Source of the DNA: Psammoneis japonica | Taxonomy: Eukaryota | Reading direction: 5' to 3' | Assembly: GCA_008632985.1 (NCBI GenBank) | Contig: QPGO01000082.1 | Span: forward strand, 124,001 to 188,000 | DNA length: 64,000 nt | In this document: piece by piece, positions 1 through 64,000 of the stretch | Layout of the letters: each line of letters starts with the position of its first letter | Numbering within the stretch: position 1 is the stretch's first letter | Position numbers and translations under genes: made by a program | Notes under the pieces: model-generated | The model's database searches: none | What the model was told of the DNA's origin: nothing | Seen by the model: the letters and a program-made list of their open reading frames with translations, nothing else

Positions 1-2
1 AA

Positions 3-356
3 TTGGCATTTCCTCTTCCCAGTTTTGGTGGAGGCGATGAGGGTGAGGGTTTGTCCATGGATGATGTCAAAAAGTATGGAGTTGCTGGAACTGTGGCCTA
101 TGTTTTGACGGAGCTTGCCTTTTGGGCCGTGGCGTTTCCAGTAGCAAGCACGGCGCTTTACCAATCCACTGGACACTGGCCTGATGTCATTAATGACGCA
201 ACGGATCGAACCACGGTTTTGGGATTCATCTTTGCTGGAGCTAACATTGCACGACTCTTGGTTCCTCTTCGACTGGGAGCCGCCCTTGCTCTTGCCCCAT
301 GGGTGGACGAGAATATTCTCAATCGGGATCAACAAGTGACAGAGACTGAGCAGTAA
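3..356 (+). CDS. 5'-truncated membrane protein (DUF1279/FAM210-like, possibly plastid)
   Basis: Open frame from window edge to TAA at 356; KKYGVAGTVAYVLTELAFW and ARLLVPLRLGAALALAPWVDE hydrophobic segments. Confidence 0.5.
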   Translation: MAFPLPSFGGGDEGEGLSMDDVKKYGVAGTVAYVLTELAFWAVAFPVASTALYQSTGHWPDVINDATDRTTVLGFIFAGANIARLLVPLRLGAALALAPWVDENILNRDQQVTETEQ

Positions 357-654
357 TATATAACATAGTATTTAAATTAGAATGGAAAATGGCACTACAG
401 TACCTCTAATCTCTACTATTCCTACTCTCTAGAACTCTAGAGGGTATGAGTAGGTATCTTGGACCTTGGACCATCGTCATGGAGCATGCTGGGATGAGTC
501 GAACGATTCCAATAGGTCGAACAATTCGAATGATCCGACGGATGAAGAAGCAAATCGAAAAATGTCTGCCCATCCCCCCTCACCGTTCGCCACCACGACG
601 ATGTCATTTCGCATAGGTACAATTTTCACCGCCGTAACCGCCGTATCATTGACC

Positions 655-1992
655 ATGTCGACGGAGGAAACGGCACCCGCTCCTGCCCCAGAGCAAGCTG
701 AGGACAATGCTGCTGCGGCTCAAGCCGCTGCTGCGTCGCAGGCTCAGTCGGAACGCGAACAAGTGTTGGAGCAGTATCGCGCTAAGATCCGCGAGCACCG
801 GGAAGTCGAAGCTCGGTTGAAGCGCATGCGAGAAGACGTCAAGGGCCTTGTGGCACGCTATCAAAAGACCGAAGATGATCTTGCGGCTCTCCAATCAGTC
901 GGTCAAATTATCGGTGACGTGCTGAAGAAGTTGGACGCGGAGCGGTTCATCGTCAAGGCGAGTTCCGGACCGCGTTATGTTGTGGGAAGTCGCTCGAGGC
1001 TCAACCACGACAAACTGAAACCGGGAACTCGTGTGGCGTTGGATATGACAACGCTGACCATTATGAGGGTCTTACCGAGAGAGGTAGACCCGACAGTCTT
1101 TCATATGCAGTCATCAGAAGAGGACGCGGTGTGAGCTTTTCTGATATCGGTGGGTTGAACGAACAGATCCGTGAACTGAGGGAGGTTATTGAGTTGCCTC
1201 TTACCAACCCGGAACTCTTTCTTCGGGTTGGAATCAAGGTAAATGGTTACAGAGGATTGAAGTTGCAAACTTGTGTTACGCCATGAGCTTACTTTTGTCT
1301 TTTTGTGTCTACTTCAGGCTCCAAAAGGTGTCTTGTTGTACGGTCCTCCCGGCACAGGCAAGACCTTGCTAGCACGTGCCTTGGCATCTAACATTAACGC
1401 CACATTTCTCAAAGTAGTGGCCTCCGCTATTGTCGACAAGTACATTGGAGAGTCTGCCCGTATCATTCGTGAAATGTTTGGTTTTGCTCGCGACCACGAA
1501 CCCTGTGTCATTTTCATGGATGAGATTGACGCCATTGGAGGATCTCGTTTCTCCGAAGGTACCTCTGCAGATCGTGAAATTCAGAGAACACTCATGGAAC
1601 TCTTGAATCAAATGGACGGTTTTGAAGAACAGGGGCAAGTCAAGATGGTAATGGCTACGAACCGGCCCGATATTTTAGACCCTGCGTTGCTCCGACCGGG
1701 ACGTCTTGACCGCAAGATTGAAATCCCGGAACCCAACGAAACGCAACGATTGGAAATTCTAAAGATTCACGCTGCAGGTATTACCAAGCGCGGTGATGTG
1801 GACTTTGAGAGTGTCGTCAAGTTGGCTGATGGACTCAACGGAGCCGACATGCGCAATATTTGCACCGAAGCGGGTCTCTTTGCGATTCGGTCGGACCGAG
1901 ACTACGTCTTGGAAGAGGATTTTATGAAGGCTGCAAGGAAAATATTGGACTCGAAGAAATTGGAATCGAAATTGGATTACAGCAAGGTCTAG
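655..1992 (+). CDS. RPT4: 26S proteasome regulatory AAA-ATPase subunit RPT4 (PSMC6/10B); intron 1239-1317; apparent 1-nt deletion near 1128
   Basis: [26 protein letters not shown], (shifted frame) [30 protein letters not shown], Walker A GPPGTGKT, Walker [13 protein letters not shown]-term [12 protein letters not shown]. Confidence 0.95.
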
Positions 1993-2472
1993 TGGAGTGT
2001 CTCTTATAGTTGTCTTTTGTTTAACAACTCTGGAAAGTACTTATCAAATCAAATGAAAACACAGCCACACAGCCTATTGCGATTCGAACTCTCCGTGTAC
2101 CACAAACTCACCATCTTGACAAGTGTCTGGTAGTGGGTATCTTGGGTGGAGACTTCAGTGTCAAGTGGGCTAGCTACTTCTACCTGACACCAATGCCTTC
2201 CTTGGACGACATCGCGGCAACAGGTGGGATGAAGAATGGTCGAGTTGGTCACAAAGTGTGAGGCCCTACCAAACACGGACTGCCGCTGTAAACGGCCGGC
2301 ATCATCCGTCCATCGACATCATAAAAGTCTCTGATCTCTGAGCCTGTGTAAAAGTAGGGCCTAATCACTTCGGTGAGGCTTGATGTTATAACTACGACAA
2401 TTGCCTTGCAGACAGAGTAGATTGGTTCGCTACTTGCTGTTTCAACAACTTTCTTCCTCTTGCGCTACCGCC

Positions 2473-3672
2473 ATGGCTTCGATTATTAGCTCTCGCCCGC
2501 TGCCCCTGTCGGGTCCTTATCCAACGCAAGACCCCTTTCTGTTTTGTGTCTACCACAAAGACCAATATCCTGCCGCAGCCAATGCCGAAATGGAGGCCCC
2601 GAGAAGGGGCAATGGGCAGGATTTCGACCCGATTGCTGTACGTGCTTTCCATTGAATACCGGTCACGAAAAGAAGAGCGCATCTCACACATCATTCCTCA
2701 CAACATTATAGCCGTACCGAATGTATCATGGAGACAAGATCCCTGGGTACGTTCCTCGCAGATTCGAGAAGTAATTGTCGAGCAAAAACCACACTCAGAA
2801 GAATTATTCTTTCGCCCTTTGACAGGTTCCCACAGCATCCTCATCGTGGTTTTGAAACAATCACGGCAACCATTGACGGCATTATCGATCATGCAGATTC
2901 CCTCGGTAACGCCGGTCGCTATGGAATGGGTGATTGTCAATGGATGACTGCGGGGCGTGGTGTTGTTCATTCGGAAATGTTTCCACTATTAAAGGCTGAA
3001 AAAGACAATCCCACTCGCTTCTTTCAAATCTGGCTCAATCTTCCAGCTCGTTCCAAGCGTGTCGACCCAGGCTTTGCCATGTTTTGGGCGAATCAAGTTC
3101 CCACTGTGAACCATGACAAGTCAAAGGCAACCGTTTGGGCGGGAAACTACTTTGGATTGGACAAAAAGCAAAACTCGCCTCCTCCAGATAGTTGGGCTAA
3201 TGACCCTGCCAATGACGTTGCGGTTGTACACTTGACAGTTCAACCAGGTGGCAAGTTTACTTTGCCCAAGGCCAACAATCCGAGTTGCGCGCGATCGTTG
3301 TTTCTTATCGAAGGAGAGCAAAATGGTGTCCTGGTGGACGGCAAGAAAATCGACTCTCGCGTTGTCTTGACAATGGATCCGACCAAGGATGTAGTGATTG
3401 AGCTGCCTTTGTCATCGTCTGGTTCAACGGAGTTTCTCTGGTTGCAGGGTAAGCCAATCGACGAACCAGTGGCGCAATACGGACCTTTTGTGATGAATAC
3501 AGACGCTGAAATTCAACAAGCCTTTGAAGATTACCGTGCCACCCAGTTTGGCGGATGGCCGTGGCCACGCGACGATATGGTGTTCCCACGCGAGAAGGGT
3601 CGCTTTGCCAAATTGAATGGCACCGAGACGGAACCGCCGGCTTATGATACCTGCACAGCGACAGACAAATAA
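2473..3672 (+). CDS. Pirin-family protein; exons 2473-2637, 2712-2746, 2826-3672
   Basis: DPFLFCVYHKD, PYRMYHGDKIPG|FPQHPHRGFETIT, QWMTAGRGVVHSE, GKPIDEPVAQYGPFVMN; GTACGT...AG introns join in frame. Confidence 0.93.
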
Positions 3673-3785
3673 GTAGTGTCTCTTGTACTGGCATACGCGC
3701 CATGGAGAGGAGTCAGTTTCGTGAAATCCCTGCCCGGTATACTCCTGCTTTACTTCAGTAAGATGAATAATAATATGCCTTACAA

Positions 3786-4718
3786 TTAATCATTACCTCC
3801 TCGCTGACATTTGCACTCATAGTCATCAAAGAAGCCTTGGTAATAGCCACAAACATCTTCCAATTCGGGTGCCGGCTCAATCGCACCAGAGTACATGTAT
3901 ATAAGTGACCATGCAAAGCATCCAATCGTCAAGGCAGACCCTACTATAAACCACAGGCTCCTCCATAAGAGACTCTGAATATGTAGTGAAAACAGAGGAA
4001 TGCCCACGACCAAGCCAGCAATCAGTCCTCCAAGGTGTGCAGCCCAGTCGACGTATGGGATAAAGCTAAACAGCATAACCACAATCACAGAGCACATGAC
4101 TGCACCACATTGTTCCTGCCGTACTTCATGCCCAATACGTTGCTGAATTGTCCTTTTGCTTTCGCATTGTCGACAAAATACTTCGGCCAACTTGCCACCG
4201 AATATTCCCATGACAGCGCCAGACGACCCCACGGATATCGAGTTTGGCTTGAAAATTGTACTCAGAATTGACGATCCAACCGCACTAACAAGGTATATTA
4301 CTATCCACGTGGGAGATCCCCATTCTCTTTCGAAAAAGGCACAAATATCCGCTTGAACTGCCACGTTGCCCACCAAGTGAATCACTCCTGCGTGTAGCAT
4401 CATGGGCGTGACTAATCGCCACCATTCTCCGTCATCTAAAATGTTTACTGCATTCTTCCCTCCCCATTCACTCAACGCATCAGGATACGGCCCAACCATG
4501 GGGTTGATATTGAGAGGAGCTACACCGCACTGAACCATCATTATGATTAATACAAGAGTTTGTGCCACGGCTAACAAAATGGCCAAGTATCCATAGCGTT
4601 GCTTGACAACATATGGCTGGCGTTCCTCCTCCTCATCGTCGTCAACGCGAATTTCCTTCTTGGGAGGAGGACCCTGAATTTCTGACCAAGAACGATACTG
4701 AGTCTTTGGGTCCGACAT
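3786..4718 (-). CDS. Rhomboid-family intramembrane serine protease
   Basis: EWWRLVTPMMLHAGVIHL, catalytic GSSG, AAHLGGLIAG. Confidence 0.92.
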   Translation of the reverse strand: MSDPKTQYRSWSEIQGPPPKKEIRVDDDEEEERQPYVVKQRYGYLAILLAVAQTLVLIIMMVQCGVAPLNINPMVGPYPDALSEWGGKNAVNILDDGEWWRLVTPMMLHAGVIHLVGNVAVQADICAFFEREWGSPTWIVIYLVSAVGSSILSTIFKPNSISVGSSGAVMGIFGGKLAEVFCRQCESKRTIQQRIGHEVRQEQCGAVMCSVIVVMLFSFIPYVDWAAHLGGLIAGLVVGIPLFSLHIQSLLWRSLWFIVGSALTIGCFAWSLIYMYSGAIEPAPELEDVCGYYQGFFDDYECKCQRGGND

Positions 4719-5047
4719 GGTTCTAGTAGCGCTACAAAGAAGGCAATGGCGAAGCTTTCAACGACAACAACGCAAAAGTGCCAACGTTGTGTGTTGTTGC
4801 TTGATGCGATGTGAATTTTGTGTGAACAGCGAGCCAGCCGCGATGTTCGATATTTGCTATCCAAAAAACAATGGTTATTCTGTATATGTAAATAAATAAA
4901 GAAATCGCTTCCAACATTCACATAATTTAATGAATTCTGATATATATAAAAGGAGTCAGCTTCACCTTCCCCACATTTTCAACTTTTCCACTGCATCAAT
5001 GAGCAGATGAATCTCGAACACCATTTCCAAAGGAAGAAACACATTTC

Positions 5048-6361
5048 TCAAGATTCGATTCGTTGTCGTTTCGCTGTTGGTTCACCCTCGTCCGTGTCGT
5101 CTAGTACCACGTCGGCGAGTGGCTGTGGTGCCTCGGGATTTTCACTTGGAATGTCGACTGCACTCTGCCCTTGAATGTCACTTTCTGGAGCTTGTGTGTT
5201 CATATCAACAATGTCATTGTCTGGGATATCCAGCAGTGTACTAGTAGTAGGTGGTTGGTCCGTCTCTTGCGGTGTTTCGAGCGAGGCTGCTGCATCCACA
5301 CCTCCTGCCACAGTAGCCGCATGTGAAGATGCACCGGTATTCTCCAATCCTTGTTGCAACACAGTCTCATCTTGGGTAGCACCAAGTTGTTGTAGTTGAT
5401 CGCTTGTCTCTACAGGGGCCGCCAACGATGTGTTGGTATTCGAAACCTCCATGGCAGAGTTTGAACGTTCAGTAGCCTGCGTTGGTTGCCCTTGTGGTGG
5501 GTTCGGCGCATCCGCTTCTGGCAAAGTGCTACTAGCGTCAGCTATAATGGCAGGAGTTTCTTCCTGAGATTGAGTCTCCTTTCGAAGTTGAGCCATAGAT
5601 TGTGTTGGTTGCTCAGAAGTGTCCATACCAGTCATGTTGCTGCTTTCAGTTCCGGTCTGGGGTACAGCGACAGCTTCGATAGTCGGTGCTTCTTTCGGTA
5701 TGTCAGTTGTGCTAGGATCTGATGGTGCTTGCTCTTGCTTTTCTACAATATCAACGGATGTAGTATCCTTAGTCTGGACTTCGGATGGATTCTGCGGCTG
5801 TTCAGCGGACGGAGCTGCTTCTGCAGAATTCAATGTACTCGAAGGGGGTGGTGGTATTGAACTTCCTTGTGAGACTGCAGAAGATTCCAGCTCGACACTA
5901 GTCGATGGAGGTTGTGGTATGACTAATGGCTCATCAGTCATCTCGATATCTGGAACACTAGCTTCTGCTTTCCCATCTTCTACCCCTCCTACAGAAGTTG
6001 CTAACGAGGGGTTTTGCTCAGTCGCGTTGCCGGTAGGTTGCTCAGCCTCAGCCGGCGGTGTTGTCGACGTCGTTGTCGTTTCTGGAGCTTCCACTTTTTC
6101 TGTTTGTTGCGTCTCTACCGTTGTCGGCAAGTACAGCTGTCTTTCTTCAGGCGTCAATTTCGAAACAGGCACCCACGTCGGAATGGTAAAATCGACATGA
6201 GGCGCCAGCCGCCGAGGGATTTTTATCCAGCTCTGCGCCTTTTTCAACCGAGCTCCCGAATGATGAGAGGATGATGATCTACCACTTCGTTTGGATCCCC
6301 CTGTAGAAGCTCTTCCCACTCGAGTGCTGCGGCGATTGCTACCAGACGGCGAAAACATCAT
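5048..6361 (-). CDS. Hypothetical low-complexity acidic/Pro/Thr-rich protein with basic N-terminus and C-terminal NLS-like AKRQR
   Basis: Long uninterrupted ORF; probable start MMFSPSG. Confidence 0.7.
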   Translation of the reverse strand: MMFSPSGSNRRSTRVGRASTGGSKRSGRSSSSHHSGARLKKAQSWIKIPRRLAPHVDFTIPTWVPVSKLTPEERQLYLPTTVETQQTEKVEAPETTTTSTTPPAEAEQPTGNATEQNPSLATSVGGVEDGKAEASVPDIEMTDEPLVIPQPPSTSVELESSAVSQGSSIPPPPSSTLNSAEAAPSAEQPQNPSEVQTKDTTSVDIVEKQEQAPSDPSTTDIPKEAPTIEAVAVPQTGTESSNMTGMDTSEQPTQSMAQLRKETQSQEETPAIIADASSTLPEADAPNPPQGQPTQATERSNSAMEVSNTNTSLAAPVETSDQLQQLGATQDETVLQQGLENTGASSHAATVAGGVDAAASLETPQETDQPPTTSTLLDIPDNDIVDMNTQAPESDIQGQSAVDIPSENPEAPQPLADVVLDDTDEGEPTAKRQRIES

Positions 6362-6675
6362 GGTGGTTTGGTTGCTCGTGTATGTCGTGTTGTTTTTGGT
6401 TGCGTTGCGCTGTTTGGATGGCACAAACAATCCCGCCGACGGGCTACGTACAGACAGCCACAATTTACGGAGCGTCCGTTCGTCGTACGTTGGAAAAACC
6501 TGCTCCGACCTCCGACCGAAGCGACGAAGCCCGAAGCAAGAAGCAACACCATGAGAGCACAGAAATTCCCTTCCGTTCTCGGTAGGCTCTTTAAATCTGT
6601 ACTTAGTTTAAAAAGTACAAGAGTGAGCAAATTGGCAATTGGCTTGGCCTTATGTAGGTACGGTATGAAAACAAG

Positions 6676-8316
6676 ATGACAAACGCTAGCAATGACGATG
6701 GCTGCTGGGATGTATTCGGAGACGATGACGATGATTCTTCACAGCAAACTAGCGAGAGTGGAGATTGGTCCAAAGCTTGTGAGGAAGGTGCCCTAATGTT
6801 GACACAGCACTTTTTGCATGCCAACGGAAAAATTCCGCTGTCAAAACGACGGGTAGCGTCGGTTCATGATGATTTGTGGGGAACAGCTTTACAAAAACGT
6901 GGTATACGGCAAGTTGAGGATGATCCTTGTTGTTGGGATGCAACTATTGTTATTCTCAAGTCGATCGGGGAAACAACAAGGACTTCTGGCGACAGATCGT
7001 GTTTGTTGAGACGAGGTGTTGTACCTGGTGGTATCTTGCTCTGTGTAGACTCTTCAGTACAGTCATGCATGAAGGATCTGGATCCACGTGTATGGGACAT
7101 TGCTGGCGTTCGTGCCCTGTACAGTTGTCCAGAATTTGAGTTGGTATCAATTCTCAAGTACCCCTGTCTTGTCAACGATGCGTCTTGTCCATGGAAGCCG
7201 AACCGAACGACAGCTTCGATACAGCAAGAACTCGAATATCTGCGACAAGCAACTGTTCCAAGAAGTGCTTCTGAAATACTAGACGTTTCGATATCCTTGA
7301 CGGAATCAGCGGTGCAACATGCCGTGGTTGCGTTGCAAAAGCATGGATACTGCGTCATCAAGTCGTTGCTTCACCCTGATAAATGTTTGGAATGGGGAAG
7401 CGCAATCAAACAAGACTTTGACTCTGCTGCGAAGATTCTGCTTGAACGCGACGGTGTGAATTTGCGTGCTCCACAAAGCAGCGAGAACAATCCCACAAGT
7501 TACAAAGAGATGGCAATGCGTGAAGACTTGCGTGTGGATTTACGAGCGGGCCCTGAGCTGCAGAAACTGAGGGCCCAAGAATCCGAGCACTATGCAGAAT
7601 GGAATCTTGCCAGTGAGAACTCCGAAGTCACTTCGCTATGCAGTGGTCCTGTAGTTACTACGACGTCCGGAGGTCGGGAATCCTGTCTTCGCTTTCACTC
7701 TGACGTTTTAGAAGTTATCAAACGAACAATGAATCCAAAACAAGACGAGCTATACCGAGGAAACTGGGGTCGATACAATTTCGAAGGAACTGGACCAAAT
7801 GGTTCTCCGGCTCCGCTACGCGTTGGACCTATGGGAGGTATTCTTAGCTTGCCGGGTTCTGCCGACCAAGCTATTCATGCGGATACTCCTCATTTGTTTG
7901 AACACGCCGACTGTCTACCAGCACACTACATCAATGCATTTGCGTTGGGTGCCGACATTAATGCTAGTATGGAAAAGGATAAGGAGGGGAACTTCACTGG
8001 TGCCACCCCTGTTGGTGGTACCGCCTTTGTACATGGATCTCATCGGTTATCTGTAGCTGCAGAGTTCAATTCGGATGAAAGCGAGTTGGAAAGTACTACC
8101 AGCGTGGCCGCGGGGTGCCGCGAGAAAATGCTATCACTGCTTGTACGACCATCACTGCAACTTGGAGATGTGGTCCTCTTTGACTGCCGCGTGTTACATT
8201 TTGGGCTGGCAAACACATCCGACTCGGTGGAACGCCCAATGCTGTACGTCAATGTTACTCATGCATGGTTTAACGATCCAAAGAACTGGGATGATCGACG
8301 CAGAATATTTGAGTAA
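6676..8316 (+). CDS. Phytanoyl-CoA dioxygenase (PhyH)-like 2OG-Fe(II) oxygenase
   Basis: LQKHGYCVI, QAIHADTPH (HxD), GGTAFVHGSH, GDVVLFDCRVLHFGLAN...R. Confidence 0.85.
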   Translation: MTNASNDDGCWDVFGDDDDDSSQQTSESGDWSKACEEGALMLTQHFLHANGKIPLSKRRVASVHDDLWGTALQKRGIRQVEDDPCCWDATIVILKSIGETTRTSGDRSCLLRRGVVPGGILLCVDSSVQSCMKDLDPRVWDIAGVRALYSCPEFELVSILKYPCLVNDASCPWKPNRTTASIQQELEYLRQATVPRSASEILDVSISLTESAVQHAVVALQKHGYCVIKSLLHPDKCLEWGSAIKQDFDSAAKILLERDGVNLRAPQSSENNPTSYKEMAMREDLRVDLRAGPELQKLRAQESEHYAEWNLASENSEVTSLCSGPVVTTTSGGRESCLRFHSDVLEVIKRTMNPKQDELYRGNWGRYNFEGTGPNGSPAPLRVGPMGGILSLPGSADQAIHADTPHLFEHADCLPAHYINAFALGADINASMEKDKEGNFTGATPVGGTAFVHGSHRLSVAAEFNSDESELESTTSVAAGCREKMLSLLVRPSLQLGDVVLFDCRVLHFGLANTSDSVERPMLYVNVTHAWFNDPKNWDDRRRIFE

Positions 8317-8701
8317 CGTTACCTCGCACCTCCAACCGTCATGTACTTCTGGAGGTCATGTACTTCCGGAGCAACCTCTTCTACCGGTAGGCAACAATAC
8401 TGCCACAGTATTGCTGAATTCAACTTGAAAGAAGAAACGGAATCGCAGCTACTGTAGGCCCCTAGATGACCAACTGTAGGAAAGTCGATGTACTCAGCAT
8501 ACTCAGTTCAACGTTGTAGCTTGAATTTCTCTCTAGTTCATGAAGTTCTAGCAACTATGTAGTCTGTATGAGGTTATGAGAAGTATTGATGGAACCAACC
8601 CAACCATAGCATGCTCGAAAAGTTCTATAGACAGGTGAGTATGCCAGAGTTGGAATTTCCGGAGGTATTACCACGCACGAACCGAATGATTCGTTCCGAG
8701 C

Positions 8702-10245
8702 CTACAACGAAACTGTTTCATCCGCAACGGCGTGTCGCACTCGGGGCAACTGATGCGACGAAATCTGATCAAGTAACTTGTTACCTTGCAAATACTTCTC
8801 CGCACCCCTCTGAGCCTGCGATGGACTGATTTCTAGATCAAGGACAGAGGAGTGTTCGCAAACATACCTCATCTGTTTCCTCACCATGTTGAGCTGGCCA
8901 ATGATCTGCATTGGCGAAGGAGAAGACACAAACATGACGCTCTTGGAAACCGCGGAGAGTTGTCCCGAAACAATCCTGACGGCCGTGCGTTCCTCCATCC
9001 CATCCCCAAACGAAATGATGTCGCGAGATGAATCCGTAGAACCGGCGTCCGAGGCGTTGGTCTCGTCATCCGATGAAACATCAGTAGAGGCCAAGCTGCA
9101 GTCCATTTTGTCGTCCCCGTCATCCGCATAAATCTCGTTCACTTCGTGAGCGAAAGCGGCAGCCTTCCAACAAAGCGGTTGGCTAGGATAGAAGCGTTCA
9201 TACCTAGTTCTTGCAGAGACAATACGGTATTGCTCAATGACTGGAAGCAACTTGGGCACGAACCTCTCCGCTGAATACTTCACCCATCCCTCGTCGGAGT
9301 TGGTAATGATGATAACCTGAAGGAGAACGGAAAGACACCGCGGTCAAGTGAGAAACGTGATCAAATCCAAAGGAACACCATGGATAAAATAAACAATGCT
9401 ATTCAAAATCGGAGTCGAATTCGAAAATTTTAGACACATCAAAAAGATTTGGCGCAATTTTCGAGGGGCATTCAATTTTTGAAATCAACAAGTCCGTAGC
9501 TGAGACATACTATTGACTTTCCGTTCAAACAATCGACAAATTTTGAAAAAAATAAATAAGCAAATCGCTCGTGTAAACGCCAGCATAGAAAATTCAGTCG
9601 TATGCACAATATACATGAACGAATTTCATCATATACTCCAAAGTCGACAGTAAACTGATATCAACAACTCCCGCCAAAAAACAGCGTCACAACGGAAACC
9701 GATTTTTGGACTTCGTGGCGGTTTGTGATTTGAATCGCGAGGCAACCGACATGGCGGGAAAACGACATGGCGCAAATCGGACGAAAGAGACGCGAAAACT
9801 CAAGATAAAAGCAGCGAATCAATAATGCTTACCTCTCCATATTTCGACGCCTCCGCTAAACATTTTTCGGCTATCTTTGCGACTTCGTCGAACAGATTCT
9901 GGAACTGTTGATGGCGCCGCATGGAAATGAACAGGAGAGAGAAAATTCGCAACGAGAGCGGAGTTAGCAATCGATAGATCGAATAAACAGAGCATTCCTG
10001 CGTTTCTCAACATAAAAGATTAACAAACGAGCATTGCTATCGTCACTCGTTTCGGCTGATCCAACCCTAACGAGCGAAACACACCGACGGAATTTGGCGG
10101 AGCGGTATGTACTTACGTGTAGAGGCAACTCTTTGAAATTCTCGATCTGCCATTGATCCACAAATGATGACGGACATATGGTATCGTCCCAGTCGAAGAT
10201 TAGCACTTTGTTTGGGGGGGAAGCGATGTGATTTGGTAGCATCAT
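8702..10245 (-). CDS. HAD-like hypothetical protein; exons 10245-10117, 9904-9833, 9316-8702
   Basis: IFDWDDT motif I, IITNSDEGWV, ISFGDGMEER; GTAAG...CAG introns join in frame. Confidence 0.8.
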
Positions 10246-11594
10246 GGTCCAACGACGAAAGCAGAGACGAAGAAGAAAAAGTGGTTCAAATGCGGAGACA
10301 GTGAGAAGTGTCAGTTGTGGGATGGTCGACGGCAGGGTCATCGGTTTTTCACCACGTAGAAAGGATACCAGAATCACGTGGAAAAATATTTATACAAAAT
10401 CGAGGAATGAACATATGAAACATATAACGTCAATGCGTAGGCAACGCAGTACAACTCCATGAATTCAATATCCATATATGGGGACTCCGATGTTTTCCGA
10501 AGAAATTATGAAATTTTGCCGCCATCAAACGCAACCAACGAACGACCTGCATGTCGCCATCATTCAATCGTTTTTCAACTCACCTTTGTTCGTAAAAAAC
10601 GACGATGACACTATGTTCATGTTTTTGTGCCACTATCGTTTGCGATCGACGTCGCGGTTTTTATGGTTCCGCGGAGGCGACGACGAAGCGAGAGCGATCA
10701 GTGAGTGATGACCAACGAGTGAATCCAGATTCAGAGAATGGCGGTATTTTTTGAATCCGAGTATGTGTGGTCCTCTATGTAGATTTCTACGTAGGTTTCC
10801 CACTAAGAATGAAATTATTATGTAGAATTTCGTGGGTGGTTGAATGAAAAGGAAATATTTTCTTCAGCATGAATATCTGTGTTTTGCGGGTCCTGCGGTG
10901 GGAATTTTTGGCGGGAAAACCGACACACGTCACGTGGGGTCGCGCGAGGGCACCAAGGAGCTGAATCATCCTCCGGCGCAGGCATGCCACAGCATTGGCA
11001 TTCCTTAGGGGTGTATGTCATTCTCTGTCAGTACTTGTACAGATGAGGACCAACTCACTGTGGGCGGCAGCACCGCGGTTGCGAGTTGCGGCGTAGCAGA
11101 TGTTGTGGCCATAGCTACAAGGCTCGCGGTAGACAAGCAGTCGGAGAACTGAAAAGATCCTTCACAATAAATTGATCAACAATTGAAACTTCAATGCATG
11201 GTAGCTTGACAGGCCACCGTACATTCTCAAAGAAACTGGATGAGCACTTTTAAAACCACAATAGGAAAACTATCATACTACGTAGTAAAACTCTGATCGT
11301 TTTCTATTTCTAAACGGTAAGGAGATCTAGTTTCGCGACTGGCTGCGGTCTCATTGGGACTGAATCGATCAATTATCGTATCTGAGAAGGAACTATCCCT
11401 TCTACAAAACTACTTGTTCTCGATAAGTTGAGGCTGGAAAGCACCTCGCATGAATAAGATGGGGTAAAGGATGCGGAGCGATCAATTCCGGAAGGTGGTG
11501 ATTTCATTCTTCTCGCCGTAGCTTCTCAGCTTGTATCGTAGACTGGAGTGTCGTTGAACGGCTGAATGAACTGGATCAATCTTCGAGCCGTCTT

Positions 11595-12991
11595 CTACGC
11601 AAACAACGTAAACAACTGGATGACACCGACAATTGCACCCAACACACCTCCTAAAAAGATCAAGGTAATTTCGTCTTCCTCGAACGCTGGATGCAGCACG
11701 CCCTCAAACTCCAGTGATGGTAGTTCCTGCATCTTGGTTCGAATGGTGTCTTCCATTGCAAGCGCTTCTTGGCTATACTCGTACGAATTGTCAATCACTG
11801 ACGGAATCTTGTCAATGAGCTTCTGCGCAATCATCTCTTTCATTTCCGCGAACCTTTCTCCTCCAATGGCGGCGATAGCGAGTGGCTTCACTTCAACAAG
11901 AAGTTTCTCGGTGAATACCAGCGTGTGAGCTCGTAGCATCGCATAAAAGTTGGGTGAAAGCGGGCCCGTGAATATCGCATCCCAAATTGCCTTCACATGC
12001 ATGATTTCGACACACACTACGCGAGCAAATGTCTCCGACACTTCTTTTGGCGTTTGAGAAAGATACCATGGATAGTCCAGCAGCAGATCTTTTTTGGCTC
12101 CAGGGGGCGGAAAATGACCTACACACACGTATCATCCGTCGAAACGCTCTCCGTAAGACACAACGCCAGGATGAAATCATCATTCGAATACATTCCGCGT
12201 TCTTACCTTCAGCGCCAAGTAGTTTGTGACCCAACCGACCAAGAACCCAGCTACAGGTAAGATCCACGACGCATCATAAAAGAACCAAATGGTCATTTGT
12301 ATACATCCAAAGAGAAACCCAAAGTAGAAACCGGATCGCCTAATGAATTGAAACTCCTTGAACGAAGAGATGCGTCAGCACAAACTCAGAGAGGCACAGA
12401 TGCCAAAAGGCGAAACCAATATCGTACCTTGTCACCACACTCTTGAAAGATCTTGTTCACCAAGGGCTTGTTTCTCACACAAGCACTCACGGTCATTTCC
12501 TTGATGTCTAGAACATTTTCAACGTGCTCCTGCATGTCCCGCATAAACTCTGCGAGAAATGTGTGACTCTCATTGTCCGTCAGTACAACAATTTCATCCT
12601 TTACTTCTTGCGGAAGCTTACTCCAAGCACCAGGCATGTACTCTTGCGCAACTTCGGATATAATTTTATCCATTAGCAGAAGGATTCCGTCTTCCATGAC
12701 TTCGCTGAATCGAACAGGATCCAACCGACCAAAGATCTCTTTCACATTCAAGAGCCGAGTCGTCATGAGTTCAAATGTAATACCCGCCATTTTCTCTGCT
12801 TTTGTTGGTATTATGCCTTGCCATCCTATTATGCCCCATGGTTGGTCTTTGATTCGAAACAGTTCAATTCCAAAGAAATTGATAGGCCGAAATGTCATTT
12901 CCAACGCAAGAACGTTTGTGATGTAACCGACTGCCCCCGCTATCCATGGAATCAAGAAGTACTCCCACCATTCATATTTCAAATCAGCCAT
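11595..12991 (-). CDS. DUF445-family membrane protein, multi-exon; start uncertain
   Basis: GYITNVLALEMTFRP, WQGIIPTKAEKMA, second repeat GWVTNYLALK, FEGVLHPAFEEDEITLIFLGGVLG. Confidence 0.8.
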
Positions 12992-13501
12992 TGCAACGGT
13001 GATAAACACTCGATATCCTTCGGTACTGTAGTATTGCCGTCTTGTGATGCCTGATGCCACGACTGGAGAACACGCTTCAAACTCACGGCGGCCACAAGAA
13101 GTGATCAGGTAGGCGTGTGCAGGTGGGAGTTTGCTGCGTTGTCAAGCTTCCACTTCCAACAATACCAGCGTTTTCAATAAGATGGAGCAGCGTCTCAGGA
13201 ATATTTAATGATAATTGCTGAGGTGCACCGTGGGCTCAGGTCTGGATGGCCGCGGCGGTTCACTGCGATGCTCATCGTTCATTGTGCCTCTTTCATCGGT
13301 TGCACGTGACACGTGACACGTGACTGGGAGTCCCTCCTCCCTCCAGCGACTCACTCGACTCATACGCCGCATGACGAAGGACTGACTGAAGACTCGAAAG
13401 ACATTTATGTGACGTGTATAAAGAAATCCATAAATAAGGCACCGTGGGACTTCGATAGCAAACCTTTGATTCGCTTCCCCTCACTTTTTCTCTCGCAAAG
13501 C

Positions 13502-13565
13502 GATTCTCGATTGCTTCGTTCATCAACAACCTTGATTCTCGATTGCTTCGTTCATCAACAACCTT
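13502..13565. repeat. Perfect 32-bp tandem duplication upstream of the esterase gene
   Basis: gattctcgattgcttcgttcatcaacaacctt x2. Confidence 0.9.
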
Positions 13566-13640
13566 GAATGATATCGGATTTTCGAATTGCGAACGATCGT
13601 TTGTTCATAACCCTGAATAAGATTTCGACTATTAGGCGCC

Positions 13641-14654
13641 ATGAAATTCGGATTTAGCATGATTTGGGTTGCGCTGGTCGCAATGGGTGCGCGAGCAGAA
13701 AAGAAACAAAGGAAACCAAAGCTTACTGTGTTTATTCTGGCGGGGCAATCCAACATGGAAGGGAAGGGATCGATTCGACATTTGGGTCAGCTTACTTTTG
13801 ACCCAGCCACCGAAGGCAAATATCATCATTTATGGGATTTCGAAGCTAATGATGACTGGTTTGCACGAGAAGACGTTTACATTACCTTTAATGGCGAAAG
13901 ACAGGGAAAGCTAACGCCACGTTACGGCGTGCCATCGAGTAATTTTGGTCCAGAGTTGCAATTTGGACATGTTGTAGGAAATGCCTATAATAGAAGGAAA
14001 GGAGATAAGGTCCTTCTCATCAAGTGTGCTTGGGGCGGAAAAGATCTAGCCATTGACTTTCGACCTCCTAGCGCCGGGCTGGGAAACTACACAAAGTTTG
14101 TAGAGCAAGTTCCATATACAAAAGAGGAGTATGGCGTATACTATCGTAAAATGATGGGGATCATTAAAGACACACTAGGGGACATTGGAAAGGTTATTCC
14201 CGACTTCAATCCTCGCAAGGTCCGTGTGATACTAAGCGGTTTTGTCTGGTTCCAAGGATTCAACGACTTGATCAATGATGAAAAGACGGCCGAGTACGGG
14301 TCTAACTTGGTGAATCTCATTCGTGATGTACGATCGGAGCTCAATGAGCCTGATTTGCCAGTTGTTATTGGTGGATTAGGGATGGATGGTGTTGATTCAG
14401 ATAGCAAGAGCAAAGCCAAAAACCTTAATTTCCGAAACATTCAACGAACTGTCACCTTGATGGATGAGTTTAAAAACAACACAAAGTACGCCAGGACCAG
14501 CATTTATGTCCGAAAAGATAAGGAAGCCTTTAATGGGGGCTACCACTACTTTGGTCGCGCCGACACGTTCTTCAACATTGGGAGAAATTTCGGCAAGATG
14601 GCGATAAAATTGATCCGTCGCCGGTTGAGACAAAGCCTGACCGCAGGAAAATGA
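13641..14654 (+). CDS. Secreted SGNH sialate O-acetylesterase (SASA/DUF303, CE6-like)
   Basis: Signal peptide; VFILAGQSNMEG, FGPELQFG, LIKCAWGG, GFVWFQGFND, YHY; intronless. Confidence 0.88.
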   Translation: MKFGFSMIWVALVAMGARAEKKQRKPKLTVFILAGQSNMEGKGSIRHLGQLTFDPATEGKYHHLWDFEANDDWFAREDVYITFNGERQGKLTPRYGVPSSNFGPELQFGHVVGNAYNRRKGDKVLLIKCAWGGKDLAIDFRPPSAGLGNYTKFVEQVPYTKEEYGVYYRKMMGIIKDTLGDIGKVIPDFNPRKVRVILSGFVWFQGFNDLINDEKTAEYGSNLVNLIRDVRSELNEPDLPVVIGGLGMDGVDSDSKSKAKNLNFRNIQRTVTLMDEFKNNTKYARTSIYVRKDKEAFNGGYHYFGRADTFFNIGRNFGKMAIKLIRRRLRQSLTAGK

Positions 14655-15989
14655 TCACGAGCGAAAAGCTGCAAACATTCTAGTTGTACGTAGTCAGAGC
14701 AAAATATGTGGATATTGAAGCGAATTGCTATGAGCTAGTATATCTTGTTGCTTGTGACCTAGCAACTGTTGTGTACTATGATGTTCAAATGCTCCGTTTG
14801 GCTACTGCTTCGAAAACAGCTCGTCGCGATTAGTGATCCCACAGCACCACCTCTGTACTCAGATATGTGTCGCAGTCGATTATCATTGTGTAGAGGACTT
14901 GATAAACCACTCGGTCAATATAGATGCTCTTGTTATGAAAGGGTAGTTCCGGCAAACCAAGAGAACGTTTCCATCAATTCCCGGATGATGATAGCCGCTC
15001 TCTGTGTGTATTGAAACTGAGTCTATGGTGAACGGAACAGCAAAATGGGACCCAGTTGGTTCATCGCAGTTCCCGTGATCTCCGTCAACTTCCTTGCTTA
15101 CTTGGCACACCCGACCTCCGTTCTTGCCCATCACTCAAGGCTTTTTCTTCAGTTGCCGTGTGCCTCAAAATGCATTGAGCGTGGCCTTTGGCAGCAAATG
15201 ATTGACTTGTCGGAAGTAACCTGGCAGATCCAGCTTGCAATTTGTAGAGCATTCAGAAACGGGATGATGTGCCTCAAGACAAACAGCTAGAGTGGCTGGG
15301 CATTGTCTCTGTCCCTCGATTCCAATTGCTTCATGGATTCTTCCACTCACACAACCTCTTTTGTCGAACAATGACAATTTTTCTGTTTTGCTCTTTTGCC
15401 AATGCAATGCCTCGATGCCACACCATCCAGATGCTGAGACACACCTCTCATTCAACCTTGCCCATGTGTCTGAAATGACAGACACAGTCCAAGTCATCAA
15501 ACACAGGGGAACACTCAATGTTCCACCACACAGCACTCCTCAAAAACACTCAAACATGCCACTTTTAAGTGCAATTGAACCAGCAACTGACAACACCTGT
15601 TGTTTTGCTGCTGAGTCCAATGCTTCACTTGAGCTGGAAAGTTTGAAAATGCAGACTCATGAGTTGCTTGGGGGGGTGTTGTGCCAAACAAGACCTTTCT
15701 CCAAAGATGACCAACATGAAGCAAAGCATCTCAATCAACCAGCAAGCCAAAGGGTCAATTCAAGTGCAGCTAGATGGGCTGGTGCACCACCATCCAAACA
15801 GATCTTTAAGAACAAGACCTGTCAAGAGAACAAATGAGAGAGAGGCAGCAACATGCGAGAGTTTTTTTCCTCATCATCTCATCAACTGCAGGGCTCCCAA
15901 AGTTCTTGAAAGCACAGACCTGCAAAATGGCAGTGGTCATTCCTCAAAAACTCCTTTTGGGGCTGTGGTGCTTGCTTGTCAGAGTGATG

Positions 15990-16900
15990 AAGACTCAGCA
16001 CAAGAACCTGTGGCTGCTGCAGCTTAAAATGCATGACAAAATGAACCCTGAGTTGGAAGCCATGCTTTGCTCTCTTGTGACAAAGATCTGCAACAAGCAC
16101 GTGGCTGGCACAGTCAAACACAAAACAGAGCATTCAATGGCTGCATGTGTGGAGCTCAACACAACAACCCACAGCTGCTGCAGATCAAAACAATCAAAAG
16201 TCAGTTTGGTTTTGAGGTGCCTTGCTTTGCTGGAGTCTCTGCTTTGGCACAAGGATTCACAGGGAAATGACATTTTTGCACACAGCCATGAGGTGGCACA
16301 CAGCAAAACAGACCACTCAATGGCAGCAAATGGAAATGCAATGCAGCAACCTGTGGCTGCTGTCAACCAGACTGATCAAAATGAGGTGTTTTGATTTGGA
16401 GGCCATGTTTCTTGTGCTGCACCACATCTTTTTTTGGCAAAAATCCACAGCAAAACAACATTTTATCATGAAGCCAAGAGGCCACACAGCCAGCCAGAGA
16501 CCACCCAATGGCAGCACATGCAAACTCAACACAACAACCCATGGCTGCTCCCAATCAAAACAGTCAAAAATGGCTTTGACTTGAGGGCCTCATTTTGCCA
16601 TGATTTCTCCTCTTGTTGCATGGGGGTCTGCAAGAACAAGACAACAGTTTTGCACAAAGCCACAAGGGGTGCAGCTGAATGCAGCAGGCAGCTCAATGGC
16701 AGTGCAGCACAGACACTCAACACAGCAAGAACCCAAGGCTGTCAAAATGATTGAAAAGCACTTTGACTTGGATGCCTCATTTTGCCACAACATCTTCTTT
16801 GGTGAAAATCCACAATGCAGAATTTTTGCAGCCACAAAGCAAGCCACAAGACAGTGCAGCAAAGTGGAGTGCTCAACAACAGCACAAAGAGACTCAACAT
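15990..16900. repeat. Degenerate ~185-bp tandem array (~5 units)
   Basis: Recurring caatggc...ctcaacacaacaacc...gctgct...aaaa...tttgac/tttgat, with caatgg near 16136, 16318, 16506, 16695. Confidence 0.65.
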
Positions 16901-19900
16901 TGAGCACAATCCTGCCAACCCATTGTGCAAATGATTGGATTGTGTGGAAGCCATTGAAACATCATGTTTTTCTTTGCACCCCCACACTTTCTTGGCTGTT
17001 CTCACACAGCCACACATTGCATGTTGGAAAACACCATGTTGCGCTGTTGTTGCAGTGTGAACCTTTCTTTGCCAACAAACAAAAAGGGCATCTGATTTGA
17101 ACTTTTTGGTGGCAAATTTCATTCTGTGGCTCAGCTTGGATTTCAGATGAACTCTTGTGTTGAGAAGTGTGTTGCTCAAGCACTTCAACTTCTGCACCAC
17201 TGCAAGCTTTCTGCAGCACTTGTGGGCTTTTTTTCTCCAGTGGGGGGAGCTTGCCCCACAGATGCACTGCTGTTGTCCATGTCAATGTGATTTGGGTCCA
17301 CATTGGAGAAGGTTTTGTCTTTGCTTGATTTCCTGTGTCGCTTTTTTCTGGAAGAGCAGACAAGCAGGTGCCATGGGCGTGGGCATGGCTGTGATGTGTG
17401 CAGCAGCTGCTTCTTTCAAGAAACTGGCAACAGGCCTTTCTCTCCTTTTGTTGAGTGCTTGCTTGACCTCTGACACAGTGTTTTTCCTCTGATCACCTCT
17501 CCTTTTGGGAAGAATTGCAACAATTCTTCCCAACATTGGTGTGTTGAACATGCGCACTTTTTGATTTCTCAAAGGCTTGGCGGAAGCAAGCTGCTTTTGT
17601 GTTCCACACAAATTGTGCCAGCCACTTCACATGGACAAAATGGAGCACAGACAACAAACAGCTCTGCAGCAGCTGCCACTCAAACTCTTTCTCTTTGACA
17701 TGGCAGGCATGACAGCAAAGGACAAAAAATGCAAGAGCAGTCAAAGCAATTGGGGCAGAAGCAAACACTTGAAGAAGCAACTCCAAAAGGTTCAGAAGGC
17801 AGTTGGGGAGGCTCAAAAGCAGCAAGGTGTCTGTTGGGGCGAGGCAGGTCATGCCCTTTCAGATGCCCTGGCTGCTGTCCAAAATTGGCAAACCCAACAA
17901 CGCCAAATCTGTCTTTGCTGCTTTCATCCAGGGTCACAACTGGGGCCTGGCACATGTGGAGATGTGATGAAAACATGTGGAAGGAGCTGGTCAAAGATTG
18001 TGGTGGTGACCCTTGCACACAAGTTGTGGCTGGCAGGAGATCTTTGCTGACAAAACTCCCCAAGAACAGAGTGCACACTCACATTCTTCCTCCTGGTGCT
18101 TCCTTCAGCCATTGCTGAGCACTGGCTGGTGCACAGACTTGCACACAGCAAGCAGGGTTGCAAAACACTGCAAGAGCCGGCAAGCATCAGCACAGCTGGC
18201 CAAGCGCATGGCTGGCATGTGCAGTGTGGGCCTGGTGAGTGGCTGTGGCATTGGAGAACAATGGGGCCACAGCAGATTTCTACATCCTGGTGCAGCTGGG
18301 AAGATGTGACAAGGTTCTTTTGCAAACTCATCTGGAGTGTGGACAACAATGGCTTGGTGGCCTGTGCAGCTTTGCAGCAGCAGTGTTGCACAGCCACTCT
18401 CACATTTCTCAGAAAAACTGCTGCACCAACAATCTGCCACTGCCAGTGGACAACACTCTCTCAAGTCTGTTGCAGCACCAAGCCACTCATTCACAGCACA
18501 GCATTGTTGGACATGATGTGGTGTGCAGAGCCTTTTTTTTAATGCTGTGTGGCCAAGGAGTGGGCACAGCTTCAGGGTCAACATTGCAAATGGAAGAGTT
18601 TTCATCATGCATGGGTTCAAAGCAGCCAGGTTTGTTGATGTTTTTGCCAGCTTGCTGACACTCTGCAGAGGATGATGAGGAAATGCCGCAACACACTGCA
18701 GCTCATCCTCAGCCAAGCCAGCAAGCTGCAGATAAACTTGAAGGGCTTGTGTGGCATCATCATGACAGAGGCTTGCAGGACCTCTGCAATTCTGCCATTT
18801 CTGCTGCCACCTGGAAAAGACCTTTTCATGCCATCACAATGGCAAATGCTCTTGAGTTGCCAACATTGAGGTGACTCAGGAGTGGCAGTCACACAAAGAG
18901 GGAAATGCAGGCATTGTCAGCTGCTGCCAGCAGAAGCTGTGGTGTGTGAGTGACACAAGACATCCCTCCACTTGCCACATTTCTCAGGGCCATGAGGACA
19001 AAAAAGAAAGTCACTCTCAGAGCATGTGAGCCATGACAACTCAAGCAACATTTTTGTCTCTTTTTCAGCTGTGATGGTGACCCACTTGAGCAGAGTTGCA
19101 GACAGCTGATGACCATCAGCCACAGCCACAAAGAACCTGTGCCAGAAGCCTTTTGATCCCACATGGCTGGTTGACAGCATTGTCCCTTGACCAAGTGTTG
19201 AGCTGATGAGCTGCACCCATTTCTTTTCCCACATGTTGGGGTGCTGGTCTAAGACATCTCTGTCTGGAGTTTGTGCCTCAGCCAGCTGACAAACCACAAG
19301 AATGGGTGCCAGCAGGCACATGCTGGCAACATTGTTGTTTCAAGCTGAGCAGTGGCAGGGACCCTTGCACAAGCACTGCAGACTTCCTTGGCAAAACTTT
19401 CAATGGAAAATTGCCATCAGCACCCAGAGCATTGAAGAACAATCCAATGGTGTGACAGTGAATGAGTCAATGAAGCATGGCACCAGTCATGCTGGGCAAC
19501 AAGGAGGAGTCAGTTTCTCCCAGACAGCCTGCTTGGACTCCTCCAAACAGCTGAGGACTGGCATGCCCACCTGGAGAGCTGCACTGTCTCACAAGAGTCT
19601 CTTTGGAAATGGCTGTTGCCTTCAGAGAAAGGCCCATTGCAAGCAATGGCCTGCTCATGAAGTGTGAGCTTTTGATCAAAGCTGCCACTCTGCCTTGACA
19701 AGGTCAAGAAATCAGCTGCAGGTTGCAAACAAGGTTTGTGGGGCAAAGTTGTGTCAAAAAAAGAATTGTCAGAGAGCCAACCAGCTCTTCTCCCACAACT
19801 CCTGGTTCAAGAACTTAGTTTGCCTGCAGGGCAGCTCTTTGGGAGCCGTGGAGCAGAGTCTGGCTGTGTTGCACAGAAGCCATTTTCTTCAAACACAAGA

Positions 19901-19909
19901 AGCAAAAAT

Positions 19910-20270
19910 TGCTGCAGCATCTGGACAAGTGGGAAACATGAGAGACCCAGAAGTGTGTCCATTGAAGTGATGATGCTTTGGATCCTGACTTGGTGGATTT
20001 GGCAATGTTCAAAAACAAATTTTCATTTGTCACTGATCTCACCAACTCTCTTTTTAGCTCACTCTTTGGAGCCAATCATCTGGTTTGCACTGGTTTGCAT
20101 TGTGGCACCAGTGCGCACCCTTTGTTGCCCCTTTGCATTGCAAGAACAAAGTCATTGAGAGCTTCCAGGCAAACCACAGCCACCACAGCAACCAGGACAA
20201 GTGCAACAAGTGGCACAGGAAACCTCAGAGGATTCCCTTTTGGCAAGAACATTGACTTGTCTGTTCAACA
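19910..20270 (+). repeat. 5' LTR of the Copia element
   Basis: Aligns with 25377-25732 (catctggacaagtgggaaa...gtcattgagagcttccaggc...ttcaaca). Confidence 0.85.
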
Positions 20271-23200
20271 TTTCCTCAAAAAGAGTGAGTCAAGAGCTGA
20301 GTTCCATGTGTCCATTTGAAACAGGAAGCCTGCATCATGAGCAGCAGGGGGGGGGTGGATTGAGCACCAAAGGCCATGGTGGTTGCCAAGTGGCAGAGGC
20401 CAGAAGTCATGCCATGACAAAAACAAGAAGACAGACCCCAAGAAGAGCTTCAAGCACCAGAAACTGAGTTTCACCTGTCATCAATGAACAGCAACTCACA
20501 CAATGCAACATTTGAAGACATCAAGGAAAAGATCATCAACCACATCCAGAAAGAGTGTGATCAAGAGGATGAGTGTCACTGAATGACTGCCTGTCAAGAT
20601 TTGAGAACAAAAGAAGATGTTGGATGGTTTCATCATGAATGCCAAGGAGTGCAAGGACTGCATCAACCCAGTGGACAAGACAGCACTGACGGATGCTGCA
20701 TTCCAGACATGGACCACTCATCTGTTCATGGAGAAAAGTGACAACTGCCACTGCAAAAGTCTCAAAAAGAGCCTCATGAGAGACCACAGCCCAGGAAGAG
20801 ACTTGCATCCTAAGACCCTCAAGAAGACAATGGATGTGCTGCTGAGCTGTCCAAAAGATGACCGTCCACACAAGAGATGAAGCAAGAAGAACAACAAACA
20901 TTTGAACAACAAGAAAGAAGACAAAGAGCACCAGGAATGACTGGCCCAAGAACCTGCAAGACCAGAGTCATGCACAGAGTGGCAAGACAGCACACCATTG
21001 TTGTGGTTGGCCAAACCACAAGTCCCCAGACTGCAGATGAAAGGATGAGATTGCACAGAAAGATTGGTGCAAGAAGTCTGGCAGGAAGTCAGATGTCAGG
21101 GGAACATGGTCATGCACAGAGAGACAAAGACAATTCATCAGTGAGCAGCAACAATGCAAGCATTGATGCCAAAGGTCAAGTCAATCAGCAAGTTCTGGCA
21201 GAAGAAGTGTTGCATGGCATCAAGGGTTCCAAGCAGATGAACAGGCCGATGAGAGGCTGGAGACAAGTTTGAGCCAAGCCAATGCTGACATTGAGTCACA
21301 TGAAATCATCCTTGACAATGGCTCTGCCCTTGGCATGGCAGCAAGCCTTGGTGTGGCAGCAAGCTGGAGTCTTGTGCACAATGTGAAACCAGCAAGGATC
21401 AAGATTGACCTGTCTGCAAACACAAGAATGGACAATTTGGACAAAGACTACACTGTGCCAGGATGGGGTGACATGAAGCTTTGATTGCAAAATGTGACAG
21501 CAAACATCCCAAGTTTGAAAGATGTGAAGAGCAAGTGCTGTGCCACACACAAAAACAGGGCGGTGGATGAGTTCCATCTGCTGGACAAGAAGTCTAGCTA
21601 ACAAGTCACTGGTCACCATGTTCAAAGTCAATGACATTGGGCTGCACACATTTGCTCCAAGCCAGCAGTTGCTTGACCACATGAAAGAACTCCAAGAAGT
21701 TGAGTCACATGTGAGCATGCTGTCAAAGGAAAAGAAGGTTGCGACAAAGAAGACCAACAAGAAGCACAGAAGTGCATCAAGAAATGTCACTCCAACTGTG
21801 AAACAGATTGTGAAAGGCCACACCAGATGGGAGGCAGAAGGAACACCTGGTGTGAGGGATTTCAAGAAACTTTTGTGGTCCAATTGGGTGAAGAACCTGT
21901 CCATCATCAATGAAGATGCAGGTGGAATTGTGGCCACATGGGGTCCACCGACAGATGCACTCAAAGGCAAGACCAAGTGTGCACCGCATTCCCACACAAG
22001 GAACAATGTCATTGCACTGCCACCTGTGATCTGCAAGAAGCAGAGAGAAGGTGAGACCCTTTGCATTGAGGACATTGTGGAAGTGTGTGATGTCAAGGTG
22101 CTGCATGCAATTGACAAGACAATCACGTGCAGACAGAGTGTGTGGCTGTGGTTCAAGAAGCAAGAAGACATTCACAAAGCCTTGGACATGATTCTCACAC
22201 AGTGCAACATGGCATCATTTAAGATTGACTTTGTGGAGTGTGATCCAGAGTTTGAGGGCATGCTGGAGAAGTCGCAGATGGTGTGAATCTGGAGCTGATG
22301 TCTGCAAATGCCTGAGATCATTTTTACAAAGTTGAGCACAGCATCCAAGCCATCAAGGAGCAAACATGTGCAGCTGCTGTGCACCACATGCCACACAAGA
22401 CAAAGCATGAGTTTTGCTCAACAGCACTTGCCCCTTAAAGGCCTCAAAGCATTTGGCCAGAAGGGGCATGATGCCTCACAGAAAGAGATTGAACAGTCAC
22501 ATGACTGAGCATGCTTTGCACCAGTGTCAGTCAAGGACATGACTTTGACTGAGAGGACCAAGGCCATGGCAGCCTTGATGTTCCCACCCAAGAAACAAGA
22601 TGGTCGCACCACAAAGGGGCAAATGGTCCACAGTGGCAAACTGACCCAAGAACAGCTGGACAAAGATGAGTCAGCCAGCCCCACTGTGTCCCTGGAAGGG
22701 ACATTTGTGAAGGTGTTTGTTGATGCCCATGAGGGATGCAATGAAATGAGTGCTGACGTTCCCAGTGCATTTGTGCAGACTGCTGAGATGCTGGAGCCTG
22801 GAGAAGGTGAAGACCGGATTGTGATGAAGATTGCAGGTGCACTGGTGGACATGCTTGTGAGCATCAATCCCAACCTGCACAGACCTCATGTGGTCCTGGA
22901 AAAAGGCAAGAGAGTCCTTTACATCCAAGTCATCAGAGCTGTCTGTGGAGTGCTTGTCGTGGCTCTACCGTGGTGCAACAAAATTTGAAAGAACTTGGAA
23001 AAGACAGAGGGTTTAAGTTCAACCCATGCAATCCCTGCATTCAGTTGATGGCAAGCAGCACATGATTGGATTTCATGTGAATGACCTGTTGTTGAGCCAC
23101 AAGAATGACAAGTTCCTGGGCTGGCCAAACAAGATGCATGGCAGCCACAGCAAAGTCGTCACTGCATGAGGGAAGAGACACAAATGTCTTGGCATGACCC

Positions 23201-25376
23201 TGGACTTCAATCAAAAAGGAAAAGCAAAAGTCAACATGGCAGACTGCATTTGCAAGATGATTGATCAGTTTCTGGAGAAGACAAAGAGCACAGATTCTGC
23301 TGTGACACAAGCCAGGGAGAAGACATTTGACACCAGCAGAACAAGATCACAAGACAAGAAGGCTCAGACCTTCCACACACTGGTGGCCAAGGGACTTTCC
23401 TGTCCAAGAGAGGCCAAATGAATGTGCGCCCCACTGTCACCACATTGTGCATGCAAGTGCAAGCTCCCACCAACAAGGGTTGGTGGCTAAAGCAAGCCAG
23501 TCTGTTGTCTCAAGTGCCTGAACTGTTCAAGAAACAAAGTTGCTGCGTTGAGTGTGAAGGACCCCCAAGTTGTCAAGTGGCATGTGAATGCATCATTTGT
23601 GGCACACCCCAATTTTAAAAGCCACCATGCCAGAGGAGTTGTGACAATGGGCAATGGAGCAGTGCAGGCCATCTCTCAAAACACCAGAAGCTCAACACCA
23701 AAAGCAGCACAAAAGCTGAACTTGTTGGAGTTGACGATGCCATGACTGTGATGCTGTGGACAAAGCTCTTCATAGAGCACCAAGGGCACCCAATCAACAA
23801 GAATGTTCTGTGATGCCAGGACAACAAGAGTGCCATCCCACTGGAAACCAATGGGCACAAGGGTGCCAGGAAGCAATTATGAGCACTCAATGTGTGGCAT
23901 TTCTCTGTCACCAATCAGATCAAGAAGGGCAACTTATGAGCACAGTGTTGTCCTGCCAACAACATGCTTGGAGACTTCATGACTGAGCCATTGCAAGGCA
24001 AGAAGTTCCAAAAGTTCAAAAGAGCCATCATGGGCTGTGTCAACTTCAAGCATGACAGGCATGAGACCTGTTCTTTGTGATGTCAGACAAGAATTCTGAT
24101 GCATGTGGGTGAAAGATCTCTGACACTTCAATGTTCAGTGCAAACGTGGGGCAAGAACAAGAGCCCCAAAACCCTTGCACATTGATTGTGTCAAAGAAGA
24201 GCAACAACGGAGGGGGAACTTGGTGCCATTCCTGGCAGTCAAGGACAGATGGACAATTGATTGTCAGACCTGGTTCCATCCTTCAAGGCAGACATCAGGA
24301 CAGCCGATGACTGAGATGCAAGAACACGCTTGCTGTCTTGATGCAACAGTGTCAAGTTTTGATCTCAAGAAAGAGATGAGCTCAACACTTGCCTGATGAG
24401 CATCATGACAATTGCAACCATGGACCCATTTGAGAGGCAACATGTGGCCAACTTGTGTCAATTGATGATTGACACAGACAAGAGGAACAGCAGAAATGGG
24501 CTGATGGAATTTGCAGAGGTTCAAAGTCAGCCACCAGTTTGGACAGAATTGTGGAAACAAAAGCATTTTGCTGTGGTGGAATTGTGTGAGAATGCAGTGA
24601 GACATTGGACGCATGCTCAATTGAGGTGCATGACCCCTGCACTGCACCAATGTTCTCCACACATGATGATGAGAGCATCATGGATGAAGCAAAGCTGCAT
24701 GGAGACAATGATGTGCACAAGACCAGAGAGCACTGGCAAAGGTTTGCACATGTTGTCAAAACCACAACAAAGATGACAGAGTTGAGAGAAGCAAACTGGC
24801 ACTGGACCAATCTCAAACTCACATTGGACAAGAGTCAGCTGTCCTGCCTGCAGTGTGGACAAACAAGGGGCATGTCATGGCCCACTTGGAATGCTCAGTT
24901 TGAAGGATGACAAGTGCAGCAAGGTTTGCCATGGACCAGTTTGAGACAAGAATGGAGATGTCATCAACGCAGGCAAGTCAGTGCAATTTTTGGTTGTGAC
25001 ATCAATGAGGCAAGGTCCCATGCAGTGCAGACCTGCCAGAACATGGGATTCTTTTTGGCAGATCCCAAGGTGGTCAATGGTTGGATCATGGATTGGTTGG
25101 ATGGTTCACATGAGAGGGGCTCAGTGGAATGGAATCACCATGCCTGCATTGCTGAGTTCATGGAATGTGTGCAAGACATTGCCAACACATTCAAGGATCA
25201 AGAACATGTTGGATTTTGCCAATGAAAGGCATTGTGCCAGCTGGAGGTGCACCAAACCCCAAGATGGTGATGACCAAGTGGGTTGGGCCAGCAAGTTTGT
25301 TGTGGAGATTCCTGATGGGATCACTCCAATGTGCGAGGAACAAGCACTCCAAACATTGACTGTGGTGGCAAGAGTG

Positions 25377-25732
25377 TGTTGGACATCTGGACAAGTGGGA
25401 AATGCAAGAGACCTGGAAGCACATCCATTGAAGCAACAGTGCTTTGGATCCTGACGTGGCAAATTTGGTGACACTTTACAAACCAACGTGTGCTTGTCAT
25501 TGATCTCACTGACCCTCTTTTTATCTTGCTTTTTGGAGTGCATCATTTGGCTTGCACAAATTTACATTGTGGCACCAGTGCATGCCCTTTGTCACCTTTG
25601 CATTGTAAAAATGAAGTCATTGAGAGCTTCCAGGCACACCACAGCTGCCACAGCAACCAGGACAAGTGCAACAGGCAGTGCAGGAAACCCCAGAGGACTT
25701 GCTTTTGGCAACATTGACTTGTTGGTTCAACA
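25377..25732 (+). repeat. 3' LTR of the Copia element (TGTT...AACA)
   Basis: TG...CA termini; homologous to 19910-20270. Confidence 0.88.
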
Positions 25733-26429
25733 AAGTTGGCCTGTCACTCAGACAACCCTTCACTCAGAAAGAGCTGGTTTGTTCTTGATTTTCTAAAAGC
25801 CACCTCTGGTTGTTTGGGCTGTCAACCCAAGCAACAGATTTTTGCACATTGCAAGCAAAAGAGTGCTGTGCATGATGGTCTGGAAGATGGAGATAAAGCC
25901 ACTGGGTTGCAGCTGTGCTTGTTGCAACCCAAATTGGCTGGTGGGCATTGGTCGTTTGCTTTCTGGGACAGCATGGTAGACATCACAAGCTGTCAGAGCT
26001 GGAGTGGTGTGAAATCATGGTCATCCTTGTCTGCCTTGCACTTGACAAGTTCCCAGAGAGTTTCACAAAAGTGGTCCACCCAGAGCCAACCCACAAGAGC
26101 CAGATGATGAGCAGCACCTCACACTCCATTGCTGCTTGCAATGAGATGCAAAGGGACAAGACATGGTTGACCTCCTTAAGAGGAGCACTGCTTGCCAGGC
26201 GTTTCAAATGGCACAAGACATGGCAGAGAGTGCACCCAAAAGGAAAGTGAAGTTGGCAACACCAGCTTTGCAGCAGCCCCCTGTGACACCACTGCCTGTG
26301 GCTGCACCAAAGAGCCAGGGTGAGAGCTTTGCAAGGCGTGCAACCAGTGCTCACCAGAGCCAATGCAAGGTGCCAAAGTGCCACATTGAAAGGAGAAGAG
26401 CAGAGGGAGCCCTCAATTTTGTTTTTTCT

Positions 26430-26783
26430 NNNNNNNNNNNNNNNNNNNNNNNNNNNNNNNNNNNNNNNNNNNNNNNNNNNNNNNNNNNNNNNNNNNNNNN
26501 NNNNNNNNNNNNNNNNNNNNNNNNNNNNNNNNNNNNNNNNNNNNNNNNNNNNNNNNNNNNNNNNNNNNNNNNNNNNNNNNNNNNNNNNNNNNNNNNNNNN
26601 NNNNNNNNNNNNNNNNNNNNNNNNNNNNNNNNNNNNNNNNNNNNNNNNNNNNNNNNNNNNNNNNNNNNNNNNNNNNNNNNNNNNNNNNNNNNNNNNNNNN
26701 NNNNNNNNNNNNNNNNNNNNNNNNNNNNNNNNNNNNNNNNNNNNNNNNNNNNNNNNNNNNNNNNNNNNNNNNNNNNNNNNNNN
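26430..26783. other. Assembly gap (N run); a second 6-N gap lies at 35295-35300
   Basis: Run of N. Confidence 1.
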
Positions 26784-28628
26784 TGGTGGCCAAAAAGAAC
26801 CCTGTTGTTGCTCCTGCCAAGGTGTCAAGACAGGAGAAGGCCAAGATCACCTCCAAGGAGGGGGGCAAGTTGGCAAGTGTCAAGGTCAAAAAGCAGAGTC
26901 CTGTTGCTTCCACCAAGAAGACATCAAAGTGGGAAGATGTTGCTCCCAAGAAGGGCAACAAGCCAGCAAGTGTGATGCTGCAAAAAGAAGAGCTCTGCTG
27001 CATCCAACAAAGGAGAGGAAGCTGCCTCTCACAAGGATCTGATGGGCAAGGAGAAGAAGAGCCTTGTCTTTTGCAGCTGCTTGTCAGGCTTTGTTGCACA
27101 ACCCTCACTCCTGTGCTGACACCAACTGTGGGCTCCTGCTGCCCAGGCAGGCAGGTGCCCTTCACCCTTTGAGCCCTGCTCTCTGCAAGGATTTCCAATG
27201 CAACAAAATGACCCCTCCCCTGCCCCTGGAACTCCCAATCCAGCATGGTGGCCATTGCCATCTGGGGGGTGAGCTTCCCCCAGACCCCGCCAACAGCCAG
27301 ACGCCAGAGGGGAGATGCTTTTCCCAGCAGATGCTGCTGCACTTCCTTGCCAGAATGATGTTCTGCAACCTCTTTCACATGCTCTCTTTTTTGCTGAGTC
27401 ACATCATCTGTCAAGTGCAACAGAGCTTCTTGGTTCTCTTTTTCTCATTTTTGAATCACCAAATGCAGTGCTCTGCTGCCCTTCCTTTGACCTGTGTGCA
27501 AAATCACTGTCTCAGAAGAGGTGCCAATTTGTTGCCATTTCAGATTGCAGCCACCACCTGTCTTGGCAGATTGCAAAGACTGCCACAAGAAAAAATCAAC
27601 AGGTGCATGGCTTGTGCCAGCAGCGGTGCGACTGAGGAGGAGGCACCACAAAGGAAGCCAGGCAAGGGGGGCGGCTGGGCACCTGCTTGGCTGTCTGTCA
27701 ATGGACAACCCCACATTGTTCTCCTCCTGGGTGCTTTGCAACAACCCCCCTCTCAAACATTTTGCCCATCATTGTCTGAAGCACACCCAGTGCTCTCCTG
27801 AACTGCACCCACCCTTCTTTTGGGAGACAACACACAGCGGAGAGCCAACCTCAGGCAGCCACCACCACATGATGGGAAGCTTCTCTTTTCTGCTTGTTGC
27901 AACTTCATTCCAAAGAATGGCAAGGGGGCAGGTGCTGATGTGGCATGTTTTTTGTGAAACATGAATGACAGGACTTCAGCCACATTGTAAACTGGTGCCT
28001 TGATGGCGAGGAAGAGCTCTGCACATTTTCCCAAGAGCCCCGCTTGTGTGCTGTCCCTGGCTGGATCTTTGTTCTCGCTGACACTTCGATCTCCATTTTG
28101 TCCCCAAGAGTGCTGCTTGGTGATGAGGGTTAGCCCGGGGCAAGAAATGACGCAGACATGTTGGTGAAGTCACATGACAAGATTTGCTTTTGCAGTGTCA
28201 TCATGCAAAGCCGCATTGTCACAGGAGATGACACCCAGAAGCGAGCACAAAAAAAAGAAAAAAGTGAGCGCCGACAAGCAAGACAGCACGAGGACGGGAG
28301 AATATAATGAGAGAAAAGGGTTTTTATACATCCATGAGAGTCGTAGATAATGTTATAATAATTGTTATCTACAGGACTTAGAAAACAAGCATATAATTAT
28401 CTTCCTCAAAGCCGTATAGAAATAAATATTTGATTCGGATAATCGACAAACGGCAGTGATGAAGATCCAACAACGAACAAGGCAGAAGAAACAGAACGCA
28501 AAACGCAAAAAAGCAAAAGCAAGCGCTCATCACAACCTTCCTTTGTGTTCGCCGGTGGAGACACGTCGGCTTCATCAGGAGCAGCCAGAAGAGCAAGCGC
28601 AATCAATCTGTTTATTTTCGAGAAAACC

Positions 28629-29614
28629 ATGTCGAAAAGCGGATACTCAGCAATCGCGGTGCCGGTTGCGTCTGCAACAGAGATGGTGGATGTGGTGGCT
28701 CCTTCAACCTTACAAGCAGGTTTGTTTGCCCAAGCGAGACGGGAGATCTTAGTCGTGTCTCGTCCTTACTTACGAGTATGTTGCCTTGTGCTTTCCGCTG
28801 TGTAGGCTATACATTTCAGGCAGTGTATAACGGCGTAACCTTCCCTGTTACAGTTGTAAGTGTTGTTTTGACTGGTCCCGGTATTTTTTACCGTATGACA
28901 CCGATATTTGTTTGTGTCACTAACTTTCCTTTCGGTACGTTCGTGTAGCCTCCCGGCGGTGTCAAGGAAGGACAGACAATGTCAGTACCCTTTGTTCCCG
29001 ATTCAGGCGAACCCAACGAGAAGACGGCTGTGTTTGGAGATCCAGAAGTGCCGCACGGAGCTTGGAAAGATGGCTTGTTTGATTGCTTCAAGTTTGGTCC
29101 GTGCCATCCTTCTCTTTGGAACGCGTGTTGCTGCCCTCAGATCCTCATGGCTCAGGTATTGACACGTCTGAAAAGGAATTGGCTTGGCGATTCTGCTCCA
29201 GAAGACGAGTGGAGGGCCACGTTTCGGAGAATCTTGACCATGGTGATTTGCTATTGGGTCTTGAGTGTGTTTTTGTCGCCGTCGGGTCCGGATGTGGTTG
29301 TCGACAAAGAAGGCAATGTCACAACCATTCCCGTGGAAACTCCAATCTGGCAGCAAGTGCTTTACAACATTCTGGTGTTCGCCTTTGGGTTGTACACTTT
29401 GATTGTGTTGATGAAGACCCGTCGAGCTGTGAGGGAACGGTATGAGATCCCTCAGACAAAATGCTGGGGCTTTGAGGATATCTGTTGCGCTTTTTGGTGC
29501 GGGTGCTGTACTGTATCTCAGCTTGCTCGTCAGACCGCAAACTATCAGGATCGGAGGGCGGTTTGCTGTTCTGACTCTGGCCTACCCGCCACTGCTCCCG
29601 TCTTTGTAGTTTAA
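28629..29614 (+). CDS. PLAC8-family Cys-rich protein, intact; exons 28629-28719, 28806-28855, 28949-29614
   Basis: WKDGLFDCF, CCCPQILMAQV, RRAVRERYEIP, EDICCAFWCGCCTVSQLARQT; canonical introns join in frame; normal TA content. Confidence 0.92.
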
Positions 29615-30399
29615 AGTGTTTTGCGAGCTGTACTGTAGATAAACACTCCTCACGTGGACAGAACATTTTCATTCCGGTGTTACCCTGCTTTTCCTATTAC
29701 GGTAGTCTATGGTAACTACTCGACTGCCGGCAGTACCTGCCCTAAAAACTCTAATATCAGTTCTAAACTTTAGCTAAACTGCTCGCTTGGAAGTTTCTGT
29801 CCATGAGAAAGTATTGCGAGCGCGAACGTCTTAAAACTAGATCTCCTACTAAAAGTTATCCATCTCTCTCAAAGTCGTTGGGGCTCTTCCTCCACACTAG
29901 CTATGTGGAAAGGGGCTTGTAGAAATTACAACTATCTCTCCAGAGATACGTCACTCTACAATCTAGAGCTAGAGAGAAGAGAGCTACGCTACCCCTGTGT
30001 CTATGACGCTTGCGATACCTCTTGCACATACGACGCTATTACTCTCTAGCTACAGTAGCTAGCTGCTACTCTATCTAGCTACTAGCTAGTAGAGGGCCAG
30101 CAGTAGAGGGCCTGCATGTCGGCAGACCTTGGAAGCAGCGATGATTCGTTCATCGCATCATCGATCAGAACACGAAAATAGGAAGAAGAGGGGGGAGGGG
30201 GGCGAAGTGACCTCGTTGCTGCTGCAACAACGAAACAACAAAGTGGGGAAGAAGAGAGGCGAAGAATGCTGCAAGGGAAGAAGTGAGTCCAAGATGCGAT
30301 GCGATGCGTTGCTGCTTTTTTCATGGCGTTGCACAGAGGAGGACACCATCACAGCCCATCGCTCATTAAAAGATGCAAAGGTTGATTTTATTTGGGCAG

Positions 30400-32350
30400 C
30401 ATTGCCAGCCATTTCCCATTTTCCATTTCTGTTCTGTGTGGGTTGTCTGCTGTCAGCACCAGATTGGAGTCAGTCAAACATGGATTTTTTCTGCTGCCAC
30501 ACTTGTTGCACATCCATCGGTCAAAAGATCTTGTGTGTGGAGGATGCTGCGGTTGTGCCGGTGCATGCCTTCCTTGATGACTCAAGTTCCTCCCTCAAAT
30601 GTTCAAGTTGCTTCAGGCAAAATGAAAAGTGTTGCTCTCCATTGTCTTGCACTGGCTCTGTGACATTCTCATGCACAGGGTGCTGAGCTCCGGTTTTTCG
30701 TGCCAGCTTGTTGTGTGGCAGTCGAGGCGGCTGTGATTCAGAAAGGTGGGGATGCCCCAAAAGGTGTGCAGAATCTTGGCATGCTTGTCAGCCATGATGT
30801 CATCAATTTTGGAGATGCTCCTGCATTCCTGTGTTGTGCTCACAAGTTCTGGCAAGACAGAGAGCACATCAAAGAGGGTGCTTCTGGAACCGGCATCCCC
30901 AAAATGCTTTGGACAACATGGTGGAATTTTTCCAGCTTGACTCTGTGCCTGAAGCAGTGACATGCATGTTGAGCTTGCACTTTGACCATTTTAAAGGGTG
31001 CACAACACAGTGCAAGTCTTGATGTGCAAGTGGCTTTTCAAATCCATGATTTGACACTGTTGCATTTTCTGCTGGCTTGGTGTCTTTGGTGAAAAGTGGC
31101 TTGCCAGAGTCAAGTCACATTGTCTGCACCAGCTTCAGCCACTTCAGGAGATGCTGTTCACTTGTGGCAATTGAGCCATGCTTCCAGATTCTTGTTTCAA
31201 GTTTCTGGAGGGCAAGTCTGTCTTCAAATGCATGTTTTTTGCAGTTCTTCCATTTCTCACTGTTCTTGATGTCTTCAATTTCTTTGCTTGCATTTTTCTT
31301 CCCTCCGAGACATCCAAAAACAAGTGCATCAACAACAAGCAACTTGTCAGATTTGTCATTGTGTTGTGCACAATCTTTCAAATCACAGACTGTGTGACAA
31401 CAATCAACATGAGTGGCCCACAGTGTGTGAACAAGTTGGTTGGTCCAGTGCCAAAGGCCAAGCCAAAACAAACAACATCCTGACCAAAAATTTGCACCCA
31501 GAATTCTTCTTTGTTTGGCCAGGTGTCCAAACAGAGAACACAAAGCTTCACATTTGAATGTTGAGCAAATTGATCCATGGAACAGGCACAATCTTCTGTT
31601 TCAAGCATTGGTGCAACTGCCACCACTCCAATCTCCCCAATCTCCACTGCCACAGTGAACAATCCCTTGCCACCACCTGTTTCTCTGCACTTTTTGAGTT
31701 GATCAAAAGTGTGGTCTGATGCAAAACTTGAACCAACCAACTGAATTTCTCTTGTGTGCTGCATGTCATCACTGATGCCAGTCTTGGCAAGATCTGACCA
31801 CTCATGTGTGGCATTGCACACAGGTCTTGTGTTTTGTCCTGTTGGTCCATGTCAATTCTTTCAGTCCCCTCACATGCTGACAATGGAGTTGTTCAGTTCC
31901 CCCACCAGCATTGATCAACTGCAAAAAATGCCACTCTTCTCTTTCAAGAAAATTGCGTCCTTGTTGTGAATGCAAGAAGGCAGATGTGTCATCACTCTTT
32001 CTGTGCTTCTGCATGGAGTGGTCAATGTGTCATTGGCATGATTGCCTCTGCACAGGCAACAACATGCATTGCATTTGCAGTGCACAGACATTTCCCAATC
32101 AGCAGCACTGCTTGCATCAAAGATTGAAGTTGGCAAACATTCCCTCTTGGTGTTGAGCTGTTGATGGATCATCTTGCCATCTGCACACCCACCAATCATC
32201 AACACATGTCAAGCAGGTGCCAAGGCCATTCAATCACCATCAGAGGATGTGAATGACCACTTCTTCAATCTTGGCATGCGCACATGTCATCAGGAGCATC
32301 CCTCAGCATGGCAAATGAAGTGGTGCCAGAAGGAAAGTTCTTCTTTTGCC
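30400..32350 (-). mobile_element. Decayed DDE transposase relic (MULE-related/DUF6729-like)
   Basis: SDHTFDQLKK...LFTVAVEIGEIG...VLCLDTWPNKEEFW (31378-31821) resembles the DHTF...GEI...YxD(T) core; broken frames. Confidence 0.5.
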
Positions 32351-33389
32351 ATTTGAGTTTCTTGGCATTCACCTCTCCTGGCATCATCTCGATTTGAGTT
32401 GGCATGAAACCAAGATGGACACAAGCCCAGAAGACACAAAATCAACAAAGCCCAAACAGGTGTGGGACAAGGAGCCTTCTTTTTTTTCACATTTCAGTTC
32501 ATTTCCAAATCTCTCTCTCTCTCTCTCTCTCAAGCACCAGTGAAGAAAAAATGTCTTCTTCTTTGATGTGAGAGCACTGATGGCAACAGCAGCAGCAGTG
32601 ATCATGTTCAATGCGATGGTGGTGCTGATGGCAGCAGCAGTGGTGGCATTTGAAAAGATGGTTGTTGTGGATGGCTTGCCATTTTTTTGAAGCCCTGGTG
32701 TGTGTGTGGAACAGGTCCTCCATGCCTTTCTCAGTTGTGCAAGCCACTGACCACCCTGTGTTTTTTTTTGTGTTGTTTCTTGCATTGCTTGTGACAAAGC
32801 AGTGGACAGCCATGTTTCACTCAGTGCTCATGTTCTTTCCACAATGCATGGATTTTGGGCAGCTTGGATCATGGTCCTTCTTGCAGGTGGGTCCTTGTTT
32901 GCACATCTTGCACTCAACAACCTTTTTTGGAGTGATGTGGCTGTTTGGAAGAGCAAGGATTTGCAACTCTGCCACTGCGGCTGGCGACATTGTCAACCGA
33001 GGCACATTTTTTTTGACAACTTGGCAATTCTAGAAAAAAGCTTGCCAAGTTGCTGCTTTTTTTGTGGCTGGCTTTTGAGCCCAAGACTGAGTGCTCATGG
33101 CATTGGGAAGCTTGGGGGGACAATGCTTTTCCATTTTGCTGCAATTCATTGTCTCAGAACTGTCTTGTGTGGGTTGGTGCTGATGATGAATGAGATGAAA
33201 AAAGACCACCAGAGGAGTTTGAATGTTTTGTGTGTGGTGTCTTTGTCCAAGCACCACCACTCAAATTGTTGCAGCCCATCTGTCTGAGATGGATCAACCA
33301 AGGTGGCTGTGGCTGTTCAAGGTTGTCCTTGCCTTGGTCTTTGTCCTGCTCAACCAAGAACTCTGCCAATGCCTCTCTGCTCATTCCAA

Positions 33390-35390
33390 GTCAGCCACTT
33401 CATCCCATCTCAATGACACACATGCTTTCCTCCCTCACTCAGTCATCCCCTGGCTCCTTCAATGCATCTTGTCCTCCTTGGGGCACCCTGGTCTAAAGCC
33501 AAAATGCTTGCAACTAAATCTGGCTCCTTTCCTGCCCTCTCCCAGCAAGATGCTTCCACCCTTGCCCATGCCTTCTCTTTTGTCAATCCATCCAATGACC
33601 TCTGCCCACATCCCCTGAAATCACCACTGGAGTTTGCTTCTTGGGCCAGCCTGTTGGCTCTCCTAAATGTGCCTCTGACTTTTTTGCATCTGAAGCTAAT
33701 GATTTTGCCCAAGCCCTCCTTTGCCTCACCACCTGAAAGTGCACTTTTCTGCAAATGTGCCATCCCCTCCAACACTCACTCCCTTGTCTCTGATGTCTGG
33801 TGCAACTTCCAATCCTTTGATGACTCTGACCTCTTCCATTGGGCCTCTCCTTTCATCAATGCCATTGTTGGCCATTCCCTCTGATTTCTCTGCTGCCTTG
33901 CTGCCTCCCCTTTGGCCCTTCCAATGACAGCCCAACCAGTTGCCTCTTTTCCTGCTGCCTTCAGTGGAGTTGGCCATTGTGATGTGTGTCTGCCTCAGCC
34001 ACCCCATCTTTTTTTGTCTCTCTTGCCTGTTCCCGCCATTTTGCCAGACATGGTCTTTCTCCTTGACTGGTGACCAGTGCTTCAAACTCCTGTCCAGCTG
34101 GTCTTCTGCCCTCTTCTCCTGGTCCAACTCTTGCTCTTCCCTTTGCCTTTAGAAGCCCTTCCATTGCCTTGCTCCAACCCTCTTCCAACTTGACTCCACT
34201 GATTGTTCTGTGCTCCCTTTTTCAGCTCATGACCACAACCTCAGTTCATGACTGCAACCTCCAAGGCCTGCCCCAACAAGCTCATCTTCTTCATCATCAG
34301 CACAACACAACCTTGCCCCTTCTTTTGAACCACCCTGATCTTCAGCTGGCTCTTCCTTCTGTGCTTTCTCCCCTGTCCAGCCTTTGCCTTCACTTTCTCT
34401 CCCACATCCACCCAAGCAACTGCCTTTCTTCCACCCAACTGGCTCTTCTTCTCCTCCTCCTCCTCCTCAAGCTCCAACTCTCAGTCATCCCCTCTGACCA
34501 ACAGAACCTCTCCCTTGCCCATGTGGCAACACTCACCCTGATCCCTGTGGTGACCACATGCTTTTTCTTGTCCCAAGTCAAAAATTAGAGCCCCCTTTGT
34601 CAAACCATGTGCATTGCACCATTTTTGCCATGCTCAAGACACTTGGCCCTCTTTCTGGCTCATGCTGCACCCCCGTCAACAAGTTCACCTTGAACCCACT
34701 GCACTCCTTCCTGATTGTCACTGATGTTGGTGATCAACTTGCTCCTGGTTCTGCACCTCCCAATTTGCCTTCCACCTGTCAACACATTGCACTGTCAATG
34801 CCACAATTCTGCATGATCCTCCCTGTTCTGCACCTGGTTTACCTGCCCCTCCCAACCAACTTGTCAAGGCTTGCCTCAGGAACACTCAAGATGAGCTCCT
34901 TGGACGTTGCTCCTCATCTTCTGCTGGCTCTTCCATCATCTCTTCTGTCAACCAGTCTGGCCTTTTCCTTCTGCTTTTTGCCCTTGACCACCTTGGTCAC
35001 ATTGGCCACCACTTTCACACCTTCCTCTGTGGTTCCTCTCAGCGCACTTCCTCTTCTGTCCCACCTCCTTGATTTGTCAAACTCTGATCCTTCCTTCTCT
35101 GCCTGCCAACTCTCCCTTCTTCTCCATTCAACCTTCTCTCCCACAGCCAATGTTGCCTGGCAGCACCTCTCTCTGGACCATTTTAACTCTTCTCATCATG
35201 CATCAACCCCTCAACCCAGGACTGCCTGGCTCCTGGCCTTGCTCTCTCCAATCACCTTGCCACTTTTCAATCCTTCGTGGCTTGCCCCCCCCCCNNNNNN
35301 CCACCACCACCAAAAGCTTCTGCTCCTCCATCTGTCTGCACATCCAAACCCCCTTGCTTTTCCGCCTCCCATCCTCTCTCCACCATGCAC
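33390..35390 (+). mobile_element. 5'-truncated decayed non-LTR retrotransposon with RLE endonuclease (CRE-like), copy 1
   Basis: SHLNDTHAFLPHSVIPWLL (eroded YxDD region); CPCGN..DPCGDH...LSNHVH zinc knuckle; homologous to 36480-39230 in inverted orientation. Confidence 0.65.
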
Positions 35391-35399
35391 CATGTGCCA

Positions 35400-36430
35400 C
35401 ACTGTGTTCTGTGGCTGCCAACAAAGAGAAATGTGGGCCAAACCTGTCAAGATTTTTTGGTGTCCAAGACCACTGTGGGTTGGCTGCTGCAATCAACTGA
35501 GCATCTCTGCAACCCAACACAACAGTTGGAGTTAATTTTTCCCATGCTTGTTCTGTCATGAAAGCAGAAGGAGTCATGATGAATGTGAAGCCTTTTGCAG
35601 CACCCCACTTTCTAAGACATGCATCAGTGCACCAGGCATGCCTCCTCTCTCTGGCAAGAAGAGAAAAACAGTGGGGCCTTGTTGGTGTCCAGCGGCAGAT
35701 CCCGCATGATGCACCAACATCAACACACAAGAGTCACGCAACATTTTCTCATGCTTTTTTTGCCAACAGATCCAATGACACAGATGCTTTCATCTGACAC
35801 AATGCAGCAAAATTCTTTGCCCACCTGAATGAAATGTTGAGTGACCTTTCCAAAAAGCTTGCCAACCAACCTGCAGCAACCAATGTTCCTGCTCCTGAGA
35901 AAGTTTAAAGCACTCTCAACCTCCACAAACAAGTGACACTGACCAGCTGCAGCAACTGCAGTTCATTTGGTTGTTGTCGCTTGAGCCTTTTGTTCTTTCT
36001 TCTTGATGGTTTCTGCATGACTTGGTTGCACCAGCATCCTTTGGAAGTGGTCAGTTGCACTCTTGTGGCTTTTTACACCCAAGCAGACTTGCTCAACAAG
36101 ATCAATGCATTCAGTTTTTGAAAGTCACAATTGGCTCTGTCAAGCTTGACAATTGATTGTGCAATTGCCTCTTGGGATGCTGCACCAATGAGCTGCTTTC
36201 TTCTAATGCTGTTTCCAATCTGACTTCATTTCAAAGGGTTGTCAATGACACATTTTCTGAAGGCATTGATTGGCACTCCAACAACACTGGCAAACACTTC
36301 TTTGTTGAACAAGCTTCTCCATTGCTGTCACAATGCCAGCCCTTCTTGCCAAGCCATTTGTTCACTGCATCCATCATGATTGACAGATGAGGCTCCTTGG
36401 ACCAATTTGTCCTTTGTTTCTTTGCCACAA
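35400..36430 (-). mobile_element. Decayed pogo/DDE_1-type transposase fragment
   Basis: GAAKGFTFIMTPSAFMTEQAWEKLTP...ANPQW...LDRFGPH resembles the DDE_1 sxWMT...LxxDgfxxH region. Confidence 0.55.
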
Positions 36431-36479
36431 TGGACCCAATGGTCAAGGCAGTGTGGAGGAAGGACTGGGGTTTTGCTGG

Positions 36480-39230
36480 AGTTTGGACATGTGTTCAGAG
36501 GCAAGGTTTGAGAGGTCAATTCCAAGGTTTGGGCCAAGGGGTTGAGCAGCCCAGGCTTGTGGGGCAGCTGAGTGATGCAAAGGTCCAAAGCGGTGGGGGA
36601 CAGTTGTTTCATCCAGGCTGCATTGGCTTTGGTAAGGAGATTTGTGGGTGAGAGAGCAGAGAGGTTTGGTGGGCAGCAAAAGAGGAGAAAGAGTTGGAGA
36701 GGTTAGAGAGGCTGGTCCAGGGTGATTTTTGGGGAGATGGGTGGTGCAGAGGAGTGGGAAGAGGTGTGGGATTCTCTAAAGAAGAAGGTGTGGAAGTGGC
36801 ATCTGATGCCACCAACAAGATGGTTGATGGTGAAAGGAAGGAGGAAGAGGCCCACTGAGTTGATGGTGGAAATGATGACTGAGCCGCTGATGGAGGAGGT
36901 GTTGCATCCTGGGAGCTTGTCCCAAGTGCTGCTGAGTTGAGCCTTGGAAACAAGGTTGTCAAGGGCAGGCAAACCAGGTGCAGGGGCTGGGAGGAGCCAG
37001 AGGTGCAGTGACATCAATGGCCAGGAACAAGAGATGGGTGGAGGGAGCATCAGGAGGGGTCGTGGAGCCAGAAATGAGTTGCACACCTGCATCAGCTGGT
37101 TGTTTAAGAAGACTCTAGGAACAGGCCTGCAGGTTTAAGTGGACATCTTGTTGGGAGCAACAGAGGCCTGCAAGGGGTCCAAGAGTGTCAATGGTTGTGC
37201 AGATGGCATCATGAATGTGGTTGGACAGCAGAGTTTTGTGGTTTTGGTGCAAGTGAAGGTGTGATTGCCACAAAGGCTGGGGGTGTTGGAGCTGTGTGGG
37301 GGCATGCAGCATGGCAGAGGTCAGGAGGAATGGCAGGAGCAGTTTTTTGTTGAAGTGGGGTGGTGAGTTGGGAGGAAGAAAGGGGCAGTTTGTTGGTGAA
37401 ACGTGGGACAAAGAGTGGAGGCACAAGCTTGCAAGAGGGGAAAAGAGGGATGGCAGGACTTGATTGTGGTCACGGTGAGCAAAGAGGTGGGGCAAGGTGT
37501 TGTGTTTGTTGTGACAAAGGCAGGCACATTGGGTGAGGCCTTGGAGGGTGTGATCAGCAACACCAGAGGGGAGGCTTTTGCATGTTGAAGAGTTGAGCTA
37601 AAAAAGGGTGTGGGGTGCAAGGTGGCAGAACATGGTGTGGAGTGGCAGGGTGGATCTTGAGTTGGGGAACAGGAGGCCAAAGGGGTGGAGCAGGCGGATG
37701 GGAGGGGGGGTGGCAATGGCCAGCAAAAAGCACACCATGTTTGGCCAGTTGCGGGGATCCAGCAAGAGAAATCAAGAACAGGGATGGGATGGAGGTGGCA
37801 GAGATGTTGCAACAGCCACCACCACCCAGGGAGGCTGGGAGACAAGCAACAAATTGAGCAGTGACTGGGAGTGGAAGGGGTGCAGCAGTGAGGTGAGAAA
37901 GGAAGCAGGGAAAGTGGCCGACAATGGTGTTGGTGAATGGTGAGACCCAAGGGAAGAGGTTGGGCATCTGGCTGAGTGACAAAAAATTGCAGCAGACATC
38001 CACAAAGAGAAGGTGGAGGCAGGATGCATGAGATGGAGCATCAATGGAAAACTGTGCTTTGAGCTTGCTTGTCAGCAAGTTGGGTTTGCAGATGCCAAAG
38101 GTTTTCAGCAAAGTCTTTGGGTTTGGCAGAGAGGAGCTGGGGGGCAAATTTGGAAGATCCGATTGGTTGGCCAAGAAAGCCTGCAGTGATTTTAGGCTGG
38201 GTGGATGGGTCATTGGTGGGGTTGAGAAAGGTGAGGGCATTGGCCAAGAAAGCGTTGTCATCAGGGAAGAGGTTGAGCAAGGAGCTGGTGATTGAGGCGA
38301 GAATCTTGGTTTTGGATTGGCTGAGAATGATTCCGCAGGGTGAGCCCAAGATGGACAGTTGGGTGAGAAACCAAGGGATGGCAGAGCAAGGCAGGAAGAT
38401 GTGGGCATTGTTGAGACAAGATTGGGGGCTGCAGATTTGGATCAGGAGGTGGTCAGAGCTGCAGCAGTTCTTGATCAAGAGGGATGAAGACCTGGGACAA
38501 GATGAGTTTCTTGGTTGTGGTGGTCACGGCCAGAAGATGTTGAGTTGTTGGTGCACATGGTCAAAGAAGGGAGGAGGGGGCAGTGTTGAGGTCAGGAGGA
38601 GAGCATGTCACAACAAACATCATGGGAGGCTTTGCTGAATTGGCTGGTGTGAGGTCCAGGAGGGCCGTTTCCTCAGTGGGAGGCGCATTGCTTGGGGGAC
38701 AGGTGTGACGTTTGATGTCAACACAGACAGTGTGGACAAGGAAGTCCATGCCACCATGGGTGCTGATGCCAGGTTGGCCAGAGTGGAGCAGATTGGCAGC
38801 AAAGGAGGAGGCAAAAAGGCGGGTGATGAGGGCACCCTGTGACGCAGCAAAGGAATTTGCCAACACCTGCAGAGCGGAGCTTGGGCAGGTTGGACGAGTC
38901 TTTGTGAAGGGTGACAAAGCAGCTGGCAGCAAGATGTGGTTAGATGGATGGTGGGAGGGTGGCTGGAGGAGAGGATGAGGTTGAGGAGGCACTTGAAAAG
39001 GAGGAGGCGGGGCTTGGACATTGCGACAGGTGGTGCAGAACATCGGCAAACCACTGAGGATTTGAGCAGGTTGGCAGAATTGGCAAAAGGGCCAGTGGCA
39101 GCACCAGGTCGACATTTGGAGAGGGCCTTTTTGAGGTCTTCGAGGGTGAGTTGAATTGGGGCGGGAAACGGCGGTGGGTGCTGGGTGTTGTGGGTGATGG
39201 GAGCGAGGCTGGAGCGACGGCAAAATTTTT
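36480..39230 (-). mobile_element. Decayed non-LTR retrotransposon with RT and RLE endonuclease (CRE-like), copy 2
   Basis: SGQPGISTHGGMDFLVH; SCLNNAHIFLP...LGSPCGIILSQSKTKIL (eroded SYLDD); LSNHIHDAI; QPADAG...LAIDVT (RLE PD...D motif). Confidence 0.7.
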
Positions 39231-39251
39231 TCTCGCGTCGAAAAAGGGCGG

Positions 39252-39701
39252 GTGCAATGTGCAGCCACCAGTGAGAGTCAATGCATCACGGCGACGTGTT
39301 GCAGCCTTTAAATGTCACAAAGGGCGTGACAAAAACAACCTTTTGTCTGCATGCACACTGCACTGTGAATTCACAGCGGAGTGGTTCATCGCAACCATTG
39401 GGCAGGAGGCCAGGGGTTCGAAACCCTGAGTGGGAGTTGTCTGCAGCAACGTTGATCACTGTCGAACGCGTCGAAACTCTGTGCAGTTCTGCACGTTCCT
39501 TCGTGCGCACCCACACTGTTCTGCCAAAACCGTGCAGTGTCAGTGCACGTTGGCAAAGAGCCGCATGGACGCGTGACACATGGGGAGGAGTGCAATGTGC
39601 AGCTGCTGGTGAGAGTTGATGTGTCACGGCGACGTGTTGCAGCCTTTAAATGTCACAAAGGGCGCGACAAAAACAACCTTTTGTCTGCATGCACACTGCA
39701 C
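39252..39701. repeat. 112-bp direct repeat pair (39252-39363 and 39590-39701)
   Basis: gtgcaatgtgcagc...cacggcgacgtgttgcagcctttaaatgtcacaaaggg...cacactgcac twice. Confidence 0.9.
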
Positions 39702-39850
39702 GGGAAAATTGAACTTGAAGTTTACAATGTCAGGTCTGTGTTTCTCAGTTCTGAATTCTCCCGTTCCACAATGCAATTCTTGACTCCTGCTTTAACGTTT
39801 GCTTCTAATCCAAGCTTTGCACTTTGCACACCCGAAACACATTCGAACCA

Positions 39851-40625
39851 TGATGAAAGACGAAGCCGAAGATGGATCACTGCGCACAGTGGAGCAGCTG
39901 CAGGAACCTTTGCTGGTTGTGCAGCCAAAACCTCCAGAAGAGGAACTCTGTCAGCGTCGCGCTTCAACTGGAGATCCAAGTTATGTCGAACCTCTTGACA
40001 TTGCAGAACAGGAGCAGGAAGAGAGGAATGGATTGGAGATCCAGAAGTGACGCATGGATCCTGGAAAGATGGCTTGTTTGATTGCTTCAAGTTTGGTCCG
40101 TGCCATCCTTCTCTTTGGAACGCGTGTTGCTGCCCTCAGATCCTCATGGCTCAGGTGTTGACACGTCTGAAAAGGAATTGGCTTGGCGATTCTGCTCCAG
40201 AAGACGAGTGGAGGGCCACGTTTCGGAGAATCTTGACCATGGTGATTTGCCATTGGGTCTTGAGTGTGTTTTTGTTGCCATCGGGTCCGGATGTGGTTGT
40301 CGACAAAGAAGGCAATGTCACAACCATTCCCGTGGAAACTCCAACCTGGCAGCAAGTGCTTTGCAACATTCTGGTGTTCGCCTTTGGATTGTGCACTTTG
40401 ATTGTGTTGATGAAGACCTGTCGAGCTGTGGGGGAATGGCATGAGATCCCTCAGACAAAATGCTGGGGCTTTGAGGACATCTGTTGTGCTTTTTGGTGCG
40501 GGTGCTGTGCTGTTTCCCAGCTTGCTCGTCAGACCGCAAACTGTCAGGATCGGAGGGCGGTTTGCTGTTCTGACTCAGGCCTGCCTGCCACTGCTCCCGT
40601 CTTTGAAGTTTGGAGTGTTTTGTGA
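39851..40625 (+). pseudogene. Hypermutated, chimeric PLAC8-family pseudogene (duplicate of 29034-29614 plus 3' flank)
   Basis: Colinear with the intact copy at offset +10999; all Tyr>Cys/His; stop TAA>TGG; unrelated 5' part is out of frame. Confidence 0.92.
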
Positions 40626-41790
40626 GCTGCATTGCAGACAAACACTCCTGGCATGGACAGCACAATGTCATTCTGGTGTTGCCATGCTTTTCCCATTGCG
40701 GCAGTCCATGGCAACTGCTCGAGCAAGTGATGCCAATCATCCTCCTCGTCCAGGGTGGACTCAACATGTCAGCTGCCGGCAGTGTTCTGAAATCAATGCT
40801 TGCCACCTGCACCAAAAGCTCTGCCATTGGTTCTGCTCTTTAGCCAAACTGATTGCTGGGAAGTGCCTGTCCATGAGAAAGCATTGCGAGCGCAAACGTC
40901 GTAAACTGGATCTCCCACTACAAACCAGCCATCTCTCTCAAAGTCATTGGGGCTCTTCCTCCACACTGGCTGTGTGGAAGGGGACTTGTGGAAATTGCAA
41001 CTGCTGCATCTCTCCAGAGATGCATCACTCTACAATCTAGAGCCAGAGAGAAGAGAGCCAATCTGTGTGCCCCTGTCTGTCACGCTTGCGATGCCTTTTG
41101 CACAGAAGACGCTGCCAGCACTGTGACACCGGTGTGAACAGCCAATCGTGTGGTGGCTTGTGGCTTGCAGTGTGGTCTGATGTGCGAGTTGCAAGTGGTG
41201 TCAAGGAGTTCACATGCAATGTCACCTCTCTGCTCTCTCTCCAGTGGAGCAGAGAGCAGAGCTGGCTCTCTAGAGAGAGGGCCCTCTCTACTCTAGAGCT
41301 CTAGCTGCCAGCCAGAGTGTGTGTTGTGCACTGTGCACCGGTGGAGAGTGGTGACGAGTTGCGACGTGTTGGTCATTCGGTCAGCGAGCAGACCTTGGTA
41401 GCATCGATTGATCGATCGATCACTTGGACCAACTTTTTTCGATTGATTGGTCAGGGGGACCGCCGACCTGTTTTTTCCGCGTTTGTCCTAAAATGACACC
41501 GGCTGTCCAGCAGTTCCTCCCAGCCAGATAGAAGAAGAAGAGAAAAGGAAAAGGAAGGAAAAAATGAACATTGATGGAGGTTTGAAAGGGTGCGCTGCAG
41601 CACCGCAGTGCGCACAGCAGTGAAGACGGACAGACAGGTGCAGACGCGCCACGTCCTGATGCGTTGGGCACGTGGAATTTGGTGCGAAGTGTCACACGTT
41701 TACGTGCGCAGAAGGATGTGGATCGCCAACGGCTGGAACAAAGCAGCACACCACACAGCAGTCAGTGCAGCTCTGTCATCACGGCGCTAG

Positions 41791-42607
41791 AATGGCGGAG
41801 GACAACATCGTTGCGTCTGGCAAAGCAGAGGATGCAGCAGCTCCGGAAGTCATGGCAGAACTCACGGGCGCCGAAGGCGCGGCGGCAGCTGCCATGACTG
41901 CACTTGGCGCCGAGGGAAGTGCCGAGGGTGTGTCCGTTGAGTCCGAATGCACAAGGATGTCGGAGAAGCCGGCGCAGTCCCAAACTGAAAAGAGGGAGAA
42001 AGCCGTGCCGCCGGAGCCAACCTTTCAAATTTGTGGTTGGAATGAAGCACAGCAGCTGGGTTGCACCGCCAAGCAGCTCCTCAAGGCCGGTTGCAAGATC
42101 GAGTTGGTGGGTGATCAGGCCACCTTTGTGAAACCGGAGGTCCTGCCTTTTTGCAGCAGCAAAAGCGAGGAGGCAGCCAAGCCCGCGGCCAAAGCGGTCG
42201 CGAAAGCAACGGCGGAAGAGGAAGAAGAAGGAAAGCAATTTCCGGACCCCAACGAGCCGTCATTCGACTTGTGGGACTGGGTGTTGCGGCACGAAAAATC
42301 CGATAATTTCCAGGAGTCCATGTGCCTGATGAAGGATGTGCCGAATGATCCCGACCTCTGGTTCCCCGCGCTGGGAGAACTGGGGTGCATCAGGAGCGAC
42401 CCTGAAGCCGTCGCGAATGCTCACGGTGAACACTGCAAGTGGGTGTGGAGGTGCCGCACAGAAGTCGGCGAGAGGGGCATCCCAGACTCGACACCGAAGA
42501 GCAACAAAGTGTTCAAGACCGCCGTCGAGGCTTTCGAAGCGGGGTGGTCACTCGCACTGGTCCACCTCGTGAAGAGAGTAAGTGCAGAAGTGTGCACATT
42601 TGGATGA
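41791..42607 (+). pseudogene. Eroded ORF of unknown function (possibly an upstream exon of the SET gene; GTAAGT donor-like site at 42578)
   Basis: Coding-like Ala/Glu-rich ORF starting MAEDNIVASG; no Tyr. Confidence 0.5.
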
Positions 42608-42664
42608 GGTGCCGTGTCACTTCAACCTGTGTTGTTTTGCCTCGAAAAGTCCGTTCACTCCGCA

Positions 42665-43252
42665 GGCCCCAAGGAGGTGGAGGTGGGCGAGCTACGCGCA
42701 TCGCAACAGAGGGGCGCAGGCATTGGTTTTTTTGCTTTGCGCCAGTTCCAGAAAGGCAGCACAGTTGGAATCTACGTGGGCCCCAGGGTGCCCGGTGCGA
42801 CGAGGAGCTGCTCGTGGTACGACCACGACAGCAAGTTTGGAGAAGACCACAGCATGTGCCACTCCACCATCCGTGACAGCGAGGGCCACTGCGTCACAGT
42901 GGAGCCAAAACCGCTTGATTTTAGCGGTCCAGGGAACAAGAATTCCCATCCACTCTACCTCGGAATGCACTGCGTGAACGATGCCACCGAGTCGTTCAAG
43001 GACAAGAAGAAGATCAAGGCAAGCCAACACGCGGACAACAACTGCGAGTTCTACAATGACGGGTGCTTGGCAGTCACGAAGCGAATCATGCCCGGGGAGG
43101 AATTTCTCTCCAGATGCAACTTGGACGAATCGGAGAAGAAGAAGAAGAAGAGGAAGGCGACGTCGGGTGCCATGAATCGGAAGAAGAAATCGCGTCTACT
43201 CCCCAAGTCGGGGGGGAGAAGCTCCACGTCTGGCAAAACGTTTGCCGTGTAG
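42665..43252 (+). pseudogene. SET-domain lysine methyltransferase-like
   Basis: GAGIGFFALRQFQKGSTVGIYVG; LGMHCVNDA (RFINH-equivalent); VTKRIMPGEEFLSRCN (GEEL..Y motif, Tyr position is TGC at 43115-43117). Confidence 0.8.
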
Positions 43253-43474
43253 TGTGCTCTGTAAATTAGCAGCACAGTGTGTTGGTGTTTTTCAGCGAAA
43301 CTGTGGCATCAGTTGGAAAGGCGTAGCCCCAGTTGTGGTTCGAAAAATGGGAACGAGGAAGAACAGAAAGTCGGTAAATTTGCGCAAATCTGGCAAATCA
43401 GCAGGTGCCTGCACAGTCGCCTGAGTACAGAAAGTCAGCAAATTTACGCAAATTTAGCAAGTTATTTTGTGCTG

Positions 43475-44944
43475 TCACAGTCGCCTGAGAATGGTCTCTT
43501 CCTCTAGAGAAAGGGGGATTGAATTGTTGTTCTTGCCCACTGCAGCACTCTTCAGGTGGAGAGACACGCAGAAGAACTTGTCGTTTGAGTTTGTCCTGCT
43601 GGAGATGCAGTGGCACTTGGTGGGGTTAAAAATGATGACAACACCAAGCCGGAGTGCAACGGAGATGCCTTCGGCAGGGAAGCAGAAGTGCGCCACAATC
43701 CCATCATTCATGGTGTGGCTGCCGGACGGAGGGACTCCCACCACGGTGACTGCTGACAGGAAGAAGTCCTGGTCCCGATGGGCATTGAGGAAGACATTGC
43801 GCCCAGCCGCCAGAGAGGAGAAAATGCCATCTGACCGTGCCAGGGATTTCCAGTTGTGAAACTTTTTGACACGAGCGACACCCTCAAGGATGGCACAGTC
43901 CACGTGCTCATTGACAAGGTGCTCCATGCGTGAAAGAAGTCTGGTGAGGTGGTGAGTGTGTTGGTCGGCTGTGCCAGGCTGCTTGCAAGAAATTCGAGTG
44001 TCTCTCGTGGCAGCCAGGCCAATCGTGGAATGCTTGCTCCTGTCCGTCTCCATGAAGGTAATGCGTTGTTTGCCATGCACGGTGGACTGGGCGGTGCAGC
44101 ATTCTAGTGCTTCGAGCGCTCGGCACTGAGCAACTAGTTCTGCTGGGTTGGGGGAGCTGAACACCACAGCAGAACGCGGCAGCAGGGTGCAGGTGTTGTC
44201 GCAGCGGCAACCGTCCAAGCCAAAGAAAGGCTTCAGATCGAGCACAGGGTCACAGACGACCAGAGGAGCCAATTCAGCAAAGTCAATGTCAGCAAGACAA
44301 GGTGGTGCAGGCTGAGTGTAGTCGCCGTTGTAAACTGGAGTGCGGTTGGCTACGCAGTGCATGGAGAGACTCTTAGTGACGCACGGTGCGAGTGGAACGA
44401 GGCGAGCAATCTTGGATGTTTTCCCACTGGCGCGGCTGCGGATTCGCCTGCGGCTGCGGTGGGCCTTGCGAAGTGGCGGTTGAGCCCTCAACACGTTCTC
44501 GCATGTCCTGGTGCGCATTGACGATGCGGTGTTCGCAGAGAACGTGTGTGCGAACTTGCTGGCAAATGTTCCGCTGCTTGACACTGTCACTGTCGTCTCA
44601 ACAGTGCCCAAAGCAGAACTCTGTCGACAGGGACCGGCGGACTCCAGGGGAGTGGGGTCAAAACCCAATCGAGAGATGTGTCTGCTTTCCGTTGCCTCAA
44701 GAGCACCCAAAGCAAAACTCTGTTGACAGGGACCGGCGGACTCCAGGGGAGTGGGGTCGAAACCTAATCGCAAGAAGCATTTGCTTGTTGTCGGGCTGCG
44801 AGCTGCACGTCCCAAACCCCCACACTGTCGAGACCGGCTGTAACTCGATCGCGACAAGTGCTTGTCGTTGGCAGGACGACGCAGCGAGGCACGAGGTAGT
44901 TGCGACATGGTGTGTCTCAATTTGAAATGTGTTTCAAAATGCAA
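43475..44944 (-). pseudogene. 2OG-Fe(II) dioxygenase, TET/JBP-like (core ~43475-44300)
   Basis: FLNAHRDQDF (HxD); FCFPAEGISVALRLGVVIIFNPTKCHCISSR (distal His); CVSLHLK terminal strand. Confidence 0.6.
44598..44770. repeat. Two-copy repeat, 99-bp period (in-frame RLGFDPTPLESAGPC)
   Basis: cccaaagca.aactctgt.gacagggaccggcggactccaggggagtggggtc at 44607 and 44706. Confidence 0.9.
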
Positions 44945-45289
44945 TGACGGAAGTGTTGTCGCGTTGTTTTTGTCTCCGCGGAGGGAGGATCATCCCACGG
45001 CAATCTCAGTGCGAGTTCTCGCGTAGAAGTGCGTCACGTGCCGTGCCAGCTCGTGCATTTGAATTGCACGGACACACAAGTGCGGCAACGATGAGAAGCA
45101 GGCCGAGATTCAAAACAAATTTTATCGCCCAAAGGCGTCTCATTGTTTCAACGCGTCTGCACATCTGTCCAAAATGACTTTGTACGTTGCTCCATGCGCA
45201 GGTAGAGGCAGCACGCCGCGTTTGAAAATTTCGCACGCACAGAGGGCGCGACGGTAATTTTACGCATTCTGCGCACGTCACAGTTTGGT

Positions 45290-46225
45290 TTGGAAATGCG
45301 ATGTCTGGTCGAACCCGCTGCAAGCAAGGTTGATGTTGCCACAAGGTTGGATGCGATGAACCATCATTGCAGAAGTGTTGGGGAGTTTTGTCTTCAAACG
45401 GCTCCGGACTCCGCGTTCCAGAGCAGGCGTGTCTCCGGAGACGGAAGCGGATCTTCGCACGGCGGCGAAGTTGGCTTCGCTTTGAGCAGCGAAGTGTTTT
45501 TGAACGAACGCCTTCTTGGCGTGAATCACACCTGCGATGCATCTGTCGACATGGGCGGGGGAGTTGCCGGACCCAGCATCGGGCTCAAGTTACTTCGTCG
45601 CCGTTGCACCGTGGTGAGCATCGAGGCCGACCACGATCATCACCAAGAGGCTGTGCGTTGGGCTCATCGTGCTGGCCTTCGCTCGAACGGCGGGTTGGAG
45701 TTGATCAACAAGTCATTCTTGGACAAGAGGCTGGCTCCTTTGTGGAAAAAGAAAGGACTCAAGGTGTTCTTCAACAACTGCAACTCCCGCATGGTCGACG
45801 ACAAGAACACACAGCAGAAGGCAGAGGCGATGCTTTCGAAGTTGTGTCGTGCTGGGACCGTGGTGGTGGCGCTAGATCCGCTGTTCGCGTCGCACGCGGC
45901 AGAGTGGATGTGCGAGTCCTTCACGGCGGATTGCCATGATGGCGACTTTTTGTGGCACAGCGGAGACGTGAAACATCTCGTCTTCCACAAGTGCACCAAG
46001 AAAGAGGAGACTTCTCAGTCAACCAGCCAGCACATGCGACGTCCCACTCCGACACACTTGGAACGGAAGCATTTGCCCGTCGCGAAACAGCCAATTTTGC
46101 TTAAGAACTCAACTGAACTGTTTTTTTACCATCACTGTGCTAGACGTCACACGCTAGTTGCTCCACTCAATTCGCCATTGCTTCGCGGTAATGACAAGTT
46201 GTCGTCGGAGATGGTGCACACTTGA
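45290..46225 (+). pseudogene. Class I SAM-dependent methyltransferase, DOT1-like
   Basis: SHGGE, DMGGGVAG, VSIE, KSFL, VFFNNC and AGTVVVALDPLF appear in the same order as DOT1 YGE/DLGSGVG/GVE/GDFL/FVNNF/GxRIVSxxPF. Confidence 0.6.
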
Positions 46226-46312
46226 AGAGACAGAGGAAAGCTGAGTTGTAATCGACACTTGGTTTGCCAAACATTTACAAATTTACACTGCACCGGCAAA
46301 AAAAAAAACAAC

Positions 46313-47050
46313 TCAGTCTTCATCGCTGTCCTGAAGCACCAAGTCGTCATCGACGTTCAGGTCAACTTCGCAGTTGAGCTCGACATCATTGTCGGCCTCT
46401 TCTCCAGCTTCTTCTGCCGGAGCTCCAATGAGACGACAGAGTTCCACAGGCAACGACCCCTCGTAGAAGTGGCTGTGAAGCAAGTTCTTGTTTTGGGCAC
46501 ACCAACCGATGTGAAACTGACCACCTTCCTTCTGAAGCTCGGCAAGCGCCACCTCGTTGCCAATCACTTCGGACCAAACAGCATCCTTCATCCAGAAGAA
46601 GTCGTCTTCAACGAAGACCTCGGTGTTGTTCTCAGGGTCATCGTTGAGCTGCTTCGCAATGCACTTCCCGAGGCCGCGCACTTTGGCATCGGTTGGGACT
46701 TCTTCGAGGAAGATGAAGAAGAGACGCACGGCGCAGTTCTTGGTGTTCGTCTGCAACTCGCCTTCGTGAACCCACCTGCCAGCGCAAGGGTGGAATCTGA
46801 CTTGAACCGCCCACGGAGTCCTGCTGCGAAGGTTGTCAAACAGAACCTTCTCCGACCAAACATTGGCCAAAAGGGGATTCTTGGCTTGGAGACAAAAAAC
46901 GACGCCTTTCTTGCGGCCGACAGTGACGGTGGCGCAGCGCAGGAGGGCGTCCTTGTCGGAATGGCTGCCATCGTCAGAACCGGCGGATTTGGAAAGCTTG
47001 AACCCATGCTTGGCAAGGCAGTCTTCCGGTTTAAGGTCGTCGTCGGTCAA
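46313..47050 (-). pseudogene. Eroded ORF of unknown function (cargo); 5' part probably continues to ~47300 in another frame
   Basis: 245-aa coding-like ORF with acidic tail; nearly Tyr-free. Confidence 0.55.
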
Positions 47051-47729
47051 GCCGTTGGTCTTGCGGGCGGACTTAGTTTCTTCAACAGAGCATCAGAAAA
47101 CTTCGTCTTTGCCTTCTTCTGTTTGGTTTTGGCGACTTTGGCTTTCGCAGCCCGGGGAGGTCGTTGTGTTTCTTTTGCATGCCATCGAATCAGTCGGAGA
47201 GAAATTGTGGGAACAAAAAGTGCGATCGTTCAGAAGTGCCAAGAAAGACCCAGCAGAGCTGCGTGCATCATGCCAAGGAGAACTGGCAACATCAGCAACT
47301 AGATCCAAACACGTCGAACTGCAACAAGGTGACCTTCCAGGTGTCAGCACTTGCAAGTGGTGCATGGATTCAATTTGAACAAAACAGACACAAGGATCGG
47401 AGCACGCAAAGTCGCACCAAGTTTGCTGAAAATGCGTAAAATCACGTGCAATTCCGTCCGTGCTTCATGTGTGTTTCAGCCGTTGCTGCCGCGCGGCCAT
47501 CGCGCACGAAATCTAGTCGCCAAACGGTCGACGCCATCGCTGTCACTGCTGTGCCGGTGGTTGGCTAAGGTGGGCCCATCACCCATTTGGATGATTCGCG
47601 CGCACTTTGGAAACACGAATGACGTCAATCGCACTGTCATTGCCACATGACTGACTCAACTGCCCCGCCACTCGTTAAAGCGTGATTCTGCGGAATTTGC
47701 GTGAAGCTGCGCCCACCACCAAGATTGCC

Positions 47730-47831
47730 GAAACAACTTGAACAAGATCCGAATCTTGCCCCATGGAATGTTCAGAGCAGATGGTCGAAACAACTTGAAC
47801 AAGATCCAAATCTCATCCCATGGGATGTTCA
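47730..47831. repeat. Two-copy repeat, 57-bp period
   Basis: gaaacaacttgaacaagatcc.aatct...cccatgg.atgttca twice. Confidence 0.85.
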
Positions 47832-47984
47832 ACGTCGACGAAACTAAGTGGGACATCGCACGTCTGGTGCAAAGAAGGATGTGGGAGGAACGCACACGTC
47901 ACTCTTCCGTCGAGGTGAAAGAGGCACACTTTCGTCTCACTTTTTTGTGACAGAACCTTTGCGCAAAGGGAAACGAAAAGCATC

Positions 47985-48680
47985 CAACTGCGGTGATTGG
48001 GCCACACCAATCGCAGTTCTCAGTTCTCACAGTGACCTGGTGACGCAGGTTGTGAGATGACGCACAAGCTCAGCTGCGGTGACTGGACGACACCAGTCGC
48101 AGCTCTCACAGAGACCTGATCGCACAGGTTGTGAGAACACGACACAATGCTGCGGTGATCGGACAGCACCAATGCAGTTCGTCAAGCAACTACTCACTTG
48201 GCTGTGGTGACTGGACGACACCAGTTGCAGCTCTCACAGCGACCTGATTGCACAGGTTGTGAGCAAACAACACAGTGCTGCACCTCGTAACGCAGGTTGT
48301 GAGATGATGCACAAGCTCAGCTGCGGTGACTGGACGACACCAGTCGCAGTTCTCACAGAGACCTGATCGCACAGGTTGTGAGAACACGACACAACGCTGC
48401 GGTGATCGGGTGGCACCGACGCAGTTCGTCAAGCAACCAACCAACTCGGCTGCGGTGACTGGACAGCACCAGTCGCAGCACTCACAGCGACCTGATTGCA
48501 CAGGTTGTGAGAAGACGACACAGCGCTGCGGTGAACGGACAGCACCGACGCGGTTCGTTGATCAACTGGACAGAACCACTGCGGTGACTGGACGACACCA
48601 GTCGCAGTGCCACAGGTGGTGAGAAAACACACATCGCTGTGGTGATTGGATGGCACCGATCGCAGCTTCACGGTGATCGC
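47985..48680. repeat. Complex minisatellite of alternating hairpin units upstream of Rep-helicase
   Basis: Units ctgcggtgactggacgacaccagtcgcag and ctcacagagacctgatcgcacaggttgtgag; higher-order period ~247 bp. Confidence 0.9.
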
Positions 48681-48752
48681 ACTGAAAAAACAACTGTTTT
48701 TGCTGAGCAACTTCTTGAAATTTGTTGAGTTGAAGCATCAGCTTAAATTAAA

Positions 48753-51700
48753 ATGGACGAGGCCAACTCCCGTGTTTGTGGTGCAATCAACAGAAAGTTT
48801 GAGATGCTTTGTCTGCATGGAGACGGAGAATTTAGACCACACGTGTGTCCAGTCTGTGATGTTCTGCTGAAACCTAGAGAAGTTTGCCACTTGCCGCTCG
48901 AAACATTGGAATCAGCAAGAAACTTGCTCACCCCTTCAGACTGGAACAGCGCATCTGATCGTCTCAAGTCCTGCTGCGCTGTGGAGCATGAAGATGCTGA
49001 TTGGATCAAAGACCTGCTGCTTTCTCCCCAGCCCAATGCGCAGTGCAGGAAGACAGACGACACGTCGACGGATTCACTTGCTGCAGCGAATGCCGAAGAA
49101 GCCTGGGAAGAGCCGTTGCGCCAATGTGCGCGACAGCGAACAACTGCTGTTTCGGTGCCCCGCCGCACGAACTGTTGTCTCTGACCGAAGTAGAACCAGC
49201 AATGCTCACACCAGTGAAAACACACGGGTGCTGCTTCAGTCACCTGGCGGCAAACAGAAGAAGCTTCAGGGAAGTCTGACGTGCTACAAAGTCAAGATGC
49301 AAAGCATCGCAAGAACTGTTGTGCACTTCGACGTGCTGAATTTACATCAGAATGTGATCACACTGATGACTGGAAAGATGACTCCGGAGCGAAGACAACT
49401 TGTGCGTTCAAAGAACAGAATTAGGACGCACTGCATGCTGAGGGCAATGGAATGGCTGTTGCACCACAACCAAGAGTGGGTGCACCAACAGACAAATCTA
49501 GACGAAGTTGGGCGTAATCTGCGGAATCCCGCACTTGTCGACAGCACCAGCAAAGAAGAAGGAGAAAATGCGAACATTGAGACCTCAGAGTCATTTCATG
49601 TTTACTTTCCTGATGGAACCATGTCTCCTGCGACCGGTGGTCAGTGCAACCTGGACTGCTTCAAAGATCTTGTGCACGAAGCTGCTGCCAATGGATTTGA
49701 TTTGGAGGTGCAAGCACAGTTGTCCAAAGAATCTGCGAGTGATTTCAAAGGCAACAACTTCATTGACGCATGTCTGCTGCAGTTTCCTTTTGGCAGAGGA
49801 GGAATCAATGAGACGAGAATGAAGAAAGACGGAAGTCTTGCAGATGGCACCAACCTTGCACACTGTGCCGACCACTTGGCACGGATTTCCCAGCCTCACT
49901 TCCATGAGCAGCTCTTTGTGTTAATGTGCTGCAACTTGACAATGAAGCAAAGGATGCTGCAGAGCGCAGGGTGGAAAGTCAGGGACAAGAATCAGGCTGC
50001 ACAGTTTGCAAACGAACTGACAGTGGATGATGTGGATGGAGCTGTTTGTGATCGCAACTTGGGCGAGAGAAGAGATTGTGGACTTGGGCACCACTTTTTG
50101 CACGCACTCGACATTGTGTCTGCGTCTCTGCCACACAGTGACAAAGCAGCAAAGAAAATGAGGAGAAACGCCGAAACCCACCAGCATCATTTTGGTCAGG
50201 GTGGCATTTTCTTAACCGTCAGTCCGGACGATGCAAATTCGTTTCTTGTGCAACTGCACTCGGGTGTCATCCTGGACCCAAACGAAGACGTGACACAACT
50301 GACGGACGAAATTCTTGCTAGCAGGGCCAAGCAACGTAATGAACTGCGTCCAAAGTTTCCCGGTCTAACAGCCTTTGCATTCGAGTGCTTGTTTGACATT
50401 GCAATGGAAGAGGCAGTGGGTTGGGATCTGAGTGCCAACCAACCAAGAGAAAACTTTAACTTCTGCATTGGCAGGCCAGCCGCATTTTTAGCCGCAGTTG
50501 AGGAGCAGGGACGTCTGACAGCACACGGACACATGCAGATCTGGTTCGCATCGATCAACAATGCAAGAGAGAAACTGCATTCGCCAATGAGACAGATCCG
50601 ACGCGAAGGTGCTGAGCACCTTGCCAACATGGTTCAGAAGATCTGCAGCACGGAATTAATCTGCAGCGAGGACTTCAGCACTGGCGCGTTGCGCGAAGCA
50701 TTCGATCATGACTGCACAGTGCCAAAAATGCATCGCACCTCTCCAAAAGTGGCAGACGACCAACAGCTAAGAAACCTGAGGCACAAAGACGGCCAGCAGT
50801 CAAAGAACGGAATGTTTGCTCATTGTCATCACTGCACCAAGTGCTGGACAAACGTCGAGTTTGTAGAAAGCTTTTTGCAGTCACGACACCGTGCACCTGG
50901 CCTGACTCGCCATCCAGACAACCATGCAAAGCGACTAAAAGCAATGTGTGTGCAACACCAGCGAAGTGGTCCGCAAGGGACAACAGAGGCATGTGTGCCG
51001 GACGCAGCTCACAACCATCACATGCATGTTATGAAGTCGTGTTTTCCCAAATGCGTGGAGTTGCGTAAAATGCATAAAAAAACCCCACACGAGGAACTGG
51101 ACACGCAGTCAAGGAAAAGGAAACGAGAGGAGCTCAAACTGGGTGACTGCCATCACAGGCAACCAGCTGCTTCGTGTCCAAATAATTTGGCAAGGAACGC
51201 AGATGACACTCAGACAAAGTGGTTCAGCTGGGATGGAACTTTTGCGCATCGGCACGTGAAGGAAGTTGTTCCGAAGAGGAGAAAGTGTGATGCTTTTCAA
51301 AACGTGTCGTGCCCTGCAATGAGCAGATCAAAACTGACATGCAACACAAACATTGCTTTGTTGATGCCTGGACCGTCTGCTCAATGCATGATTGAGCACA
51401 TCCTAAAAGACACCCAGAAAGATGACACTGCATCGTACGATGAAGTGCTTCGAACTACAAACAGGACAGCGACGGAATTGCGGAAACACGCATCTGATGC
51501 ATCGGAAGCAATCAGATGTCTCACATGGGGTGCTCACTCGCACAACAAGACGAACATCATTGGACCACCACTTGCGTCTTACACAACAAGGAATGGAAGC
51601 CATTTCATCGAATCTCATTTGACCGCATGGTGCCCCTTGAAAGACATTGTCAGCACACTAGAAAGAGATGAAGTGTCTGCGACTGCAGCCCATTTTGGCG

Positions 51701-54480
51701 ACACACCGTTCTTCCAATGCCAGGCCTTGCACCACCTGTGTCGTCCAACAGCACTGGAGAATCTCAGTCCATTTGCGTTTTTTAGTGAATGCAAAGTTCT
51801 TTGCAACACAAGGAAAAACGAACACGGCATGATGATGTTCGACAACAGAGCGCACAGGCACCCATCTCACAATTCAACGAAGAACAAGTTTCTTCAAGGT
51901 GTCAGACAGCGACAGCAACCGCGATTGTCAAAAGCACTTCAGTGTGATTTTCCTGATGCAGCCAAGTTTGGCAGTTGCCTTGTGGATCCGCAGCAACCAA
52001 CAACACTGGACAAAGAATTGTGCTGCAAGTTGGCATTGGCCTTGTTTGTGCCTCACAGAACAATGACAGAACTCAAACCAACAACCCATGCATGCCTGCG
52101 TGAATTCCAACTCTCCGCAGCAGCCGGTGTTGTCACAGAGGAAAACTTGAACTTCTTGCAGAACCCACAGGATGCCAAGTCCAACTGCCTTCGTCTCAAA
52201 AGCACATCTGACGATCTGCAAAGAAAGACGGAGCAATTTAGACCTGCTGACGTTGCGTTTGACTGTTGCGAAAGTGACGAGGAAGAAGGTCTTTCAGGTG
52301 CTGTTCAGGGTCAACTGCTGGATGCACTCTTGGAAGAAATGGCAGAGCAGCCAGAAGACGATGACATTGGGTTGAGCGACCAAGCAGTCATTCCTGCGCA
52401 TTTGAGCGGCAAACGTGCAAGACAGAAAGGTTCGCACATGGGTGGTTGCAAATGCTTGGCAGACATGCACACTGACCCACCAAACGAGGAAAGCCAGGTT
52501 GATGAACGACAACTTTTTGAGAATCTAGAGGGCGGCGATGACACCGACGAGGAAGACCAGAATGAAGGAGTGCAACAACACATCCACAGCAGACCTCTGT
52601 CAAGAGACGACATTGTTCGAGTGACACTGACTAGAATGCAAAGAACAAGAAGGTCGTTTGAGGATGCAACAGGTTTGGAAGAACACGTCGATGCACGTCA
52701 AGCAAACGGATCTGCAGCAAGCATCGTAGACTGGGCTAGGAAAGCAAGACTGGATGGGCAACAGCAGCGTGCCTTTGAAATTCTAGCAGGAACCTTTGTG
52801 CTCACTTGCTGCCAAGACACTCTTCAAGACGAGACGTCACGCAATGGACTTGACAGGAGAAATGGCAGACACGAATTCGCAACAAACCTTCGCCGATTGA
52901 AGAAACTCGTGGAAGTGCAAAGACGCAGAACGTTGCAACTTGTGTGTTTTTTACATGGTGCAGGTGGAAGTGGCAAATCAACCACAATGGACCTCGTCGT
53001 GGAATGCGGAAGAGAGCATTGCTCACTCATTGAGCAGCCGTTCACAACAAGCACAATCAGAGTGACTGCACTGACCGGAGTGGCTGCGACTGTTCTCAAA
53101 GGGGACACAATCCACCGAGTTGCATGCCTCATGAGAAGAAAGCAAACAACCGAAGAGCAAATTGAAGCATGGTCAGACACGAGACTTTTGGTGGCAGACG
53201 AGATTTCTTTTGCAAGCAAGAGAGAACTAGAAAAACTCCATGAGAATTCAACAGCATTGAAGAGCGAATTGAGCAAGCCGCACGGTGGTGTCAACATTGT
53301 TTTCGCAGGTGACCTCAGGCAACTAGAACCAGTCGGAAAAGGAGTGAAACCACTGTGCAAAGATGTGTGTCCCGAGTTTCACGAGTGGATCAACTGCTGC
53401 ACAGAACTTCGTGGTGCACACAGGTTTAAAGACGATCCATCATGGGGAAAACTGCTTGAGAGATTCCGCACTGGCAAGATTGCAGTTGACGATGTGGAGT
53501 GCATCAACAAACGAGCAGTTCAGAATGAAGATGATCTGCCCAGTGACCTCCGCCATGCCACGCACGCAAATGAGGACAGAGATGCAATTGACACTGGCCC
53601 ATTCGAAAAAAGAGTGGAAACACTGCATGGAAGAGATGGAGACGTCCTTGACTCAATGTTGATTTTCAGTGACGACTTGCAGGTGCAGAATGGCACGAGA
53701 CTCTGCCAACCATTTCCGGTTTGCAACAGCTTCTGGAACAACTGTGGTGAAGGAGACGTCATCATGCAATCAGGAAGAATGGATCCAGTCTTACGAATTT
53801 ACAGAAGATGCAGAGTCATGACACCTTTCAACGAAAATGCAGCAAACGGTCAAGCAAACGGAACGCAAGCCACTGTTGATGAGGTCGTTCTCAAACCAGG
53901 ACAGGAACCAAGACTGGCAACTTTAGACAACAACATTGGCATTCCTGCTGCACTTGCCAGTCAGGTAGACCACGTTGCATTGGAACACTGCAACAAAAGC
54001 ATCGACCCCGCGAAGTTTTTAGTTGAGCCAAAAACAAATGCTTTCAGGGCTTGCATCGCCAAGCCCAGCCTAATTTTAGAAGGCGACAAACAAAGGCACA
54101 CTTTCCAACTGAAGGCAACCCAGCTGCCGTTTGTCATCAACAATGCCACTGCAGGGCACAAACTGCAAGGGAGTGGAGTCCCGCAGTTGTTTGCACACTG
54201 TTGGAGCTGCACTCAGAATTGGGTGCATGTTGTGCTCTCCAGAGCAAAGACCAGAGAAGGGCTGTTCATGCGAAAGCCACTGAGCAAGGACCTGCAAAAA
54301 TGCAAGGTCCCAGAAGGCTGCAAAGCCTTGATGAGACTCATGAAGGAGAGAAGCGCCACGCATTTTTCTCAGCAACAGTGCGCAGAAATGTCAATGCAGT
54401 GCGCAAACACCAGATTGGGATGCTCAACCACTGTGCAACCACTTGGCGACCCCAACTGTAAAAATGCAGAAATTTCGTAA
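48753..54480 (+). pseudogene. Helitron Rep (HUH)-Pif1 helicase; frameshift/deletion near 49.0-49.2 kb, then a long open frame
   Basis: IFLTVSPDD, VEEQGRLTAHGHMQIW (HUH), QCMIEHILK (eroded YxxxY), HGAGGSGKST, LLVADEISF, FAGDLRQLEPV, HRFKDD, ATAGHKLQG, HVVLSRAKT. Confidence 0.93.
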
Positions 54481-54615
54481 AATGAAATGTTTCGATTAGA
54501 TCAGCACATTGCGCAGAAATCCACACATGCGCCACACAACGTCGAATGGATTTTAACCAACAAACCAAGAAACGCGAACGCAGCCGTCACAGAAAACGTA
54601 GCAACAGAGAAAACA

Positions 54616-55016
54616 TGGATTTGCAACAACAAACAAAGAAGGCAGATGAGCCAAAGAAAACTGGTGAGGACAAGAAAAAGGTGCAGACACGTGCAGAACT
54701 TCTGCAGTCATTGATGAATGAGGAAGACGAAGAGGAGATCACCTTGGAAGAAGCAAGAGCGGCGTTTGACCTTGCCTCGGGAAATTTTGATGTCACTTCT
54801 GCACTTGTGCAAGACAACACAACAGCGGACAGCCATCATGTGGAAACAACGGTCGTGCCCAAGGATGATTCAACCATGGAGGAGCTAAAGGCAGCACACG
54901 CAGCGGCGATTCCACAGCGGTCGGGGAGATTTTTCACCGAGGAGGAGATGGCGGAGCAGGAGAAAGAGCAAGCAAAGTCCCTTCAGAAGAAGCATGGCCA
55001 GAAACAATGGAATTGA
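54616..55016 (+). pseudogene. Short acidic/coiled-coil ORF downstream of RepHel
   Basis: MDLQQQTKK...EEDEEEITLEEARAAF; coding-like composition only. Confidence 0.35.
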
Positions 55017-56853
55017 GCAAGTCACAAATGACTGTTTGGCAAAGACAACCGCATCAACACGCAAAATGCACGCACATGGACTTTCACTTGAGCCGCCGCG
55101 GATTGAGCATGGCCACAAACAAGGACTGGCCATTTGGCAAAGAAGCTGCAACAATGCGCAAATTCGCACATTTCCACACTCACTCAATCCAACGCAGCTT
55201 GCCTTGGACAACATCAACGTGCACAACTAGACAACATCAACATGCACAGACAGCCTCATGAAACCTCACAGAAGACAGAACGGTCAGAAGCAAAACAACC
55301 AGCACCACGCACCAATGCACGTTGGTCATGTCGCGTGGGTCGCGCAAAAGTGCACACCGAAATGACCGTCATGTGTCACAATTAATTCGAATGCCCGGCG
55401 CAAAATGCAGCAAAATGACTGGTGCAGGCAATCGTCATGGCTCCATTTTCTGACAGTGGCGAGGGCGGCAATCCAAAATCTTTCGGCTTCAGACTTCGAT
55501 CTAGAGAGTTCCACCTGAAAGAGGAGGAACCAATTGGCAATGTGTTTGAGTGCGTTTGTTTATAATTATTAATTTTAAACACAAGAATTGTTCGATCGCC
55601 CACGAAAACGAGAACATCAGGCACCGCGATCGAAGCACGACGATGACGGCAATTGCGCTGTCTCTCAAAATTGGCCCAGTGGCACGAGGGACGAAAGCAC
55701 ACAAATCAATCTGCACTGTGTGACGATAATAAAACCAATGAGTGTCCCTCGTGAGGTGACACTTTGCAACTCACCGCTCGTCGCGAACATCATCATTGTC
55801 GCTCGTGCTTTTGTCGTGTTATTTTCTGTCGCGACCCGTCAAAAACGCGTAAAAACCCGGAAAAGACGTGCGAAAAAAATAAGCCGACGGCCCGCCTTAA
55901 AAAGTGGGCCGGTGATCTGACGTTATTTCCTCGGCATCTTTCATTGGATAAGAATATCGCACGTGCGTTCGTTTCTTTTCGTGAGACACTTCTGTCATTG
56001 CGCTTGTTGTTCTTTCTGCTCCGCTCACACAAGAAACACGCCAACATCACATCATCGGCAAAGACAACGACTGGAGCTCACAATACGCAGATAACAAACG
56101 CACCCTTATCGAAAAGCGGCTTGAATTGCACGCTTAGCCAATACGGTTCAACAGCAACAGTAAGAGCGAAACAACAAACATCAAAACGGGACAGAAAAGT
56201 GAGTACCTTTTGGTTGACCTCTCTAATTGTCGGTATTTTGGGCGCTTGGAAGCACCTTATTGCAAACAAACTCCCATTCGTATGTTATGGTCATGTTCTG
56301 AGTTAAAATTGCGTTTCTGGCATTTGCGAATTCATTTCTGGCAAGACTTTACATTGACGACGTGTTTTATCGTGGATGTGTGCGAGCTACGTTGCGCATC
56401 GTGAAGCGTTCTTTTTGTGCGTTTGTGCGCATTTCTGAGCTTTTCGTGGGATACATGAGTAACAAGAACGTGAAAGTCTTCACTTCTGTTGCTGGCGTCT
56501 TCTTCAGGCTGGTCGTTCGTCAAAAGTGCCGTGATCTACGCCATGGTATTGAAAAACTCGGTCTGTGTCGGCGTTGTGTCACATTGACGTCACAGACTTT
56601 CCCTTTTCCGAAGTACGAACGCATTTCGTTCTGTGCGAGAAATTTAGTATTGTTTTTTCTGAAGCCTTGCCCGACGATCGTACTTGGGGGCAATATGTGA
56701 CGGCAGATCTTGTACTGCGCGACGTATTTTATTTAGGGCCTATGATGGTTCACGTTTTACTGCAACAACTCTGTGATTTTGATGGATGGCCACATCATTT
56801 TGCGATCAAATAAACACTCTCCTCACAAGCTCCTCACACTCTTCTCTTCAATA

Positions 56854-59800
56854 ATGTCCAGTAACAACAGGTTCACTCCGTATCAAGCATCGGCTCAACC
56901 AAGTATGAATCAACAAATACAGCCTCCACCGAACGCTCCAATGGCACCAGCGCCAGTAGCGAACGCTTCTGCAGCAAACAGTAACGCGCCAGTTGTTCAG
57001 CAGCAAAACCAAAATCAACTGGGCCAGGTACCTGTACTCGCTCCTCAGGCTCCAATGCCTCCTCATCTACTTCCCTTTGCTAATACGACAATGGCCGCTG
57101 GAAATCCTCTCTTTCCTCCACCAGTTATGTTGAGTAATGGAACTTTTCTTGCCATGCCTGAGATGTTTGCTCCTCAGGGAAATGCAGCTGCGCAGGCAAA
57201 CATGATGCCTCGAATGGCTGCCGTGATTGGATCTCAGCCGCCGTTTAACGTCGTACCAGATGCAACACAACAACAAAATGGACAGGTAGCCCCGGCTGCC
57301 CCACAGCAGATGAATGCCCCCGCCAATTCTCAGCTACAGGTGCCGGCAATGACGCAGCCTCTTGCGGCTGCGCCTCGGCCGGATCGAAAATCTACAGTTT
57401 CAGCTGCACCCACTCCTTCGACCTTGGGAGGTGTTCCAATACCGGCTCTTCCTCCTCACTCGACAACCGCAATGCAGGTGCAAGTTGCTGCGGCCGCAGC
57501 TGCTGCAGCAGCGGCTCCGCTAAAGACGTCTCAGACCATAACAAAGGCAGGAAAGAAGGATGGTTCACACGACGGGAGGAACGGGAAGAGCGGGGGACGA
57601 GTACGACGGTCCGATCTGACTCCAGAGGAGAAAGCAAAGCAGAACCGAGATCGCAATAGAGAGCATGCTCGCTCAACACGACTTCGTAAGAAGGCTTATG
57701 TTCAGAAACTTAAAGAGCTGGTTGATGGGCTCCATGCGGAAAGAACAGAAGAAGTTCGTAAGCGAAGGGTGGCGGTTCAGCATTTAGCCGAGGTGCAGAA
57801 CGTCCGACGCGCAGTTGTTCGTACCTTCCTTGGCTTCCATTCGAGCTTCGAAAGCGATCCCAGAAAGTGGATGACAATACTGGAAGACGCCTTCTGGTTC
57901 AAACAACCTGTAACACCGTACAGGTCTTTTCGCAGAGTAGAAATTGAGCAGGTAAGATCGCTGCTTGCCCTGAATCTTCGGCTACTTCGCTCTATGCCCT
58001 CAGATCTCTAACCATATTGTTGTTCGCCGTCGTACTATAGGAGTGTCGGGTATCACGAGGGATTGACGCTATGATCGCAGACGCAGCAAGCGTTTCGGTC
58101 ATGGTGGAAGGAATCGGGTCACGCAGTACCAGATGGATGCTTATCAAGCGAGAGAACCTACTTCTTTCGAAGGAAGGACGCGGCGCGTCAAATGGCATGC
58201 CTAACGTTGTAAATCCTAACACTCGCTTTCAGCATGCAGTTTCAAGTCTTTCCTCAAGCTCCGGGTCTTCGAATGGTTCAGGAACAGAGGAGGAGCGCAG
58301 GTCGTCGGGGCTGAAGAGACCAGCGACAGACATCACCAAGGGCCAGAGCAACGGCATGTCGGGAGCAGGTGGAGCAACACAAGCAGACAAAGTCAGCACC
58401 TCGAGCACTAGCAGTGGGAGTATGAAACCATCGAACGAGTATCATGACTACCACGCGCCTTCCCTTCCAGACCCTATGCTTGATTCGGGAGGGAGCAGTC
58501 ATGGGAGTGACTCTCCCGCTGAGTCACAGAAAGGCTCGAACGGAGCAAACACTACAGGAACTAGGGATGCAACCACCGACTCTTCATCTGGGGACGAAGA
58601 CGCTATGAATGGCGGACCAGCAAAGAAGGCTAAACTTGGCATCAACCTTCAAATGACGGTGTCAGTGCTGGGACCCAGAGTTTGCTTCATCAAGGAACTC
58701 TTGGAGCAGCGCCCGTGAGACAAGGGCTTCCACCAAATATTGCAAAGTCCGGCGGCATCTCACACAATATCCAGCCACATCTAGCTGTTGGCAAAACAAG
58801 CAACCCACGACTTAGTTCGGCGCCGGCAACTGCTCTCCCACCGTTCCTTGGGATTGGGAAGCGCGTAGCAATACCTTCGGTGGCCACCGCGACAGCGACA
58901 GTTGGAGCCGCACTCACGAGTCCTCATCACCCTACAGCTGGTGGCGCCATCAGCACTGTCACAGCCTCGACGGTCGCGCCTACTGCTGCCGCAATACCGG
59001 CGGCTGCAAATGTGTCAAGAGCTTCAACTGAGTCAATCCGTGCTCCTGCCGCACCAACGTCGATCACGAGCAGTGCACCAATGGTTACGGACGAGACAGC
59101 ATCGAATTCGTCCAACCAAACGCCACAAATCCAGGCCTACTACCACGTCAATGAAGACGATATGCTCTTGACTGAAGATGTACTCATGTGCCCCTTCATA
59201 TTCAGGTCGCAAGACGCTGTCATGTGTGGCGCTCTTGCGGAGTGCATCATGCCTGGCATGCTTCGCGCCCATTTCTCGGCAAGGAACAAGCTCATGAGTT
59301 TGGAAATGGTTTATGACTCCATGGGCTTTATGCAGCAGCTCGAACGCGCAAGCGGTACTGAGGGTACGGCCCAGATTGTCCCGAGCAGTTTGGAAATGGC
59401 ATTGTCTCCCAACACAACCGAGGCACGAGTAATTACGCTGGCAAAGGCGCCATATCGCATTGTGAGTGTAAATGAAGCTTTCACTCGTATCACAAGATAC
59501 ACGCAAATGGAGGTTGAGGGGAAGGAGATGAGCATTCTGAACGGGAAACGAACAGATCCGGAGGCTGGTGCTCGGAGCGGAAAGCCACCGCATAAGTTTG
59601 AAGAAGTGGCGCAAGGTCGATGCGGATGCTCCGTAAACTTTCATTATTGCAAGGGAGGAAAAGAGTTTGTGGACTTTATGTGTTCTTATCCCTTGACAAA
59701 GTAAGAAACTGCACTTTTGACTTGTAAATTACGACTTGGCGGTCTGGTTCTAACTAACCTTGATTGTATTGTTTGAAATTGTCTCTCCAGTGCCAATGAT

Positions 59801-59878
59801 GAAGTAACGCATCTTCTTCACGTGTGCAAAGAACTACCAGAGCCGTCCAGTCCTATCCATGACTTTCCGGAGTCGTGA
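56854..59878 (+). CDS. bZIP-PAS transcription factor; introns 57952-58040 and 59701-59790; apparent 1-nt deletion near 58638
   Basis: bZIP NRDRNREHARSTRLRKKAYVQKLKELV; PAS ARVITLAKAPYRIVSVNEAFTRITRYTQMEVEGKEMSILNG. Confidence 0.88.
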
Positions 59879-60389
59879 AGCTTGTAAGAAAGCATGTGGG
59901 GTACATTTTCATAGAGACTGTTTTCATTAGATGCCTTAGTTTTGCGAATATTGTCGACTTTACGGGAAGGTTTATGTTTTGTTGTCCAAAGGTGTCATCT
60001 GTTCACGCCGAGTTGACGCACCTTTGTTGCCATTGTGGTTTCGTCACTCTTTCTAGAGTAGAGAGTAGTAGTGAGCTACAATGTTCCTTGGGCTCTACCT
60101 ACTCTCTCGTACCTGGAGTTGTGGCCTACCTAACCTACCGGTACGCTACTTTGGACCTCGGAAGTACTTTGGCTCTAGCTCTAGAGTAGTAGTGGTGTAC
60201 TATCTATTGTCTATCGTCTACTGCATACTCTCTAGAGAGAGCAAGGTTGTTGGCAGATTTGGTTGCAGTTTAGTCTAAGTGCCATTGCAGAAGCAGCCTT
60301 TGGTCGGACGCTCACCGCACCATCGGAGGATGAACGTACCTATATACTTCTGCTCTCACACGAATTGGAATCGAACGGCGGAATTCGTG

Positions 60390-60600
60390 GCGGGACTCTA
60401 TTCGGCATCACATCCAAAAAAGGTTTGTAGCGCGGCTCTATTCTGTACCACATCCAAAAAGGGACGTTTGGCGAGACTCTATTCGGCACCGCATCGAAAA
60501 GAGGTTCGTAGCGGGACGCTATTCATTACCACATCCAAAAAGGGCCGTTGGCGAGACGCTATTCGGCACCACATCCAAAATAGGTTTGTGGCGGGACTCT
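60390..60600. repeat. ~40-bp tandem array (5+ units, alternating A/B)
   Basis: gcgggactctattcggcatcacatccaaaaaaggtttgta and variants. Confidence 0.9.
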
Positions 60601-60609
60601 CTGGCTGGA

Positions 60610-60780
60610 GCTAGGTAGCTACTATTAGTAGCTACTACTCTAGCTACTCTCTCTAGTAGAGTAGCTACTAGGCCCCCTCTAGCTAGTAGTACTAGCTACT
60701 CTCTCGAGTAGTAGTCGTAGACGGTAGAGTAGAGTAGCTAGAGTAGGAGCCGGAAGGGACGAGAGACTACAGTAGAGATG
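60610..60780. repeat. CTAG/TAG/CTAC-rich low-complexity tract (similar tracts at ~400-445, 29960-30095, 41260-41310, 60050-60240)
   Basis: ctagctactctctctagtagagtagctactag-type sequence. Confidence 0.75.
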
Positions 60781-61069
60781 GATGGCGGCGATCAGTCTCA
60801 GGCTGATGAGCCTTCCCGAGGTGGAAGTTCTTTGTTCCGCCGTCGCCAACGTCATCGCGATCCGTTGATTGACTCTTGTCTCTTGTCCCGTCTCAGATCA
60901 GTACAGTACTGTGGATTCAACGTCACTCGTGACACACCCGGCAGAATTTGCCAAAAGTTCTTTCTCGTTTCGCAACAACCCCACCGGTACCAAAAGAACT
61001 GTTGTGTCGACAGCAACGTGTGTTGTGCAATACAGATTGGAGGGCACGAGAAACTGACACTTCCTGACT

Positions 61070-62660
61070 ATGGCAACGAGCTCAATACATACACAACAAG
61101 AAGAGGATGAAACATCCTTTGGTTATTTTCCCGGCTTAGAATACGAGGAACCGCCTGAGAATCGCCGAGATTCTCATGAAGAAGAATCGTGCGTAGGAGA
61201 CGAAGAGTCCGAGAAGACAAAGAACTCCAAGCTGATGTTCCTTTTTCTGGTAATGGTTTTGGCAGGGGCATCGAATATGGTCTTGTTCAAGTTACAGGCC
61301 ATTCCAATGTACAACTATCCGAATTTCATCAATCTTTTCGGGAATTTGCTGTACATACCGATTCTTTTTGCCTACATTGTTCCGGTTGCAAAGTACGGCT
61401 TATTCGACAACGCGATATCAGAGGAACAACTGCGAATGCCCAAGAAACCCTTTGCAGTCATGGGTTGTTTGGATTGTATGGCCTGTATGATGCAAGTGTT
61501 CTCCTCTATCTATTTGCCAGGCCCACTGCTGATCCTCTTGCCGCAGGCTGCTATTCCGATAAGCATGGTTCTGTCGAAACAGATACTCGGTCAAAAATAC
61601 CGCGTAGTGCAGTATGTTGGGGCAGCCGTGGTACTTTGTGGTATCCTAGTTGTGATAGAGCCACTCTTGACCCATCGTCACTCTCCTGATAATATTTGTC
61701 AAGCGATTGACTTGGAGGAAGATTGCACAATATGTCAAGTTGAAACGACCCAAGAAGACTGTTTGTCACACCGAATGCCCATCGAACTGAACTCTGTAGT
61801 CGAGTTTTCTAATTACCTGTCAACGTTTGACAAAAACAGTAGTGCATCAGAGGGAACCTTGTGCGAATGGGTAGCTACTCAATCAGCTTCGACTCGAGAA
61901 GAGGAGCTACTTTTGGTATGGTCCATGGTTTCGATTTTGTCTTGCGTTCCCATGACGTTGTCAAGCATCTACAAGGAGATTGCACTGAGCCATGAGGCGT
62001 TTGAATTGGATCCAATTTACTTGAACGGTTGGGTTGCCATTTTTCAGTTCCTCTTTTCGGTTCTACTTGCTGTTCCTGGTGGGATGGCCTCATCGCCACC
62101 CGTGCAACCCATTGACTTACCGCGCAACATTCTCAATGGGCTCAAGTGTTATCTGGGTTGGGGCTCTATTGAAACGGGATGCCACCCTGATGATTACTGT
62201 GCGTCCCATGCCTCTTTACTGGTGAATCTTTGTCTTGCCATCAACGTAGTCTACACTCTTTCTTACACTCTCATACTCAAGTATGGATCCACAAGTTTAA
62301 TGGTAGGAAATTGACTGACCTGCATCGAGAATAGGTGTTGCGGCGGTGGCTCTTTTCTCACCATTCATTCTCTTCTCGTCCTTTCTGCAGTATTTGGCAT
62401 TCACAGCAGCCATTCCCGTGGGAAATTTTGCTTTTGCGTTACCATTCATGCCGCAAGCTACAACGTTTCATTTCTCGGACATATTGGGTCTCTGTGTCAT
62501 TCTGACTGGACTGGTGTTTTATCGGTTTGGCGATGCATCAAATGAGGACAAGGATAGAGGGAATGCACAGGAACTTGCTGCTGTACCGGTGCACTTGGAA
62601 GCGACAAGCGTTGAAGACAACACATTACGAGACCCGCTTTTAGGAAGGGAGCTTTTCTGA
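61070..62660 (+). CDS. CRT-like (chloroquine-resistance-transporter family) transporter; intron 62303-62390
   Basis: KLQAIPMYNYP, LPQAAIPISM, SSIYKEIAL, LKYGSTSLM|YLA; multiple TM segments. Confidence 0.88.
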
Positions 62661-63422
62661 TGAAGCAACGTGATCCCAATCAATAGGGAAGCGCATTGTA
62701 ATCCTCGCCATGTACATAAACAAAGAGGATACTACCTGGTACCAGTAAGTTAAAGACCGAATGCCCACAAAGTGCCTCTTCGAACGGGGAACACTTGGGC
62801 GAATAGTCAATAACACGAGAGAAAGTGTAAAGTAGCCAACAATGTCTTCGATTTTCATATCCGCAGTAGAAACGGAACGTTCTTTCGCAGACAGTTATAT
62901 TGAAACCACACTAGACCTACTAGCGTCACGTTTCGCAACTGCTTACAAAGTTCTACGGATCAGGACATCAGCTTCTTCGTACGTAACCGCGCCTCACTCG
63001 TCAACAACATCGTTACGAAGTTCCGAGAGGCGCCTTCCTTGGTAGCCCCTCTTAGCCATGCGAAAATAAAAAACTCCGCGATGATTTTTCTCTAACCACT
63101 TCTAATCAATGTACTTATTCTATGCCACTACCATACACCTCCCAATGGTATTCGATGCATGCTCCAACAGATATGCTCTAGCCAGAGATACAAATCCCAA
63201 ATTCCACGAACTGAGATTCTACGGACAATAATGGGCTTCGCAAGTTTGCCCACCAAGATGTTGTTAGACCACATGTTGTTGTCATCACTTAGCAAGACAC
63301 CGATAATGACAGAGGAGACAAATGAGATATATTCAGCTCCTGTCTCAACTCAAAATGCATTCGGTAAGACAGAGCCCGCCACCGACGCGGAGGCATCCGT
63401 TTACCTTGCCCCCACAGCCCGC

Positions 63423-64000
63423 TCAGGACAGAGAATCTTTCTCTTCCATTCTCAGAAATCGCAATTGTTCTTTGATCGTCTTGGCCAACTCCTCTTCCAA
63501 GCAGTTCTTCGCTTGTCTGAGGGCTTTAATCTCGGCATCAAATCGTTCAGCAGCAAGTTTGTTCGGCTGGATTTTTGCCGCTCTCTGCTTCAAATCATGG
63601 TGCTCCTTTTGGATTCGTCGAAGTTCTGTTCCAAGGACACTGTGGCTTGTTGAAGGGTACGAATCTCAGTGGCAGACTGGCTTTCAAGACTATCCAGTTG
63701 CGTCTTCAACGCCTGGCGTTCCTTTTGGATGCGAACCCGTTTTGCATGCGCACTCTTCAACCGAGTCGTCGAATCATTCATTTCTTGCCGGTGTTGCTCC
63801 CGAAGCTCCTTCAGCGTCGTCTCGTGTCGTTGAGACTGCTCCGTTTGTTTCTCCACGGACTTCTTCCGTTCCAATTCCACCAACGTATTCAAACGTGCCA
63901 CCTCCCACTCCAACTCTTCTTCCCGATTCTTGAAGCTTCGTTTCTTAAAGTTTGCGCTGTCGCCGCTCTTCATTTCGTTGCGCATCTTGTGCATTTTCTG
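63423..64000 (-). CDS. 3' end of a coiled-coil protein (partial); apparent 1-nt deletion in an A-run near 63608
   Basis: Heptad-rich E/K/Q/L ORF that continues as EHHDLKQRAAK...LEEELAK in the shifted frame. Confidence 0.6.

Follow-up and report, generated by a model that had tools for sequence, protein, structure and literature searches.

A TpA-depleted domain rich in transposons

The window (the whole 64,000-nt stretch of Psammoneis japonica DNA analysed here) contains a transposon-rich domain, from about 15.03 to 55.65 kb, in which the dinucleotide TpA (TA) is almost gone, both in 1-kb windows and in pooled blocks. The domain consists of two older depleted blocks, A (15030..28300) and B (30180..38900), to which no strand is assigned, and a younger depleted block (39.0-55.65 kb); between A and B lies an unmutated island with a PLAC8-family gene (28300..30180, + strand). 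Block A has a gap of 354 N (26430-26783). Block B, in which both TA and CpG are nearly lost, has a gap of 6 N (35295-35300) and an inverted repeat (34828-35028 and 36780-36983) with mirrored G/C skew; its part at 38001-38667 has a word depth of 78 in reads, about single-copy. Many of the 86 ORFs of at least 150 codons in the window fall inside the depleted domain. A Pfam scan of 144 ORFs of at least 100 codons and 44 shorter ORFs of the domain gave no match except the PLAC8 copy, the RepHel frame described below having been identified in an earlier Pfam search.

We express composition as observed/expected dinucleotide ratios (O/E), per 1-kb window and pooled for the older blocks, the younger block, and normal DNA (flanks plus island). 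Per 1-kb window, TA O/E is 0.00-0.13 at 15001-28000 and 31001-41000 and 0.11-0.26 at 41001-56000; it is 0.51-0.74 in the left flank, 0.44-1.21 in the right flank, and 0.61-0.70 in the island. The pooled older blocks (21,042 nt) hold 61 TA (O/E 0.045), with TG at 1.76 and CA at 1.80, and the younger block (16,651 nt) holds 140 (O/E 0.148; TG 1.51, CA 1.46). Normal DNA (25,052 nt) holds 1067 (O/E 0.628; TG 1.15, CA 1.13, CG 0.98), and at that ratio about 850 TA would be expected in the older blocks and about 590 in the younger one. TG and CA are up 1.5-1.8-fold in the depleted blocks, their raw counts being roughly balanced, with mild local differences and no usable strand-bias signal.

The left border of the domain is sharp, with TA dense as far as 15024, and TA is back to normal from about 55727 on the right. 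At the left border of the island there are 0 TA in 28132-28302 and then 20 within 140 bp from 28303; at its right border, TA is dense up to 30104. These ratios and borders confirm an earlier note on this DNA, which had described near-absent TpA with excess TpG and CpA between normal flanks, limited to the transposon-rich domain and sparing both the flanking genes and the embedded gene.

Changes at TA in duplicated and coding sequences

The PLAC8-family gene of the island (PLAC8 match at 28949-29611, E 3.9e-15) has normal TA and CpG, and the AT-rich region upstream of it keeps ATAT and TATA contexts intact from 28303. A mutated paralogue, a pseudogene copy with its 3' flank, lies within the depleted domain at 40033..41113 on the + strand (90.5% identical to 29034-30037; PLAC8 E 4.1e-9), and its read depth of 95-124 corresponds to about two copies in the genome. 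In one further run (X2), coverage is limited to the PLAC8-like part plus a handful of fragments.

Alignment of this pair gives the direction of change. Of 46 TA in the island copy, 21 read TG and 18 read CA in the domain copy and 4 are kept, so that 39 became TG or CA and none became CG; in reverse, 0 of 135 TG or CA of the normal copy are TA in the domain copy. This confirms the initial reading of the duplicated sequences, in which TA turned into TG or CA through a single transition at each site, on one strand or the other. From normal to domain copy, 50 of the 95 differences are A>G or T>C, 39 of them at TA, while sites other than TA and CG differ at 36 of 814 positions (4.4%), with 11 AT>GC vs 6 GC>AT transitions.

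Flanking bases also matter. Among the surviving TA of the depleted blocks, RTAY accounts for 4 of 201 vs 335 of 1067 in normal DNA, and YTAR for 109 of 201 vs 166 of 1067 (context difference chi-square 174, p 1.5e-38). The paralogue pair keeps TA in 0 of 12 RTAY, 1 of 22 mixed, and 3 of 11 YTAR contexts. A 3'-pyrimidine preference is only partly supported: tetranucleotide gains point to it, but the paralogue pair gives no more than 13 vs 7.

CpG is also nearly lost, only at 15.4-38.9 kb: the older blocks retain 105 CG (O/E 0.083), and the younger block has an O/E of 0.80. In block A, CG O/E is 0.02-0.26 per kb, and CpG is near-absent from about 15.4 to 28.0 kb. This CpG erasure of the older blocks was absent from the earlier note. 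Between the older and younger blocks, CpG loss is about 12-fold further advanced and TA loss about 2-3-fold, and at three borders the TA-free zone reaches 100-400 bp past the CpG-free zone. Given the different time course and different borders, TA loss is separate from CpG decay which, to judge from base composition, is a distinct and slower process. In the paralogue pair, 14 of the 46 CG of the island copy read TG or CA in the domain copy. Ordinary decay of methylated CpG would be this second process, explaining both the CpG loss of the older blocks (O/E 0.08) and these 14 changes; it feeds TG and CA but cannot remove TpA.

A very high-copy short repeat (SINE/MITE-like; 39252..39701, no strand assigned) with terminal direct repeats of 112 nt (39252-39363 and 39590-39701) has a summed word depth of 23,000-34,000 vs about 60 for single-copy DNA, which indicates a family of roughly 400-550 copies. 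At 5 of 6 listed variant places, few sites drawn from the 40 listed of 535, the domain copy has TG or CA where 42-79% of the family depth is TA. A tRNA-derived origin of this repeat is unsupported: ARAGORN found 0 tRNAs and Rfam at gathering thresholds gave 0 matches in the window.

Block A includes a degraded Copia-like LTR retrotransposon (19918..25732, + strand), recognised by LTR-like direct repeats and an integrase-region ORF. The repeats (19918-20270 and 25384-25732; spacing 5466) are 78% identical by blastn and 79.5% in a pairwise alignment. The ORF (21528-22283, + strand) has 128 relatives at E<=1e-3; among the 12 of these that were scanned, RVT_2 lies downstream of the matched part in 2 and a weak rve match occurs in 1, and Pfam found no domain in the window's own ORFs of the element. 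At 16 of the 77 TG/CA sites of the LTR-like pair, one repeat reads TG and the other CA (TG<->CA double differences), which places the hits after insertion.

The younger block is largely a Helitron-family repeat unit of about 14.2 kb (41450..55653, + strand), delimited by read depth and joints, with approximate ends. Its TA O/E is 0.11-0.26 and its CpG near normal. Its summed word depth is 1,750-5,700 (about 30-95 copies' worth) and falls to about 60 at 56010; joints connect 41491-41494 with 55532-55588, and 17 contigs diverge past 55653. Helitrons typically begin with 5'-TC, end in a 3' hairpin plus CTRR, and insert between A and T; no such termini were recognisable by eye here, and the ends are bracketed by depth and joints. 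The unit carries an open RepHel frame of 1,869 codons (48871..54480, + strand) with matches to Helitron_like_N (E 1.2e-9), PIF1 (E 3.1e-13), and AAA_30, that is, the fusion of an HUH Rep nuclease domain to a PIF1-type helicase that defines Helitron RepHel proteins. Its full-length relatives are 31-45% identical.

Tyr makes up 0.27% of this RepHel vs a mean of 3.36% in 29 homologues. The 20 conserved Tyr columns hold Cys in 10 cases, His in 7, and Tyr in 1. Both catalytic Rep Tyr are replaced (motif QYxFKY to QCMIEH), and the HUH motif is intact. The remaining conserved residues are retained at 73-100%, apart from Met (retained at 2 of 3) and Val (at 46%, with Val>Ala in 5 cases). As read from its sequence, the RepHel is catalytically dead, both Rep Tyr being lost. 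Together, the paralogue pair, the LTR-like pair, and the RepHel Tyr columns uphold the earlier note's view that the changes arose in DNA after insertion or duplication. The tandem units at 48.0-48.7 kb differ among themselves by CA, TG, and CG. Despite about 30-95 copies' worth of depth, the Helitron family has only about 500 variable places at a share of at least 10%, and many TA losses may thus be common to copies and older than the copying. Such shared losses may fit awkwardly with a purely in-place process and a dead Rep.

A proposed TpA-directed mutator and its alternatives

Altogether, we favour a DNA-level, TpA-specific transition mutator that worked in situ on a silent stretch of a diatom chromosome filled with transposons, a reading to which we give a probability of roughly 75%. 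The data show the signature and its direction, the timing of the hits after duplication or insertion, the context bias, the borders, and the presence in reads; the chemistry, targeting, and role in defence we infer. Each TA would be struck once, on either strand, and become TG or CA; because neither product is still a target, the process would saturate and never yield CG. Flanking bases modulate it, with RTAY fully erased and YTAR slow and making up the majority of survivors. The affected DNA comprises the Copia-like LTR element, the Helitron, the short high-copy repeat, and the trapped host-gene copy, and the process halts within about 100-400 bp of DNA that is active or unique, at the gene island inside the domain too. 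Proteins would be ruined through Tyr>Cys/His and similar changes. As A:T>G:C changes cannot create stop codons, dead elements would retain long open frames.

The proposed chemistry is enzymatic deamination of DNA adenine to hypoxanthine, which would be read as G, and the responsible enzyme is most plausibly a DNA adenine deaminase. The first description had called the process RIP-like; in the sense of duplication-triggered mutation this is not supported here: the mutations affect a single copy of the PLAC8 pair, and a good part of the high-copy repeat family is still TA at the 5 listed sites. With one PLAC8 copy spared and a repeat family keeping TA, targeting looks locus- or chromatin-based and not homology-based, and the signal would be silent chromatin or silencing marks rather than homology. 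The function may be genome defence, as proposed for Bigelowiella natans.

Since TpA is its own reverse complement, sequence alone cannot tell whether A or T was attacked. A TpA-directed modification of thymine (e.g., TET/JBP-type hydroxylation), mis-paired or mis-repaired to C, would agree with the equal frequency of TA>CA (18) and TA>TG (21), T>C on one strand being A>G on the other. 5-Hydroxymethyluracil or base J occurs in some organisms, and dinoflagellate 5hmU is enriched at TA. For T to be read as C, however, an amination-like change or error-prone repair is needed, whereas adenine deamination gives A>G directly, and we know of no precedent for a conversion that makes T read as C acting as a mutator; we therefore regard attack on thymine as unlikely. 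In the accessible part of their preprint, the B. natans authors likewise favour adenine deamination (bioRxiv 10.64898/2026.01.13.699255). The presence of a Copia-like retroelement could suggest A-to-I editing at the RNA level (ADAR- or ADAT-like), on transposon transcripts or dsRNA, fixed by reverse transcription and re-insertion. ADAR usually prefers U upstream of the edited A, according to the accessible text of the same preprint (bioRxiv 10.64898/2026.01.13.699255). Yet the signature runs unbroken over a DNA transposon (the Helitron), the host-gene copy and its flank, the short repeat, and the DNA between them, both strands are struck about equally, and the TG<->CA differences of the LTR-like pair place hits after integration. 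To our knowledge, ADAR enzymes are confined to animals. The RNA intermediate and the inheritance of changes at insertion that mark ADAR hyperediting are thus both missing, and RNA editing is a very unlikely source.

A native composition, shaped by selection against TA (a TA-cutting nuclease or TA-targeting insertions) or by GC-biased gene conversion among repeats, would accommodate a RepHel open over 1,869 codons in a many-copy family, some of whose TA losses may be common to copies. But an open frame is expected anyway when A:T>G:C makes no stops, the residues now standing in for conserved and catalytic Tyr are precisely those expected from one transition at TA, and depletion is just as strong in the host-gene copy and in non-coding DNA. 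Gene conversion would also allow TA to become CG, which it never did, and A:T outside TpA is barely affected (11 AT>GC vs 6 GC>AT). We consider these explanations extremely improbable, and we give as little credence to a sequencing or assembly artefact, in which modified heterochromatin bases, for instance methylated sites in nanopore data, are mis-called as transitions. Methylation-induced nanopore errors are transitions, the pattern is limited to repeats that are probably methylated, and the confirming run, whose platform is not on record, may be the one from which the assembly was made. Still, a check in reads, as proposed with the original observation, found the depleted sequence in read-derived contigs of a public run. 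These contigs hold 0.91 of the sampled 31-mers from 11001-21000, with a word depth of about 60 in depleted and flanking DNA alike, and a contig of 2,902 nt at depth 64 aligns with 38001-39271 except for 5 letters and is therefore not a copy of the assembly. The contigs were built from exact 31-mers, at about 60x and up to 315 kb, which noisy long reads would probably be unable to yield, and the N gaps of variable size (354, 6) point to scaffolding of short reads or Sanger reads. The same sequence in read-derived contigs at about 60x makes an assembly artefact unlikely, and metagenome assemblies unrelated to this one carry the signature too.

Known systems and wider occurrence

The closest likeness is to B. 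natans, in which integrated giant-virus and virophage DNA undergoes A>G/T>C hypermutation at TpA only, with de novo changes of the same kind in mutation-accumulation lines; an ADAT2 homologue is the candidate enzyme, and DNA adenine deamination is proposed (Mettrop et al., bioRxiv 10.64898/2026.01.13.699255). As far as the accessible text goes, both cases show A>G/T>C transitions restricted to TpA, giving TpG or CpA on either strand, confined to discrete foreign or mobile regions with normal neighbours, and a long-term TpA depletion with CpA/TpG gain, which there also affects transposon-type coding sequences. They differ in host (a rhizarian, specifically a chlorarachniophyte, there and a diatom, a stramenopile, here) and in target, viral inserts there and transposons plus a trapped gene copy here. 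The hypermutable viral region has a Rho of 0.45, whereas the domain here is near-saturated (O/E 0.03-0.15). The rate was measured directly there, and here we have a historical footprint alone; the RTAY-lost/YTAR-kept hierarchy and the CpG-decay overlay are unreported in the accessible part of the preprint.

Fungal RIP is alike in that dinucleotide-specific transitions disable mobile DNA where it sits; the affected stretches end sharply, apart from slight spill-over into neighbouring DNA. However, RIP in ascomycetes changes C to T, mostly in CpA, and generates TpA, the very dinucleotide that is lost here, where CpA and TpG are the products. RIP also mutates both duplicates, whereas here one PLAC8 copy is untouched and a good part of the high-copy family is still TA at the listed sites, so that neither hallmark, C>T creating TpA or mutation of all duplicate copies, is found. 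With TA lost and TG/CA gained, the earlier note was right that C>T processes (RIP, 5-methylcytosine decay) are unable to produce these changes.

TadA/ADAT2-type tRNA adenosine deaminases, along with the adenine base editors derived from TadA, offer a further comparison. Their natural target A34 always follows U33, and bacterial TadA reads U-A-C; this native 5'-T requirement would fit a T-A-pyrimidine preference. Natural family members act on tRNA, however, and DNA activity is reported for only a few cases cited in the accessible text of the preprint (bioRxiv 10.64898/2026.01.13.699255).

The signature recurs outside this genome. Three of 80 metagenomic Helitron loci have it (TA O/E 0.03-0.13), one of which (L003) has an open frame of 1,882 codons with Cys at 15 and His at 5 of 25 Tyr columns, and 1 of 120 database homologues (P0125) has His at 12 and Cys at 7 of 25. 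The literature searched, from which most subscription journals were missing, gave no description of TpA hypermutation for diatoms. Our tentative suggestion, possible though short of probable, is that diatoms, and probably other stramenopile-alveolate-rhizarian lineages, have a dedicated DNA adenine deaminase that is directed to silenced chromatin, erases T-A-pyrimidine in invading DNA, and is shared with chlorarachniophytes.

A natural double-strand DNA adenine mutator with a defined context would interest base-editing work, and the window adds a flanking-base preference, which every candidate enzyme would have to share. It also adds that saturation is possible, that gene borders are respected within a few hundred bases, and that the process is separate from CpG decay. 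Because A:T>G:C changes make no stops and remove TAA and TAG, hypermutated elements look intact to annotation pipelines, and spurious ORFs fill the domain. If true, the suggestion of a dedicated deaminase would also explain "ghost" transposons, dead yet with long open frames, whose footprint is visible in environmental metagenomes. The case described here would widen the known targets from viral inserts to ordinary transposons, and would place in diatoms, which are major primary producers, a process whose one description, from 2026, concerns a single rhizarian alga.

Extent and reality of the TpA depletion

The dinucleotide TpA is scarce across a domain at ~15.03-55.65 kb of the window, interrupted by an unmutated gene stretch at 28.3-30.2 kb (the island). 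In 1-kb windows, the observed/expected ratio (O/E) of TpA was 0.00-0.13 across 15001-28000 and 31001-41000 and 0.11-0.26 across 41001-56000; undepleted DNA gave 0.51-0.74 in the left flank, 0.61-0.70 in the 28-30 kb island, and 0.44-1.21 in the right flank. Pooled by block, the older blocks (~15.03-28.3 and ~30.2-38.9 kb; 21,042 nt) hold 61 TA (O/E 0.045) and 105 CG (0.083), with TG at 1.76 and CA at 1.80. The younger block (39.0-55.65 kb; 16,651 nt) holds 140 TA (0.148), with CG at 0.80, TG at 1.51, and CA at 1.46, and normal DNA (25,052 nt) holds 1067 TA (0.628), with CG at 0.98, TG at 1.15, and CA at 1.13. Both the 1-kb and the pooled ratios bear out the earlier note, which had described near-absence of TpA with TG/CA excess in ~15-56 kb between normal flanks and around a normal island. 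The borders of the domain are abrupt. At the island, no TA occurs in 28132-28302, whereas 20 follow within 140 bp from 28303, some of them in ATAT and TATA contexts; this stretch resembles a promoter region for the island gene. The peak TA O/E of the entire window (1.21) lies at 60-61 kb in the normal right flank, where tandem 40/81-nt repeats occupy 60388-60629.

The depletion is a real feature. Of the 31-mers sampled from 11001-21000, a fraction of 0.91 occurs in a public sequencing run, possibly the assembly's own source; depleted DNA makes up 59% of this interval and so must be largely represented in the run. The check in sequencing reads suggested earlier thus finds depleted sequence in read-derived contigs. 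One of these (2,902 nt, depth 64) matches 38001-39271 with five other letters, and at two of the three differences listed it carries CG in place of the window's TG or CA; another, of 11,485 nt, matches the right flank exactly. An artefact of noisy, modification-sensitive long reads appears to be at odds with the exact-word depth of ~60 and read-derived contigs of up to 315 kb.

Elements of the domain and its surroundings

The younger block includes a Helitron repeat unit of ~14.2 kb at roughly 41.45-55.65 kb, delimited by placing contigs of the public run on the window. Summed word depth across the unit lies at 1,750-5,700, versus ~60 in the single-copy flank; the joints of the unit connect 41491-41494 to 55532-55588, and 17 contigs diverge beyond 55653. 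Within it, an open plus-strand frame of 1,869 codons (48871-54480) encodes a Rep nuclease and helicase (RepHel) with Helitron_like_N, PIF1, and AAA_30 domains, and its full-length relatives share 31-45% identity. In the ~7 kb 5' of RepHel (41.5-48.8 kb), several ORFs of 200-500 codons lack Pfam matches, and tandem repeats (57, 64, 99, and 129 nt) are also present. Five TA cluster in an AT-rich patch of 20 nt (55560-55580) just within the right end of the unit, between the joints at 55532 and at 55571-55593; the patch may be a later insertion or junction filler.

To the left of the Helitron lie a short repeat (within 38.67-40.0 kb; word depth 23,000-34,000) and a PLAC8 gene copy with its 3' flank (40033-41113), a paralogue of the PLAC8-family gene identified by Pfam in the island; its depth corresponds to two genomic copies. 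One read-derived contig (depth 68) links 39309 straight to 41453, omitting the 2,143 bp that carry both the short repeat and the PLAC8 paralogue, which may reflect a presence/absence allele or another locus.

In the older blocks, LTR-like direct repeats (19918-20270 and 25384-25732; 78-80% identical) enclose an ORF (21528-22283) with 128 relatives at E<=1e-3. Of 12 relatives scanned, two carry a Copia-type RVT_2 domain 3' of the matched part and one a weak integrase match, and on this basis we regard the 19.9-25.7 kb element as a probable decayed Copia-like element. No further Pfam domain was found at 15-38 kb among 144 ORFs of at least 100 codons and 44 shorter ones. A mirrored, very strong G/C skew marks the 33000-39000 region (2-kb bins: 670 C and 336 G from 33001; 786 G and 285 C from 37001). 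The skew surrounds two inverted-repeat arms, at 34828-35028 and 36780-36983, with ~70% complementarity, an arrangement resembling a strand-asymmetric element that was duplicated in inverted orientation. In the right flank, a CRT-like transporter gene (61058-62311) has top matches of ~60% identity overall, and its best named relatives are from Amphora, Thalassiosira, Cyclotella, and Fistulifera. Genes flanking the domain thus assign the window to a diatom.

Direction, context, and timing of the changes

The PLAC8 paralogues give the direction of change, with the normal copy (29034-30037) as reference for the depleted one (40033-41113). Of its 46 TA, 21 read TG and 18 CA in the depleted copy, four are kept, and three are otherwise changed, with none reading CG; conversely, none of its 135 TG/CA reads TA. 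These 39 of 46 sites confirm the TA>TG and TA>CA changes previously reported from duplicated sequences. Overall, TG and CA arise at about the same frequency. Fourteen of 46 CG became TG/CA, and 36 of 814 positions outside TA and CG differ.

The RepHel protein tells the same direction. Tyrosine makes up 0.27% of it versus a mean of 3.36% across 29 homologues, and among the 20 columns with Tyr in at least 80% of homologues, Cys stands at 10, His at 7, and Ser, Phe, and Tyr at one each. The remaining conserved residues are retained at 73-100%, except Met (2/3) and Val (46%), whose losses include five Val>Ala (GTA>GCA). In place of the Rep motif QYxFKY the protein has QCMIEH, with loss of both catalytic tyrosines; its HUH motif is preserved. 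Because the two LTRs of an element start out identical when it integrates, the 16 TG<->CA double differences counted over 77 TG/CA sites of the LTR-like pair would be independent hits on ancestral TA or CG after insertion. At five of six variant places listed for the 39.4-39.6 kb repeat, the window copy has TG/CA where 42-79% of family depth is TA. Across repeat copies placed by contigs (535 rows of variant places in total, 40 of them listed), transitions make up 463 of the 501 variable places.

Surviving TA are biased by their flanking purine (R) or pyrimidine (Y): RTAY accounts for 4/201 in the domain and 335/1067 in normal DNA, and YTAR for 109/201 and 166/1067 (chi-square 174, p 1.5e-38). 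The paralogue pair kept 0/12 RTAY, 1/22 mixed, and 3/11 YTAR sites. In the younger block, YTGY/RCAR gained 9.4 per 1000 versus 0.1 for RTGR/YCAY, which suggests a pyrimidine 3' of the edited A. This rule is likely but not settled, because paralogue sites with one T-A-pyrimidine strand resolved just 13 to 7 in the predicted direction.

TA loss and CpG loss are two processes: arithmetic from block counts puts CpG loss in the older blocks ~12-fold ahead of that in the younger block and TA loss in slow context classes just 2-3-fold, and at three borders the TA-free zone extends 100-400 bp past the CpG-free zone. Diatom transposons are CpG-methylated, and the CpG component reflects the ordinary decay of putatively methylated sites.

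Mechanism, precedent, and consequences

Most likely, we infer, a TpA-directed adenine deaminase acts on silent transposon chromatin. Such an enzyme would deaminate adenine preceded by T on either DNA strand, and hypoxanthine, pairing with C, would fix A>G. The product TG/CA would be immune, as it lacks the 5'-T on both strands, which would account for saturation and for the lack of TA>CG. A less likely alternative, indistinguishable at the level of sequence, is that the thymine of TpA, rather than its adenine, is attacked. The earlier proposal of a repeat-targeted mutator holds in that a transposon-rich domain is affected; homology alone is probably insufficient as a guide, because one PLAC8 copy and much of the high-copy family escape. 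Targeting of such a deaminase would end at the boundary with an active-looking gene. Copies of the Helitron family are many, yet its variable places are limited in number, suggesting that part of the TA losses is common to several copies; copies with a dead Rep possibly multiplied through mobilisation in trans or segmental duplication.

The signature recurs among RepHel relatives. Of 120 in the database, one (P0125) has 0.8% Tyr (next lowest, 2.5%); across 25 conserved Tyr columns it carries His at 12 and Cys at 7. Three of 80 metagenomic loci encoding relatives have TA O/E of 0.03, 0.09, and 0.13 (median 0.63). These three, L003, L055, and L038, which also show Tyr>Cys/His, are environmental contigs from different data sets. 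L003 (1-7761) has an open frame of 1,882 codons in which Cys occupies 15 of the 25 conserved Tyr columns, His 5, and Tyr 1, and RTAY accounts for 0/13 of its surviving TA.

Our literature search found one description of the TpA signature, in Bigelowiella natans (Mettrop et al., bioRxiv 10.64898/2026.01.13.699255), and none for diatoms; the earlier statement that no diatom description was known therefore stands, but the same signature had already been described. According to the accessible portions of that preprint, 231 of 302 nuclear mutations in mutation-accumulation lines fell in an integrated giant virus and virophage, at a rate ~1000-fold above background; all but one of these viral-insert mutations were A>G or T>C, on TpA. 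Transposon domains are enriched among TpA-poor, CpA/TpG-rich coding sequences, and an ADAT2-like DNA adenine deaminase is proposed; those portions mention neither diatoms nor flanking-base context. The accessible text of a paper on diatom DNA methyltransferases names RIP solely in connection with DNMT4 (PMC9998398). The type of signature is thus very recently described, and its occurrence in diatoms and on transposons, rather than on integrated viruses, is new.

Across 15000-56000, TAA and TAG are erased on both strands, which leaves the domain crowded with long spurious ORFs; of the 86 ORFs of at least 150 codons in the window, many are located there. In TA-erased regions of this kind, gene finders would predict too many genes. 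To the known signature, the window adds its flanking context, saturation, and borders.

Follow-up and report, generated by a model that had tools for sequence, protein, structure and literature searches.

In Neurospora and other ascomycetes, RIP converts C:G to T:A pairs, mostly CpA to TpA, in both partners of a duplication, creating TA steps and stop codons and raising the AT content. The animal editing enzymes ADAR (A-to-I, with a preference for a 5' U) and APOBEC (C-to-U) work on RNA or on single-stranded cDNA, where their changes form clusters that differ between the strands. A regional process of another kind has been described very recently by Mettrop et al. (10.64898/2026.01.13.699255) in the chlorarachniophyte Bigelowiella natans where nearly every de novo change in mutation-accumulation lines is A>G or T>C and all of them fall on TpA, only an integrated giant virus and a virophage are affected, with the remaining genome mutating normally, and the TA-depleted coding sequences are enriched in reverse-transcriptase and DDE domains. 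These authors propose an ADAT2-like adenine deaminase (10.64898/2026.01.13.699255). Our full-text search of the literature found no description of TA-erasing hypermutation in a diatom, the B. natans preprint being the only match. In the accessible text of that preprint the words "diatom" and "stramenopile" have 0 occurrences each (10.64898/2026.01.13.699255), and in the accessible portion of the diatom paper PMC4504042 the "TpA" match is the word "Tpase" and the "dinucleotide" passage concerns nucleosome positioning.

The locus presented here adds another instance of this regional hypermutation, from a new lineage. It lies in a 64,000-nucleotide stretch of Psammoneis japonica DNA (hereafter, the window), which is nuclear DNA of a diatom; the named relatives of its PLAC8 protein are all diatom proteins (Cyclophora, Grammatophora, Nitzschia, Mayamaea). 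An expressed PLAC8 gene (copy A) and a dead, truncated duplicate of it (copy B) stand in the same window and thus provide a site-by-site spectrum of a process known so far from a single 2026 preprint on an unrelated alga (10.64898/2026.01.13.699255). Beyond that, the locus polarises the spectrum, allows homologous DNA inside and outside the affected region to be compared, sets the rate against that of CpG decay and reveals a context preference. Overall, we consider it very likely that copy B, placed in a silenced, transposon-rich stretch, underwent a DNA-level hypermutation of TpA to TpG or CpA whose targets are set by location or chromatin, and that copy A escapes it.

As in B. natans, TpA is turned into TpG or CpA (39 of the 42 TA steps lost in copy B) within a confined region while the neighbouring DNA is normal. 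Unlike in that chlorarachniophyte, the host is a diatom (a stramenopile), the erasure is near saturation (observed/expected ratio, O/E, of 0.04-0.14 vs. 0.45 in the B. natans viral region), CpG decay runs alongside, a host-gene fragment has been reached and a tetranucleotide context effect is seen; the process in B. natans was caught in real time, whereas the diatom DNA offers a fossil record only. Like RIP, the process is a dinucleotide-specific transition storm that kills duplicated or mobile DNA and skews the dinucleotide composition; unlike RIP, it destroys TA, raises the GC content, removes stop codons and leaves the partner outside the domain untouched. With the decay of methylated CpG by deamination it shares the involvement of both strands, the palindromic step and the limitation to silenced DNA, and CG decay is indeed seen in copy B and has reached saturation at 15-28 kb and 30-39 kb, but CpG deamination cannot produce the TA loss, which is, moreover, ~5 times faster. 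With ADAR and APOBEC it would have in common a base-deamination hypermutation of selfish elements, but here resident chromosomal DNA is affected, the strands are hit equally and no runs are left.

The two PLAC8 copies and their parts are as follows.

28979..29614, + strand: copy A, PLAC8 coding sequence of 211 codons plus TAA stop (Pfam PF04749, E = 3.9e-15)
~28718-28803 and 28856-28948, + strand: two 5'-UTR introns of copy A (GT..AG joints in a contig of read run X2)
28303..30104, unstranded: TA-normal island holding copy A, between two domains void of TA and CG (TA positions dense inside, sparse outside)
29034..30037, + strand: duplicated part of copy A, from codon 19 to the stop, with the 3' UTR and ~300 bp downstream of the transcript contig (self-BLAST and global alignment)
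40033-41113, + strand: copy B as a whole, a 5'-truncated PLAC8 duplicate (aligns with copy A over ~1 kb)
40033..40722, + strand: block 1 of copy B, a PLAC8 fragment with 0 TA (Pfam PF04749, E = 4.1e-9)
39999-40625, + strand: copy B ORF, continuing through the former stop (translation)
40723..40804, + strand: 82 bp specific to copy B (gained by B or lost from A), without TA (global alignment)
40805..41113, + strand: block 2 of copy B, counterpart of the non-coding downstream flank of copy A (self-BLAST)

By translation and Pfam comparison, copy A encodes a full-length PLAC8 protein (57.0 bits against PF04749, for which the gathering cut-off is 34.4), and copy B also scores above this cut-off (37.7 bits). 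Run X2, which is labelled "DNA?", behaves like RNA at copy A: its contig on 28519-29734 contains two GT..AG joints and shows 0 differences from the window, and copy A is therefore transcribed and carries two 5'-UTR introns. Copy B aligns with copy A in two collinear blocks separated by the 82 extra bases, namely block 1 (29034-29723 vs. 40033-40722; 690 ungapped bases, 93% identity, 48 differences) and block 2 (29735-30037 vs. 40805-41113; 300 aligned columns, 81% identity). The homology between 29041-29723 and 40040-40722 reported in the initial annotation is thus real, but it extends further, through block 2 to 30037/41113. The 5' break of copy B corresponds to codon 19 of copy A, in exon 3, and the promoter and the first 18 codons of copy A have no counterpart in copy B. 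Since the transcript contig stops at 29734 and the homology continues for another ~300 bp, to 30037, copy B is a DNA-level partial duplicate and not a retrocopy. The TAA stop of copy A (29612-29614) reads TGG in copy B, so that the frame of the latter runs on. Run X2 has no contigs on 39675-41075, which says nothing on the expression of copy B.

A dinucleotide map of the window in 1-kb steps reveals three states.

1-15 kb and 56-64 kb: normal DNA, TA O/E 0.60-0.64 and CG O/E 0.93-1.01
15100..28000, unstranded: domain void of TA (O/E 0.05) and CG (O/E 0.08)
30400..39000, unstranded: domain void of TA (O/E 0.04) and CG (O/E 0.09), between copies A and B
39000..55560, unstranded: TA-void domain retaining most CG and containing copy B (TA O/E 0.14, CG O/E 0.79)

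The stretch 39000-55500 contains 134 TA vs. 933 expected; the two domains void of both TA and CG have elevated TG and CA (1.6-1.9). The edges of the void domains can be placed to within a few hundred bases, and the loss of TA outreaches the loss of CG by 300-400 bp at three of them (15.03-15.4, 28.0-28.3 and 30.1-30.4 kb). Those flanks of copy B that have no homology to copy A are TA-void like copy B itself, within the 16.5-kb domain. Among 73 ORFs from the two fully void domains, Pfam matched no family at the curated cut-off, and a search of 83 ORFs (the same 73 and 10 from 39-47 kb) gave four weak hits, three under the curated cut-offs and one with a weak E-value, none of them to a transposon family. 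As Pfam yields no transposon family there, the transposon origin of the two fully void domains is argued from an LTR-like repeat pair (described below) and read depth.

The substitution spectrum of copy B is dominated by a single step. Within block 1, none of the 22 TA of copy A survives in copy B (10 changed to TG, 10 to CA and 2 by transversion), 10 of 33 CG have become TG or CA, and 16 differences lie outside TA and CG sites; zero TA and zero CG are private to copy B, and the dinucleotide totals shift from A to B from 22 to 0 for TA, from 73 to 92 for TG and from 34 to 48 for CA. The 26 TA of copy A in block 2 comprise 11 changed to TG, 8 to CA and 1 to GA, 4 that are kept and 2 in gaps, while a fifth TA of copy B in this block falls in a gap column. 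Taking both blocks together, copy B has lost 42 of the 46 alignable TA of copy A, 39 of them by transition (21 to TG and 18 to CA), as well as 16 of 45 CG (with 14 transition changes at CG); other bases differ at 36 of 803 positions, and no TA and one CG are private to copy B. The remaining 14 dinucleotides lose 2-35%, the higher values resulting from overlap with TA; for AA the figure is only 10 of 61, and many of these losses overlap a TA. Counted by base, changes affect 42 of 97 bases within TA vs. 23 of 417 other A/T (Fisher p = 8e-19). Our recount agrees with the tallies of the initial annotation, both for the coding part (12 of 12 TpA gone, 10 by transition, and 7 of 28 CG changed) and for the 109-bp stretch after it (10 of 10 TA gone).

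The background divergence, outside TA and CG sites, amounts to 9 of 501 bases for the coding part and 27 of 302 for the non-coding sequence (p = 4e-6). Had copy B been neutral since the duplication, its coding divergence should match that of the flank, which points to a phase of constraint or gene conversion. Copy B either stayed under constraint or was homogenised with copy A until shortly before the TA erasure, and under both histories the erasure is late and fast relative to the background clock.

The polarity of these changes was established in an alignment of copies A and B with 13 homologues. At the five Tyr codons changed to Cys or His in copy B, the homologues carry Tyr in 8, 7, 13, 10 and 12 of 13 cases and the residue of copy B is seen only once among the 13, and R148, R152 and T178 are altered in copy B alone. 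This alignment, together with the stop codon of copy A lost in copy B, identifies copy A as ancestral and copy B as derived at these sites. The direction that had been read earlier from the Tyr codons and the stop of copy A is thereby upheld by the homologues, and so is the expectation that outgroup orthologues would not carry TG/CA as the ancestral state.

The surroundings of copy B and the other void domains contain mobile and repeated sequences.

41495..55534, + strand: 14.04-kb insertion carrying a Helitron RepHel ORF (loose ends at 41453 and 41494 in X1/X2 contigs)
48871..54480, + strand: Helitron RepHel ghost ORF with 1869 open codons and 5 Tyr (Pfam Helitron_like_N, PIF1)
19918-20270 and 25384-25732, unstranded: LTR-like direct repeat pair inside the 15.1-28 kb void domain (self-comparison)
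39208..39701, unstranded: very high-copy element with a tRNA T-arm-like motif (X1 word depth)
39252-39363 and 39590-39701, unstranded: 112-bp direct repeats flanking the high-copy element (self-comparison)

When read contigs are compared with the window, other copies of the target sequence run from 41494 straight into the sequence at 55535, and 41495-55534 is hence a 14-kb insertion between two T's. A repeat boundary lies at 41453, and copy B ends at ~41113, 340 bp or more to the left of the insertion; an X1 joint 39309>41453 was set aside, its shorter side being 26 letters only. Capture of copy B by the Helitron was considered and rejected, copy B lying outside the 14-kb RepHel insertion. The X1 word depth at 39208-39701 is ~79,000 vs. 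55-65 nearby, and the segment with copy B (39675-41452) has ordinary read depth between high-copy repeats. Rfam and ARAGORN gave no hit on the window, including the tRNA-like element at 39.2-39.7 kb.

The RepHel ORF illustrates what the process does to a coding sequence. Tyr content is 2.5-5.0% in 65 of the 66 RepHel homologues tabulated (69 were found); one protein homologue, P0105, is Tyr-poor as well, with 0.8%. At 22 columns with Tyr in at least 80% of 20 homologues, the RepHel of the window retains a single Y and carries 10 C, 5 H, 3 F, 2 S and 1 V instead; conservation is 100% at the His and Trp columns and 50-90% for the remaining residue classes. The YxxxY motif, invariant in 20 of 20 homologues, is altered by Y839C and Y843H, at residues which we take for the catalytic tyrosine pair of the Rep domain. 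The Helitron of the window is dead despite its open frame. Generally, the coding effect is missense only: TAA and TAG vanish, and by the genetic code the sole possible new stop is TAA>TGA. For annotation this means that dead transposons and pseudogenes stay open (e.g., the 1869-codon Helitron ORF and the read-through ORF of copy B) and will be called as genes by gene finders.

When both members of a repeat pair lie wholly within void domains, each has been mutated, independently of the other. The LTR-like pair has 16 discordant sites, with CA in one copy and TG in the other, and 8 of the 9 mismatches of the 112-bp pair make up four such CA/TG discordant sites, as expected if a palindromic step of the ancestor was converted on one strand or the other once the duplication had taken place. 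Copy A is uneroded at its neutral sites. Its flanks inside the island, both non-coding, retain 42 TA on the 5' side (O/E 0.79) and 50 on the 3' side (O/E 1.35), 92 in total and at a density at or above the normal level of the window (0.60-0.64), with CG O/E of 0.74-1.13. A synonymous transition could erase 8 of the 13 TA in its coding sequence, and all 8 persist. The island, of ~1.8 kb, is roughly the transcription unit of copy A plus a few hundred bases.

Thus, where both copies are inside a domain both are mutated, and where one is in and one is out only the inside copy is. The initial annotation had claimed that only one copy is hit, and this holds: copy B is eroded, and the flanks and the synonymous TA of copy A are intact. 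It had left a choice between guidance by location or chromatin and preservation of one copy by selection, and had named the synonymous and non-coding TA of the intact copy as the place to look. The first part of this choice gains from the void domain around copy B and from its non-homologous flanks; the second is lost, since uneroded neutral sites in copy A mean that selection does not explain the asymmetry. The contrast drawn with RIP, which mutates both partners, is likewise sustained, as copy A keeps all of its neutral TA. Homology is not the trigger across the domain border, and the A/B pair thereby answers what compositional surveys cannot, namely that the process does not follow homology. 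Position points to chromatin as the guide; homology as a trigger of first recognition is a residual possibility, since copy B is itself a second copy. As to the origin of the targets, the domain holds the Helitron RepHel ORF and high-copy repeats, yet copy B is host-derived.

Strands are hit in balance, 21 changes to TG (A>G) and 18 to CA (T>C) being intermixed along copy B, and no strand-coordinated clusters of TA changes were found there (21 runs vs. 20.4 expected). In the same DNA, TA steps are lost ~5 times faster than CG (survivors: 4 of 46 TA and 29 of 45 CG). Surviving TA at 39-55.5 kb occur mainly as CTAA (26), CTAG (24), GTAA (31), TTAA (16) and CTAC (25), whereas ATAT (0), ATAC (0), ATAG (1) and GTAC (4) are rare, although these four contexts make up 42% of the TAs in normal DNA; the four TAs kept in copy B, all in block 2, stand in CTAA (2), CTAC and CTAG. 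Taking each strand by itself, an A followed by T or C (TAT, TAC) mutates more readily than one followed by G or A (TAG, TAA). The relative rate and the context preference can serve as tests for candidate enzymes. Tentatively, the chemistry might be an enzymatic adenine deamination, in which A becomes inosine and is read as G; a thymine modification that mispairs with G is the alternative.

According to the mechanism that we propose, a duplicate of the expressed PLAC8 gene, made at the DNA level and lacking the 5' end, would have been placed in a silenced, transposon-rich stretch, where a regional process turns TpA into TpG or CpA, i.e., makes A:T to G:C transitions at the palindromic TA equally on both strands. 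Any DNA within the domain, repeat or not, would be subject to this process, which would end within a few hundred bases of an expressed gene, so that copy A escapes; TA before a pyrimidine would be preferred, and dead genes would persist as ghost ORFs. We advance, as a conjecture with somewhat less than even chances, that diatoms and chlorarachniophytes share a chromatin-guided, TpA-specific mutator of double-stranded DNA (an adenine deaminase or a thymine modifier). If this is true, such a shared mutator would amount to a "position-effect mutagenesis", in which silenced domains, including copies of host genes, lose TA faster than methylated CpG decays, Tyr codons and TAA/TAG stops vanish and the process stops 200-400 bp from an expressed gene, a mirror image of RIP with another targeting logic (place, not homology).

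Several other explanations have to be weighed against a process aimed by location. A RIP-type process triggered by homology on the A/B duplication, with copy A kept clean by selection or repair, could draw on the ~1 kb that the copies share at 81-93% identity, which would suffice for RIP in fungi, and on the repeat pairs inside the domains that are mutated in both members. It is nonetheless quite improbable in view of the 92 non-coding flank TA and the 8 synonymously erasable coding TA kept in copy A, of the non-homologous flanks of copy B and the low-depth segment 39675-41452, which are equally TA-void, and of a direction opposite to RIP, in which stop codons are not made. It is also unlikely, for other reasons, that no dedicated enzyme is involved and that the changes are a by-product of replication or repair of silenced DNA (e.g., TA-biased patch synthesis or an unrepaired TpA photoproduct). 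Such an origin would be in keeping with an effect that tracks domains rather than sequence families and with transitions dominating at CG in the same DNA, but it hardly accounts for the extreme specificity: AA, the other half of the polymerase eta WA motif, is largely spared (see the losses given above, many overlapping a TA). In addition, the non-transcribed flanks of copy A are spared, and transcription-coupled repair alone therefore cannot protect them, and the B. natans process is, in the accessible text of the preprint, active in some lines only, which suggests regulation (10.64898/2026.01.13.699255).

Two further explanations would place the changes outside resident chromosomal DNA. If copy B had been made by ADAR-like A-to-I editing of an RNA followed by reverse transcription and insertion, A>G after T would recall the 5'-U preference of ADAR, a resemblance found also in the accessible text on B. 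natans (10.64898/2026.01.13.699255). With A>G and T>C intermixed on one strand, with ~300 bp of homology past the transcript contig end at 29734, with a 5' break inside exon 3 and with the same signature on unrelated surrounding DNA, this origin has a negligible probability; the strand symmetry and the non-transcribed flank refute it. A sequencing or assembly artefact, in which modified bases in silenced DNA are miscalled as TG/CA, would be favoured by the palindromic nature of CG and TA, both candidates for base modification, and by the fact that all runs come from one sample. Runs X1-X3, perhaps from the assembly's own source, exclude an assembly slip better than a systematic chemistry artefact. 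Contigs from X1 cover 30 of 30 depth bins of the window, a B-type X1 contig carries the B states at five A/B difference sites while X2 carries the A states, and public-read contigs reproduce the B states and the void domains in records of 2.8-2.9 kb with 1-7 differences. Among the window-vs-run differences listed, 8 TA-type and 8 CG-type occur in the 24 tabulated (from the 40 rows listed out of a larger set with 32 further differences, with 11 in the high-copy 39399-39554 and 5 with the B-type contig on copy A omitted), counts not clearly above the ~1/5 of each type that random transitions give in TG/CA-rich DNA. The same signature in related Helitrons on unrelated metagenome contigs and the real TA>TG/CA changes in mutation-accumulation data of another alga (10.64898/2026.01.13.699255) also speak against an artefact, which we regard as highly improbable.

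Other genomes are probably affected as well. Among metagenome relatives of RepHel, 5 of 80 loci have a whole-locus TA O/E of at most 0.23, with TG and CA at 1.4-1.9. One of the metagenome loci, L022, is TA-void across 7.8 kb and carries an open ORF of 1882 codons with 0.11% Tyr, and two others, L033 and L007, have sharp internal TA borders.

Outside TA and CG sites, the intact PLAC8 gene (A, CDS 28979-29614) and its 5'-truncated copy in the TA-void domain (B), compared over 29034-30037 vs. 40033-41113, differ at 9 of 501 positions in the CDS part vs. 27 of 302 in the non-coding parts, a fivefold lower divergence of the former. Because the CDS part is the less diverged one, this sequence comparison suggests that B remained under constraint, or was gene-converted, until shortly before the erasure of its TpA steps to TpG or CpA. 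Just upstream of B, an ATG-started frame (39851-40048) includes a GGAGATCCAAG motif, which is similar to GGAGATCCAGAAG, where the A/B homology begins; this motif could be a microhomology at the duplication junction or a remnant of a chimeric 5' exon.

At the domain edges, the loss of TA reaches farther than the loss of CG, as observed in three strips of 300-400 bp (15030-15400, 28007-28302 and 30105-30400) that are void of TA yet have a normal CG density. Two domains (15100-28000 and 30400-39000) are fully void, i.e., stripped of both dinucleotides. Features located within these domains, between them and B, and in the related Helitron frames are as follows:

19918-20270 and 25384-25732, two LTR-like direct repeats, 78% identical to each other and separated by 5.1 kb, within a fully void domain
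26430-26783 (354 bases) and 35295-35300 (6 bases), runs of N, within the two fully void domains
39208-39701, element with a tRNA T-arm-like motif and flanking 112-bp direct repeats
48871-54480, Helitron RepHel ghost ORF of the window, 1869 codons, open, 0.27% Tyr
2047-7692 of metagenome locus L022, Helitron RepHel ghost ORF, 1882 codons, open, 0.11% Tyr

The sequence between the LTR-like repeats contains no recognizable Pfam domain. The element at 39208-39701, which is without a match in ARAGORN or Rfam, has a word depth in reads of ~79,000 vs. 55-65 in the adjoining DNA, and mismatches between its 112-bp repeats fall almost entirely at four CA/TG discordant sites.

Both RepHel frames are still open because the process erases TAA and TAG and creates no stops, and such ghost ORFs would pass for intact genes in the eyes of gene finders. 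The same TA-void, TG/CA-rich signature is observed in related Helitron loci from several metagenomes (L022, L007, L035, L068, L063 and L033), with an abrupt border near base 3000 of L033.

In other copies represented in the reads, 41453-41494 is joined directly to 55535-55570, and thus the 14 kb at 41495-55534 were inserted between two T's. Over the 30 bases past this junction, four mismatches separate the window from the copy in run X2, a read run with RNA-like behavior at gene A; at each of them X2 has A and the window has G, and three of the four lie in a TpA context.

Follow-up and report, generated by a model that had tools for sequence, protein, structure and literature searches.

A high-copy Helitron-type element of the diatom Psammoneis japonica carrying SET, probable TET/JBP-type and DOT1-like genes upstream of RepHel

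Do genes for chromatin- or DNA-modifying enzymes that lie next to a Helitron replication gene belong to the transposon and, if so, might they serve it against silencing by the host? The question is raised by a stretch of 64,000 nucleotides of the genome of Psammoneis japonica (contig QPGO01000082.1, positions 124,001 to 188,000 of the forward strand; assembly GCA_008632985.1), referred to here as the window, all coordinates being positions within it. The original prediction placed a giant Helitron-type element with SET, TET/JBP-like and DOT1-like genes at 41418..55917. The ORFs bearing SET, 2OG-Fe(II) and class I methyltransferase motifs, claimed to lie within ~7 kb upstream of a Rep-Pif1 gene, were located at 42608-43252 (+), 43475-44989 (-) and 45206-46225 (+), 2.9-6.4 kb upstream of RepHel.

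The RepHel gene (48988..54480, + strand; ORF from 48871/48988) encodes 1,830 amino acids that comprise a zinc-finger-like DUF6570 region, a Rep/HUH domain and a PIF1 helicase domain. Its identity as a Rep-Pif1 gene was established by Pfam matches to Helitron_like_N (PF14214; E 1.2e-9, 39.1 bits against a cut-off of 28.9) and PIF1 (PF05970; E 3.1e-13), together with matches to PIF1 helicases in the PDB (1.3e-10); DUF6570 was matched at E 8.7e-5. The Rep part had no match in the PDB search. An H-G-H (HUH-type) motif is readable in the translation, and a C-x-x-x-H downstream of it occupies what we take to be the Y-x-x-x-Y site. The frame is open, yet its Tyr content is 0.3%. In canonical Helitron1 elements, Rep (HUH) and a PIF1-like helicase are likewise joined in one protein (Kapitonov & Jurka 2001; Helraiser, Grabundzija 2016).

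The SET-domain gene (41786..43252, + strand) occupies a single frame, with an N-terminal region at 41786-42604 and the SET domain at 42608-43249, the two being split by one in-frame TGA (42605-42607). One of the two ORFs that had been listed as unknown, 41660-42607, turned out to be the N-terminal part of this gene, cut off by the TGA; hhalign matched this half with the N-terminal part of the profile built for the SET family (probability 79.5%, E 1.5e-5). The Pfam SET (PF00856) match of the window ORF covered profile positions 1-100 of 105 at a score under the cut-off (E 0.047, 14.6 bits against 22.4). The gene has 71 relatives (best E 8e-18); among the 40 that were scanned, SET was detected by Pfam at E<=0.01 in 22, with 8 above the gathering cut-off. 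All eight PDB matches of the family profile at E<=0.01 were SET proteins, with KMT2C best at 7.3e-6 and KMT2D, LegAS4, HiPB and EZH2 also included, and the SET assignment was thereby upheld. At the mostly-Tyr columns of the family, the window copy has Cys in three of six; given these replacements and the in-frame TGA, the gene is a pseudogene in this copy, its membership of the SET family by descent being unaffected.

The second gene (43475..44989, - strand) is 2OG-Fe(II) dioxygenase-like, with a conserved domain at 43478-44347 and a 99-nt tandem repeat at 44607-44786 in its N-terminal part. Homologs in diatom data were P0001 of Seminavis robusta (2e-30) and P0002 (5.6e-22), and one cluster has 62 members. 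All three dioxygenase sequences compared share H-x-D and the downstream H without variation, and the C-terminal domain is beta-rich; HxD...H occurs throughout the 2OG oxygenases and is not specific to TET/JBP. The proposed TET/JBP-like nature of the gene is favored by its feature matches in the ESM Atlas, 24 of 30 of which fall within the Tet_JBP set, by the Atlas model of residues 300-570 of P0001, the neighbours of which reached TM 0.70-0.73 with PF12851 as the aligned part, and by a weak hhalign match (E 0.0019, probability 14%) to seven phage Tet_JBP proteins that puts the HRD motifs in register. Against it, Pfam gave no Tet_JBP match at E<=1 for the window ORF, P0001 or P0002, and nothing was found for the dioxygenase in PHROGs or by a PDB profile search. 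The AlphaFold model had a pLDDT of just 30.7. Mainly on the one line of the ESM Atlas, with the weak hhalign match beside it, the gene is probably of the TET/JBP type.

A DOT1-like class I SAM methyltransferase gene follows at 45356..46090 (+ strand); its natural stop has been lost, and the ORF continues to 46225. The protein P0003 is 53% identical to its product (E 4e-71). D-x-G-G-G (glycine-rich motif I) is present in all three aligned family sequences, and an invariant F-F-N-N resembles the 'NN' motif of DOT1. The structure model shows an alternating pattern of seven strands, at a pLDDT of just 47.8, and 256 chains scored Z>=8 against it in VIA-align. DOT1 clusters accounted for 18 of 30 Atlas matches, at 0.95; the best 36 Foldseek rows were all DOT1L, Dot1p or TbDOT1A (E 3e-6 to 3e-5, TM 0.43-0.50); and Dot1p ranked first in VIA-align (Z 11.9). 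These rankings speak for the predicted DOT1-like nature, whereas many other methyltransferases lay within 1 Z of Dot1p and Pfam gave no DOT1 (PF08123) match for the window ORF, P0003 or the ORF of L001. The product is a class I methyltransferase, and its assignment as DOT1-like is moderately supported. L001 (34% identity), the only more distant relative with context, lies in a longer ORF with no Helitron within 3.6 kb.

The remaining parts of the element were also surveyed. Long ORFs on both strands fill the stretch 46226..47302 (46226-47302 on the + strand, 46313-47092 on the - strand), which has no family and no Pfam match. Tandem repeats upstream of RepHel (47722..48607, + strand) consist of a 57-nt unit present 1.9 times at 47722-47831 and a 129-nt family at 48035-48607, and a charged ORF of 176 amino acids, also without a Pfam match, lies downstream of RepHel (54486..55016, + strand). 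Stop triplets in the element number 514 for TGA, 86 for TAG and 85 for TAA. Loss of TA removes TAA and TAG stops and thus inflates ORFs in all six frames; genes are therefore to be recognised here by homology and not by the length of an ORF.

Summed depth of public-run contigs was 2188-6403 in all 21 bins of 41670-55676 and 60-85 in the flanks, so that each bin between 41.7 and 55.7 kb stood at ~30-100 times flank depth, with bin means of ~3540 for the cargo and ~4190 for RepHel; summed depth does not equal copy number. Contigs matching the element were spread by likeness, with 1551 at >=99%, 1633 at 95-99%, 1656 at 90-95% and 510 at <90%. By k=31 unitig reasoning, the repeat would extend from ~41422 to at least 55900, single-copy X1 unitigs stopping at 41451 and resuming at 55871, limits close to the span originally predicted. 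Deletion joints from 41491/41492/41494 to 55532/55571/55588 were present in at least five X1 contigs, and X2 record 11 spans 41453-41491 plus 55532-55805. Short non-autonomous derivatives retain only the two extremities, ~70 bp at the 5' side and ~370 bp at the 3' side, that is, the terminal segments 41421..41494 and 55532..55920 (both + strand), the latter with 30 TA/kb and not TA-eroded. Because unitigs inside the element do not exceed 418 nt, the linkage between cargo and RepHel rests on the equal depth across bins and on the short derivatives that join 41.49 to 55.53 kb. The cargo genes and RepHel are therefore a single repeated unit (41421..55920, + strand), with boundaries that are approximate by a few bases on the left and within 55800-55920 on the right. 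With RepHel domains present and short derivatives of a multi-copy unit, the claim of a giant Helitron-type element (~14.5 kb) holds, and in the public-run contigs the cargo ORFs share the high depth of RepHel throughout.

The cargo (41421-48870) and RepHel are equally eroded, as the original prediction stated, with 8.6 TA/kb in each, whereas the window has 42/kb where its composition is normal; CG is near normal in the element despite the loss of TA. This TA-only erosion domain with CG kept (38900..55500) continues an older domain (30500-38900) in which both TA and CG have been lost. Erosion is not specific to the element: leftward, it extends past the element as far as 30.5 kb, taking in a host PLAC8 duplicate on the way, and it halts near 55500, ~400 bp inside the 3' end. 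Given that it covers the neighboring duplicate, it marks a repeat domain rather than the element. Copy B of this gene (39999..41058, + strand; Pfam PLAC8) lies outside the element but within the eroded domain, copy A occupies 28949..29984, and the depth of ~130 corresponds to two copies. The copies differ at 99 of 1002 aligned positions, including 39 transitions where copy A has TA and 14 where copy A has CG, with none in the opposite direction. As read from the sequence, the window copy of the element is dead, TG/CA having replaced nearly every TA in a T-A-Y context across the domain. The Tyr content of the four genes is 0-1.9%, tyrosines being replaced by Cys or His, and A>G at T-A-Y cannot make in-frame stops, so that the 1,830-codon RepHel frame is still open. 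Like RIP of Neurospora, which changes C to T at CpA and creates TA (as summarised in the available text of Kojima 2025, PMC12730594), the pattern is a transition-only hypermutation that is restricted to repeat-rich DNA, strict as to dinucleotide context, and that kills transposon genes; unlike RIP, it destroys TA (A>G at T-A-Y) and raises GC, its target and direction being opposite. Also unlike RIP, it mutated only one copy of the two-copy PLAC8 gene, the one lying in the repeat domain, as would be expected of an effect on the domain more than of a process that senses homology.

Host-gene capture is frequent among Helitrons, and the three genes might have been captured by chance and carried without benefit, the chromatin theme reflecting coincidence or annotation bias. 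The pseudogenisation of all three genes here and a family assignment that is only moderate for two of them fit such passengers, as does the commonness of capture itself. We nevertheless consider this account rather unlikely: the cargo equals RepHel in depth in every bin and so was carried through most of the amplification of the family, the genes are full-length compared with their homologs rather than fragments, and independent transposon lineages with TET/JBP and SET genes are reported in the available text of PMC12730594. There, TET/JBP genes are described on fungal Helitron1 (Puccinia graminis, Pezizales) and Helitron2 (Agaricus bisporus), with nine further lineages of DNA transposons also named as carriers. 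The diatom element resembles these fungal Helitrons, as far as they are described in that text, in combining RepHel with a probable TET/JBP-type 2OG-dioxygenase as internal cargo, in the role proposed for the cargo, namely escape from methylation-based silencing, and in a host with repeat-directed hypermutation or methylation. It differs from them in its diatom (stramenopile) host, in a dioxygenase too divergent for Pfam PF12851, and in the SET and DOT1-like methyltransferase genes that travel along; 'diatom' and 'stramenopil' are absent from the available text of PMC12730594. SET genes are carried by oomycete Harbinger (HarbingerS) and MuDR elements (Kojima & Jurka 2014, as cited in the available text of PMC12730594), which are likewise stramenopile DNA transposons with a SET histone-lysine methyltransferase gene; the transposase there is DDE, whereas here it is HUH/helicase, and the relevant passage of PMC12730594 reports a dioxygenase or DOT1-like partner in neither.

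The left end of the unit reads A|TC at 41420|41421-22, and the right end shows a GC-rich hairpin at 55888-55911 (8-bp stem, z-score just -1.7) followed by CTGA at 55917-55920, the next base being C, not T. The ends had been described as similar and inverted; when the left end was aligned locally with the reverse-complemented right end, the top score was 21, within the range of 200 shuffles (19.3 +/- 2.3, maximum 28), and terminal inverted repeats are thus not above chance. Their absence is expected for a Helitron. Canonical Helitron1 elements have no significant terminal inverted repeat, begin with TC after a host A, carry a GC-rich hairpin shortly before a CTRR-like 3' end, insert between A and T without target site duplication, and have abundant short non-autonomous derivatives. 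The present element is like them in its Rep and PIF1 fusion, lack of inverted repeats and short derivatives, and in a candidate A|TC start and a candidate hairpin with a CTRR-like end, the termini being taken here from one copy, and unlike them in its 14.5-kb unit, ~7 kb of 5' cargo and the C at the 3' flank.

The boundaries could also be drawn differently, with a mobile block (41492-55531) inserted in an unrelated short repeat, S (~41421-41491 plus 55532-55900), the short joined forms then being empty copies of S rather than deletion derivatives. Erosion halts at ~55500, near the 55531 joint, and leaves the tail 55532-55900 uneroded; the same joint occurs in several diverged short forms; and the depth of 862 in bin 41003-41669 fits a start anywhere at ~41420-41490. 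The ends at 41492/55531, however, show no 5'-TC or 3'-CTRR even with a 3-nt joint ambiguity allowed, whereas the outer ends carry A|TC and the hairpin with CTGA, and no strong loose-end signal was present at 41492 or 55531 among the rows listed. We judge these boundaries unlikely, and even with them the cargo and RepHel would remain one block. A composite, in which a Helitron (~47.3-55.9 kb) and an adjoining element or cluster of genes not related to it (41.4-47.3 kb) were amplified by segmental duplication instead of by RepHel, accommodates the repeat-rich stretch without assigned family at 46.2-48.9 kb, between cargo and RepHel, and the CpG o/e of 0.91 in the cargo versus 0.68 in RepHel, but is very improbable given the uniform depth over both parts, deletion joints that span both at once, and a wide divergence spread of copies as expected for dispersed transposons.

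The interpretation toward which we lean, by a modest degree, is that of a high-copy, autonomous-type Helitron of ~14.5 kb with SET, probable TET/JBP and DOT1-like genes 5' of RepHel, possibly kept against silencing. From established Helitron biology, RepHel would nick the 5' end, unwind in the 5'->3' direction and stop at the 3' hairpin/CTRR signal, and everything between the ends, cargo included, would move as one single-stranded unit. The three enzymes may have been retained for changing how the element is packed into chromatin or how its bases are modified: oxidation of a modified base would fall to the dioxygenase, and the SET and DOT1-like methyltransferases would write histone marks opposing heterochromatin. 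Silencing by the host would thereby be delayed, a role already suggested for TET/JBP genes that ride on DNA transposons of fungi, and the trio may in this way be an anti-silencing module. Against such a role, according to the available part of a recent preprint, H3K79 methylation is not activating in every eukaryote (bioRxiv 10.1101/2025.03.17.643675).

A bolder proposal, which we regard as quite doubtful, is an arms race in which the host hypermutates adenines across whole repeat domains (A>G at 5'-T-A-Y-3'), alongside CpG decay, and the Helitron maintains its cassette of three enzymes specifically as a defence. The dioxygenase would then strip from TA (or CG) sites a modification that singles them out for deamination, and the SET and DOT1-like marks would keep the mutator or heterochromatin machinery away; CcTET, a fungal transposon-related TET, is described in the available text of PMC12730594 as oxidising 6mA as well as 5mC. 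TET/JBP-bearing Helitrons in fungi and SET-bearing transposons in oomycetes are already published, and what is new here is the three-gene combination, including a DOT1-like gene, in a diatom. If the arms race were true, the element would be the first case of a DOT1-type enzyme carried by a transposon and, outside fungi, of an 'anti-RIP' cassette, and its host would possess a so far undescribed repeat-directed adenine hypermutation.

The window is eukaryotic: flanking host genes encode a proteasome ATPase, pirin, rhomboid, PLAC8, a bZIP protein and a CRT-like transporter, and the nearest relatives of the cargo proteins were found in diatom data, which include Seminavis robusta. The RepHel ORF occupies 48988-54480 on the forward strand (1,830 codons; 1,869 codons from stop to stop, beginning at 48871) and matched the Pfam families Helitron_like_N (1.2e-9), PIF1 (3.1e-13) and DUF6570 (8.7e-5) as well as solved PIF1 helicases (1.3e-10), and an H-G-H motif of the HUH type is readable in its translation. 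The Rep part yielded no match in the PDB, and a C-x-x-x-H occupies what we take to be the place of the Rep Y-x-x-x-Y motif. The Helitron_like_N and PIF1 matches together with the HUH-type motif therefore indicate that the Rep-Pif1 gene is real, as had been proposed.

Contigs assembled from the public sequencing runs X1 and X2 were placed on 37001-57000 at a likeness of at least 80%; the runs form one set, which is probably the source sample and so not independent evidence. Summed depth, which is not a copy number, was 60-85 in the unique flanks, about 130 over copy B of a duplicated PLAC8 gene, and 2188-6403 in each of 21 bins across 41670-55676, a uniform 30- to 100-fold contrast with the flanks. 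Mean bin depth was about 3540 for the cargo and about 4190 for RepHel. The single-copy unitigs stop at 41451 and resume at 55871, from which, with k=31, we infer that the repeat spans about 41422 to at least 55900; the feature that the original prediction had placed at 41418-55917 is thus real and its coordinates were essentially right. At least five diverged contigs join 41491-41494 straight to 55532-55588, and one X2 contig consists of 41453-41491 followed by 55532-55805. These short joined forms are, in our reading, non-autonomous deletion derivatives reduced to the termini, of a kind usual in Helitron families. The equal depth of cargo and RepHel across the 21 bins and the joints between 41491-41494 and 55532-55588 support the claim that the cargo lies inside the element. 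The 14-kb block might instead sit inside an unrelated short repeat, which we consider unlikely; whether or not it does, cargo and RepHel are one repeated block. A further joint, from 39309 to 41453, was set aside as unreliable, its shorter side being only 26 letters.

Between copies of this repeated block, nearly all differences are transitions (114 A>G, 118 G>A, 114 C>T and 118 T>C, with at most 8 in each transversion class). The left end of the element reads A|TC. At the right end, a GC-rich hairpin at 55888-55911, whose fold z of -1.7 is not significant, is followed by CTGA, with C as the next base. The proposed similar inverted ends did not hold up, their likeness being at chance level, which fits a Helitron. 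Within the 3' segment, a 61-nt piece at 55593-55653 showed a depth of about 15000 and, with 13 and 17 loose ends, also occurs in other contexts; other repeat families may share it as a motif. Directly after RepHel, an ORF of 176 amino acids at 54486-55016 is rich in lysine and glutamate and contains, by eye, a short UBA-like segment, with no family match. Pfam scans of 55 of the 83 other ORFs of at least 75 amino acids in the element, with those overlapping RepHel left out, returned three sub-threshold chance matches, and no Pfam family was found for the stretch 46226-47302.

By itself, the ORF at 42608-43252 matched Pfam SET at an E value of 0.047, below the cut-off, and its PDB matches were weak PR/SET ones. 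A HMMER search of 1.84 billion representatives returned 71 relatives of the SET gene, the best at 8.3e-18. Of the 40 that were scanned against Pfam, 22 matched almost the full length of the SET profile at E ≤ 0.01, 8 exceeded the gathering score, and 18 had no SET match. A profile built from the window ORF and 29 relatives matched eight PDB sequences at E ≤ 0.01, all eight of them SET enzymes; its PDB matches include KMT2C (7.3e-6), KMT2D, LegAS4 and EZH2. The SET assignment thus has good support from both the Pfam matches of the relatives and the profile matches. The upstream ORF at 41660-42607 has the same frame as the SET ORF, from which a single TGA separates it, and its residues 204-271 match the NH2-terminal region of the SET family profile (probability of 79.5%, E value of 1.5e-5). 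The shared frame and the profile match therefore point to a single SET gene, 41786-43252, whose roughly 490 codons are interrupted by a premature stop; the ORF at 41660-42607, counted in the original prediction among ORFs of unknown function, does not stand as a separate gene and is instead the NH2-terminal part of this one. The read-through SET gene, with X at the stop, retrieved no homolog in the range of 291-928 amino acids when used as a protein query.

The dioxygenase gene (43475-44989, reverse strand) was recognized from its homologs and HxD...H motifs. Its homologs are a Seminavis robusta protein (2e-30) and a 62-member cluster from metagenomes (5.6e-22), and across all three sequences there is no variation in the H-x-D, the downstream H or several flanking motifs. 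With residues 300-570 of the Seminavis homolog as query, 24 of 30 feature hits in the ESM Atlas fell in the PF12851 set (score of 0.96), and its predicted-structure neighbours there had TM values of 0.70-0.73, with PF12851 as the aligned part. In an hhalign comparison with seven phage Tet_JBP proteins, an alignment seeded from Mycobacterium phage Cooper gp2 (Pfam Tet_JBP, 4e-6), the two HRD motifs were in register, at an E value of 0.0019 and a probability of 14%. Family searches in Pfam, in PHROGs and, by sequence or profile, in the PDB returned nothing, and the AlphaFold model was unusable (pLDDT of 30.7). The dioxygenase alignment found no relatives among viral contigs, and tblastn of the Seminavis protein against phages gave only chance tail-fibre matches (E value of 10). 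Resting mainly on the ESM Atlas, the gene is probably of the TET/JBP type, and that it encodes a 2OG/Fe(II) dioxygenase is more probable still. The proposed TET/JBP identity therefore stands at moderate to weak strength, with the PF12851 hits and the HRD register in its favor and the empty Pfam, PHROGs and PDB searches against it.

The DOT1-like gene (45356-46090, forward strand) has one known close relative, P0003 (53% identity, 4e-71), and its class I methyltransferase fold is secure. Neither the gene nor its relatives matched Pfam DOT1. In the ESM Atlas, 18 of 30 hits fell in DOT1 clusters (0.95). The AlphaFold model of P0003 was of low confidence (pLDDT of 47.8, pTM of 0.51), and in a Foldseek search with it all ranks through 36 were DOT1L, Dot1p or TbDOT1A (E values of 3e-6 to 3e-5, TM of 0.43-0.50). 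VIA-align, which is independent of Foldseek, placed yeast Dot1p first (Z of 11.9, rmsd of 3.7, 168 residues aligned) and DOT1L fifth, with many class I methyltransferases no more than 1 Z from them. We regard DOT1-like, with moderate confidence, as the best though not the exclusive reading; the three comparisons favor the assignment made earlier, and the lack of a Pfam DOT1 match and the near-tied methyltransferases weigh against it. A metagenome scan with the DOT1-like alignment found three loci, all representing one 34%-identical gene from a mat metagenome that is fused within an ORF of at least 569 amino acids; the fusion suggests that the family may also exist as a longer, possibly cellular, protein. 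No Helitron was present within 3.6 kb of this gene, a result that does not inform on linkage. In the same metagenomic contig (L001, 1-1710), the second region fused to the DOT1-like domain showed weak methyltransferase-like Pfam matches (MTS, E value of 0.025). A scan of viral contigs with the DOT1-like alignment also returned no relatives.

The window copy lies in sequence depleted of TA. Normal sequence (1-15000, 28000-30500 and 55500-64000) contains about 42 TA and 56 CG per kb; doubly eroded sequence (15000-28000 and 30500-38900) contains 2.8 TA and 4.4 CG per kb, with TG+CA at about 1.9 times expectation; and sequence eroded in TA only (38900-55500) contains 8.1 TA and 53 CG per kb. At nine columns of the DOT1-like gene where homologs have Tyr, the window has five C, one H, one F and two L; at ten such columns of the dioxygenase gene, it has three H, one C and six other residues. 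Tyr is thus retained at none of these positions, and of six family-Tyr columns of the SET gene, three have Cys and two keep Tyr. The duplicated PLAC8 stretches are 28949-29984 and 39999-41058, with the gene at 28949-29611 in copy A, which is intact, and at 39999-40622 in copy B, which lies 11 kb away within the eroded domain. Between the two copies, 99 of 1002 aligned positions differ, including 39 transitions at TA sites of A and 14 at its CG sites, with none in the reverse direction, and copy B has 3 TA versus 46 in A and 29 CG versus 44. The Tyr columns and the PLAC8 copies prove that the direction of change was the destruction of TA. Survival relative to normal density was 0-9% for ATAN and NTAT, 82% for TTAA and 63% for CTAG, a strict context that equates to A>G at 5'-T-A-Y-3' on one strand or the other. 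It is opposite in direction to fungal RIP and raises GC content.

This loss bears on how the ORFs are read. Over six frames, the element has 514 TGA versus 86 TAG and 85 TAA stop codons; since TAA and TAG stops vanish with TA, long ORFs arise in every frame and their length does not argue for a gene. Given that changes of TA to TG or CA cannot create in-frame stops, the open RepHel frame is likewise no sign of a live copy. Tyr makes up 0.3% of RepHel and 0-1.9% of the cargo ORFs; for comparison, PLAC8 copy A has 2.3%, and the five host genes examined in the flanks have 1.6-4.3%. Because PLAC8 copy B is eroded and its partner 11 kb away spared, and because the limit of the erosion lies inside the element, 400 bp inward of its 3' end, the element was not a particular target. 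The erosion that killed the window copy is a property of the repeat domain, and the mutation process, judging from the PLAC8 copies, seems to track the domain rather than sequence duplication. Protection by the element's own TET, considered as an explanation of its normal CpG content, was rejected, in that TA loss simply precedes CG loss in PLAC8 copy B; copies of the element also vary at CpG sites, which account for 6 of the 12 "other letters" listed within it. A search of a limited literature collection, including diatom and RIP-like work, found no description of TA erosion or of TA-destroying hypermutation, a process that to our knowledge is undescribed and that is seen here within one window.

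Other repeats were also apparent. A very high-copy short repeat at 39002-39700 reached a summed depth of 57161, versus about 70 for single-copy sequence, its units lying at about 39262-39491 and from 39600 onward; 39252-39363 is directly repeated at 39590-39701. Inside the doubly eroded block at 15-28 kb, direct repeats at 19918-20246 and 25384-25711, 5.47 kb apart and 75-86% identical, may represent LTRs of an old retrotransposon, in whose ORFs no Pfam domain is left. Upstream of the gene for the CRT-like transporter, DNA of normal composition contains tandem repeats at 60387-60719, where 40/81-nt units are followed by a 26-nt unit rich in CTAG, and CTAG-rich runs adjoin both PLAC8 copies (about 30040-30116 and 41264-41314).

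RepHel proteins mobilize everything between a 5' TC end and a 3' hairpin/CTRR end as single-stranded DNA. If this rolling-circle mode applies to the window element, the 7 kb of cargo would have been amplified along with RepHel. The three cargo genes remained full-length relative to their homologs throughout the family expansion, and such retention of three modifying-enzyme genes suggests a service to the element, most plausibly delayed silencing: the dioxygenase would target a modified base, and histone marks would come from the SET and DOT1-like enzymes. An anti-silencing function is therefore plausible as an interpretation. H3K79 methylation is, according to one preprint, not universally activating (bioRxiv 10.1101/2025.03.17.643675).

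Kojima 2025 (PMC12730594) describes complete fungal transposons of eleven lineages, Helitron1 and Helitron2 among them, with TET/JBP genes inside, proposes escape from methylation-based silencing for such genes, and refers to oomycete Harbinger and MuDR elements that have SET genes. These precedents make the principle already known; the novelty of the window element lies in its host lineage, in the combination of three genes and in its DOT1-like member. A limited literature search found no report of a SET, TET/JBP-like and DOT1-like Helitron cargo in diatoms, no report of a transposon-borne DOT1 and no work on diatom Helitron cargo.

Few transposons have epigenetic enzymes of their own, and those that do are informative: they reveal which host silencing marks matter and provide natural enzymes of unusual specificity. 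A diatom Helitron family with SET, TET/JBP-like and DOT1-like genes would, if confirmed, extend this strategy to a major phytoplankton lineage and add a histone H3K79-type writer to the repertoire. A TA-destroying, transition-only process, if genome-wide, would be a novel form of genome defence or a novel mutational bias, and such a setting would make the question of what the cargo enzymes counteract directly testable.
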